A DNA stretch of 64,000 bases, taken from NCBI RefSeq assembly GCF_000143415.4, contig NW_003314314.1:873771-937770 (forward strand), in the 5' to 3' direction. Position numbers and translations under genes: made by a program. Numbering within the stretch: position 1 is the first letter of the stretch; each line of letters begins with the position of its first letter. The notes under the pieces were generated by a model. That model searched no databases, was not told the origin of the DNA, and saw only the letters and a program-made list of their open reading frames with translations. Source of the stretch: Selaginella moellendorffii. Lineage: Eukaryota; Plantae; Lycopodiophyta. Of the stretch, positions 1 through 64,000 are shown one piece after another.

Positions 1-59
1 TCAAACCCATGCCATTTGCTTCGATACCAACTGTAGCACACTTTATCTCTTTCCCCTTA

Positions 60-545
60 AGCCAACTAAAAAAAGGGCAATTACTTGATGAGAGAGCCCT
101 TAGTAGTTATTTTATCTCTATTTATCCCCCAAGGTTCCAAGGATCCACGGTGACAATATATCCAAATTTCATCTCATGATCACATGCGCTACATGAACTG
201 TGGCTGTGGTTAGTTCAAAAATTCATTTAACATTCCATATAAACAATATTTACACTTTAGTAATATTGTGGATCAATCCATCATCTAAATCCCAGAGATT
301 AATGTTGGGAAGGTTAATCTAACTAATGTTTTTACTCAAAGATTAATGAAAATATGCTATAAGACAACTCAAGAGTTATTAGTTCAATGGAATGATCATT
401 CCATGAATGAAGCTATATGGGAAATTAAAGATGACATGAAAAGAGTGTGTCTAAGTTTTGGTTATAACTTAGATGACATTTATAAAGAAAGGGCCATATT
501 GCTATATGATTTGTCTTTTATTTCTATGACCATATTATCATGAGA
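60..545 (+). mobile_element. Degenerate Ty3/gypsy (chromovirus-like) integrase C-terminus/chromodomain remnant
   Basis: ORF 346-543 contains ELLVQWNDHSMNEAIWE, resembling the chromodomain motif YLVKWxxxxxxEATWE. A purine tract follows near 484-493. The sequence is AT-rich and decayed, and boundaries are approximate. Confidence 0.5.
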
Positions 546-1355
546 GAAAGTTATATTGCTTTTTTTTCTTTCATAGCTATTTTTCATGACTTTGATATTG
601 CCATTTGCACATTTTAATTCCATGGCTGTATTATATTAAACTCTTTTCATGTGAGGTTTATTTAACTTCTCAAGGCTGCCATTCATAGCTAATTCATAAT
701 GAGCCACAAGAATATGCTAAGAATATTCCAGAATTTAGGGCTGGGAGATGTTGGCTTTGAGATCTCTATGAGCTATATATGGAGTATATACTTAAGACTA
801 CATAAAAGGTATGTTTCACCGTTCTATCTATTTTATTGTATCTTAGGCACATAAAACATAACTCAGAAGTTTCAGATCTTGATATCCCTCAGGGGCTTCA
901 ACTAAGGGTGTGTATAACTGTACTGAAGATTGGTGTTACAAGGCTTCCAAAACCATCAGTTCAAGGGGATCACATTTTTCCATCAAAGTTTCCTCCCAAC
1001 CAAAGTCAAAGTGGGACTTCAGCAAAACCTTTTCTTTTTTGCTTCTTCTTCTACAGTGATGCCAAGAAAGAATTCGTGGAACATCTGGCTCATCTAGAGA
1101 AAGGCACTCAATCCAGGCAAGAAAAATCCCAAAACTCTAAGAGTGAAGCTACATACATGTTTTGATTATAAAATCAAGTTTGTTTTTACAACCAAGTATT
1201 TGACGTGTAAGCGCGTGTCCCTCCCCCGTGTGACGACAACCCCACGGTGGAGATTGAATCGCGCACGGGAGTTCTCCATCCTAGCCGTCGAAAGCGCTGT
1301 GTAAAAGCACTCTTATTTCCTCTCTGGCGTTCTAGGGTCTTTATCTCGTCTAGTG

Positions 1356-1763
1356 ATGGCTCTGGAGTGGGGAGCTCTGGCTCTCGTCGTCGCCGCCGAA
1401 GGAATCTTGCTACTCTTCGCGACATTCCCAGGATCTCACAAATTTGTCAAGGGAATCGTCGCCGTCCTGCGCAGCGCGCTCCAGCCGCTACTTTCGATCG
1501 TCCCCTTCGCGCTCTTCTTGCTCCTGGATCTGTACTGGAAGTATGAGAATCACCCGCGTTGCGAGGGGCCGTCGTGCACTATCGTGGAGCGCGAGCACCA
1601 CGCCAAATCCCAGATGAAGAGCCAGCGAAATCTCCTCCTCGTCATCGCCGCGCTCTTCCTCTATTGGGTCCTCTACCGCGTCACCGCCATGCTCGTCCGC
1701 ATCGATCACCTCCAGCGCAAGACGAAGATCCAGAAGGATGGAGACGACGAGGACTCGGATTGA
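1356..1763 (+). CDS. B-cell receptor-associated protein 31-like ER membrane protein (single exon)
   Basis: MALEWGALALVVAAEGILLL..., with three hydrophobic segments and the motifs DLYWKYE and KSQRNLLL, typical of short plant BAP31-like proteins. Confidence 0.85.
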   Translation: MALEWGALALVVAAEGILLLFATFPGSHKFVKGIVAVLRSALQPLLSIVPFALFLLLDLYWKYENHPRCEGPSCTIVEREHHAKSQMKSQRNLLLVIAALFLYWVLYRVTAMLVRIDHLQRKTKIQKDGDDEDSD

Positions 1764-1976
1764 AAGAGCAATGCTTCCTCTTTTTTTGTGTTTAAAGTGT
1801 AATCCATGAAATTTCTTCCAAGAACCCTAAAGCTCCAAGTAGTAGCGCCAAGCCATGGCGGTAGGGTTTTAGCGCTCGTAGATAGGTGCGATCGAAGCGC
1901 CGGGCAAGCACCGGGGCTGGGTGGAGTATCGCCATGGCTGGAATGTGAGAGATTCCAGCTCTTTTTTCGTGTCGCA

Positions 1977-4262
1977 ATGGTGATAGAGTACGTCTACGAG
2001 GCCCTCACGGATGGCCTGGTCGAAGAACCGGTGATGGTCTTGGATACGCCGGCCAACGATGCCAAGAAATTGTGCGATTTCGAGCTGGAAGAAAAAATCC
2101 AAAGATTTACGTCGCACACACAGGACTCATCGCTCAAGGTGGACAAAACAAAGCTTGTTTCGTTTCTGGATGCCTTGCTCGCAGAGAAATCCCGGCGGGA
2201 GAAATCTAAGGTAAGCGTCGTTTTGGTTTCGTTCCAAGCTTGAGATCTTCTCTTTGTTTTTTTTTTTTTTCGTTTTTGCGTCGAACAGGAAACTGGAGCA
2301 ACATCTTTGCAACAGGTATCGAATGTTTTTTTCTTGTTCTGTTCGCTTCGTATGCTTCTGATGGAGTGTTTGATCGGTCGTGCAGATCACTGAAAAACGT
2401 TCGTTTTAATTTGCTGGAAGTTAAGCAAGTTTGAGAATTTCCATTTTTCCTGACCAAATTTCAGGTTGCATCGGCTCTGATCGAAACACACCTATTGACA
2501 CAGGTAGAAACTCCAAGGTATGGAATAGACGAAAGTTTCAAACAGTGATATTTGTTTTTTTCGTTACAGGAAAGAAAAGTTGAAATCAATCTCTCGAGGG
2601 GACTTAGCCCTCCAAGAGCGTTCGATTCGGAACTAAAAATTCTCAGGTTTCAACGAGGAAGGAAACAGAGTCCTGCCACCGAAATGCCTAAGAGTTGTTC
2701 GAATGGTCTTTCTTCCAAGTAAGGTTTCGTTCTTTCGCTTTTTGGTCGGGCCTTCTGACACTGGTTGATAAGAACAACCGTGGCCGAACGGGGTAAACAA
2801 CATCGTTTCTCTCCACAGGTACTCTGGTGAGGGTCTTTGAAGAGCTATACAGTTTTTCAATGTGATGTAGGTATTAGATGCCGAGGAAACTGCTGCTAGA
2901 AGGAATACTCGTTCGTCTCCGGTAAGCTTTGACGTATTGCGATTAATCTATGTACTATTTCGTTCAACTCATCAGGATACGGTGGTTTTGTTTTCATCTG
3001 ACGATGAAAATGAGATCAAAGTCATGGAACCTGCCGCTATATCCACAAGGAGAACAAGCTCGCGCATTGCAGCGAGAAGGTCTGTGCAGTTCATCTGTGA
3101 AAGTTACACATTGGTTTCGTTTTGTCAGGAAAATGGACTTAAATATGAAAATTGCATATCCATCCAAGTATGTTGTTTCGCTCGGATGACTATATCATTC
3201 TAAGAACTTATATTTCTTACAGGGATGACCCCGACGCTCTTGAGGTTTATTATGGAGACTTTAGTCGTTTACAACCAGCGGAGTTTCTGAATGACACAGT
3301 GATCGACTTCTACATCAAGTGCGTTCTCTGCATCTTATGTTGCTTGCCACCTATCTGACCCGTGCAATACCCATCAGGTATCTCCAGAGGGAAGCTATAG
3401 ATGCGGAACGCAAAGAGAAGTTCCATTTCTACAGCAGCTTTTTCTTCAAAAAGCTTAGCGAGGCATTCGACACTGAGGTACACAACTTTGTCCGCGTTGT
3501 AATGCTTACAGTCGCAGTAGGCCAAACAAGTAGAAGCATTTTCCAAGCTACGGAAGTGGACAAAAGGAATTGACATTTTTTCGAAGTCATATCTTTTTCT
3601 CCCAATCAACGACAGGTAAGTTTTTTTTTGTTCACAAAATTTTACTATCTCTTTTTTTTTTCAGGTTGCACTGGAGCTTGGCTATCGTCTGCTTCTCCCT
3701 GTCAGACGGGGGATTGACGCCATACATTTTCCATCTTGATTCGCTTGACAATGGACACTCTAGCAGGGAACTTTTCAAATACATTCAAAAGTTTGACAAT
3801 ATTTCGTGTTACTAGATTTCCTCTAAGTTCCTCTCTTTCGTTCTACTACAGGTATCTTGAACTGGAACATGCTCAAATGGAGACGGCAATCGAAGTTAAA
3901 TGGCGTGAAACTGTGAAGAAAAGAGTAGAGGTGCGGCTCATTTCATACTTTTCTCCTGTTGCATTGTTATGTTTCAGGTACCTCGGCAAGAGAACGAGTA
4001 TGATTGTGGGCTATTTCTCTTGTATTACATCAAGCGTTTTGTGGAAACCGCTCCTCTGCCTTGCAAGCTAACAGACACAACAAGCCTGGTATTAAGCTTG
4101 TTCTCGATTCTATTGTATTGGAACGAACTTTCGTTCTTACGTGTTTCATTGTTTTCTATGCAGTTTGGCAAACGCTGGTTCAAACCTTCCGATGCTTCGA
4201 TGTTGCGATGGACAATCAGAGAAATTCTAGAAAACCTTTTCGAAGCGACAAGTCCTGAATGA
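1977..4262 (+). CDS. SUMO protease, Ulp1/C48 family (OTS1/OTS2-like), multi-exon
   Basis: Exons give RLQPAEFLNDTVIDFYIK, FHFYSSFFFKKL, LHWSLAIVC, HLDSL and QENEYDCGLF, which supply the His-Asp-Cys triad. Introns are short GT-AG. Confidence 0.9.
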
Positions 4263-4561
4263 CGTGGTCTAACAAGGTACTAAAATCCTTGCGGAAGTTC
4301 TTTTCGTTTAATGGATCCTTTTGTTTTTAGATGCACATATGATTCCTGTGAGCCTTGGCGAGCATTTTTCTCCCCTCGATCAGAGGTAGCTCTTGCGGTT
4401 TGCCAATGAAAATTAGCGTCACCCAGTTCCAGAGATTTTTTGTCCAACAGGAACAATGTATATGGTAGCACCGGAATTCCTGTGAGCGATGTATTTATGA
4501 GAATAACACATTACTAGTCTTCCCTTGTTGAAAGCTCTAAATTCTGGCCAGCGTTTGCGAG

Positions 4562-5291
4562 TTATATGTAATGACGCCGATTCCAGCAACAAGGTGTTTT
4601 GGCTCTGATATGATCTAGCTCGATTTCTCGTTGTTTTTCCTTCTTTTCTAACTCCCTTTTCATTTCAGCAACCTGGTAAACACGCGAAGTTGAAAGCTAC
4701 GAAGAGCGAAAAGGAAAAGAGTACCCGTATGTTGTCCTCCATAAGCTGTTTGAGGTAGTCTTTCTTATGTTGGATTCGTCCCATGTCATGGTTTATAGAA
4801 TGTGGAGCAAATCTGTCACAAAGTTTCCACCTAAACGATGAAGAAAATGGAGAGATCTGGATTTCCTACTTGCTTAGGTACTCGTTGTAGCAATTCAAGT
4901 CGTGATCTTCGTGGGCTCTGCGGATCCTCTCGGACTCTTTGATCTTAAGTTGCTCTTCCATGCAACCTTTGAGCTCCTGCCTGGAAAAACGCTTGGACAA
5001 ACTTCTTCCCTGGGGAAAAAGAATGAAATTCTCACTTACTGACGCCTCCTTGTCTCGTCCCGGTTTGGCGAAACCCGCTGCTTCACCTCCGCCTCCTTCA
5101 TGTAATACTTCTCCTGCTGGATCTTGAGGAGCTCCAACTGATCGTGGTACTCCTTGTCGATATTCTGCCAAACCAGAGGAAAATTTTCGACGATGATCGC
5201 GCGAGAAACAGACACTCACCTCTTCATTCTTGGCGTAGGCGATGGCCGATCGAGGCCGCCTGTTGAGAATGCTCTGCCGGCAAGGCAACAT
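4562..5291 (-). CDS. Unknown coiled-coil protein, multi-exon
   Basis: Spliced reading MLPCRQSILNRRPRSAIAYAKNEE...ELKGCMEEQLKIKESERIRR...KKDYLKQLMEDNIR/VAEMKRELEKKEKQREIELDHIRAKTPCCWNRRHYI*. Consensus GT-AG introns keep the frame. Confidence 0.6.
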
Positions 5292-5857
5292 CGCTAGAGG
5301 ATCCTCGATTCCTTCTCCTTCCTCCACGCGGCGCTATAGAAACCCTATCCTCCCGCCCATGCGCCCTAAAATTTCCCCCCCTCGCTGCTCAATGCTCTCT
5401 TCGTTCGCTCTTCTCAACGATCTTCTCCTCCATTCGACCAAGAGACGCTGCGTCACAGAATTAGGGCTTACAAGACCGCGACACGTGTCAACTAACTGCT
5501 TAATGTCATGAGCCCGGGAAAATCGTACGGCACTGCCCACGTTTTCCATTCGAATTTGCACGGAAGGAAATCTAGGGCTTTTCGTTTAGGTTTATTGTAG
5601 GCGAGCAAGGGGCCCGCGGCGCCCATCGCCAGGAGCGCCAGGTTTGCAGCACAAATCACTCGTTTTCTTCGATTTCGCTATTCGCTAGGCTGTCGGCGGC
5701 AGCACATTTGATCGCATTAAGCGACAAGAGCGAGTGTTGACTTCGATTCTTGTGAGAATTGTGCCAATCGCTCTCTCCTGCCACTGCAAGCCATAGATTT
5801 TCTCGAGTTTCTAGTGATTTCTTCCCTTTCCCAGTGGGCCATGCGTTTCTTCCTGCG

Positions 5858-6862
5858 ATGATTGCTACCATTCGACAAGCTGATGCGTTTCTTCGTCTTC
5901 CATTTTGTCACTCTCGGCTTTTAGCAGCGCCTGCAAACACGTTTCCTTGTGCGTGTCTTTTGTCCGAGGTTCATGCTCAAGGACTTGGTTTTACCAGGCC
6001 TCTCACTGCTAAGAGGGAGGATCGAGAGAGTCGTGTAGCCGCTAGAGTGGGCGATCAAGGCCGGGTGATGGCCATCGTTAGCGTTCCTCCGCCGGGATAC
6101 AGGGCCAATGTCGGTGTTTGTCTCATCAACAAGAAAAACCAGGTGAAAACTCGCGCTTTGGATCGTTTGTTTCTTTCAGAGACTTACTTCTTGTCCAGGT
6201 CTTTGTTGCGAACAGGCTCGATGTTCCTGGATCCTGGCAAATGCCTCAGGTATGAGATCGTTTTTTCTTTCCTCCCTTCTGATCGTAGCTAGATCTTTTC
6301 TTTTTCGATAGGGAGGTGTTGACAAGGGGGAGGAGCCGCGAGAAGCTGCGATCCGAGAGCTACGAGAGGAGACTGGAGTTACTTCAGTGGAAGTTCTTGG
6401 AGAGGTGAGTCAAAAGAACGATGTTTATCCTCCTTTTTCATTTATGCTTCTCGCAGGTTCCAGAGTGGCTGACTTACGACTTTCCTCCCGATGTGAAAGC
6501 GAAGATCACACGGCTCTGGGGAAAAGAATGGACGGGTCAAGCACAGAAGTGGTAAACTTCGTCTCTACGTGGTTCCTGAGACGAGACATTTAGTTTGTTT
6601 TGCTTCGACAGGTTTCTCTTCAGATTTACTGGAGACGAGAGTGAGATTGATCTTGCTGGTGATGGCAAAGAGGCTGCTGAATTTGCCGAGTGGAAATGGC
6701 TGCCAGTTCCAGATGTAATCCAAGCTGTAAGATCTCAAAAATCTCTCCTTTCTCGAAATCTCTCGTGGCTTTTAAATGTCTGTGTTCTTCCAGGCCGTAG
6801 AGTTCAAGAAGCCAGTCTACGAACAAGTATTCAAAGTTTTCACGCCGATGATCCAGGCCTAG
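5858..6862 (+). CDS. Nudix hydrolase, Ap4A/RppH-type (NUDX25/26/27-like), probable transit peptide
   Basis: [37 protein letters not shown] (Nudix box), GQAQKWFL, EFAEWKW, FKKPVY. A second candidate ATG lies at 6068. Confidence 0.92.
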
Positions 6863-7050
6863 AAGAAAAGCATTTTTCTAATGAATGCCCTCGCGTACGT
6901 TCAAGATTTTGCCGCGTGGCAGATTTTCATCCGTCGATGTAGCTCTTTAAGAATAAAAAAGAGTTTGGTTCTTCTTCTTTTCCATGAACCCTAAAACGAA
7001 CTCTATGGTGTAGGTTTTGTGGAGCTCGCGCTTCTCTGCGGCACACTGCG

Positions 7051-10937
<3,887 letters not shown>

Positions 10938-11115
10938 AGGTTGCTTGCTTGCTTGCTTCATTATAAAGTGGGCTTTGTCCAGAAATTCTTTTAAGTCACT
11001 AAGCTTAGAACGATCTTGATCATTCGAGTTGGCTGGGAACCGTGCTCGATCATGATTGCTCGATTCAACCAAGGCTAGTTTGGGCGATCTAGAAAGCTCA
11101 AGATCTCAAGCTTGG

Positions 11116-11385
11116 CTAGTACTTAGAAGTTTCTTCTGGCAGTGATGGCTTGATCTTGAGCTTGAGAGCGTTCCGGGCTGATAGAGCCAGCTCTTTCTCC
11201 GCGCCGCTGAGGCACCGGCCATAGCTGCGAAGGTAGTAAACGCAGCTGCGATGGCAAGAGCAGTCATCGTCACCGAAGCAGTAGTGGACACTCTCCTCCC
11301 GAGCTGCTGTTTGGACTGAGAAAATGAGGAAGATCGCCACGACCAACATCGAGATCTTGACCATCCTAGCCTTCAACATCGCCAT
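11116..11385 (-). CDS. Small secreted cysteine-rich peptide, copy 1
   Basis: Signal-like hydrophobic N-terminus followed by HYCFGDDDCSCHRSCVYYLRSYGRC. Paralog differences are largely synonymous in this frame. Confidence 0.75.
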   Translation of the reverse strand: MAMLKARMVKISMLVVAIFLIFSVQTAAREESVHYCFGDDDCSCHRSCVYYLRSYGRCLSGAEKELALSARNALKLKIKPSLPEETSKY

Positions 11386-12019
11386 TCCTGGTGGAAACCT
11401 TCTCCCTGGAAAGAAGAAAGAACAAGAGAGGCTCGCTCGAAGTTCACACTAATCTTCTCCTTCGAAACTCTCGAATCAAAAAGAAAGAAAGAACACTCTC
11501 TACTTTTATGGTCCTAGTGGTGTATCCACCGCATCAAAGCACCAAAACTGTGGATCCTGGGAAGAAACTTTCACCTGTTCCAGAGATTTAATACTCTTCC
11601 AGCCGAGTAATCGTCTTCCAGCTCAAGAGAAATCTCTTGACAGGTGCTGCAAGAAGACAAAAGAAAACGATGTGTCACACTATAGTCTTTGCAGGCCGTC
11701 ACAATCTATGCTAGCTCCACGCTGTTCCGAAGTTTTCCAAGAGCTCGAGATATTTGGCTGGGCGATAAGGAAATCTTCGGGGAGTTAAGTTTGCGTTGCT
11801 TTGCTGGTTGGATTTGGTCGCTTCGATTTTGGGAATTCACAGAAGGAAAACATTACATAACTTAAAGTAAGCAAAAACTCAAAGATGTTTCCAGTGAAGA
11901 ACTTCCTTGTCGCAAGTTCTCTCATCCGTCGTGGACGCTTCCATTTGCGTGTGTAGCTCTCTCCATAGAAAGTTCAGCGGTACGGCAGAGCACTGAAATT
12001 ATGTTAAGTGACGGCGTCT

Positions 12020-12330
12020 CTCTTGTTTTCTGCTGCACTGTAGCTTTGCAGCTGCTGATCCATTCCCTGCATATGTCCTGGCCAGTCTTGATAATCCTCC
12101 GTGACTTGTTGAAAACCAAACATGCGTTCTTCTTCGAGTGACAGTAAACCAGGATTTGGCTGCTCGACTTCTAATTCTTCGTCTTGCTCGACAATCCTTA
12201 CATCATCCATGGCGGCGATGCAATGAAAAGAAGGACCATCTCTTCCGAGCTCTAGATCAAAGTAGCCATGAGATTCCAGAAATCATCACCTAGGAAACAA
12301 AGCCACGTTGAGTTCATTGTGGAGATTCAA
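12020..12330. repeat. Diverged dispersed repeat, homologous to ~44830-45120
   Basis: Shared blocks agtcttgataat.ctccgtgactt, gaaggaccatctcttc and gtagccatgaga occur at both sites. Confidence 0.7.
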
Positions 12331-12629
12331 ATACAAAAACCTGGACTTACTTCACAGCAATATGCTTGAAGCCGTACTTAATCCAAATAACATCAAACTA
12401 TTCCCAGAGTGCTGCTTGCCTGTAGAGACGTTCACAATGCTGTGAGCTTCTTAATTTCTATTCAAGTTGTTAAAATATTTAATATCCTAAGCATAATATA
12501 GTTGTTATAATTTTTTTTATAATAAAAGAAAAACCTACATTTAATTAACGTTATCAACTCAGTAAAGGAGAAGGGATTTAGTGTTTGGTCAACTCTACTC
12601 TCTCCCCTCTAAAGTCAGAAGTTTTGGCT

Positions 12630-14057
12630 ATGGCGCTGGAGTCTTCCAAGATCACAGTGACCAACATTTGCTTGGTTTCTCCAAGTTACAGCCCGGAGAA
12701 TGTCGATCTCTTGGAGAGGAAGAAGCAAATGCGTCTCTGTGCTGCATCTCATATGATTTGGTTCGTGCCTTACAGGACTCGCCTTCTCTTCTTCCGAAAG
12801 CCTCCTCCCCATCTCTCCTTCGAGGCCATTGTAGCAAATCTCAAGAGTTCTCTTGCCAAGGCGCTGGTGGAGTTTTATCCCCTGGCAGGGAGATTGCTAG
12901 TGAGTGACAGCGAGAATGGACTGCGGATGGATGTGGTTTGCAATGACAAAGGCGTGCTCTTCATCGAAGCCAGTGCTACTGGAGTTACTGTTGAGGAGCT
13001 CGCAAAGGATGAAGTGAGTGGTCATTTCGAGGGGATTCCAGCAAAACTAGTGGAAGATCTGGCACAATGTGGAGACTACGATATATCGACAATTCCATGG
13101 TCCTTCGATGCTCCTCTGTTCATCATCCAGGTACTTCAATATATATTCGCATTGATAATCAAGTCGAATCGAATGTAGGTGACAGAGCTTTCTTGTGGAG
13201 GCATTTGCATCTCCGTCAAGTTCAATCACCAGCTTTTAGATGGAGCTGGGACCTGGAACTTTGTCAAGTCATTGGCCGAGGTCTGTTGTGGTAAATCTAT
13301 GTCACTCAAGCCCGTGGTCGTGGAAACTCCACCATGCATTGCAGTCTCGGACGATCATCCCACAGATTTTGAGCTTCCAGCAGGGTTTGGAAGGGCCTGC
13401 AACGCGGATTTACTGAAATTAAGCACCAAGTCAACATCGCAGTCCGCGGAGTATGACATGAAGTGCTTTGCATTCAAGAAGGAGATGATCCAAAAGATGA
13501 AGCTCGAGAATCCAGGGTTCAGCTCGTTCCAGCTTCTCACGAGTTTCATATGGTCCAGAGTTAACGCTGCGAGAGATCTCAAGGATGACGAAACCACTAC
13601 TCTTGTGTTTGCAGCAAACTGTAGAGGACGGATCAAGACTGTGCCGAAGGGATTCGTAGGAATGGCCGTGGTGTATGATCACGTTTCCACCAAAGTCTCG
13701 AGCCTACGAGCTCAGGGAAATGAGCTGAGAAATGGGGCGGATCTTCTCAAGAAAAAGATCGGTGATTTGCTCACGGAGGAAGGCGCGGGTCTCTACTCAA
13801 AGGCTGTGAGCAGTGGCGACAGGGGCTTCACAGCTTTTCCTCAATCTAAGATGGAAACAGCATTGATCGTTGGAAGTTCGTTCTACTTCCCGGTTTTCGA
13901 GGACTTTGGATTTGGAAAGCCGGTTGGAATGACGCTGGTTCGTCCTTCTGATGATAGCAAGCTATACTATTTCCCAGGGAAGGAGGAAGGTGATGTGGTA
14001 GCTTATATTGGGCTCACAAGTCACGCGATGAGAAAGCTTAGTTTTCCACAGGTTTGA
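12630..14057 (+). CDS. BAHD acyl-CoA acyltransferase, copy 1 (intron 13131-13178)
   Basis: LKSSLAKALVEFYPLAGRL, CNDKGVLFIEA, catalytic HxxxD (HQLLD), DFGFG (DFGWG motif), and the conserved intron after Q. Confidence 0.93.
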
Positions 14058-14099
14058 AACAATATAAAGTTGTCTCTTTGCCCTTCACCGCGGGACGGC

Positions 14100-14860
14100 A
14101 TGGAGATCGAGGCGAGGATCTTCGAGACAGATGTTTCTGATGGTACTGTGATTGTTGACATGCACGGAAGCTCCAGATAATGGGTCGGGCCATCTTGGCT
14201 TTTGGCTGGATCAAGGAATGTTGTCTCCTTGACTGCTATGTTCTCAGAATTTGCCGGAATGGGCATTACAGAGACGCTCTCTCGAGCTCTGGAGCTCCTC
14301 CATGGATTTGGAGGGAGTCAAGTCAAATGGCTTGCCATTTTTTTTTTTCCTGGAAGCCTGCGCCGGTCCCGGGAATAGAATCTGCTGTAAAATTTTCCAC
14401 TCCCGAAATCGAGGGAATGGAGCTTATGCGCTGGGGAAATGCGGTCACGTTGCGCGATGATGGCGGCGTATGCCCAAAACGGACAGCACAGGGAAGCGCT
14501 CCGAGTCTTTAGCGAGCTCGACACGATGCTGGATCGCGAGCGTCTTGGAGGCGTCCTCAAGTTTGGCCAGGCTAGAATCTCGGATCCTTGCTAGTGGAAT
14601 TCGCGTGAGCGTGATCGTGGTCGTCATCACTTACAGAAAGTGTGGAGCTCTCAGCCTCGCGAGATCCACGTTCAATGGCCTGTGCTGGAACACGATGATC
14701 TCCGCCAACTTGCAGCACAGCAACGCCAGGAAGTGCTCAAGCTCTTCAACGAGCTCAAACAAGCCGGGACTTTGAGCGAGCACTTGGGGGGCTGCATGAT
14801 CGATCTGCTGGGACGAGCTGGGGGATTTGAAGAGGCTGAGAGAGTGGTTGCTCCATGAAA
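14100..14860 (+). pseudogene. PPR protein pseudogene fragment
   Basis: Frameshifted PPR-like motifs MMAAYAQNGQHREALRVF, WNTMISA and GCMIDLLGRAGGFEEAE. Confidence 0.75.
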
Positions 14861-15432
14861 CGCAATGTCCCCTCCTGATCATGAATGTCGTCTCTCAATC
14901 ACCAAGTCCTGGATAAAACCAGGGCATGGCATTTCGTAGTTCGATATAAGCTGCGGCAAATCCCCGTCACTTGTGGTCGTGGAAACTCCCCTGGACAACG
15001 AGCAGAGCTGGAGATTTAGCTCCCGCCGATTTTTCATGCGGTGGAAGATTAGAACTTGTTCACACTATCAACGCTATGAAAAGCTTCTCGTTTGCTTCTC
15101 GTTTGCCCAGGAGTGAGATTCCACGGCAAAGAGATGGAAGACCCCGTTCTTCTCAGTCAAGTGCTGTGAAAGCTCTCCAACGCTGGAAACTATGACTCTC
15201 AGTTGGAGATGTACGCCTTCTCATGACATGAGAAGGAGTTGCCACCTCATAGATCCACGTTGGCTGGAGTTGAGTAGATCAGAGCCACATTGTCCACACG
15301 ACGCTTCCGCTGTGTTTTGACACTCTCGAGACTGTCATGTTCAGGACGGCCTCCATGGACATGCAAGCCACCTCTATATGAGCCATGACTACAGCGCTCT
15401 AGGCTCGCCTCTGTCCCACCGTCATAGGTCTT

Positions 15433-15654
15433 CTAGATCCTTTTGGGTATGTCCTTGAGAGCGTTCCTGGCTGAAAGATCCAGCTCTCTCTCCTCGCCAC
15501 CCAGGCACTGGCGATAGCTTCGAAGGTAGTAAACGCAGCTGCGATTGCAAGAGCAGTCATCGTCACCGAAGCAGTAGTGGACACTCTCCTCTCGAGGTGC
15601 TGTTTGGACTGAGAAAATGAGGAAGATCGCCATCGAGATCTTCATCTTCGCCAT
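15433..15654 (-). CDS. Small secreted cysteine-rich peptide, copy 2
   Basis: MAKMKISMAIFLIFSVQTAP-REESVHYCFGDDDCSCNRSCVYYLRSYRQC, an intact paralog. Confidence 0.7.
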   Translation of the reverse strand: MAKMKISMAIFLIFSVQTAPREESVHYCFGDDDCSCNRSCVYYLRSYRQCLGGEERELDLSARNALKDIPKRI

Positions 15655-16861
15655 TCCTGGTGGAAACCTTAAGCGAGAGCACGAAACTCTCGAAGTTCAC
15701 ACTGCCTGGTCCTTAGAAACTCTCGAATCGAAATGAAAGAACAAACACTCTTTACTTTTATGGTGTATCCACCACATCCAAGCACCGAGAACCTTTCACG
15801 TGTCCCAGCGATTCACTACTCTTCCAGCAGTGTAATCGTCTTCCAGCTCAAGCAGACACATGACAGGTGCTGCAAGAAGACAAAAGAAAACGATGTGTCA
15901 CACTATAATCTTCTATGCTAGCTCCACGTTGTTCCTGAGTGCCTCCGATAAGTTTGCGATGGATAGAGCACCGTAGCTCTGCTGCTGCTAATCCATTCCC
16001 TGCATATTTGGAGGCAGGTTCGAAAAGAGAAGATAAGCTGAAGCTTGAGATTGCTAACCACTAGCCCCACTTATTGCATTAAGTTGCAATAAAATGGCTT
16101 CAATTGATATTTGTAACTAAATTTAAGACACAATAGTTTTATATTAGAAAATTATAAATTCTTATTTACGTAATTTATAATAGTTATAAACAAAAATTTT
16201 TTTTTGTAGTTTTGACCAGAAAATATGTAATTGTTATGTTTAGTTCTTATTTATGACTCCAAAAAACAAAGTTATAAACATAGTGGTAAAGATGGGAATT
16301 TAAGTCATTATTTATGATGATATTTAAAAATAAATAGTTTTCTATTCTAATTTATTGCCAATCTTTGATTTTGGAGTTACATTTTTTCCTATTTTAGAAG
16401 CTTAAAGGTGCTCTTGATAAATATTATCTAGGTTGTGGTGAATGAATGTAAGTATATTTTATTTATGTCAGTTTGATTACTTTATATTATTTGTTGTTTC
16501 ATATTTGCTAGCTTTTCTTATAAGAGAATGCATACAATCACCCACAGCAATGGAATTTACGAGGAACTCATCAATATTCAGGATTTCTTTTATAAAACGT
16601 TCATGGTAATGGATTTAAATGAAAATTTTCCTTTAGTTTATCTCATTTGTCATTACTCTATGTTATAAAAAATGGATACAACCACCTTCTTTATTTTCTT
16701 AAGCCAAGCCCAATCTTTAACCCATTTAGGGTATAATACTCTTAATGCTTTTCGCAACTCTAAGTTTTCCTCCAAGAAAAATTTATAAGATAGGTAAAAC
16801 CCTAAAATCACCAGGGAGAAAACTAAAGGCGTAGGATATACTCTACATTTAATTAATGTTT

Positions 16862-18810
16862 TGGTTACCAACTTTGTCCTTCCATTCGTCTTGAAAATAC
16901 TTGATAAAAGGTACTTCATTTTGAAAATCCACCTCAAAATGTTCAATAAGTTGTTTAATCTCAACTCACATAATATTATCATCATGAAAAGTTGCATGAA
17001 TTGAATGATACATAATATTTCCAAAACGTTTCCATATTTCCATCTTAATATCCCAAGATTTCACTTTACGAATAATATATTTGAGCCAATTCCTTCTTAC
17101 ATGCCAAATACATAATAGAATTTGACAATCAAATGTAGCTCTATATAGAGGAAAACAATTAAATTATTTCATATCAAATTAATTACCTTATAACATTAAT
17201 CTTTGTTTCAGCATCATCAATCATTATTGCCCGTAGTTTCCAATTTGGCATATGTTCTCAAACTTATTTTTTAAAAGTTATTATCCAATTCTTCATATGT
17301 TCTCCTTTCTCACTAGAAGTTAAAACCCATGCAATTGGAATACCATTTCTATGATAATCAAAAGTAAGCATGGTGTATAATGGGAACTATAAATTATTAA
17401 GTATTAATCACTTAAAACTGAATGAAAATTTTACCTTGTAGCGATTAATTCCAAAAGTTGCGTCAAGACTCAATAGATTATTATTTGAAAAGTCCACCAT
17501 CTTTTGTAGTTGCCAAGTTGTTTGGATCCCAATAATAAAACAATCTTTACCTCGATCACCTCTTGATAGAAAAATACTTTCTCAGGATTTGTGTTCTTCC
17601 AAATATGTACACTCTATGCGTCATTCTTATGTAATCGATAAGTTGAAAGTGAATACTTCCTATGCAAATTGTTGATATCCTGCATAGTTAGAAAATCATC
17701 TCGATGAGAAGGTTCACCAGCTAACTTGTTCCTTTCCACAATCTGTATATGCTCATTATAAATCTGATTTGCTATGAAATCCTGCTAAATCATATGAATC
17801 ACCCAATGTCAAATATCTGTTGAAAGCTTTTGAGGAAATAATGACTTTCCTCCAGTCAGATCAAGTTGACCATGACAAGGAACCCCATTTTTATCACAAT
17901 GCTCTCTATGATAATATATAATCTGCACATAATCAAGCCATTTGTAAAACTGTTTGACCAAAAAATTGCAAAGGCAGCCCCGCTTATTAGAACTTTGACT
18001 TGGTCTACTTCCAAGTCCTGACTTTGGTGTAGATTTAGCAATCATAATAGAGGATGTTTCACGAGCATCTTGTTTTCCATATTCACACCAATACCTGTAT
18101 CAAGAAGTTAGTAATTATATTTTGTTAAAAAAATATACCTAATTAATGATAAAAAGTTTGTATTTTTGGGTTATTTCAAATCTTTAGGATCACGATTTTT
18201 GTTAGAAAATTGCCAAAAATCCATTCCATCACCCCTTCTCCTCTCACCATCGAGAAACTTGTTCACATCCTTTTGTAATATATACACTATAGTTTCATTT
18301 GATTTAGACAAATTCCAATCTAAATCATCTGCACAAAAATAATCCCTTTCATGGAATTTTTGCACCTCATCAAGCCATGGGGGATTTTAAATGATTTTCT
18401 TGAATCAATATGAAATTAAATTGATTGCTTACCTTTGGAAATTGCTGTGCTGCTGCCATGCTTGATCATAAAAGAAACAGAAACGTTTTTAGGTCAATTA
18501 TGGAGCAACCATCCGGCGTGAATGGGTGGACCAGGGCGCGCTAATTGAAATTTGGCTTGGGGCTGTGGCCACGTGGAAGTAATTTTAGGGCGCACGCTGG
18601 GCGCGGGCGGACGTGCGGGGGCGGGTGGGAGTGCGGGCGGGAGCCGTGAGGGCGAGCGGGCGGGCGGGAGCCGCGGGCGGGAGTGTGCAGCGGCGACGGA
18701 CGGGAGAGGGAGTGCGCTGGAGATAAAACAAAAAAGAGGGCTGATGCCACGTCATCGCCAGGTAAGCGGAGAGAGAGAGAGTGAATCAGGATGGTGTTTA
18801 ACGGGAGGCT
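16862..18810 (-). mobile_element. Truncated Mutator-like element (MULE transposase remnant)
   Basis: Absent from the other units. The minus strand encodes SLDATFGINRYK, PLYTMLTFDYHRNGIPIAWVLT, DDAETKINVIR and LLCIWHVRRNW (MULE DDE-type motifs). A GC-rich terminal region spans ~18530-18810. Confidence 0.75.
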
Positions 18811-20113
18811 GATTTGGTTCGTGCCTTACAGGACTCGCCTTCTCTTCTTCCGAAAGCCTCCTCCCCATCTCTCCTTCGAGGCCATTGTAGCAAATCTCAA
18901 GAGTTCTCTTGCCAAGGCGCTGGTGGAGTTTTATCCCCTGGCAGGGAGATTGCTTGTGAGTGACAGCGAGAATGGACTGCGGATGGATGTGGTTTGCAAT
19001 GACAAAGGCGTGCTCTTCATTGAAGCTAGTGCTACTGGAGTTACTGTTGAGGAGCTCGCAAAGGATGAAGTGAGTGGTCATTTCGAGGGGATTCCAGCAA
19101 AACTAGTGGAAGATCTGGCACAATGTGGAGACTACGATATATCGACAATTCCATGGTCCTTCGATGCTCCTCTGTTCATCATCCAGGTACTTCAATATAT
19201 ATCCGCATTGATAATCAAGTCGAATCGTATGTAGGTGACAGAGCTTTCTTGTGGAGGCATTTGCATCTCCGTCAAGTTCAATCACCAGCTTTTAGATGGA
19301 GCTGGGACCTGGAACTTTGTCAAGTCATGGGCCGAGGTCTGTTGTGGTAAATCTATGTCACTCAAGCCCGTGGTCGTGGAAACTCCACCATGCATTGCAG
19401 TCTCGGACGATCATCCCACAGATTTTGAGCTTCCAGCAGGGTTTGGAAGGGCCTGCAACGCGGATTTACTGAAATTAAGCACCAAGTCAACATCGCAGTC
19501 CGCGGAGTATGACATGAAGTGCTTTGCATTCAAGAAGGAGATGATCCAAAAGATGAAGCTCGAGAATCCAGGGTTCAGCTCGTTCCAGCTTCTCACGAGT
19601 TTCATATGGTCCAGAGTTAACGCTGCGAGAGATCTCAAGGATGACGAAACCACTACTCTTGTGTTTGCAGCAAACTGTAGAGGACGGATCAAGACTGTGC
19701 CGAAGGGATTCGTAGGAATGGCCGTGGTGTATGATCACGTTTCCACCAAAGTCTCGAGCCTACGAGCTCAGGGAAATGAGCTGAGAAATGGGGCGGATCT
19801 TCTCAAGAAAAAGATCGGTGATTTGCTCACGGAGGAAGGCGCGGGTCTCTACTCAAAGGCTGTGAGCAGTGGCGACAGGGGCTTCACAGCTTTTCCTCAA
19901 TCTAAGATGGAAACAGCATTGATCGTTGGAAGTTCGTTCTACTTCCCGGTTTTCGAGGACTTTGGATTTGGAAAGCCGGTTGGAATGACGCTGGTTCGTC
20001 CTTCTGATGATAGCAAGCTATACTATTTCCCAGGGAAGGAGGAAGGTGATGTGGTAGCTTATATTGGGCTCACAAGTCACGCGATGAGAAAGCTTAGTTT
20101 TCCACAGGTTTGA
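18791..20113 (+). CDS. BAHD acyltransferase, copy 2, 5'-truncated; possible start codon inside the MULE end (intron 19187-19234)
   Basis: Nearly identical to copy 1 from 18810 onward. The first ~41 codons are missing and the in-frame ATG at 18791 lies within the insertion. It may be a pseudogene. Confidence 0.7.
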
Positions 20114-20155
20114 AACAATATAAAGTTGTCTCTTTGCCCTTCACCGCGGGACGGC

Positions 20156-20917
20156 ATGGAGATCGAGGCGAGGATCTTCGAGACAGATGTTTCTGATGGT
20201 ACTGTGATTGTTGACATGCACGGGAAGCTCCAGATAATGGGTCGGGCCATCTCGGCTTTTGGCTGGATCAAGGAATGTTGTCTCCTTGACTGCTATGTTC
20301 TCAGAATTTGCCCGGAATGGGCATTACAGAGACGCTCTCTCGAGCTCTCGAGCTCCTCCATGGATTTGGAGGGAGTCAAGCCAAATGGCTTGCCATTTTT
20401 TTTTTCCCTGGAAGCCTGCGCCGGTCCCGGGAATAGAATCTGCTGTAAAATTTTCCACTCCCGAAATCGAGGGAATGGAGCTTATGCGCTGGGGAAATGC
20501 GGTCACGTTGCGCGATGATGGCGGCGTATGCCCAAAACGGACAGCACAGGGAAGCGCTCCGAGTCTTTAGCGAGCTCGACACGATGCTGGATCGCGAGCG
20601 TCTTGAAGGCGTCCTCAAGTTTGGCCATGGCTAGAATCTCGGATCCTTGCTAGTGGAATTCGCGTGAGCGTGATCGTGGTCGTCATCACTTACAGAAAGT
20701 GTGGAGCTCTCAGCCTCGCGAGATCCACGTTCAATGGCCTGTGCTGGAACACGATGATCTCCGCCAACTTGCAGCACAGCAACGCCAGGAAGTGCTCAAG
20801 CTCTTCAACGAGCTCAAACAAGCCGGGACTTTGAGCGAGCACTTGGGGGGCTGCATGATCGATCTGCTGGGACGAGCTGGGGGATTTGAAGAGGCTGAGA
20901 GAGTGGTTGCTCCATGA
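20156..20917 (+). pseudogene. PPR pseudogene fragment (unit B)
   Basis: Near-identical to 14100-14860. Confidence 0.75.
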
Positions 20918-21639
20918 AACGCAATGTCCCCTCCTGATCATGAATGTCGTCTCTCAATCACCAAGTCCTGGATAAAACCAGGGCATGGCATTTCGTAGTT
21001 CGATATAAGCTGCGGCAAATCCCCGTCACTTGTGGTCGTGGAAACTCCCCTGGACAACGAGCAGAGCTGGAGATTTAGCTCCCGCCGATTTTTCATGCGG
21101 TGGAAGATTAGAACTTGTTCACACTATCAACGCCATGAAAAGCTTCTCGTTTGCTTCTCGTTTGCCCAGGAGTGAGATTCCACGGCAAAGAGATGGAAGA
21201 CCCCGTTCTTCTCAGTCAAGTGCTGTGAAAGCTCTCCAACGCTGGAAACTATGACTCTCAGTTGGAGATGTACGCTTTCTCATGACATGAGAAGGAGTTG
21301 CCACCTCATAGATCCACGTTGGCTGGAGTTGAGTAGATCAGAGCCACATTGTCCACGCTATGTTTTGACACTCTTGAGACTGTCATGTTCAGGACGGCCT
21401 CCATGGACATGCAAGCCACCTCTATATGAGCCATGACTACAGCGCTCTAGGCTCGCCTCTGTCCCACCGTCATAGATTTTGTTTTAGTGCAGACAGGGTG
21501 TGACTGGCGGAGTCTTCTAGATCCTTTTGGGTATGTCCTTGAGAGCGTTCCTGGCTGAAAGATCCAGCTCTCTCTCCTCGCCACCAAGGCACTGGCGATA
21601 GCTTCGAAGGTAGTAAACGCAGCTGCGATTGCAAGAGCA

Positions 21640-24600
21640 TGTAGGAATAATGATGAACACGACAAGTAAAACGATTCATATCAGAAGCAGTCCGAATTGT
21701 GATCAGATCTCTGGTGATTTCCGATTTGATTGAAGTTGTATATATATACAGCCATATATGAATCAATGGGTGGGTTGAAGTGAAATCCATTCTTCTTGCT
21801 CCGCTTTTCTTTCATGGTATCAGAGCTCAGTTTCTGAACTCTTTCTTCTCCTTTCTTTGTGCCTCACATCATGAGCTGCAGCAAAGTTGGATTGATCTTG
21901 CTTCAGGGAGTCACTGCCTTTGATGGGAGGAGAGGGTTCAACACCTGGTCTGAGAAAATGATGCGCATGCTGCAGATGGAAGAACTCTGGGAAATCGTTT
22001 CACCACCGACAATCGCTGCAGATGCTCGTATGCGGCAAGCCCCTGCTGCATTGGGAGCTTCAACTTCGGTGGAAGGAGAAGTCGTGGATGAAGAGGCAAT
22101 TCGTGCCTTTGTTGCAGCAGCTTGACAACAGCTTGATCCAGGGGAACAAGCTGCGCTGGAGAAGAAGGAATCTCGAGCAAAAGGATTGATTCTTTCTAAG
22201 CTTGCAGATGCCCTTATGATGCGTTTGCGTCATAAGAGTGCTTGTGAGATCTGGGCTCATCTCCACAACAAGTATGCTGTTCTTTCCCTCTCCAAGATCA
22301 GCACGGTCGAGACTTGCATTCATGAGACCCATTTTCATCCAGGCGAGAACTTTGAAGAGTTCCTCGCCAAGATGCAAGATTTGTGGATGGAGCTTGAAGG
22401 CAGTCCAGCGGCGTTCAACGAAAGCAAGAAAGTTCTGGCACTTTGCGAGGCCATGCAAGATTCTTCTTTTAGTTCTTGCATCCCACACATATCATCGAGG
22501 CAGAGGAGGCCGCGGAAGAGGAGGACAAGGCAGAGGTTGCGGGTTTAGGGGAAATCCGCAGCAGCAGCAGAATTCAGGGAATTCTGGTAAAGAAGCAGTA
22601 GTTCGGGATTGTTTTGTGGGCAAGAACAAACAGGAATGCTGGACCTGTGGGATGCCAGGACACTACTCCAAGGATTGCCTAGTTGCAGCTTGGCTGCAAC
22701 GCATGAACATAGGGCTCGCAGCAAATGCTCAGGAAGGGGAAACACGGGAACTTGCGGCATCATCTGAGGTAGCAGTTCCAAACGTTTTTGAAAAACTGAC
22801 CATTGATTCAGGTTCAGAGAGACACCTGATGCAAAGCGGGTCGAACTTTGTGCAGTTGCGTACTGCAAAAGGGAAGTGCATTCGTGTGGGAGATAGAAGC
22901 ATTTTACCTATTTGCACAACTGGGGATGTGCGAGTTCCACTGGGAAGAAAGTCTTTGCTCTTGAAGAATGCATAGTATGTTCCAAAGATAGTGAAGAATC
23001 TGATTTTTGTAGCCAAGCTTACGGATGAAGGTCTGGATGTGAATTTCTCCAAACATCAATGTCAAGTTCTTGCAAATGGTCGTCCATTACTGCATTTTCC
23101 CATATGTGGTAACTTGTTTGAGAAGGAGATAGCTTTTGGAGAAAAATCAAACGCGAGATATGCATGACTGCAGATAGTTCTCTCTGGCATTCTCGATTTG
23201 CACATGCCAATCCCCCTCTCATCAGGTGTATGCAGAAGCATGAGCTTGTGGATGGCTTCAACGACCACGTTCTTCAAAGTTCAGCAAAATGTCACACTTG
23301 CATTCTTGGCAAGCAAACCCGTTGTACTTTCAAACCTGCTGTGATCAGAAGCACTCGTCCCTTGCAGCTCATTCACTCAGATGTTTGTGGACCCATGCAA
23401 CTGTTTGCTCAGAATGGCACGAAGTATTTTGTGACGCTTACAGATGATTTCTCAAGACACACGGACGTCTTCTTCTTCATCACAAAGATGAAGTCTTCAG
23501 CAAATTCAAGCAATTCGTAGCAGAAGCCGAAGTGAAAACTGGTCAGAGGGTTGGCTGTTTACATATTGATTCAGGAGGTGAATATGTCAAGCAGTTCTGT
23601 GCTAAATGAGGAATTCTTCATCAGTGCTCTTGCTCTTATACCCCTCAACAGAATGGAGTCTCTGAGTGCAAGAACAAGACAATCATGAATGCAATTCAGT
23701 GCTTCCTTCAAGAATCAGGACTACCAAAATTCCTCTGGGCTGAAGCAGTCGGATTAGCTGTGCACATTCAAAACCTTCTCCCTCATTCTCGCAATCCCAA
23801 CAAGATCCCAGAAGAGCTTTGGACTAGTCAAAGACAATCAGTGGTGCATCTCAAGTGTTTTGGTTGTTTAAGCTTTGCAAAAAGGGTGGATGAGCATCTC
23901 GATAAGTTGGAGAGCAGAAGCAAGCTGGCCTTTCTTGTTGGATACGATTCCAATTCAAAAGGATATTGCATATACTAGCCTGGTAATCATCAAATTTCTG
24001 TAAGCATGTAAGCTCCTAAGTTTAGACTTCTTGGGAGGTCACCCAGCCCAATACTATTCAAACCCAAAGACGCTTAACCCCAAATATCCCAAGACCCTTA
24101 ACCGATTGGAAAAGGGGGTGCACTCTTATTCATGAGCCCTTTCCCTCTATATTTGAACCCTTATGGATCGTCTCTCGAGTTGTTCCCTTTGGTTGTTTAC
24201 AAAGCACTGATGTTCATTTTGATGAATGAACACTCTACAAAGATCATGTTCAAGAAGAAGGAAGCTCAAATCAAAATATGAACTAGACTCCGGAAGAATG
24301 GAGTTGGGATGGTGTTGAAGACGATGATGAAGATGACGATGATTTAACAATCATCTATCCCTCATCTCCTTTAGCAGACGATTCTCCAACAACAGTCTCT
24401 GGATCTTTTCTTCTTGAAGAACAAGGCAATGCTGCTCATTGTGCATGAACTGGAGAAGTCGACAGGCTCACACGTGATCTACCATTCAATGTGGAGAACT
24501 ATGGGTGGACATCATCTGGACGATCAAGCAGAGTACCTCATCCCAAGCAATAGTCTTTTGCAGCAATAGAAATAGCTTCTAAACCAGTCAACTTTGAGCA

Positions 24601-26327
24601 AGCCATTCAAGCTCCTGATGCAAATAAGTGGATTTCAGCAATGCAAGATGAGTTGAATTCTCTTGATGAGAACCAGACTTATGACTTGGTGGAAGCTCCT
24701 GAAGGATGTGAAGTTGTTGGATCATGCTGGGTGTTCAAGCTTCATAGAAATCCTGATGGATCGGTACAGCGTTATAAAGCAAGACTTGTTGCTCAAGGAT
24801 ATTCACAAGTTCCTGGAGTGGATTTTGATGAGACGTTCTCACCAATTGTGAAGTAGACAAGTATTAGAATGCTTCTGGCTTTTTCAGCGGAGTTTGATTT
24901 GTGTGCACATCACATGGACGTAAAAACAGCCTTCCTTAATGGGAACTTGAAGGAAGAGATATTTATGCGGCAACCCCCAGGCTTTGAGCTTTTTGGATCA
25001 CGGTGCTCCGAACTAGTCTGCAAGCTTCGCAAGGCTCTTTATGGCCTTAAGCAGGCTTCCCATCAGTGGTATGAATGTTTGGATTCTTTTCTTATGGATC
25101 TCGGTATGTAGAGGTTGAACAGCAATGGAAATCTATATCTTCTTCAGCAGGGTGATCACTTTGTTGTGATAGCAGTTTATGTGGACGACTGTTTGATTGT
25201 CAGCAACAATGACACTGTTTTGAAGGATGTGAAGATCAAGCTTATGGACAAGTTTGTGATGAAGGACTTAGGAGTTGTGCGGCAGCTATTAGGGATGGAA
25301 GTTGACAGGGATGAAGCAGATAGGACAATCACCCTCACATAGTGCCAATATGTGAAGAAGCTTCTCAACCAGTTCAACATGACAAGTTGCAAATCCGTGG
25401 CTACACCAGTCATCACTAGCATTAAGTTCACAAGCAAGATGGATGATTTATTTGACTAGCACTCAGTCTACCGATCGCTTGTTGGAGGACTACTCTACCT
25501 CACCAACATGACTCGCCCCAACATCTCCTTTGCCGTTGGTCTCCTCAGCCGATACATGCAATCTCCGAGTTGTTATCATTGGCAAATGGCAAAGAGAGTT
25601 TTGAGGTATTTGAAAGGAACGGTTGCGCATGGACTGGTTTACAAATGCTCAGGTCAGTCCAAACTTGTTCTTCAAGTTTACTGCGATGCAGATTGGGCTG
25701 GCAACTTGGATACACAATATTCAACCTCCGGAATTTGCTACATAATTGCTAGTGCTCCGGTTTCATGGGGAAGCAAGAAGCAAACGACGGTTGCTCTTTT
25801 CAGTGCAGAAGCAGAGTACATAGCTGCCAGTACAGCAGCAAGGGAGATCATCTGGCTTTGTCGATGACTTGGAGAACTCAATCAACAGCTATCAAATGCG
25901 ACCATTCTGCATTGCGACAACAAAAGTGCAATCGCCATGTCAAAGAATCCTGTGTTTCATGCTTGTACGAAACATATAGACGGGCAGCATCACTTCATTC
26001 GTGAACATGTAGCAGCTGGAGATCTTCACCTGGAATACGTTCCTTCATAGTATCAGTTGGCAGACCTTCTAACCAAGCCACTTTCGGAGCTCACATTCAT
26101 CAAGCTGAGGAATCAACTTGGAGTATCAAGCACCCTCAGCTTGAAGGGGGAGTGTAGGAATAATGATAAACACGACAAGCAAGACGATTCATATCAGAAG
26201 TAGTCCAAATTGTGATCAGATCTCTGGTGATTTCCAATTTGATTGAAGTTGTATATATATACAGCCATATATGAATCAATGCGTGGGTTGAAGTGAAATC
26301 CATTGTTCTTGCTCCACTTTTCTTTCA
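21640..26327 (+). mobile_element. Full-length degenerate Ty1/copia LTR retrotransposon
   Basis: 175-bp TG..CA LTRs at 21640-21814 and 26153-26327, 5-bp TSD GAGCA, PBS TGGTATCAGAGC (tRNA-iMet), PPT GAAGGGGGAG. Internal order: gag CCHC (CWTCGMPGHYSKDC), protease IDSGS, integrase IHSDVCGP, RT YKARLVAQG/YVDD, RNase H YCDADWAG. Many stops and frameshifts. Confidence 0.97.
24007..24201. mobile_element. Solo LTR nested in the Copia integrase region
   Basis: TGTAA...TTACA termini and TSD AAGCA (24002-24006 and 24202-24206). Removing it restores QISVSTDVHFDE, matching the copia SRDVxFDE motif. Confidence 0.85.
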
Positions 26328-27669
26328 GAGCAGTCATCATCACTGAAGCAGTAGTGGACACTCTCCTCTCGAGGTGCTGTTTGGACTGAGAAAATGAGGA
26401 AGATCGCCATCAAGATCTTCATCTTTGCCATTCCTGGTGGAAACCTTAAGCGGGAGCACGAAACTCTCGAAGTTCACACTGCCTGGTCCTTAGAAACTCT
26501 CGAATCGAAATGAAAGAAGAAACACTCTTTACTTTTATGGTGTATCCACCACATCCAAGCACCGAGAACCTTTCACGTGTCCCAGCGATTCACTACTCTT
26601 CCAGCAGTGTAATCGTCTTCCAGCTCAAGCAGACACATGACAGGTGCTGCAAGAAGACAAAAGAAAACGATGTGTCACACTATAATCTTCTATGCTAGCT
26701 CCACGTTGTTCCTGAGTGCCTCCGATAAGTTTGCGATGGATAGAGCACCGTAGCTCTGCTGCTGCTAATCCATTCCCTGCATATTTGGAGGCAGGTTCGA
26801 AAACAGAAGATAAGCTGAAGCTTGAGATTGCTAACAATTGATATTTGTAACTAAATTTAAGACACAATAGTTTTATATTAGAAAATTATAAATTCTTATT
26901 TAAGTAATTTATAATAGTTATAAACAAAAAAAATTGTAGTTTTGACCAGAAAATATGTAATTGTTATGTTTAGTTCTTATTTATGACTAAATTTTAAGTC
27001 CAAAAAGAAAAGTTATAAACATAGTGGTAAAGATGGGAATTTAAGTCATTATTTATGATGATATTTAAAAATAAACAGTTTTCTATTCTAATTTATTACC
27101 AATATGTCTTAATGCTTGTCTTTGATTTTGGAGTTACATTTTTTTCTATTTTAGAAGCTTAAAGGTGCTCTTGATAAATACTATCTAGGTCGTGGTGAAT
27201 GAATGCAAGTATTTTTTTTTTATGTCAATTTTATTACTTTATATTATTTGTTGTTTCATATTTGCTAGCTTTCCTTATAAGAGAATGCATACAATCACCC
27301 ACAGCAATGGAATTTACAAGGAACTCATCAATCTTCAGCATTTCCTTTATAAAACGTTCATGGTAATGGATTTAAATGAAAGTTTTCCTTTGGTTTCTCT
27401 CATTTGTCATTACTCTGTGTTATCAAAAATGGATATAACCACCTTTTTTATTTTCCTAAGCCAAGCCCAACTTTTTATAATACTCTTAATGCTTCTCGCA
27501 ACTCCAAATTTTCCTCCAAGAATAATTTATAAGATAAGTAAAACCCTAAAATCACCAGGGAAAAACTAAAGGCATAGGATATACTCTACATTTAACTAAT
27601 GTTTCCTTATCACCTTGATTAAGTTTGGTCGAGCCTTCTCTCTCTCCTCTAAAGTCAGAAGTTTTGGCT

Positions 27670-29097
27670 ATGGCGCTGGAGTCTTCCAGGATCACAGTGG
27701 CGAACATTTGCTTGGTTTCTCCAAGTTACAGCCCGGAGAATGTCAATCTGTTGGAGAGGAAGAAGCAAATGCGTCTCGGTGCTGCTTCTCATATGATTTG
27801 GTTCGTGCCTTACAGGACTCGCCTTCTCTTCTTCCGAAAGCCTCCTCCCCATCTCTCCTTCGAGGCCATTGTAGCAAATCTCAAGAGTTCTCTTGCCAAG
27901 GCGCTGGTGGAGTTTTATCCCCTGGCAGGGAGATTGCTTGTGAGTGACAGCGAGAATGGACTGCGGATGGATGTGGTTTGCAATGACAAAGGCGTGCTCT
28001 TCATTGAAGCCAGTGCTACTGGAGTTACTGTTGAGGAGCTCGCAAAGGATGAAGTGAGTGGTCATTTTGAGGGGATTCCAGCAAAACTAGTGGAAGATCT
28101 GGCACAATGTGGAGACTACGATATATTAACAATTCCATGGTCCTTCGATGCTCCTCTGTTCATCATCCAGGTACTTCAATATATATTCGCATTGATAATC
28201 AAGTCGAATCGAATGTAGGTGACAGAGCTTTCTTGTGGAGGCATTTGCATCTCCGTCAAGTTCAATCACCAGCTTTTAGATGGAGCTGGGACCTGGAACT
28301 TTGTCAAGTCATGGGCCGAGGTCTGTTGTGGTAAATCTATGTCACTCAAGCCCGTGGTCGTGGAAACTCCACCATGCATTGCGGTCTCGGACGATCATCC
28401 CACAGATTTTGAGCTTCCAGCAGGGTTTGAAAGGATCTGCAACGCGGATTTACTGAAATTAAGCACCAAGTCAACATCGCAGTCCGCGGAGTATGACATG
28501 AAGTGCTTTGCATTCAAGAAGGAGAAGATCCAAAAGATGAAGCTCGAGAATCCAGGGTTTAGCTCGTTCCAGCTTCTCACGAGTTTCATATGGTCCAGAG
28601 TTAACGCTGCGAGAGATCTCAAGGATGACGAAACCACTACTGTTGTATTCGCGGCGAACTGTAGAGGACGGATCAAGACTGTGCCGAAGGGATTCGTAGG
28701 AATGGCCGCGGTGTATGATCACGTTTCCACCAAAGTCTCGAGCCTACGAGCTCAGGGAAATGAGCTGAGAAACGGGGCGGATCTTCTCAAGAAAAAGATT
28801 GGTGATTTGCTCACGGAGGAAGGCGTGGGTCTCTACTCAAAGGTTGTGAGCAGTGGCGACAGGGGCTTCACAGCGCTTCCTCAATCTAAGACGGAAACAG
28901 CATTGATCCTTGGAAGTTCGTTCTACTTCCCGGTTTTCGAGGACTTTGGATTTGGAAAGCCGGTTGGAATGACGCTGGTTCATCCTTCTGAGGATGGCAG
29001 GCTATACTATTTCCCAGGGAAGGAGGAAGGTGATGTGGTAGCATATATTGGGCTCACAAGTCACGCGATGAGAAAGCTTAGTTTTCCACAGGTTTGA
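27670..29097 (+). CDS. BAHD acyl-CoA acyltransferase, copy 3 (intron 28171-28218)
   Basis: Intact paralog with HQLLD and DFGFG. About 20 amino-acid differences from copy 1. Confidence 0.93.
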
Positions 29098-29137
29098 AAC
29101 AATATAAAGTTCTCTTTGCCCCTCACCGCGGGACGGC

Positions 29138-29884
29138 ATGGAAATCAAGGCGAGGATCTTCGAGACAGATGTTTCTGATGGTACCGTTATTGTTGACATG
29201 CACGGGAAGCTCCAGATAATGGATCTGGCCACCGCGGCTTTTGGCTGGATCAAAGAGAGGAATGCTGTCTCCTTGACTGCTATGTTCCCAGAATTTGCCC
29301 GGAATGGTTATTACAGAGACGCTCTCGAGTTCCTCCATGGATTTGGAGGGAGGCAAGCCAAATGGCGTGACATTTATTGTCTTTCTGGAAGCCTGCGCCG
29401 GTCTCGGGGATAGAATCTGCCGTAAAATTCTTCACTCCCGAAACCGAGGGAATGAAGCTTGATTTCTTCGTCAGAAATGGTGGTCTCGGCTTATGCGCTG
29501 GATGCTTATGCGGGCGACAGCACAGGGAGTCTTTTGGGAGCTCGACCTCGAAAAACACGAGCGCCTTCGAGACGTCCTCAAGTTTGACCATGGCTAGAAG
29601 CCTCCACTCTCGGATCCTTGCCAGTGGAACGCGTGAGCGTGATCGTGGTCGTGACCACTTACAGAAACTCTCAGCCTCGCGAGATCCACGTTCAATGGCC
29701 TGTGCTGGAACACGATGATCTCCGCCTACGTGCAGCACGGCAACGCCAGGAAGGGCTCAAGCTCTTCAACGAGCTCAAGCAAGCCGGGGAGCGGCCAAAC
29801 AGCATCACTTTGAGCGGCTGCATGATCGATCTGCTGGGAGGAGCTGAGGGATTGGAGGAGGCTGAGAGAGAGGCTGCTCCATGA
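29138..29884 (+). pseudogene. PPR pseudogene fragment (unit C)
   Basis: ERNAVSLTAMFPEFARNGYYRDALEF and LKLFNELKQAGERPNSITL..CMIDLLG, with frameshifts. Confidence 0.75.
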
Positions 29885-30529
29885 AACGCAATGTCCTCTC
29901 CTGATCATGAACGTCGTCTCTGTGAACTTCAATCACCAAGTCCTGGATAAAACCAGGGCATGGCATTTCGTAGTTCGATATAAGCTGCGGCAAATCCCCG
30001 TCACTTGAGCAGGTGGTTGTGGAAACTCCCCTGGACAACGAGCAGAGCTGGAGATTTAGCTCCCGCCGATTTTTCATGCGGTGGAAGATTAGACTTTGTT
30101 CACAACTTCTCACTATCAACGCCATGAAAGGCTTCTCGTTTGCAAAGCAGGCGATTGGGTTGCCAAGGAGTGAGATTCCAGAGCTCCTCACGGCAAAGAG
30201 ATGGAAGACCCCGTGTTCTTCGCGGTCAACTGCTGTGAAAGCTGGAAACTATGACTCTTAGTACGCTTTCTCATGACATGAAGAGTTGCCACCTCATAGA
30301 TCCACGTTGGCTAAAGTTGACGAAGAACTAGAAGGCAACGATATATCAGAGCCACATTGTCCACACGACGCTTCCGCTATGTTTTGACACTTTCGAGACT
30401 GTCATGTTCAGGACGGCCTCCAAGCTACCTCTGCGTGACGACAAAAAATTACCCCACCTGGAGAAGCTGCTGCAAGATGGTGAACCGATGAAGACTCGTG
30501 TCTCTCCACGTGGACTAGCCACGTGGCAC

Positions 30530-30899
30530 AGGGCCACTCTCAACAAACTCGTCCACGCTTCGGCAGCCTCGCAGCATATCAATACTACGTCGCTGCGGGG
30601 GCAGCGATCGATTGTCATAGTCCGAGTCCGACCCCAAGCGCGTCTGGAGCACTACCATCGTCATCGGTAAGTTCCACAAGCTCTTTCTCGTTCAGTTCCT
30701 GCTCGTACCGCTGCTCCTCATCTCGGCTCCCGGAATTGTCCTGAGCACCACCACCACCGCTGGAAAGCACATCGGTGTCAATCGGCTGTGCTTCGTCCTC
30801 TCCAGCAGCAGCCACCTCGGAGAATCTAGACAAGGGCGGCGCCGCATCAGATTTCCTGCCGTCGTCAAGGTCCCAAACAATGGGAGAGTACTTCCCCAT
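30530..30899 (-). pseudogene. CDKG (CDK11-like) 5' fragment
   Basis: KYSPIVWD and IDMLRGCRSVDEF, recalled from plant CDKG N-terminal regions. Truncated before the kinase domain. Confidence 0.75.
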
Positions 30900-32186
30900 C
30901 GTCGCCCTCTACGTCCCTGTAATCCGTGGCAATGTAGGCCCTGAGTCCATTAGCTCGCTCGGGCTCGGTCCACTCACGAGCCCTAAACCACAGAGAAGTA
31001 AAATATTTACCCTTTGTTGGTCTAATCATTATTGCATTTTATGTTTCTCGATTCTTTATGAGGAAAGATCGATTTGAAGGTACTTAAAACGTTTTCTTCC
31101 ATCGCTAAACCCTAGAAACCTCAAGCAATATAAAAAAAAGCCCTTTAATGGATATGGTCTAAAGAATTCCAGAAAGATCTTTTCGTTTCTTAGTACCACA
31201 CTTGATGATTTCACGTGAAACGAATATACTCGCTTTTCTTTGCTTCTTTGTTTTGCGTATCCCCGTTCTTCGTCGCGGATGTTCTATACCGAAAAAAAAG
31301 CAAGAAAACCACAAGAGAATCAACTCAATAACATTGACGTGTTACAAGCCAGCACTTCCAAGAAATGTACCTCCCACGTCGCTGCCATGAAAGCCAGTCC
31401 CCCGTCCCACAGAAGAACTCTAAACAAATCCCTCCACCAAAAAGCTGTCTAGCCCGCTGTGGATGAGCTCGAAACCATCCAAACAAAGCGACCGTGCCTG
31501 AATCCGGTGCCGCTGCACGTTTTCGCGCACGGTGCTGGGGCTCCATCCTCATCCGGCTGCATGATCAAGTTTGTCTCTCCGAATCTTGGTTTAATCCTCT
31601 TTTCTTTTCTTTTTTTATTTCTTCCGGCAAGATGGAAGAGCCTGTTGGCAACGGCGACCCAACGCCGTGGATGTGATATCCCTGTGGGTCTTCTTTCTTG
31701 GAAGATCTTGTGAGCTTTCTAGTTACATGTAATTATATAGGAAGCGCATTTTTTGGAACTAAAATCCATTCAAGATCGAGAATTTGAGAGCATGTAACTA
31801 AATCGTTGTTATTGTAAAATTCTAGACTCGGAGACGCTCCGAGTGAGAGAACGAGCTGCTGCTTGGCATTCTTCTCCTCGCAAGCTACCTGGCCTGTGCT
31901 CAAGCATCGGACGACATACGAAACTCGTAGCTTGTCTAACGCTACAAAAACAATTACCTTTAAAGCAAAATTTTAAAAAAAAACATTTGGCATGATTGAT
32001 GCCACTTTGTACGACGTGCACCGTAGGGTTGCGTTGCTATCAGAGTTGGCATCTGATTTCATGTTTAAAGTCAAGCAGCATGCCAAGCCACTGACTCATC
32101 TTTGCTAACCACTTCCAAATTGTCATTTGGATGTTGATTCATCAACGACATTTGTTGTAATTTCTGAGGGTATTCCATTGGAAGTT

Positions 32187-35100
32187 ATGGGGGAGCCAAA
32201 GCAGGCCCGGATAGATGACTACAAGGATTTGAGAAGCATTTTCTCTGAGATGTGGAGCCATGGGGTGTCGAGTGTGAGGGAGCTGAAGGAACAGAGATAC
32301 AGAGCAGCAAAATTCAATTTAAGAGACTTCAAAGGGTTGCGCGAGCTGCTGCTGCAGGAGGACAACAGTCTAGAGCACGTAATCATGAGGGAGAAGGGCT
32401 ACCACAAAGTGGGGGGGTTTCTAGAAGCAGCTGTGTCCAAGCTGAGCAGCCTTGCCATTTATGGAGACAAATTTCGCGAGGGGGTGTTTCGCAGCTTGGA
32501 TGAAGCTATTGCTGCTGTCAAGCACAAGGGGATGCCAATCAAGCTCAAGACGCTTCTTCTATGTTACTGTGACGTAGATTTAGATGCTTTAGCAGGATCA
32601 ACACTTCCAAAGTATTTAGAACGTCTGGAGCTTTATAATTGCCATTGCTCGCCCAACCTGGAGAAGCTGCTGCAAGATCCAGCCTGCAAGATCTGGGAGC
32701 TGTCCCTGGATAAGAATGAATACTTGACCCCTGCCCTCTTCCAGCCTCGAACAAGTCTACAGAAGCTTACGCTGGTCGACATCCCAAATGATCAGGCGCT
32801 ACTCAGCCAAATCTGTGGATCAATAGAGGGCCTTGGAATTTCAAATGAGCCCAACCCTGCGCAGATCTCCCTGCTGGAAGATTGCATAAACAACAATGCC
32901 AAGTCCAAGCTCTGGTTCCTGGAGTTCACATCATTCCATTTCTCTTTATCTATCGTGCAGCTCGTGGGCCAGCTGCTGAAGAGCCCATATTGCAAGCTTG
33001 AAAGTCTCTCCTTGTTACCTGGGGTGAGTTGTTGTTTCAACATTGATATTGACACCGATTTTCTTAAGCAGAAGGAAAGCCTCTCCTCACCTAGTCATCA
33101 AGATGCGATTCTCAGCAATTTGGAGGCCAACTACAGCAGCCGGATCCAGAGACTGCGCATTGGCGGGGAATGGGCTTCCATACTGTTGGAGGACAGATGG
33201 TTGAAGGTGAAGTACCGGAATGCTCTATTTCAGAAGAGCCCCGTTCTTGCACAAAGCGCTCTAGAAAACCCTCCAGTCACACCATCAACTGCCAAGCTGT
33301 TCATGTGCGGCCACACTGCCTCGGGCAAGACCACCATCTCCACCAATCTGGTCCGCCCCTATGCAGCCCTCTGGCAGTGTGTGAAGCCGCCATGTCAGGA
33401 TCATGCATCAACAGTGGGAATTGAGAGGAGGACTCTCAGATTTGGAGAGAGGAAGAAACTCCTGATTTACGATCTGGGAGGCCAGGAGGTCTACCACGCT
33501 TTTCATCACTATTTCCTCAGGGGCAGCGACAAAGATCTCTTCATGGTGGTGTGCAAGGTTGGAGGTCGTGGAGGTAAGATGAAAACAGAGCTCCAATACT
33601 GGCTTCGCTTCATAGCGGCCCACCAAACTGCAGCACCAGCTAGGAAACCCACCATTTTCTTAGTACTCAACATCTTTGTTCGTCATGACCGTTTCTTGGT
33701 AGAAGCTCGAGCAGCTGCGACGTCACTGTTACTCAAGTATAAGGACAGGCTAGACTTTGTTCAGGGCCAACGTGGTGATCACTATTTCGAGTTAAATGGG
33801 TTGAATGCTCGTCAGGTACAGGAGGAACTGAAGCCCAGGCTGGCGATAGCAGTGGGCGAAATGATAAATGAGGTTCCCGTGATTCCCTGGACTTGTGATG
33901 AGGTTATCAGAGGGCGGGCTTCATCCTCACCATGGTATCATATCCACACACGGGCACAAACAATTGTCCAGCAGAGGGTGGTCGACCTACATGAGATGTC
34001 GAAGGCTTGGTTCCAGGGGGAGAAAGAAGATGAGGCACTTGCTGCACAATACACATTCATCTGCCTACATGACATGGGAGAAGCTGTCTACTTTGGGGCA
34101 GATGACACATATCAAAACACGGATCCAAACGACAAGGAAGCTGCATTGATTGTCAACAATGCTGTTCTAGACATGCCATGGTTTCTCCATACAGTGTTAG
34201 GAATTTTCATTCCTAAGCAAGACAGAAACGATACGATGAAGTGGGGGGAACCCAAGTGGTCTACTGAGGAAGCAGTAGAAGCTCTCAGAACACATGGAGA
34301 GACTTCAGAGGGCAACATCTATTTCTTGCTCAAGCTGCTCTGTGAGATGGGGGTTTTGATTCCTGATGGCATGAGGAGCTGGGACATAAGGTGGTCAGAG
34401 CCACGAAATCGGCCAGAACACCTCATTGTGCCTGCATTATTGCGTGATGAGTTCACTGGGTGGATTGAAAGGGAGCAAACATATGATTGTTGGGGTCGGA
34501 GATTGCAAGCAGACGACACTATCAAGGGCTTCGTTCTTCTCCCATCAGGTAATTATGCTCTTGACTGCTGGGATTGAGATTAAACATTGATGTCTGTATG
34601 TTTGTTGGTTGCAAGCAGGAGTTTTTGCAGTTATTCAAGCCAAGGTGAAGGAGATGTGTGACAGATGGGGCCATGGAAGTAAGCTTGGTGCTGGTTGGGT
34701 TTCCTTCCAAGAGGATCTCATTCAAGTTCTGGTGACTATTGGTGGGGATTATAAGCATTGGACAGATCGGCAATGGGTGGATATTATGTTGATGGTGCCC
34801 AAGGAGGAAAAGAGGGGACTCAAAGGGGAGCAGTTCATGAATGAGATACGGATTGTGTAGTCAAGGAAACTAACAGGGCCTGTCCTTTCATCAAGCTTGA
34901 AGAGCATGTTCTGAATCCAGGGAAGGTAAGACAATTTGGAAAAGCATCAGGACAACAGAGGTCATGCGATGAAAACAACAAGAGCTCTTGGGCATTGCAA
35001 GAGGTTAAACAGATGGTAGCTAGGGAGGGCTTTGATTATCACTTTACCTGGGGTTTTGGTGACTCCACAAGTGCCTTGGAACTCTTAATGCCAAGTGAAG

Positions 35101-35934
35101 TCAACGAGATCATTCAGCCACATAAGCGTTCTGTTGAAGAGGTTGTCACAGAATACAACCAGCACATAGTGCCAGTGTATCAAAGCCAGCAGCAACAGCT
35201 TGTGCAGGTCGAGATCCCAAAGTTTGAAAGTGATGACATGAGTAACCTTGCCAACTTTTGCTATCAATTACACAAGCATCAAATGCAGGGGATGCAGATA
35301 TATATGGAGGACTTTAAGGTCTCCATAACAGATATCAAAAAATCTTTACAGAAGCTTCAAAAGGGCCTGAAGGACACAGAAAACGTATTGATCAAGAGCT
35401 GCTCATCACTGTTGGAATCCATTAAGCTGGAGTGTCCAAAACTCCCACACCTTACAATGGAGTCAAATCTGTCGCTAAAATATTCAACTGATTGGGAAAC
35501 GAGCAAATATTAGCTACTTATGTGAGCATCCAAGCGGCTGTCACCCAGTTGATTTGAAGAAGTACCCAGGAGTACCAATCACTATCCCAAATCAATGGTT
35601 CAAAAAGTATAGCAACATCTTCGTCCCAGCCATCACAATGTGTTTCACCCTTGCAAAGCTTGGTAAAGTGGCATTGCCTGAGGGAGGGGAGCTGGTCAGC
35701 ACCTTGATTGAGCTTAGTGCAAATGGCTTGAAGGCTACAATCGACTCTTGCTTTGAAGGTGATCTCAATAACAGGTTGCAACCTGCATCAGAAGATGACA
35801 TTGTGGAGTTGTTTGAGTATGTGAAAAAGAATTCACCTGAACGATATGGTGAGGACCGAATCTTGATGATGAAGAAGTGCTTTGGACTCATCAAAAGTCC
35901 AAGTGGCTGGGTTTGTGAAGATCACTATTATTGA
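32187..35934 (+). pseudogene. LRR-Roc-COR (Roco, TORNADO1-related) gene with two apparent frameshifts (intron 34549-34618)
   Basis: LRR-like repeats, P-loop GHTASGKTT, switch I STVGIE, switch II YDLGGQEVYHAFHHYF, ELQYWLRFI, COR-like LHDMGEAVYF and IVPALL, C-terminal YLCEHPSGCHP and WVCEDH. Frame breaks near 34850 and 35480. Confidence 0.85.
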
Positions 35935-36309
35935 AGAAGAAGGGCACAGGCTTAGTAAAACTACTAAAATGAAGAAGCGGTGAAGTGAAGGAATTGAAAA
36001 AAAATAAAAGAAAGCAGCGGTTATCCACTTAATATATTGTATGTCGAAAGCTCATCTGCTGTCCAGGGAACTTAGAGATCAAACCTTAAGACCTCTCTCC
36101 ACACCATCGGACACTCCAAAGTTTCCACAAAGCAACGGTGCAACGCAGGAGTCCTACGATTCAGCCCCTGGGCACGCATGAGCGCACCATGTAAGTAAAA
36201 AATTCTCATTGAAAATTCTAGACTAGGGAAAGAGCTTTCTCAGTGTGCTGCTGTTTGGCCATTCTTCTCCTCCAGCCTCCTGGCCTGTGCTCCAGGATCA
36301 GACGAGGAT

Positions 36310-36587
36310 CCTTATGCGTACGGAGCTCCTCTTTGTCCAGAGGGGTGATCCAGGCCGGGAACATGTTCGTGTTGGGTCATGTTTCCTCGTGTCGTCCACT
36401 TCCAGCTCAACGTTGGGAAGGAGGAAGCTGTGGGGATCGCCACGTTTAACAGCCAGAATCCGGGGACTTCGAGGTTGCAAAGGCGGTCTTTGCTTCCAGG
36501 GCGGACGTGAGCGACGATGTAATTACCAAGGCGTTCCAAGTCTCGGATCCCGAGCTTGTGAGCGAGCCCAGGAAACTCATCAAGTAG
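36310..36587 (+). pseudogene. Germin-like protein fragment
   Basis: RTELLFVQRG, VIQAGNMFV, VVHFQLNVGKEEAVGIATFNSQNPG and AVFAS..VSDDVITKAFQV in shifting frames. Confidence 0.8.
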
Positions 36588-36689
36588 ACTTAAAGGAACT
36601 TTCCTTCTTAGGAGTGATCTTAGATATGATTGTCTGGAAACAAAAACATTCACAAACAGAAGTACCTGTGTTAAAACGCTCTCACCTAA

Positions 36690-37330
36690 GCAGCAAAGCT
36701 TGCTTCAGGATTGGAAGCTGGGCCGTGTTGCAAACAACGAATAAAATATGCAGAATCTTTCAAGGCTACCTTTGCTTTAGCACAGACGTAGAAGCCACGG
36801 CCAAGATTGGGACCAGCCTTCGTAACTGTTCTCACGACACAAGGCTCACCGTGTCCCTTGCACAATGGAAGATTTCGCTCTGCCCATGCACTGCGACCTC
36901 TGTGCAGCTCATCTTGTCAGAAGATTCATGCCTTTGATAGCAAAACCCTGTCAATCTGCTTTGTGACAGCCTCTGTAATTTCCTGCAGCCCGTTTCCTGT
37001 GTAAAAGCGGGCTTGGAAACATTTTGGCTTGTATCAGGCTCGGTGTTAGCTGTTGTTCTCTCGTTGAGCTTTCTGAAAATGGAAACTACACCAGTCAGCA
37101 CGAGGGGTTGTCAGAAACGTCCTTCGCTATAAGAAGTTACTCACTGATACTTTGCTGACGACCGCAAAGCTCAGGCATAAATAGAGCAGCCAGTTGTGGA
37201 GCTTCATGTGGTGGAATGGAAGGTAATGCTTAAGCTGCAGAATAGCAGGAGCGTGATCTGAACCATCCAGTTTCAAGCTTCTTCCACCACTCCATCTGCC
37301 ATGGAGAAACATCAACACTGGCAACAACTA
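36690..37330 (-). pseudogene. APE2 (AP endonuclease 2) 3' fragment with GRF zinc finger
   Basis: [51 protein letters not shown] and GPASNPEA. Confidence 0.8.
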
Positions 37331-37399
37331 GTCTGTCTTTTTGCGTACCTCGGAAGGGTGTCCAGCTTTGCACGCTTAAACTCGAGAAGAATGTCACAA

Positions 37400-37845
37400 C
37401 CACCACTTCCTTGACATCCACGATCAATGGATGGTGAAACGAGAGAAGAACGTTGATTTCCCGTAGAGAAGTCATGGGGAATCCTTCTCTCTCGTGGACC
37501 ATCTTCACTCTCTTGAGCGCCACAATCTCTCCACTCTGCAGCATATCAAGACTACGTAGCTGCGGGGGGTCCGACCCCGAGCGCGTCTGGAGCACTACCA
37601 TCGTCGTTGCTAAGTTCCACAAGCTCTTTCTCGTTCAGTTCCTGCTCGTACCGCTGCTCCTCATCTCGGCTCCCGGAATTGTCCTGAGCACCACCACCAC
37701 CACCGCTGCAAAGCACATCGGTGTCAATCGGCTGTGTTTCATCCTCTCCAGCAGCAGCCGCCTCGGAGAAGCTAGACAAGGGCGACGCCGCATCAGATTT
37801 CCTGCCGTCGTCAAGGTCCCAGACAATGGGAGAGTACTTCCCCAT
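37400..37845 (-). pseudogene. CDKG 5' fragment, internally deleted, joined to the APE2 fragment
   Basis: KYSPIVWD...[50 protein letters not shown]. The Gly-rich loop is missing. Confidence 0.85.
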
Positions 37846-39238
37846 CGTCGCCCTCTACGTCCCTGGAATCCGTGGCAATGTAGGCCCTGAGTCCATTAGC
37901 TCGCTCGGGCGGGAGCATGAGAGCTAGCGCATTTGGAGCTTACCGGCGAGCGCCATTCGCTCCACTCCAGAGCCACGAGCCCTAAAACACAGAGAAAACA
38001 TTATTTCTCGATTCTTTGGGAAAGAAAGTTCTCGTCTATCGACGACGAGGATTTGAAGGTACTTAAAACGTTTTCTTCCATCGGGTGAGCCATCACTAAA
38101 CCCTAGAAACCCTCTAAACCTCGAGCAATATAAAAAAAAGCCCTTTAATGGATATGGTCTAAAGAATTTCCAGAAAGATCTTTTCGTTTCTCCTACGGCA
38201 TAGTACCACACTCGATGATTTCACGTGAAACGAATATACTCTCTTTGCTTTGTTTTGCGTATCCCCGTTCTTCGTCGCGGATGTTCTAAACCGAAAAAAA
38301 AGAAAGAAAACCACGAGAGAATCAAGTCAATAACATTGACGTGTTCTCTTCCAGGAAATGTACCTCCCAAGTCGCTGCCATGAAAGCCAGTCCCCCGTAC
38401 CGCAAAAAAACTCTAAGCAAATCCCTCCACCAAAAAGCTGTCTAGCCCGCTGTGGATGAGCTCGAAACCATCCAAACAAAGCGACCGCGCCTGAATCCGG
38501 TGCCGCCGCACGGCGCTGGGGTTCCATCCTCATCCGACTGCATGATCAGGTTTGTCTCTCCGGATCTTGCTTTAATCCTCTTTTCTTTTCTTTTCTTTTT
38601 TCTTTCTTCTGGCAAGATGGAAGAACCTGTTGGCAACAGCGACCAACGCCGTGGATGTGATAACATTCGACTATCCCTGTGGGTCTTCTTTCTTATTATT
38701 TTTCTTCTTTCTTGGAAGATCTTGTTAGTTTTCTAGTTAAATGACATACTCTGTTTCCCCTAAATCATTTTATCCATGTAAATATATAGGAGGCGCATTT
38801 TTGCGGACTAAAATCCATTCAAGATCGAGAATTTGAGAGCATGTAATTAAATCGTTGTTATTGTAAAATTCTAGACTCGGAGACGCTCCGAGTGAGAGAA
38901 CGAGCTGCTGCTTGGCATTCTTACCTGGCCTGTGCTCAACCATCGGACGACATACGAAACTTGTACAGCTTGTCTAACGCGTGTGCTTTGCTAATTGCCT
39001 ACAAAAACAATTACCTTTACAAAGCAAAAGCAAAAGAAAAAGAAAAAGATTTGGCATGATTGATGCCACTTTGTACAACGTGCACCGTAGGTCAGAGTTG
39101 GCATCTGATTTCATGTTTAAAGCCAAGCAACATGCCAAGCCTCTGACTCATCTTTGCTAGCCACTTCCAAGTTGTCATTTGGATGTTGATTCATCAACGA
39201 CATTTGTTGTAATTTCTGAGGGTATTCCATTGGAAGTT

Positions 39239-40200
39239 ATGGGGGAGCCAAAGCAGGCCCGGATAGATGATTACGAGGATTTGCCAAGCATTCGCTTGGA
39301 GATGTGCAACCATGAGGTGTTGACTGTGGAGCTGAAGGAACAGAGATATAGAGCAGCAAAATTCGCTTCAGAAAACATCAAAGGCTTGCGCGAGCTGCTG
39401 CTGCAGGTGGACAACACTCTGGAGCACGTAATCCTGTGTAGCAATGGCTACCACAAAGTGGAGGGGTTTCTAGAAGCAGCTGTGTCCAAGCTAAGCAGCC
39501 TTGGCCTTTTCTGGAGAAAAATTTGGCGCGTGGCTGAGTCGCAGATTGGATCATGAAGTGATTCTCAGCTTGGATGATGCTATTGCTGCTGCCAAGCACA
39601 AGCGGATGCCAATCAAGCTCAAGACGCTTTTTCTATATCACTGTGACGTAGATTTAAATGCTTTAGCAGGATCAATCAACACTTCGAAAGTATTTAGAAC
39701 GTCTGGAGCTTTATAATTGCCCTTGCTCGCCCAACCTGGAGAAGCTGCTGCAAGATCCAGCCTGCAAGATCTGGGAGCTGTCCCTCACTAAGAATGAATA
39801 CTTGACCCCTGCCCTCTTCCAGCCTCGAACAAGTCTACGGAAGCTAACGCTGGACAACATCCCAAATGATCAGGCGCTACTCAGCCAAATCTGCGGATCA
39901 ATAGAAGGCCTTGGAGTTTAGCCATGAGGAGATCTCCCTGCTGGCAGATTGCATAAACAACAATGCCAAGTCCAAGCTCTGGTTCCTGACATTTGGATTT
40001 ATCTTTCGCGCAGCTCGTGGGCCAGCTGCTGAAGAGCCCATATTGCAAGCTTGAAAGTTTCTCCTTGTTACCTGGGGTAAAGGTGAGTGGTTTTTTCAAC
40101 ATGCTCGTCTTGATATTGACACTGATTTTCTTAAGCAGAATGAAAGCCTCTCCCCGCGTGAGTACCAGGAGTATCAAGATGCGATTCTCAGCAGTTTGAA
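39239..40200 (+). pseudogene. Truncated, frameshifted copy of the Roco LRR region
   Basis: Paralogous to 32187-33120 and ends before the Roc domain. Confidence 0.88.
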
Positions 40201-40220
40201 CAACAGAGACCTCATGATTA

Positions 40221-40400
40221 CTTGGTAGTTCGTTCTACTTCGAGGACTTTGGATTTGGAAAGCCGGTTGGAATGACGCTGGTTCGTCCTTCTGAGGATAG
40301 CAGGCTATACTATTTCCCAGGGAAGGAGGAAGGTGATGTGGTAGCATATGTTGGGCTCACAAGTCACGCGATGAGAAAGCTTAGTTTTCCACAGGTTTGA
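40221..40400 (+). pseudogene. BAHD 3' fragment, copy 4
   Basis: LGSSFYFEDFGFGKPVGMTLVRPSEDSRLYYFPG...SFPQV*. Confidence 0.9.
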
Positions 40401-40439
40401 AACAATATAAAGTTGTCTCTTTGCCCTTCACCGCGGGAC

Positions 40440-41186
40440 GTGGAAATCAAGGCGAGGATCTTCGAGACAGATGTTTCTGATGGTACCGTTATTGTTGACA
40501 TGCACGGGAAGCTCCAGATAATGGATCGGGCCACCGCGGCTTTTGGCTGGATCAAAGAGAGGAATGCTGTCTCCTTGACTGCTATGTTCCCAGAATTTGC
40601 CCGGAATGGGCATTACAGAGACGCTCTCGAGTTCCTCCATGGATTTGGAGGGAGTCAAGCCAAATGGCGTGACATTTATTGTCTTTCTGGAAGCCTGCGC
40701 CGGTCTCGGGGATAGAATCTGCCGTAAAATTCTTCACTCCCGAAACCGAGGGAATGGAGCTTGATTTCTTCGTCAGAAATGGTGGTCTCGGCTTATGCGC
40801 TGGAGGCTTATGCGGGCGACAGCACAGGGAGTCTTTTGGGAGCTCGATCTCGAAAAACACGAGCGCCTTCGAGACGTCCTCAAGTTTGGCCATGGCTAGA
40901 AGCCTCCACTCTCGGATCCTTGCCAGTGGAACGCGTGAGCGTGATCGTGGTCGTGACCACTTACAGAAACTCTCAGCCTCGCGAGATCCACGTTCAATGG
41001 CCTGTGCTGAAACACGATGATCTCCGCCTACGTGCAGCACGGCAACGCCAGGAAGGGCTCAAGCTCTTCAACGAGCTCAAGCAAGCCGGGGAGCGGCCAA
41101 ACAGCATCACTTTGAGCGGCTGCATGATCGATCTGCTGGGAGGAGCTGAGGGATTGGAGGAGGCTGAGAGAGAGGCTGCTCCATGA
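40440..41186 (+). pseudogene. PPR pseudogene fragment (unit D)
   Basis: Near-identical to 29138-29884. Confidence 0.75.
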
Positions 41187-41971
41187 AACGCAATGTCCTC
41201 TCCTGATCATGAACGTCGTCTCTGTGAACTTCAATCACCAAGTCCTGGATAAAACCAGGGCATGGCATTTCGTAGTTCGATATAAGCTGCGGCAAATCCC
41301 CGTCACTTGAGCAGGTGGTTGTGGAAACTCCCCTGGACAACGAGCAGAGCTGGAGATTTAGCTCCCGCCGATTTTTCATGCGGTGGAAGATTAGACTTTG
41401 TTCACAACTTCTCACTATCAACGCCATGGAAGGCTTCTCGTTTGCAAAGCAGGTGATTGGGTTGCCAAGGAGTGAGATTCCAGAGCTCCTCACGGCAAAG
41501 AGATGGAAGACCCCGTGTTCTTCGCGGTCAACTGCTGTGAAAGCTCTCCAACGCTGGAAACTATGACTCTTAGTACGCTTTCTCATGACATGAGGAGTTG
41601 CCACCTCATAGAACCACGTTGGCTAAAGTTGACGAAGGCAACGATATATCAGAGCCACATTGTCCACACGACACTTCCGCTATGTTTTGACACTCTCGAG
41701 ACTGTCATGTTCAGGACGGCCTCCAAGCTACCTCTATATGAGCCATGACTGTCCACACTATGCTTCCACTGTGTTTTGACATGGTATCGGCCTTGAGGGC
41801 GTTCCCTCTTGGATGCTGAGCGCTGCTATTGCACAACATCAGCACCTCCGCCTGTGTGCCCAGCGCCCAGCGTCAAGCACGCCTCTGGTACAGCGCTCTA
41901 GGCTCGCCTCTGTCCCATTGCCATAGATAGATCTTGTTTTAGTGCAGACAGGGTGTGACTGGCGGAGTCTT

Positions 41972-42193
41972 CTAGATCTTTTTGGGTATGTCCTTGAGAG
42001 CGTTCCTGGCTGAAAGATCCAGCTCTTTCTCCTCGCCACCGAGGCACCGGCGATAGCTTCGAAGGTAGTAAACGCAGCTGCGATTGCAAGAGCAGTCATC
42101 GTCACCGAAGCAGTAGTGCACACTCTCCTCTCGAGCTGCTGTTTGGACTGAGAAAATGAGGAAGATCGCCATCGAGATCTTCAACTTCGCCAT
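41972..42193 (-). CDS. Small secreted cysteine-rich peptide, copy 4
   Basis: MAKLKISMAIFLIFSVQTAA-REESVHYCFGDDDCSCNRSCVYYLRSYRRC, intact. Confidence 0.72.
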   Translation of the reverse strand: MAKLKISMAIFLIFSVQTAAREESVHYCFGDDDCSCNRSCVYYLRSYRRCLGGEEKELDLSARNALKDIPKKI

Positions 42194-42477
42194 TCCTGGT
42201 GGAAACCTTAAGCGAGAGCACGAAATTCTTGAAGTTCACACTTCCTGGTCCTTAGAAACTCTCGAATCGAAATGAAAGAACAAACACTCTTACTTTTGTG
42301 GTGTATCCACCACATCCAAGCACCGAGAACCTTTCACGTTTTCCAGCGATTCAATACTCTTCCAGCAGTGTAATCGTCTTCCAGCTCAAGCAGACACATG
42401 ACAGGTGCTGCAAGAAGACAAAAGAAAACGATGTGTCGCACTATAATCTTCTATGCTAGCTCCAAGTTCGTTCTGAG

Positions 42478-43132
42478 CATGGTTGGTCCCGAACGCGTTC
42501 GGCCGAAATCCCGACCGCCGCCGAACGCGGTCGGCCGAACGCGGTCGGACAGCTCCGTTCGGTATTCCGTTCGGCAAAAAAAAAAATTGTGATCGCGCTA
42601 GATTTCTGATGCTGCAGCGGCTATCGCCATCACCACTGCCTCTGCTTTCGATTGAGTGTGGAGCAGAGCAGCTCGCTGCCTCGCAAATCAAATTGCCCAG
42701 TCCGCAACGCTTGAAATTTTTGCCCTAAAATGGAAATTCCAGTGATTTCATAGATTTGATTCTAGAGATTCGTAGCAATTCTGGCACAATTGAGTTCAGA
42801 GATTATTCTAGAGATTTGTAGCAATTCTGGCACAATTGAGTGATGGCGCCTGATTGGGCATGGTCCCATGTTACCAAGCTCATTCCTTATGCTTCTGGCA
42901 AAGGAACTGGGCATTGGAAATGTAATTATTGTGATAAAATGTATGGTTTGGTTTAGTTTGGTTTAATGTTTTGGTTTTTCTACTTTTATTAATGTAGTTT
43001 TACTAAAAATGTTTTTTTTTTTATCAAAAAAATTTTGTGAACCGTTCAGCCGTTCGGCATTTTCATAGCCGGTCGATAACCACGGTCGGGCGGTCGGGCA
43101 GTCGGCGTTCGGAACGGTCGGGACCAACCATA
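42478..43132 (+). mobile_element. Non-autonomous hAT element (655 bp)
   Basis: 8-bp TSD GTTCTGAG (42470-42477 and 43133-43140), TIR (C/T)ATGGTTGGTCCCGA, CCGAAC/TCGG subterminal repeats, and a BED-finger remnant WAWSHV...WKCNYC near 42843-42945. The site is empty in other units. Confidence 0.92.
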
Positions 43133-43162
43133 GTTCTGAGTGCCTCCGATAAGTTTGCGATG

Positions 43163-43451
43163 AAGGAGTTCCCGGGTAGGGCGAGCATGTTCCCGCCCAG
43201 AACAGGAGGGAACGAGCGAGCCCGTGCCCGTGGAACGGCCTTAACAGGCTGTGGCGAGACCGTTAACAGACACGTGGAAGAATGTTATTTGAGGATGAGA
43301 GGGTTCTCCAGTTGGTTCCAGAACCTAGCAGCTGGCAGTTGGGTTCTGGAGAACCTGGCAGTTGTTAGCCACGTTCTCGCAGAGAACTTGACTCGATCTG
43401 ACGGCTGCCAATAGTTGGATCAAGTTAACGGGCGAGCCACAGCCCGTTAAG
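43163..43451. mobile_element. Small MITE-like insertion
   Basis: Absent from other units. Imperfect 29-bp inverted repeats at 43239-43267 and 43424-43452. No clear TSD. Confidence 0.55.
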
Positions 43452-45190
43452 GATAGAGCATTGTAGCTCTGTTACTGCTAATCCATTCTCTGCATATTTC
43501 AGCTTATCTTCTCTTTTAAAACCTGCCTCCTTCAAGCTTGAGATTGCTATCCACTAGCCCCACTTATTGCATTAAGTTGCAATAAAACATTTATTTGAAG
43601 AGCCTTCATCTAAATAATGAGTAACTTAAAACTAAATCTTAGTTACCTCATATATTGGTTTAACGTAACTTGCACATCTAGAATACTTAAACACACAGGC
43701 AAAATAGAAACACTAGCCACTTTATAAATAGATAATCAATTGTTTCATTCCCATGTAACCATTTTGTGAAATAATTAAATACATTATAATCCTCAATATT
43801 ATCATTGCCAACTCAAATTAATACCACAATCATCTAAAATTACTGAATTTTCACCAATTTTAAAATATTTTACTGAAGAAGTAAATATGTGTAATTTAAT
43901 CCTGAAAACCATGCATCATGTGGTGCTCAATGATGTTTACCATAAAGATAAATATGATATATGATAATATGTATAAGGAGAATATAGTTTCCTCCATACC
44001 TTAAACATGTGAGTTTCATTTCTAAATCTTAAACAAAAGGATTAATATAAGTTTGAGAAAGAAAAGAATTTATTAATTTTAATAAGAATACAAAGTCGTT
44101 CAATAAAAAATTATGAGTTAGAGGTAGGCACATTACATTGCTACTAGTAATTTAGTTGATATATAATGTTTAAAATTTTGCAATTATAACACTTTAACAA
44201 CTAACATTTTAGCCATTACATAAAAGTTTAAATAGCAACTCTAACTCCGTTGCATGTAGCAACACTTGGTTTGCTTAATGGTAGTTTTATTATTACTTAT
44301 TAATCTAATTGATCAAATAAAGTTTATAATTATAAGCATGTTTGTAATTTATAAACACAAGATTAATCTTATTGCATATCAACCATTAGATGATAGAATA
44401 AATAAAAATATACTAGAAAGGGTTTAGGAAAGTTTATAAATTATAAACATGTTTATAAATTATAAATGCCAGATTAATCTAAATGAATACCAACCGTTAG
44501 ATGGTAGAATATCCTAGAATATCCAAACATATTCTAGGTATATTCGTATAGGTTTGCTTAAGCAAACCAATTAGCTAGTTTTAGAGAATATGTTGTAAAC
44601 TATAATAAATTATTATATATATTTCAGTTGTAAAGAACAACTCTATTTTTCAACTAAATTTTGTGTGAATATACAAGCTGTCACAAATTACAACACAAAA
44701 TTTGTAACTAAAGCCAATTTGCAAAGTGAAATTTATAACTTAAATTTACAATAAACACAATAAAATCGTTGAAAATATATATAGAGTTGCTACTATTACT
44801 CCCGCTCCTGAAGGAGATGTCAAGTATGAATATGGCTGCACGTCTTTGGTTTCCTCCTGGCTTTCGTCCTTAAGGATGCTATGAGCAGAGCACTATCCTT
44901 GTTGTGGATCAGTTCATGTAATGTCTGTTCGGCCGAAAGGAGTCTTGATAATTCTCCGTGACTTAGACCGGCGTTGTTCTTCAACCGACTTCTTGTTCTT
45001 CGTCTTCCTCGCCCTGTTTCTTATGCAATCCATGGTGGTGATGCGTTGAAACGAAGGACCATCTCTTCAGTCAAAGGTAGCCATGAGAATCCAACTGGGA
45101 ATCATCACGTAGCTGGAGATTTGAATAAAAACACCAAGAAAAACTGGGCTGTGTGCTGCGCTTGGATGCACTGAGATCTGCTGGGCTGGG

Positions 45191-45261
45191 GCAGACAAGG
45201 TGTGACTGGCCGAGACTTGGATCAAGAGGATGGAGTCTTCTAGATCTTTTTGGGTATGTCC
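45191..45261 (-). pseudogene. 3' remnant of the cysteine-rich peptide gene
   Basis: Encodes the DIPKKI* end and shares the 3' flank of copy 4. Confidence 0.7.
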
Positions 45262-45414
45262 CTGCTCTCTATTTAGGTGTGGATCACGCCCTGTGACGTG
45301 ATCAGAGAGCCTTGTGTGAGGCGTCACCTTAAGAGGGGGACGGGATGAGGATGGAGAGGCTTTAGAGAGGGAGACTTCCAGTGTTTCGACCACAACATTT
45401 TCATATCTGATTAA

Positions 45415-45556
45415 GCGAGAGGGAGTGTTGGAGATGTATGACCTCTCATGACATGAGGGGTCTACGTGTCACCACCATGCATAGAGTATATATATAAGCA
45501 AGAGCCATGACAATATATCAAAGCCACATTGTCCACAATACAGCTATGTTTTGGCA
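45415..45556 (+). mobile_element. Copia-type PPT plus LTR remnant
   Basis: GCGAGAGGGAG followed by TGTTGGAG...TTTTGGCA with a TATA stretch. Homologous to the ctcatgacatga blocks in units A-D. At 41771-41788 the same end is followed by PBS-like TGGTATC. Confidence 0.55.
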
Positions 45557-45844
45557 CTCAAGGCTGTCATGCTCCAGATGGCTCCTACAGTGTGATAATA
45601 TAGTATGTCGTTTGGTAATAAATTGTCATAGATATTGCAAGCTTCTGCCACTTGGAAAGTCTTGGAATACCTATGAAAGGAGCTCCGATAAGACCCTTGG
45701 CAACAGTCAAAATCCAACCAATTTGGAGTCCACTGGCTCTAGTAACTTTCTCCTTGGAGCTTCCTGTTTCCAATAGAAGAGAGTAAATCTTTTAATATGA
45801 AGGTCTAAATCCAGATGTTATGAGCAATTTTTCCTAGGAAAAAA

Positions 45845-46249
45845 ATGTATTCAAAATTCTTATCTATTTCTATTTTCTACTGTTTATTTTGTAATTGTTA
45901 TTCAATAGAAATGTTTATTTATAATAGACTAGGTGGTGACATTGATTTATCTTGTGACTCTGAATCTAATGATGTAGTTGGTCCAAATATTATAGCTGAT
46001 AGAAAAAGTTTACATTTTAGTTTTGGAACACGTTGGGATTTTGGTCGAACTCAATTTTGGTGTCGTTTAACTAATATGAATGCGCAAGTATCAAGAAATT
46101 TTAATGTTTATACACAAAATAGTAATGAAGATTATGAAGAAGCCTTAATTATAGAATATTATGTATTTGATTATGGAATTTTTGAAACTCACATACATAA
46201 GAATAAAAAATTCTGGTCTCTACCTCAGAGAAAGCCTTCTCCATTCTAG
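45845..46249 (+). CDS. S-protein homologue (plant self-incompatibility S1/SPH family), secreted
   Basis: Signal peptide followed by IYNRLGGDIDLSC-S-D-G, FSF..WDFGRTQFWC, FNVY and YYVFDYGIF, the typical SPH pattern. Intact 134 aa in AT-rich DNA. Confidence 0.82.
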   Translation: MYSKFLSISIFYCLFCNCYSIEMFIYNRLGGDIDLSCDSESNDVVGPNIIADRKSLHFSFGTRWDFGRTQFWCRLTNMNAQVSRNFNVYTQNSNEDYEEALIIEYYVFDYGIFETHIHKNKKFWSLPQRKPSPF

Positions 46250-49200
46250 CTATTTAAAATAATGGCTTTATGTAATATTTTATTAATATTTATTTTTGTG
46301 AAAAAAATCATATATTATAATTTTAATAGTTGTAAACTTTTTCATTGATGAGTATTCTCTATTTTATATTTTCTTTGTTTTCTTTAGAAAGCTTGTGGGG
46401 GACAGGTGTAATAAATAATTTTAGAAAATCTATATATATTCTAAGATAATTCAATAAAATTTGTTGTGATTTTTACATAAAATTTATACTCTAAATATTT
46501 TTTAATCAGATTTTAATCCTTACTTATAACTAGAAAATGGAACTATTGATTTACTTGCAAAGCTTCATCTTAACTTCATTATATTTTCATCAAACACACC
46601 TCAACTTTATTCCATGCTTCTACATTTCCACCATTATAATCAAACTTGCCCAAAAAGAGTGGATGACACTCTTTACATTTCTGACTTAATATTTATTTAC
46701 TAAAACACTTAGAGAAGCTTTAGGAGTAATAACACACTAATTAAAGTAAAAAAAAAACTATTCACACTTTATAGACTAACACCATTCCCTACAGTAGCAA
46801 GTCATGTTAGTGCCATGGACCCCTCCCTTGACAAAATAATCCTTCTTTGTGTTGTGGTAGGAGGAAGTAAACTTTTAACAATCAATAAGTTCTAGATTGG
46901 ATTAAGTGTCTCTTACAACTCAGTTGAATTTAAGTTTAATCTCACTCTACCCCCTCCCACACCACACTATTTTCATCCTTAGTAGCATAGAGAGCAGAAC
47001 ATATTGTGCTAAACTATCTATGATGTGATCTATCTCTTGAGGGGAAACAAAGGCTACTATATGTGTTTCTATGGATTAATAATCTAGTTTTTTTTAGATT
47101 AATTTATAAGTTTAAAAATAGAAATTGATATCAAAGATATTAAATAGTCTATAAATTATGTATTAAACACCAACATAACTTAATAGTAGGATTAAGATTT
47201 TTTACTTTTAATATTTAATCTAAATTAAAATAATTTTTTTATAAAATATAATATTTCTAAGACTTGGATATTTAAATTTCAAAATACATAAAGCAAACCA
47301 AGTGTTGCTGCTAGCATAATAAAGTTTTTCCATAAATCAAAGTAAAGAATTCTTAATAAGTTAGCTTTCTATTTAAATCAAACATTCTTTTTGTATGTGT
47401 ATATCGTAGATTTATTTATTTTTTAAGAAATTTTTAAAGATTATATACCCTTGAATATTAAAATGTGTCTATATATGGTAAGTACAAGTTTACAAAGATC
47501 TTTCCAACTTTGAGAATTGAATAAACAATGCCTTCTACATCTAAATGTGTTGGTAAGAAATCTTTTGCACTAGTTAGACTTTATGCTCACTTATAAAAGT
47601 CCAATTGTGAAATCTATGGTAGATTAAGTATAGAAACTGGTCTAAGCCCTTGTTTATTCTTATCTTTACAAATGTATTAAGCTATAATTTTTATTAAATA
47701 TATTAATCTAAGTGCATAAAAAAGAACTTTCCTCACACCAATTGGGTTTAGGGAATAGCACAAGCAAGATATTGTGCTGATCTTGATTCATCCCATTAGA
47801 AGTTACTATGGTGATTCCAACCTCCAGTCATAGAAAATCAATATCTAATTCAATAGAGGAAAGGAAGAGAGGAAAATATGTTTTTTATAGCATGGTTGTA
47901 ATTGAATTTTGAATAGAAAACTGCAAAAGGTGCTATAAATTGTAATGAATTTAGACTACTTTTCTTCAAATATAAATTATATATTGGAAATATAGTTTTA
48001 GAATTATAGTTGTTATAGTAGTTATTACATTCAAAAAATAAATAAAAACCATACATGCTATATCCCAATGAAAGGGTAGTGAACATCTATAGTTTTTTAA
48101 AAAAATTTACAAATTAACTATATATAAGAGGGTGATAGGGTTTCTTATGGATGCTAAGTGTGAGAGGATACTCATGGAATTTGGGTTGGTAGTACAATAC
48201 AACCATCATTTGAAGGTGATGCCAAATATCACTCCAGTAAAGTCTTGTGATAGTAGTAACCATCCTCCTAAAGATTTGGTGGCTGTGGGCATACTCGTGG
48301 CTATCTATTGAATGAAGAAAAAGAATGTTGAGGTCAATATTAAGTCTTTCTATCCATTTCTTGCAAGCATGCCACCATCCAAAGTCTTGAGTAGTCACTG
48401 TTAAGAATCATGATTTAAAGATCATGCTAAACCTTAGGTTCAAGCTTAGGCAACATAGGTTAGTACAGATGCACTAGCTAAGATAGCTACCATTATTTTT
48501 ACCATAAGCTTACCTATAAGTCATGATTTCTTTCTAGATTTTAAAGATTTTTCTCTATTCAAGTTCCTCCATTTGTCTTGCTTTGGGTTAGTCCTGACAG
48601 TTTAATTCAATTCCCTTGAGTCATTTGAGGCTCTTGTATGCTCTTGATCTTTTCTTCTTTTTGACCAAGATGCCACCATAGTCAGCTTTAGGTTCTGTGG
48701 CTCAACAGCATGATAGTTGCATCTTTGTGGTTCTGATCTCTAGATCTACAGCACAAGGGCTATAATTTCTTTTTCTTTTCCATTTTGTGGTGCCAAGATT
48801 TTAGTGGCTACATCTTCTGAGTGTGGCATTAGATTGTTTTATTCCTCAACTTGTTGGAAAGTTGTGGATCTCCTCCTTTTTTGACGAGCTCAAGTGCACT
48901 CAATATTCTAGGAGTTATGATTGTTTGTGTTGCAACATGTTGCCTTGGTTTTCTTTTAGTCCAATCTGCAACAAAATAGCTGCAATTTTTCTTCACTAAA
49001 CTTCATTTTTCTTCTTGCATTTTTTTGGCAATTTTTTTGTGTATCTTGTTTGTGATCCTCCTCCTTTCTTAGCTCTATCAGAACTAGCATCAATTCAGGT
49101 GTGGGCACAATTTGAGAAAGGAGGGGGATAAGTAGCTAGGAAGATACTAATAAGGAACAAAGATGAATGGCCAATAAAACCAACCATAAGTGATTCATCA

Positions 49201-50462
49201 TACTAGCAAAGGTTGGTCTAGAATGAATGAAGGGAACTTGAAGGGGTACCTTTGCAAAAAGAAATTCCTAGTTCTTCTTCTCTTTCACTCAAGCATAGGC
49301 AGACAAAACTAAGTCACTATGGCTTAATCCCCTTGTCCTTAAAGAGAGGTAGATATTATCAGGAATTCTACTTTAAACTCAAGCTTAGGCTTAGGTTTAG
49401 ACTCATGCTAAGGTCTATATCAGTCAAGCTTTAGGCAAAGGACTTAACCATCCTGGCTAAAGATAGATACCATTATTTTTACCAATAGTGATGGCTAATC
49501 TAAAATGTAGTGTAGTATATAAGTTAAGACCTTATTTATAATATACTTTTTGCACCAATCATGGCTTTTTTCTAGATCTCAAATCTTTCTGTGTATCTAT
49601 AGGTTCTAGTGAGGAGTCTTGATAATTGCAAATTGACACATCATTCCAAAGTATCCCTCCATATTTAGAATTCTTCCCACAATGTGATTTCCATTGGGAA
49701 TAGCCTTGTATCCAGACCATAGATCTCACAAGAATGGATGTCAAAGTCTTGTTGGAAAAACATTTGATTTATTTACTAGCTTATTTGAGGTTGGCTTAAC
49801 CATAGAGTAGAACCGGAGTGACATTTGAGATACTGTTAATTGACAGTTATCTTAGTAGTAGTTTCCCTTTTATTGGAGTTATATTTCTATTCATGGATTT
49901 TTATTTTTTATATTTAAATCTCATAGATTTTACTCAAGTTGTTATTTTTAATTGTTTATAACAAACTTCACACCCTCGTGAAAGAAGTTAATAATTGCTC
50001 TCTCTCTCACACACACAAAGGACATTGTCAATCTCAAGATATCCCTTAATTAAATAGAATTAGAGGTTTAGACCTTTTTTTATATAAAATGTAAACTTTT
50101 TAGTTAAGACTTTGTGGCACTTCCTTCAATATTGGAATTACATAGATTTTTTAAAACTATTCCTTTTAGTTACTTCAATCTAACATCTACACTAAGTAGG
50201 CCTAAGGCTGTAAAGAGTCTAGGTAATCTTTGTGGATGGACATTGACTTTTAGAGATGAAATTAATTTAGGAATTTAATCTAGTTAATTGGAAGTTTTTA
50301 AATGATATATTTATGTCTGAATTCGCTAGTCTAGAATCCCGGTTGAGACATTTTTTACGAAAACATTTTTTACTTGTATTCCGCACCCGGGGAATTACAG
50401 ATCTGGGCACTCTAAAGAGCATACTTCACAGATCTCAAATGTGGATAACAGTCGAAGGACGT

Positions 50463-50744
50463 CTAGTATTTCCCAAGATCTGGCAGCGGTGACTTGATCT
50501 TAAGCTTGAGAGCGTTCTTGGCCAATAGAGCCTGCTCTTTCTCCACGCCGCTGAGACACCGGCCATAGCTTCGAAGGTAGTAAACACAGCTGCAACCGAC
50601 AGAGCACTCATCATCCCCAAAGCAGTAGTGGACACTTGAGATGTTTTCTTCTCGAGCTGCTGTTTGGATTGAGAAATAAAGGAAGATCACCAGTATCAGA
50701 ACCAACATCCACATCGCACTCTTCCCCTCCTTAAACTTGGCCAT
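50463..50744 (-). CDS. Small secreted cysteine-rich peptide, copy 5 (most divergent)
   Basis: MAKFKEGKSAMWMLVLILVIFLYFSIQTAA-REENISSVHYCFGDDECSVGCSCVYYLRSYGRC. The upstream region 50940-51060 is homologous to 11606-11730. Confidence 0.75.
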   Translation of the reverse strand: MAKFKEGKSAMWMLVLILVIFLYFSIQTAAREENISSVHYCFGDDECSVGCSCVYYLRSYGRCLSGVEKEQALLAKNALKLKIKSPLPDLGKY

Positions 50745-51220
50745 TCCTGCTGAAAACCGCTTCTCCCTTTTCTCCTCGGAGACTCTCGAATTGAGAAGAA
50801 AAACAAACACAAGAAGAAAGCTCTCTCTTACTTGATGCCGCCGCTGTGCCTTCTCCGGCTTTCTATCCCTCAAACTTAACAAGGCATCCAAAGTGGGGTC
50901 CTGGAAAGAAAGGCTCATCTGTTAGAACAGTTTATTCAAAGACGTAATAGTCTTCCAGCACATTGCAAGGCAAAAAAATGTGTCACATACCATCCAACAC
51001 GTCTCTGCAAACCGGGGGCCCGTCACAATCTATACGAGCTCCACGCTGTTCCTAAGGCTTTCGTCTTCTTGCATGAGAAAGAGAGAGAATAAAAAGAGTG
51101 TACCTTGGGAGATGGCTTATTATTTATTTTGCTGGAGAATCGCGAGAGCCCTTCAGTTCCAAGGATAATTCTATCACAACATAGATGGTGTTGTCAGTCC
51201 CACTTAAAACAAAAGGTTTC

Positions 51221-52005
51221 TTATAGACGCTGCTGTTGCCACTGGATCCCACCAGGGTGGCGATGGAGACAAGCCGAGGAAATGCCGCGGTGTCGCTGTG
51301 ACAACTCGAGCTTCGCTTTCAAAGGAGCCCAGAAGTTTTCCAAAAGGATATGAGGCAGTGATCTTCGAGGAGTTGCGTGTAAGTCCCAGGCGAGAGCTCC
51401 AAAACCTGCGTGTGATCCGTAGAGGGTCGTCGTCGAGAGCTGGACAAAGTTTACGTTGCTTTTCTGGCCACCACCACCACTGCTGCTGCTGCGGCATTGG
51501 TTTTTTCTCGCGGGCTCGTCCGGCTGGTTGGATTTAGTCGCGTTGTTTTCCGGAGCGTCGTGTTTGCGGATGTTGGCTGATGGTCGAAGGCGGTCTAGAA
51601 AGCGAAGAACTCGATTCCCTACGCTTTTGCCTGCATCTATGTCGCGCTGCTGGACGGTTCTATGGACTCTGAGAGCTACATCAAAAATCCCTCGAGCACG
51701 CCTGCAAGCAAAAAAGCGTTGGAAAAGAAAGACTTCCAAAAACTAATAACGAAAACGAAATGCTCACGCAAGAATCAAGCAAAGGAATGCTTGCACTCAA
51801 ATTTACAGAGGAAAAATAAGAGGCCAAATCTAATTTCAATCACATAAGCCAACTATTCAACTAGATTGCATCCATACCTGAAGACGAAGGCGCGGATCCT
51901 TGGATGCTTGGACAGGAGGCGGCGCTGCAGGCGCAGGACAAGGCGATAGGTCCTCTTGAGCCCTAAGCAATAGGCTGTCGCCAATGTGATCTCCCACAGC
52001 ACCAT
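51221..52005 (-). CDS. Conserved plant protein of unknown function (two exons)
   Basis: MVLWEITLATAYCLGLKRTYRL...RRARGIFDVALRVHRTVQQRDIDAG..GNRVLRFLDRLRPSANIR, recalled as a conserved uncharacterised plant family. Intron ~51703-51878. Confidence 0.8.
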
Positions 52006-52642
52006 TAGGACATCAAATAGAAGTGAAATGCCCTAAGTTCTTGAGGATATTCTAGGTATATCATAGGTCAAACCCTTAACTATTCTTAAATTAATTTAGA
52101 TTATGTTTTTCAAAATTACTAACTGAGATTAAGATAGCTGGATAATATTTTATTACCAAACTCTGTACTTATAAGAAATTGGAAAAATATCACTTAGCTC
52201 AATTTTTATTCATTGAAGTAATATTTTTTTCTTAATTTGTTTTTACTTTTTAGTAAAGGGATAAAACAGAGTTTATGGACCATTTGGTTTAGGGTTCTTT
52301 TTTCATTATTTATCTGTTATATTTGAAAATCGGGACACAATACGTGTTAGATATTTTAAATTATTCCTGCTCGGCATTCCTTCATAGAGAACGAGACTGT
52401 AGCAGAACCTGGAAAGCCAGCCCGTGATGAGTCACCAGGAGGAAAAAGAAAATTAAAAAAACAAAGTATTTTGCCCTTGAACCTACCTTCAAACGTTGCA
52501 GAGTTCTCTCAAGTGACCGAATATCCAAATACCCAAACCAAGTGCAAATATATTTATAACACAAAACTTAATCTAAAACAGTAAAAGCCGTTCTAGAACA
52601 TACTAGCATTTGTCTTGGAATCATCTTTCACGAAGACGACGC

Positions 52643-53035
52643 TCAAGGAGCAGCAACATCAATCACCGAGATATCGTGGGGGGCGAGCTTGGCGACTTCC
52701 ACAACACCAGCGGCAACTTTCCTGTCCTGCTCCTCCTGTTCTTCGTCAACATAGTTGGGATCCTTCTCGTCAATCGCCACGGGTACTGATTCCTTGTCAT
52801 ACTGCGTGGGATCCTTGTTCCCTTCCCAAGTGAACTCGCCCCCCTTGCCGCCCTTCTTGGGCTGCGCCCTGACCCCCACCGGTCCCCCGTGCCTGTTCAA
52901 GCGCTCCACACCCTTCTTGGCGTTCTTACGGTCGGCGTATTCAGTGCCATGGTGGGGAGCATTGGGCTGGTGATCCTCACCTTTCAGATCCTCCACAATG
53001 GGGCTCTGATCAACCACATCTCTTGCCTGATCCAT
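52643..53035 (-). CDS. Small hydrophilic protein with PKKGGxGGxFTWEG...DEKDPNY motif
   Basis: Intact ORF with GC3-rich codons and a TATA-like box upstream (~53095-53101). The motif resembles the PDCD4/MA3-protein N-terminus. Confidence 0.78.
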   Translation of the reverse strand: MDQARDVVDQSPIVEDLKGEDHQPNAPHHGTEYADRKNAKKGVERLNRHGGPVGVRAQPKKGGKGGEFTWEGNKDPTQYDKESVPVAIDEKDPNYVDEEQEEQDRKVAAGVVEVAKLAPHDISVIDVAAP

Positions 53036-54402
53036 CTCCCTCACCAGCACAAAACAAGCAAGGGTATGAGATATTGCAATGCAATGGCGAAACTCTTATA
53101 ACGTTTTCGCCTGGTCTGACTTTTAGTTAGTTGGTTGAATGGCAGACATCTGGATGGAGCGCTCCTGCGGCCACGTAGCCTACATGTGGCGACAACAGGT
53201 TTCTAGTTTATGTAGATGTTAGCAAATCAGATACGCTAAGGTCCTCAATTCAAACCTCAAACCTGGGTTCAGAGCTTAAGATTAAGATATTGTCTAACAA
53301 ATTGATATTATTGATACGCCACAGTACAGATTCTCCGCAGTGCAATGCATTGATAAATTACTGATGTAATAGTAATGTTAGAAAGGTTATAAATGTCTTT
53401 AAAATCTTAGCTGAATGCATGCCACCCTTTTCCTTTTTTTCGGATGGACTATCGTTGTCACAGAAGTGGCCATTGAAGATTGTGGAGGAAAACTTTGATC
53501 TAAAGAAGCAATAGTTTCGTCTTAGTCAATTTTGCTTCATTTCTCAATTTTCTTGTTCCTAGGCATTTCTTACTTGTGTTACAAGAAATACCTCACAAGT
53601 TCTACACAAGCTGCTTCTACACTTGTAACTGCGTGACAACATGCTACTCAATATGGATGACGAGGCAAGGAAGAATTTTTCCTCATGTCATCATCTAGAT
53701 TGAGTGGCATCTTGTTGAGTAACATGTCTTCCATATGAGTCACTACTGCACACCACAATCCATAGCACGGTGGTGTGAATCTTGGTTAAAGGTCAAGAGC
53801 CAAGCCTCAAGTGGCGTAAATACAAATAATTGCTTTTCCAGCACTTTTAGCTTAGCAAAAACAATGTTTCTAATCAGGGTTCCGAAGTATATTATCTTTT
53901 GTCCTTGGTGACATGCTCCATCGCAAAGACGTGTGAAATTAGGCGTTGCGCAAAATATAACGCCTATAATTGTAAGGCACTGCTACAGACCTGGGTTCTA
54001 GGTAGTTTCTTTTGAAACAAAGGTGAAGATTATAACTAAATCTTATTTATGGTCTATTCTCTCTACATTGCTTGGACAGGCCAATTGGGCCTCCTTTTGT
54101 TGGTATTGAGTTTTTTCATGCAGCTGTTTAGACTCCTAATTGCCTCTCCATCAAACTTTGCCTTAGAACAAACTGTAGCGTTTGCTGGTCACCAACGTGG
54201 ATTTTGCATCTATAAAAGAAGAAAAAGCTGCTGGTGCCAAATGAACTTTACAATTTATAGGAGATTGAAAGTCGAAGAGGGTAAACCTACACAAATGCAT
54301 AAAGAAACTGCAAAATACCAAAAATACATACAATTTTTATAAAAAGTAAAAGAGCTAGAGCATATTGTAAAGATAAACTACTTCCTTTTTATCATGTTCT
54401 TG

Positions 54403-54476
54403 GTCTGGATGGTGTAGTTGGTCATCACGCTAGTCTCACACACTAGAGGTCCCCAGTTCAAACCTGGGTTCAGACA
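54403..54476 (+). tRNA. tRNA-Val (CAC)
   Basis: Acceptor stem GTCTGGA/TTCAGAC, anticodon arm CTAGT-CTCACAC-ACTAG, T-loop GTTCAAAC, and a downstream oligo-T terminator. Confidence 0.93.
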
Positions 54477-54682
54477 ATTTTATTTTTATATTTCTTTTTT
54501 AATTTTTTATTGTTCCAGTTTTTGAGTAACAAGTTTTGTTAGCTCGGATTGGAAAACGATGCCGAGCGGCGATGTGGTCCTCGATGCCAACTTTACTCCA
54601 GCGATGATCGTGATTTCGAGAGTGTGCTTAGCTTTTTCGGTAAGTGCCAAAAAAAGTGTTTATTGACCTCTGAATTCCCTCT

Positions 54683-56524
54683 CTAAGCTTCAAACTTGAG
54701 GTATTTGATGGCGCTCTGGACATCCTTGTCACCCCGACCACTGCAGCTCACTACTACCTTGCAACCATCTTCCAGAGTCGGGCACAGAGTCTCCAGAAAC
54801 GCTAGAGCGTGCGAGGTCTCCAGCGCAGGGATTATACCTTCAAGCCTTGATAACCTTTGGAAAGCTGGCAACAAACCACACCAATCAATGGCCGGCCATC
54901 GCTAGAAAAGTATAAATGCTATTCACCTTCCAAGGCCTCGGCATCTGTCACACTGTGATATTCCGCGCGGCCCATGTCCTTCAAGAAGCTATGCTCCGGC
55001 CCAACACCAGGATAGTCCAGCCTGATTGCGACACAAGCGAGAAGAAAAGAATTAGCGAGCGAGCTTAAACACTGGGGACGATCTAAGTACCCGGCGCTGA
55101 TAGAATGTGGCTCGATGATCTGGCCATCTTCATCCTGTAGCAAGTAGCTCATAGCTCCATGAAGAACTCCTACTTCTCCCTTGGTCAGTGTTGCCGCGTG
55201 CTTGCCACTGTCCAAGCCAAAGCCAGCAGCCTCCACTCCCACTAGCCGGACATCGTTGTCGTTCACAAACTCGTGGAACAGGCCCATGGCGTTGGAGCCA
55301 CCTCCGACGCAAGCTACGAGCACGTCCGGCTTGCCATTCCATTTTTCCAGAGCTTGCCGCCGGGTCTCCTTCCCGATCACGGTATGGAAGTCTCTCACCA
55401 GCATTGGATATGGATGAGGACCAGCGACAGAGCCCAGGATATAGTGCGTCGTTTCGACATTCGTCACCCAGTCCCGGATAGCTTCCGAAGTTGCATCTTT
55501 TAAAGTAGCAGTGCCCGAGTGAACAGGCCGGACCTGAGAGAGAAACAACACCACCTTGTTGAAACTTGGTAACCATGTCTGTGACTTTACCTCGGCACCG
55601 AGGAGTCGCATACGGAAAACGTTGAGAGCTTGCCTCTCCATGTCTTGCGCACCCATGTAGACGACGCATTCTAATCCAAATCGCGCACAGACAGTGGCGG
55701 TGGCGACTCCGTGCTGGCCGGCTCCAGTCTCGGCAATAATTCGCTTCTTGCCGATGTGTTTTGCGAGCAAGGCTTGGCCAACGGCATTGTTGATCTTGTG
55801 AGCACCAGTGTGATTTAGATCCTCTCGCTTGAGATAGATATCTGGTCCAGTACCATTGGCATTCTTGTAGAACTGAGTCAAGCGCTCCGCAAAGTAGAGA
55901 GGTGTTTCTCGACCAACATAGTCCTTGAGAATGCCGGCCAGTTCTTGCTGGATTCATGCAGCAACACTGTTAGAAAAACTAGAGACAAGAAGAGCCAGAT
56001 CCACCATCTCAAATGCATATTCTATAGAGTGATCTAAAAAGCACGCAAAAACAAGAGCCATCACCGACCTGGAATTCGGCCAGTTCTTGCTGGAATGCAG
56101 CAACACTGCTAGAAAAACTAGTGAACACAGATCCAACAAAAGAAACTCTACCCCAAGAAAATGGGTGTTCTATAGAGATGAGCAAGCAAAAAATAAAAAA
56201 TAAAAAAACACGAGCACCGACCTGGAATTCGGGCTTCACAACAAGCAATCGATAAGCGGCCTCCAAATCCGCCAGCGCCGTCATGAGCGTCTCCGGCACA
56301 TACTTCCCACCAAATTTTCCAAACCTCCCAAATGCATCCGGCCGCTGGAATCCTCCATACTGCGCATTCAACACCTCCTCCGCGGCCATGGTGCTCTCTG
56401 AGATCGCGCAGCGGGCGCCTACCGGATTGCGCCGCGGAAGCGCGATCCTCGTCGATCGCTCCACACTCGCGCTGAGCTGATTGGGAGAGACGAAGAGCTG
56501 GGGGGTGATCGCACGCATCGCCAT
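54683..56524 (-). CDS. TSB: Tryptophan synthase beta chain, plastid-targeted
   Basis: [31 protein letters not shown] (PLP lysine), [29 protein letters not shown] and SGRGDKD. Confidence 0.97.
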
Positions 56525-56603
56525 AGCTATAAACCCTAGCTCAGCCCTTCTGTAGCTGCATTTTACTAAATGGTTGTTTTGGCGGGAAGAGATTTTAGGG
56601 CGG
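56525..56603. promoter_or_regulatory. 79-bp divergent TSB/SKA1 spacer with telo-box and E2F-like site
   Basis: AAACCCTA at 56531-56538 and TTTTGGCGGG at 56577-56586. Confidence 0.55.
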
Positions 56604-57816
56604 ATGGCGCTTGAGAAGATCGTCTCGGCGTTCACGCGCCGGATCTCCGACCTCCAGGAGCTCATGGTTCTTCGCGGCGATGGTAAGCGCGGCGCCTAGA
56701 TCTCTCTACTGCTTGTTCGTGAATTTCTTCACTTTTTCTCTCTCTCAGGAAGAGCTGCAGACATGAGTGCTGTGGATGTTTCTCTCAAGGCCGTGGAGCA
56801 TGATTTTCGCAAGATGGATAGCTATGTGAAATCGGAGATGGAGGCGCTCAGCAAGGCCAAGGTAGGAAAAAAACAAATTCGTTTTCTTCGGCTAGAACTC
56901 TTGGAAAACTAAACTGCGTGTGTTCTAGGCACTGTCGGAGCTGACAATCCAGCAAACGAGGAAGATTCAAGCTATCGTAGATCATTTTCCATCAACCTTG
57001 TCCGCTGCAGCGCCATCGGACGCGTTGAAAAACAGGTTTTCTCTGCAAATTTTCCTTCTTTTCTCTGCTAAGAATTTTTTTTCTTGGCAGATTGTTTCCT
57101 GTTCCTGAGAAAGCTGCTGCTCACACCAGCAACATTCTTCCTGTTCAAACGCAAAATCCAAAGGTTTGAAAGAGTAATTTTCATCGTTTTGCGCTCTTAT
57201 GCTGGTTCTGTAGGTGGAGAAGGAGAAGAAAGGGAAAGGTTTGCCTCCTCGGAAGTATGTATCGGACGAAGAGTTCGCATCGTTATCAAGGTTGTCTATA
57301 TTTTTTCCTTGTCTTTGTTGTGAAAGCTTCTTTTCAGCTATATGAGGGGAAGGATCACTCTCGATAAAGTCAACTCTGCGATTGATGAAATGGCTGGATT
57401 TGCTGAGAACAATCTAAGACTAATACAGGCACCAAGAAAGAAGGTCATTCCGATGACTGAATGCTTGCATGGCGTTGTTACAATTTCTTTCTTCATATGC
57501 ACAGCTGGGAGACGATATCCTGGAGAAAGTCCTGGTAAGTCTTTCGTTTGATTTCCATCCAACATTTTCTCGTGTTTCGTCTAGGAACTACGAGATATTG
57601 CTGGAGCTGAGACGATCAAAGGGAAGCATTTCTTCTTGGAGTCCGACATGCGTGGTCCATTGTTGAAAATGGACACAACGGGCAAAGCTATACTCACGGT
57701 AGAAACTCCGGCATTTAAACTTAAGAGCTCACATTTTCTTTTAGATAATCCGGCATCTCGGCCGTGTCCTGGAAGCTCGGATTGGAAAACAGAGAGTGTT
57801 TGCTCTGTTGAGCTAA
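56604..57816 (+). CDS. SKA1: Spindle and kinetochore-associated protein 1, multi-exon
   Basis: SAFTRRISDLQEL, YVSDEEFASLSSYMRGRITLDKVNSAI, GKHFFLESDM and TGKAILTIIRHLGRVLEAR. Confidence 0.9.
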
Positions 57817-58029
57817 AAGCGATCTGGAGATTCCAATGCTTTCTCTTGACGAGACGTTTTATTTCAGGTAACGTATAACTCGTTTTCTCTGTGTTTCTCA
57901 TCCAGCTTCACAGGAAATCCGAGATCTAGCTCTGCATTGAATCGCAACACGTACATCCTCTAAAGGTATCAAACTCGAAACAATCGGATTCTTTTTTTCT
58001 TTTCGTTTTCGCTTCTATTTACAAGCGCG

Positions 58030-59439
58030 CTACCATCGTTTGAGAAAAAAACTCTTTAATCTGTTCTCGTGACTGGACGAACTAGAAGCAGTGGCAATCT
58101 TCCTGGTCAGTAACGCCATCACCATTTTTCCCAAGCTCAGCTTTTTCTTACTCACCATCTTTGTAAGTTTTAGCTCGTCACTCTCCTCATCGTCCCCAAG
58201 CTTCGCCAAAGCATTATAAGCAGCGGTCCCAGCAACGCCGCCGGCTCGCGAGATGTTCCTCAGCATCCTTACCGCCACCCGGCGTCCCTGCGGCGGCGGA
58301 AACGACGATAGAAACCGGAGAATCGCCTCCACGTCGCCGAGCCTGCCGCCGTGCGTTGCGCCGTACGCCTCAGCCAGTATCTGCAGCGCGTCGCTGGCGG
58401 CGTCCCGCGCGGCATCCGTACCGGACAGCACGAGCCCGAGTAGTACCGCCACGGCACCCTCGGACAGCCCGTCCTCCTCGGCTATAGCGGTCCGGAGCTC
58501 GGTCACTCCGGCGAGATTCTTAATGGCGCCGGCGGCCGAGGCCTGGGCCAGCGGCGTACCGTGACGGCATATCTGGACCAGCGCCGCCACGCCGCCGTGT
58601 GCCGCCAGGGACCGCGCGTTTTCGGGCGTGTACGTCAGGCAGTGCAGCGCGGATACCGCGCATTCTTTCGCCAGCCCGGTGCCCGACTCGAGCAGCCGGA
58701 CCAGCGGCGGCAGTGCATTCTCGGCTATGAGCTCCTGCTCACAGCATGACGCGCGGGCCAGGCGGTATACCGCCGACGCCGCCCTCTCCCGCACGGCGCA
58801 CGGCATTCCAGCGTCGAGCAACCGGACCAGCACTGGAATCCCTCCCTGCGACGCCACCAGCAGTGCATTCTTGTCATCGCCCTCGAGGAGATCCACGATC
58901 GAGGCGAGCGCGCGGTGCTTGGATCTGGGATCCGTCTCGATCTGGAGGCGCACGACGAGATCCCGCACCGCCCAGCGCAGCGCGGATTCGCCCGAGATGA
59001 CCATGGATCGCGATCGCGACGCTCGCGAGCCGGTGACGAGGAGCAGCGCCGCCATGGACTCCTTGACGAGGCTGTTCTTGATGACAACGTCGCAGTCGTG
59101 GATGTGGTGGTGGAATCGCGCGGCCAGCGCGTCGAGGGCGCTTTGCATCTGGAGCTTGCCATCGATCTGGCCGGATTGGAGGCACTTCCGGGCGGAGATC
59201 TTGGCGTCCTCGATGGTGGCCACCATGGATTCCAGCACCTCCGTGCACAGGGAGTAGCTCTCGAGGAAGAGGAGGGGGCATTTGGACATGTCGTGGAGCT
59301 GCGATCCCAGCTTCTCCAGCCGGAACTGGATGATCCGCCATCGCCCCAGGAACGTTTTCACGGAGCTTGCCTCGTCCAGCGCCGCCGCAATCCGCTGCTG
59401 TGCTACCTCCAGAAGCTCCCGCGCGGAGATGGAGCCCAT
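58030..59439 (-). CDS. Armadillo-repeat protein (single exon, GC-rich)
   Basis: GKLQMQSALD, GGIPVLVRLL, ALPPLVRLLESG..AKECA and HGGVAALVQIC. The start may be 59460 or further upstream. Confidence 0.88.
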   Translation of the reverse strand: MGSISARELLEVAQQRIAAALDEASSVKTFLGRWRIIQFRLEKLGSQLHDMSKCPLLFLESYSLCTEVLESMVATIEDAKISARKCLQSGQIDGKLQMQSALDALAARFHHHIHDCDVVIKNSLVKESMAALLLVTGSRASRSRSMVISGESALRWAVRDLVVRLQIETDPRSKHRALASIVDLLEGDDKNALLVASQGGIPVLVRLLDAGMPCAVRERAASAVYRLARASCCEQELIAENALPPLVRLLESGTGLAKECAVSALHCLTYTPENARSLAAHGGVAALVQICRHGTPLAQASAAGAIKNLAGVTELRTAIAEEDGLSEGAVAVLLGLVLSGTDAARDAASDALQILAEAYGATHGGRLGDVEAILRFLSSFPPPQGRRVAVRMLRNISRAGGVAGTAAYNALAKLGDDEESDELKLTKMVSKKKLSLGKMVMALLTRKIATASSSSSHENRLKSFFLKRW

Positions 59440-59930
59440 GATCCTCCCAGCAACCAGCATTCCTGGATCGAACCGTGTCTTGGCGCCGGGACAAAACTCC
59501 TGACCATGCTTTGTTTCCCTTTGCGTCGATCGCCCCTCGCTCTCACCGAGAGACGAAGAACTAAAAAAAAAACGAAAGAAACACGCGAACAAGAACACCA
59601 CACGTCGTCTTGCTGCTCCTGCGATCATAAATGAGGATCGTTACGAGTCGGGTTTCATGATCGTCAAAGCAAAAGCGGTAATCACCACCACTCACCACCC
59701 CCGAAATCCCCAATCCTCGAAACTTATCATACAAAAAGGTGGCATTGTAAACACAACAATTACAGAAAGGTGGCATTAGAAACCCAACTCATCATGTTTT
59801 GTGCGTGGGCCACTCTACATGTGAGTGCAAGCTGAGCTTGCCCCCACCCAAGAGAGCATTGTAAAGAAGCTTTTAGGGCATGAGATAAGAATTCCCATCT
59901 CTCTATCTGCAAAAATGTTAGTGCCTGCCT

Positions 59931-59959
59931 GGAGCTGGAGCTGGAGCTGGAGCTGGAGC
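59931..59959. repeat. (GGAGCT)n microsatellite
   Basis: About five tandem hexamer copies. Confidence 0.85.
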
Positions 59960-62064
59960 AGAAAATACCCCATTCAAAATACAAGCTGAATGCTGCTCTG
60001 GAGCTACCACTTCACATGCTCCTTGACCAGAGAGGTCTTTGGGTATCTCAGAGGTAATAAAGAAGAACCTTGGAAAAAGTGGGGACTGTGGATTGGCTGC
60101 TCTGATAAGACCTGTGACATTCTGAGTACCTTGCCTTGCTTGCGTTGCTCAGTTGTCTCAAAATCAACAGACAAGAATTTTGCCATCGATTAGAAAAGTT
60201 GTTGTGCTGCTCAGATTGTCCATTCTTTTTTGCCCAATAATTTCCAGTCTACAGAATAAAATCTGGAAAGTGAAATTTATAAATTCTATTCACATTTTAT
60301 TGTGTACCTGTTAAGAAAGAATATATGAGGCCAAATTGGAACAGAGAATAAGGAGGTAGGGTTCGCTAGCTTCCCTATCGTGGGATACACCCCGATCTGT
60401 GTAGCTCTGGATCCCAAGAGTAAGATTCTCACCCAGTAAGAAAGATGAGACAACCCAAGAGTCAAGAGGAGCCCGAGAAGGAGCCCAGGAAATCCAGAAG
60501 AAGCTGCCCATTCAATTACAGCCACAGGCAAGTTTACTGCAGGTTTGTAAAAGAGCATTCTTTTCCAGCGACAGGAGCTTGATATGCTCAAGAAGGAGAT
60601 CCAAGAACTTGGATTCATGAAGCATGAGGTTCAGCGTCTCAAACAAGCTGCTGATACTCATGTTCTTGACAACATCACAACGAAGCTGTCTATGTTGTAA
60701 CAAGGTTGATTGCAGAGGAGCTCCAAGTACTTGATACGAAGCTCCGGTGTGAGTACTTTCAATGTCTCTTTCCGCTCAAATATTTACTCGGGCAAGACGT
60801 AACGGAATATTTAGAGGACTGTGTGCAGGCGGATGAGGATCCTCAACAGGCCAAGGAGCATGGCAAGGAGCAGCAGGTCAATGCTGAAGATAAAGGCCAT
60901 GGTCAAATTGCTGGAGCAGTTAGAGGTCCAGGAGGCTGACCGGAAAAAGAAAAGGAGGCACTTCTTTTATCTGCAAAAAGGATTGTCTCAACGGAATTGC
61001 GAGTTTCTATCTCTTCTTTGAGGAAGACTGTGGCTTCATATGTCTTGGAGCTTAAACCTCAAAGAAACAAGTCAGTCCATCGGTATCAGCTTTATCCACC
61101 AGTTTATGAGAGGAAAGTACTTGACACCAGTATGCCTGCTACCAGAGAGATGGTATCTACATGTTGGAAGACTCCACCTACGCAGTCATCAGATACAATG
61201 ATTGGGAGGGCTTGCAGGACATTGTGGATTTCTCTTCTTGGTTGAGTTTGCTTCTGCAGCATTGGATGTTTGGATAAGATTACAATGGAAGTGGTCCTGC
61301 AGATTCTAATTGCCAGATTTTCAGAGAATGTTGCACTCCGGTTCCGGGATTTGCTTGTGAAGAATGGACGTCTGCTTAGTCCATTTAATCAACTCTGGGG
61401 GACACAGATTGCAACTGATGATAAGTTTGACGGTTGGTTGATTTGTGACGATTCACATTATATTTGGCTTTCTCGGAGAGGTGAATGGATCAACGAAAAG
61501 TACGAAGTTGTGATTCATACCTTCGATGGTTGGAGTTTGCAAGAGAAGTAACATAGGATTCTAAATTTCTTGTTTGATGTGATTACAATAAGACAAACTC
61601 CTGGCAAACTACATAGGGTATATTCCCAGACTATACCCTTCCACAATTTTTTTTCTGTGAGGGCCAAGTGTACGGCTACGATGCTGTATACTAATATTAG
61701 CGTAGTGGGATTTTGGTAGCCGTCGGATTGGTTTCAATTTGGACCACTCGCTCCTGTATATAAGCTAGGGTTTTTGGGCTAATTGATATGCACATTTCTG
61801 TATTCTCTTTCCATATTCCATGCATTCACATTGGTGGAGGTGAGGGGCACCTTTGATTGTCCCTGGGGGAGTGCTTGGATTTGGGATTTCGGTTTAGATC
61901 TAGCTTTTGCATTGTCTAGATCTAGCTTTTTCCATTTCCTTTTTTTTGTTCTTTCCTTTCAGGATTTTGGTTTAGATCTAGCTTTTTGCATTTTCTAGAT
62001 CTACCATTTCTTTCCAGCTTTTTGTCATTTCTCTTCTTTTGCTCTTTCTTTTTCATTCATCTTC

Positions 62065-63006
62065 ATGGCTGATCCGCAATCTCCTCCTTTGACTCTAGAG
62101 CAGCAGTTGGTTCAATTGCTTGATGCTATGCACTTGCAATTGAACAACCAAACTTAGTTGATGGCGGCGTTCACGGCACATGGTACAACTCCTACAACTC
62201 CTTCTGCTCTTGGTGCCAATCCTCGCGTTCGGCCGGAGTTCTTTTATGGGAATCCTGGGGATGATGTGTATCATTGGTTCGATTACTTCACAGTGATTGC
62301 CACATATCATTCTTGGGATGATGCTCGACGTTTGCGTGAGTTCCCCACATGTCTCCAAGGGACGGCATTGCAGTGGTACAATGGATTGAGCGCAGCCACT
62401 CGTGGCGATTGGAGTGTTCTTCTGGACGTCTTCAAACGCGCCTTCGGACACGCTGATGATTGTGATGATGCCTTCCAACAATTGCATCATCTTCGCCAAG
62501 GGCCATCTGAGTCGGTGATGCAATTTGGCATTCGTTTCCGAAGTCTTTTACTTTGTGCGGAACCAAATATGTCGGAGCGGATCAAGCTAGGAATGTTGTG
62601 GCTAGCACTTCGTCAAGATCTTGTCGGACTTGTGCATGCACTTGCTCCTGCCACTCTTGACGATGCTCTTCGCTTGGCACAACGTTATGAGACGTCGCCT
62701 CTTCCACTTTTTGCTACATGTCCTTTAGCTCCACTTCCTATGAGTGATGGTCCTGTTCCCATGGAGGTTGATGCTGCTGCTACTCGAGTCCAAGGACAAG
62801 GGCGAGGACGTGGTCGTGGCCGTGATGTTCGTTGCTGGGCGTGTGATGAAGTTGGTCATACTTATCGGCATTGTCGGCGCTTTCCGGATTGGCGACCTCC
62901 ATTTCCTGGGTGGAGACCTTGGCGTCAGCAACGTCCCGTTGGTGCTGCTGCGGTGGAAGGTTTGGATACCGAGGTGCATTCGGGAAACGAGGAGTCACGC
63001 GAGTAA
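62065..63006 (+). CDS. gag: Gypsy gag (in-frame TAG at 62155-62157)
   Basis: LQGTALQWY, LRQGPSESV, GPVPMEVD and CCHC knuckle CWACDEVGHTYRHC. Confidence 0.88.
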
Positions 63007-64000
63007 TGGAGGGACCTTGCGCGAATAAGTTAGTGACCCCTCCATCTTTCTTTCGGGAGTATCATCAAGAGGTTCACTCGGCACCAGTTCATCCAGTGTT
63101 TACTTTCCAAGCTCGTTTTTATAACAAGAGGTCTCCTATTCTTCTCTCCGTGTTGGTTGATACAGGTTCGAGTTTATCTTCTATTGCTCGACCTATTGCC
63201 ACACGTTGTCGTCTACACTTGCATCGTGCGGCGGATCCAGTTTTCATTCTTTATGGCAACAGCCGTACACATGCATGTGCACGAGATGAGGCGGATCTGG
63301 TTGTGCGTGTGGGTGATTTCGAGCTTGAGTTGCAGTCGTTGCGGGTGGTGCCGAGTCAAGCTTTTGACCTCATTCTTGGTATGGATTGGTTGCAGCGCAA
63401 TCATGCCAAGTGTGACTTTGAGGCTTCTCCCCCTTGTCTCATACTTCCTTATGTTTCATCCATTCCTCTCACTTCCGTACTTCTTCGTCCCTCTACTTTT
63501 ACCTCTGCTTCCATTACTTTTGTTCCCCCACTATTTCCTCTTGTGTCTCCATCTTGTTCTACTCTTCCCTTTTCCGATCCCTCCGATGATCTTTGTGTTG
63601 CAGCTATTGACCAGCTCATGAAGGAGTATTCTGATCTCTTTGACTTTGACCTATCGTCTGGGGCCAAGATTGCCACACGTCATCCCATTCCAACCGGGGA
63701 TGCTCGTCCAATCAAGGTTCCTGTTCGTCGTCGGTCACCCAAGGAGATCAAGATTTTACGTGCAAACGTCAAGGAGATGTTGGAGAAGGGTGTTATTCGG
63801 AAGTCGCGGAGTCCTTGGGCATGTGAACCTCATTTTGTGACGAAGCCTGATAGGAGTATTCGTTTCTGCATCGACTATCGTCCATTAAATGAACTGACGA
63901 TCCCGGACGTGTACCCTCTTCCTCACACTGCTGATCTCTTGGATCGTCTGGGGCGAAGTCGTTGGTTCACCAAGCTAGATCTTGCTTTTGGGTATTGGCA
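62982..64000 (+). CDS. pol: Gypsy pol (protease and RT start) in the -1 frame, open to the window end
   Basis: LVDTGS, DLILGMDWL, IRKSRSPWA, RFCIDYRPLN, YPLP and FTKLDLAFGYW. Missed by the ORF track because no stop codon occurs inside the window. Confidence 0.9.

Follow-up and report, generated by a model that had tools for sequence, protein, structure and literature searches.

Short open reading frames with a signal-like N-terminus and a Cys-rich second part recur in five to six copies within ~40 kb of the genome of the spikemoss Selaginella moellendorffii, and the locus raises the question of whether these frames are genes and, if so, what kind of product they encode. Lycophytes are sister to the rest of the vascular plants. 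Very little of their repertoire of small secreted peptides has been charted, since annotation pipelines pass over such peptides. Here we describe the family in a window of 64,000 nt, the whole stretch of DNA that was analysed. The copies are probably real, lineage-restricted, single-exon genes for small secreted Cys-rich peptides with a Cys framework that has not been described before.

Copies and turnover of the family

The initial annotation had listed four intact open reading frames, one copy split by a Copia element and one remnant, and all of them were recovered on the minus strand by tblastn and from the ORF list (Table 1). Chance is excluded as the source of their similarity by tblastn E-values of 1e-24 to 1e-45, copy versus copy, in the 64-kb window. 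The start codon of c1 lies in a good context (purine at -3, G at +4) and its leader contains one uORF of 6 codons; the presumed leader of c5 contains five upstream ATGs, one of them in frame. The most diverged copy is c5, in which the fifth Cys lies two residues off and an additional NIS follows REE. The blastn match of the remnant is confined to its short coding end and the adjoining 3' flank.

Table 1. Features of the peptide family and their positions in the window
Feature	Position	Strand	Description	Basis
c1 transcribed block	11073-11667	- (strand inferred)	ORF, ~282-nt leader and ~43-nt 3' end	
c1	11116-11385	-	intact 89-aa precursor, type A, long tail ending ...KLKIKPSLPEETSKY	ORF list, tblastn
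c2	15433-15654	-	intact 73-aa precursor, type B, short tail ...KDIPKRI	ORF list, tblastn
c3, C-terminal part	21517-21639	-	Copia-split copy	tblastn
Copia-type LTR retrotransposon within c3	21640-26327	.	gag/integrase/RT-like ORFs	
c3, N-terminal part	26327-26431	-	Copia-split copy	tblastn
c4	41972-42193	-	intact 73-aa precursor, type B	ORF list, tblastn
Remnant, 70 bp	45191-45261	-	last ~7 codons, stop and 3' flank of a type-B (c4-type) copy	blastn and sequence reading
c5	50463-50744	-	intact 93-aa precursor from MAKFKEG start, type A	ORF list, tblastn

The element within c3 is bounded by LTRs of 175 nt (21640-21814 and 26153-26327) with TG..CA ends and 9 differences between them, and it is flanked by a 5-bp target duplication, GAGCA. 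The family appears to have grown by DNA-level duplication of a unit of ~0.65 kb comprising promoter, leader and CDS, and further by segmental duplication along with a BAHD acyltransferase block. In the type-B copies a new tail of 7 codons would have replaced the ancestral 3' end, which is gone; the Copia insertion presumably killed one copy, and another seems to have been reduced to a stub. Read in this way, 40 kb hold a compact example of birth-and-death evolution, with duplication, exchange of the tail, knockout by a transposon and decay to a stub.

Transcription and coding constraint

Transcription was assessed with contigs from four runs of four studies, which do not give the strand. These contigs represent RNA, because in all four runs the introns of the neighbouring genes are spliced out (10508/10569, 10726/10785 and 13128/13177, GT..AG) and 11679-12466 is uncovered. 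The interval 10785-11667 is covered in all four runs. In run X2 the c1 block forms a separate contig of 596 nt and the contig of the neighbouring gene stops at 11033; in three of the four runs the block is contiguous with a convergent cwf21-domain gene, so part of the c1 signal could be read-through from that gene. Contigs aligned to c2 end at about 15938. The block ends thus lie 282 nt (c1) and 284 nt (contigs aligned to c2) upstream of the ATG next to different neighbours, which fits a start site of the family's own. The contig over the c2 CDS (run X2) carries the base specific to c4 at the site equivalent to 15502 and is therefore no proof of transcription of c2 itself, and the 3' flank proper to c3 (21469-21498) was found in an RNA contig of the same run. 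At least half of the c1 words occur in 16 runs, and the runs concerned belong to 7 studies. Transcription of the loci is strong for c1 and weak for the c3/c4 type, from a strand that we infer to be the coding one.

Comparison of the copies indicates that the reading frame is under purifying selection, as the initial annotation had suggested. By the Nei-Gojobori method, omega in frame 0 lies at 0.25-0.38, compared with 0.5-1.8 in the two remaining sense frames; every antisense frame contains stops. Fisher p values for omega are 0.02-0.05 in the c5 pairs and in c1-c4, in tests that have few sites (S about 28, N about 103) and to which the comparisons among c2, c3 and c4 are too recent to contribute. 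The old duplicates c1 and c5 (dS about 0.3-0.5) differ from REE to the last Cys by 9 synonymous third-position changes, exactly the number counted in the first reading, and by 4 replacement codons, three of which fall in the cluster that turns CHR into VGC; VHYCFGDD and SCVYYLRSYGRC are identical between them. Identity between c1 and c5 is 86% without gaps in the core and 68% in the leader, and the 3' flank is not alignable. Indels in the CDS (6, 9, 24 and 30 nt) are all multiples of three, and those in the leader (8, 8, 29, 7, 1, 18, 12 and 44 nt) are not so confined. The invariant Gly of CFGDDDC is changed (G to S) solely in the disrupted c3, which also carries S7L. Plus-strand ORFs in the leaders (e.g. 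11391-11591 and 15733-15921) were considered as genes and rejected, their frame being broken by indels between copies.

It could be argued that the ORFs are untranslated, belonging to a non-coding RNA or to read-through from the neighbours, and that the frames persist because the duplicates are young. The contiguity of c1 with the cwf21-domain gene in three strandless data sets would suit this, as would the missing annotation of the genes and the 96-99% identity of c2, c3 and c4, whose flanks are conserved to the same degree. There is also a second frame, overlapping, GTG-started and on the minus strand, that is open in all copies; it was rejected as a candidate, and its omega of 1.3-1.8 in the c5 pairs (0.5-0.7 in c1-c2 and c1-c4) speaks against mere persistence of open frames. 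Since c1 and c5, which are not young, keep the frame with indels of 3n only and an omega of about 0.3, since the core is far better conserved than the leader, and since the signal-peptide architecture and five Cys are kept in every intact copy, we regard untranslated ORFs as unlikely and prefer translated genes.

Precursor, cysteine framework and predicted fold

Signal peptides were judged by inspection of n-, h- and c-region features. In every copy the n-region is basic and the h-region hydrophobic, with a 10-residue Kyte-Doolittle maximum of 2.5-3.7, and a QTA[AP]/REE junction is present in which small residues precede REE; in c2 and c3 the residue expected at -1 is Pro. The mature N-terminus reads REE(NIS)SVHY with the first Cys straight after it, and the His of VHYC is invariant. 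The mature part contains exactly five Cys per copy, with none upstream of the first. Four of these are fixed in a C-x5-C-x5-C-x9-C spacing, and the fifth lies in CSC[HN]RSC in c1-c4 versus CSVGCSC in c5, giving full frameworks of C-x5-C-x1-C-x3-C-x9-C and C-x5-C-x3-C-x1-C-x9-C, respectively. The signal-like N-terminus, the four-Cys core and the relocating fifth Cys described earlier were thus all seen in the copies examined. The relocation in c5 involves five substitutions clustered in 9 nt, and a shift of two residues falls on the same face of an extended segment. With a net charge of -1 to +1 the peptide is nearly uncharged and therefore not a classical cationic membrane-active peptide.

The AF2 models are of low confidence (pLDDT 63 for c1 and 54 for c5) and consist of three short strands and a helix that contains no Cys; they are too weak for a disulfide connectivity to be derived. 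With these low-confidence models Foldseek returned 0 matches in the PDB, and the best VIA wide match reached Z 2.7, to unrelated zinc-finger-like domains. In the atlas fold search the matches were unrelated bacterial proteins at TM<=0.5. The homodimer prediction score was 0.02, a value that counts neither for nor against binding. The tail was also considered as an amphipathic helix and this was rejected, as its hydrophobic moment does not differ from shuffled sequences in c1 and c5 (0.32 and 0.23) and is only marginal in c2 and c4.

On these features, the N-terminal 20-30 residues would serve as a signal peptide that is removed by cleavage near QTAA|REE. The product of ~53-63 residues would fold in the ER, forming a small sheet of three strands and, behind it, a charged helical tail; two disulfides between the four fixed Cys may hold the sheet together. 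An extracellular role for the peptide is most likely, either in defence or as a ligand. The fifth Cys is presumably kept for a reason, because c5 has not lost it but has it two positions away; an intermolecular bond or a free thiol could be that reason. The stronger proposal, that this Cys is functionally required and that an intermolecular disulfide joins the peptide into a covalent homodimer or ties it covalently to a partner, is rather doubtful; if true, it would make the family a new peptide scaffold that is specific to lycophytes and acts through a thiol.

Relation to known peptide families

Profile searches of 1.84 billion representatives with the four precursors returned no similar proteins other than a self model and a spurious animal Ig-repeat protein. 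The self model, EFJ16652.1 (an old GenBank entry of 283 aa), has c5 wrongly fused as C-terminus to a conserved neighbour, and c5 is present in GenBank solely in this form; there are no contigs on record that encode the RefSeq neighbour model. The exact sequences of c1, c2 and c4 are absent from a collection of 15 billion, a homologous-protein search with c1 gave no candidate, and GCA_000143415.2 has no gene call at c4. The mature peptides matched nothing in Pfam at E<=10, a PDB sequence profile search gave 0 matches at E<=10, and Rfam had nothing in the window. No orthologue was seen in another species, and the literature searches turned up no account of the family. The initial annotation had not recognised the family, and indeed neither Pfam, the PDB nor the 1.84 billion representatives link it to a known family or TE protein. 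A language-model search of the atlas, in which 0.9 is the mark of reliability and lower-scoring neighbours are leads only, placed unnamed bacterial clusters best, at 0.86, and toxin, albumin and nodulin clusters at 0.78-0.82.

Squash-type knottins have six Cys joined as a I-IV, II-V, III-VI cystine knot, and squash-type inhibitors carry their inhibitory loop in the segment from Cys I to Cys II. The initial annotation had proposed a knottin derivative without Cys I, in which bonds II-V and III-VI between the fixed Cys hold a cystine-stabilised beta-sheet, leaving the mobile Cys as an orphaned Cys IV. The C-x5-C-x3-C-x1-C-x9-C of c5 does equal the squash spacing from Cys II to Cys VI, with an acidic xDD[DE]C segment, the AF2 models contain a small three-stranded sheet, and albumin-1 and spider toxins are among the language-model neighbours, at just 0.78-0.81 and under the 0.9 mark. 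The agreement in spacing holds for c5 only, however, with C-x1-C-x3-C replacing C-x3-C-x1-C in 4/5 copies, and short spacings match easily by chance among Cys-rich peptides. Every copy has five Cys, and without Cys I there is neither a knot nor the protease-binding segment from Cys I to Cys II. Pfam reports no knottin family (PF00299 included) at E<=10, whether or not the signal peptide is kept in the query, and sequence and fold comparisons with the PDB give nothing akin, the best VIA chains being unrelated and the fold test a weak one on such models. The proposed kinship is thus unsupported, and we consider it quite unlikely. Distant membership of the defensin-like/nodule-specific cysteine-rich (NCR) superfamily is suggested by sub-threshold Pfam scores, by a late-nodulin cluster at 0.80 in the atlas search and by a CxxDxDC motif of NCR type. 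Nodulin_late (PF07127) gives c1 21.0 bits (E 4e-4) and c4 15.8 bits against a curated cut-off of 30.4, with none for c2 or c5, and AtDEF-like (PF25052) gives 15.5 bits (E 0.02) for c1 only against 25. Both matches disappear without the signal peptide, so the Nodulin_late match is driven by that peptide; moreover, Cys number and spacing differ, none of the five Cys lies in the predicted helix as a cysteine-stabilised alpha-beta pattern would have it, and NCRs are confined to certain legumes, which makes membership very improbable. A small Cys/His metal-binding module, with a zinc-finger-like beta-hairpin and helix in place of disulfides, could accommodate the five Cys and the invariant His, and zinc-finger-type domains are the best of the very weak fold matches. 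These come from a low-confidence model with Z of at most 2.7, its helix carries no ligand residue, and the hydrophobic N-terminal segment points to the oxidising secretory pathway; a metal module is barely credible.

The secreted, disulfide-bonded peptide that we favour can be set beside three known systems. Squash-type inhibitors share with it the Cys II-VI spacing in c5 and a small, predicted beta-rich core, whereas the spikemoss peptides lack Cys I, have an extra predicted C-terminal helix and differ in spacing in c1-c4. NCR peptides resemble it in their signal peptide and in the CxxDxDC-like beginning of the mature part, but have 4 or 6 Cys instead of 5 and belong to legumes instead of a lycophyte. 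Plant secreted cysteine-rich peptides in general are called an under-predicted class in the passage of PMC4526923 that cites Silverstein et al. 2007. The PlantSSP catalogue screened annotated proteins only, so the unannotated spikemoss family could not be in it. The value of the family lies in peptide discovery, for which it is a candidate, and in annotation correction; by itself it opens no long-standing question. With 73-93 aa, a putative signal peptide and 5 Cys it agrees with the generic plant class (short precursor, N-terminal signal peptide, Cys-rich mature part with at least 4 Cys), as it does in tandem duplication, birth-and-death turnover and being missed by annotation. It differs in its odd Cys number, a framework without Pfam match, near-neutral charge and a predicted helical charged tail of ~25-30 residues, and would thereby add to the plant cysteine-rich peptide repertoire a Cys framework with an odd, relocated Cys.

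Copies, cysteine framework and subtypes

The window carries a transcribed family of ORFs under selective constraint, with the architecture of signal-peptide precursors and with five conserved cysteines. The copy count of the initial annotation, four intact copies (c1, c2, c4 and c5), one split by a Copia element (c3) and one remnant, was confirmed by the ORF list, tblastn and blastn. In the alignments, every copy runs from a basic start through a hydrophobic stretch to QTA[AP] and the REE motif, followed by the core SVHYCFGDD[DE]C...SCVYYLRSY..C and a charged tail. The mature part has exactly five cysteines in all copies. Four keep fixed positions, in the pattern C-x5-C-x5-C-x9-C; the fifth, as initially described, is always present and moves, lying in CSC[HN]RSC in c1-c4, two residues earlier than in CSVGCSC of c5. 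From REE to the last cysteine, c1 and c5 differ by 9 synonymous third-position changes, which reproduces the earlier count exactly, and by 4 replacement codons, three of which form the CHR->VGC cluster that shifts the cysteine. This relocation in c5 comprises five substitutions within nine nucleotides.

Type A (c1 and c5) has a common long tail, ...KLKIK..LP...KY, and the type B tail (c2, c3, c4 and the remnant) ends ...KDIPK[RK]I. The two types are homologous only as far as the NALK codons, and their 3' flanks cannot be aligned. Type B is thus a duplicate whose breakpoint fell within the 3'-terminal part of the CDS, and it recruited seven new codons from flanking DNA.

Coordinates, strands and defining properties of the features in the window
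Feature	Positions	Strand	Properties
c1	11116-11385	minus	89 aa, intact; ORF list and tblastn
c2	15433-15654	minus	73 aa, intact; ORF list and tblastn
c3	N part 26327-26431; C part 21517-21639	minus	split by Copia element
c4	41972-42193	minus	73 aa, intact; ORF list and tblastn
c5	50463-50744	minus	93 aa, intact, counted from MAKFKEG start
Remnant	45191-45261	minus	~70 bp: last ~7 codons and 3' flank of c4-type copy
GTG-started overlapping ORFs	11106-11291, 15399-15584, 41839-42123, 50435-50635	minus	+1 frame
Copia LTRs in c3	21640-21814, 26153-26327		175 nt each, TG..CA ends
BAHD-type acyltransferase, three tandem copies	12585-14057, 18791-20113, 27625-29097	+	Pfam Transferase, E 9e-32
Frame-broken repeat block	14240-15421, 20126-21254, 29138-30261, 40413-41566	+	
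cwf21-domain (SR-related) gene, 3' end	9915-11033	+	convergent with c1
Roc GTPase domain ORF with P-loop	32127-34577	+	816 aa; PF08477, E 3e-8
Degraded partial duplicate of Roc GTPase ORF	38775-40198		85% identical, 6.6 kb downstream
Self-incompatibility protein S1-like ORF	45845-46249	+	134 aa; PF05938, E 4e-10

Transcription and coding constraint

Words of c1 occurred in 20 listed runs from 7 studies (16 with at least half the words), whose contig totals of 13-57 Mb suggest RNA. Contigs of four runs from four studies were compared over 10300-16200 (5,901 letters). These are RNA, because they skip the tiny introns of neighbouring genes (10508/10569, 10726/10785 and 13128/13177) and none has contig cover over 11679-12466. 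The introns thus confirmed are two of ~58-60 nt in the cwf21-domain gene and one of 48 nt, GT..AG, in the BAHD-type gene. The strandless contigs covered 10785-11667, which takes in c1 and its leader, in all four runs, at a depth similar to that of the adjacent cwf21-domain gene. In one run (X2) the c1 block formed a 596-nt contig of its own (11073-11667), and that of the neighbour ended ~40 nt away at 11033, which fits two convergent transcripts; in the other three the two were merged. Weaker contigs over the c2 region ended near 15938. Upstream of the ATGs, the transcribed blocks extend for 282 nt (c1) and 284 nt (contigs placed on c2), and the two loci have different neighbours; this fits a start site of the peptide gene's own. 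The contigs placed on c2 show the base that is specific to c4 at the site equivalent to 15502, together with the 3' flank specific to c3; type B copies are therefore transcribed. A frame-broken, weakly transcribed block adjoins each type B copy; one fragment of it was searched and had no Pfam match.

Nei-Gojobori omega, calculated on an ungapped 44-codon block, was 0.25-0.38 in the peptide frame (Fisher p 0.02-0.05 for c5 pairs and c1-c4) and 0.5-1.8 in the two other sense frames; the antisense frames contain stops. The purifying selection initially proposed is thus borne out, dN/dS not being near 1. Indels measure 6, 9, 24 and 30 nt in the CDS, and 8, 8, 29, 7, 1, 18, 12, 44 nt and similar in the leader. 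In the c1-c5 comparison, the core is gap-free at 86% identity, the leader reaches 68% with 127 gap columns, and similarity of the 3' flank is at random level. The invariant Gly of CFGDDDC is lost only in transposon-disrupted c3. We judge this evidence for coding to be moderate, not overwhelming: the sites are few, and all of the evidence points one way.

All four intact copies also have an open GTG-started frame of 61-94 aa that overlaps the peptide ORF. Given an omega of 1.3-1.8 in pairs with c5, this frame is probably no gene but a by-product of composition.

Duplication history and neighbouring genes

About 330 nt of leader and promoter, on the upstream side, are common to all copies. The pair c1/c5 is old, with dS about 0.3-0.5. 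In the self-comparison, c2 and c3 each lie, together with a BAHD acyltransferase gene, in a ~6-kb tandem unit; these two units are 98.6-98.9% identical, and a third has about 90% identity. The stretch 28936-30432, at the end of the third unit, recurs with 97% identity at 40239-41735 just before c4, and c2 and c4 are 96% identical.

The Copia element in c3 lies between the two copies of a 5-bp target duplication, GAGCA. Its LTRs differ at 9 of 175 positions (5%), 7 of the 9 being transitions, whereas the host duplication units, necessarily older than the insertion, are only 1.1-1.4% divergent. This suggests that the (possibly methylated) element decayed faster, or that gene conversion acted on the tandem units.

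The Roc GTPase ORF and its duplicate lie within a ~10-kb local duplication between the third BAHD unit and c4. The S1-like ORF, small, of secreted type and with a hydrophobic N-terminus, lies in AT-rich DNA between the remnant and c5, and has no call in the GenBank annotation of its stretch.

Annotation, mode of action and comparison with known families

Among 1.84 billion representative proteins, the sole true match to the precursor profile was the 283-aa Selaginella moellendorffii model EFJ16652.1 (D8SGA3, SELMODRAFT_445160; fused region 50463-51739, minus strand), with c5 as its last 93 residues. The N-terminal part is that of a streptophyte protein family, conserved and about 190-230 aa long, and the gene's 215-aa RefSeq model continues without c5, which indicates that the fusion is almost certainly an early annotation artefact. 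Copies c1, c2 and c4 were absent from a 15-billion-protein collection, and the c4 locus has no gene call in GCA_000143415.2. A literature search found no description of the five-Cys Selaginella family; the PlantSSP catalogue screened annotated proteins only. As far as these databases show, the family is restricted to Selaginella.

The precursor would be imported into the ER and its predicted signal peptide cleaved near the QTAA-REE junction. The four fixed cysteines would form two disulfides, giving a small sheet, with a helix in the tail, and the fifth would be free or form an intermolecular bond. Its relocation, as opposed to loss, suggests that the fifth cysteine matters, and in an extended chain a two-residue shift leaves it on the same side. 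With a net charge of -1 to +1 the mature peptides are close to neutral, and amphipathicity of the type A tail was not significant, making a classical cationic membrane-active mechanism unlikely. Target binding, as inhibitor or ligand, is preferred, as a guess only.

Whole precursors gave only sub-threshold Pfam matches (Nodulin_late, 21 bits, cut-off 30.4; AtDEF-like, 15.5, cut-off 25; DUF3551), and mature peptides alone gave none at E<=10. Since the matches vanish without the signal peptide, the nodulin-like signal came from there, and late-nodulin kinship is very unlikely. A PDB sequence-profile search gave nothing at E<=10, and neighbours in a language-model atlas were no more than secreted Cys-rich proteins of a generic kind (conotoxin, albumin-1, late nodulin, spider toxins), scoring 0.78-0.82, under the tool's reliability mark. 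AF2 modelled c1 and c5 with low confidence (pLDDT 63 and 54), both times as three short strands and a helix over the tail; with these models, Foldseek gave 0 matches, VIA wide no match (best Z 2.7) and the atlas fold search no match (TM<=0.5). The mature peptides are thus as unrecognised as the initial annotation had stated.

That annotation had also proposed a knottin lacking Cys I. Spacing like that of squash-type knottins is found in c5 alone and differs in c1-c4, and the Selaginella peptides lack Cys I and the Cys I-II loop, which in squash inhibitors is the protease-binding loop. As there is no Pfam, PDB or fold match, the knottin idea comes down to the c5 spacing, and such descent is unsupported. 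The proposal of a new secreted-peptide family under selection was right, and the peptides add a new cysteine framework to a well-known kind, the plant secreted cysteine-rich peptides.
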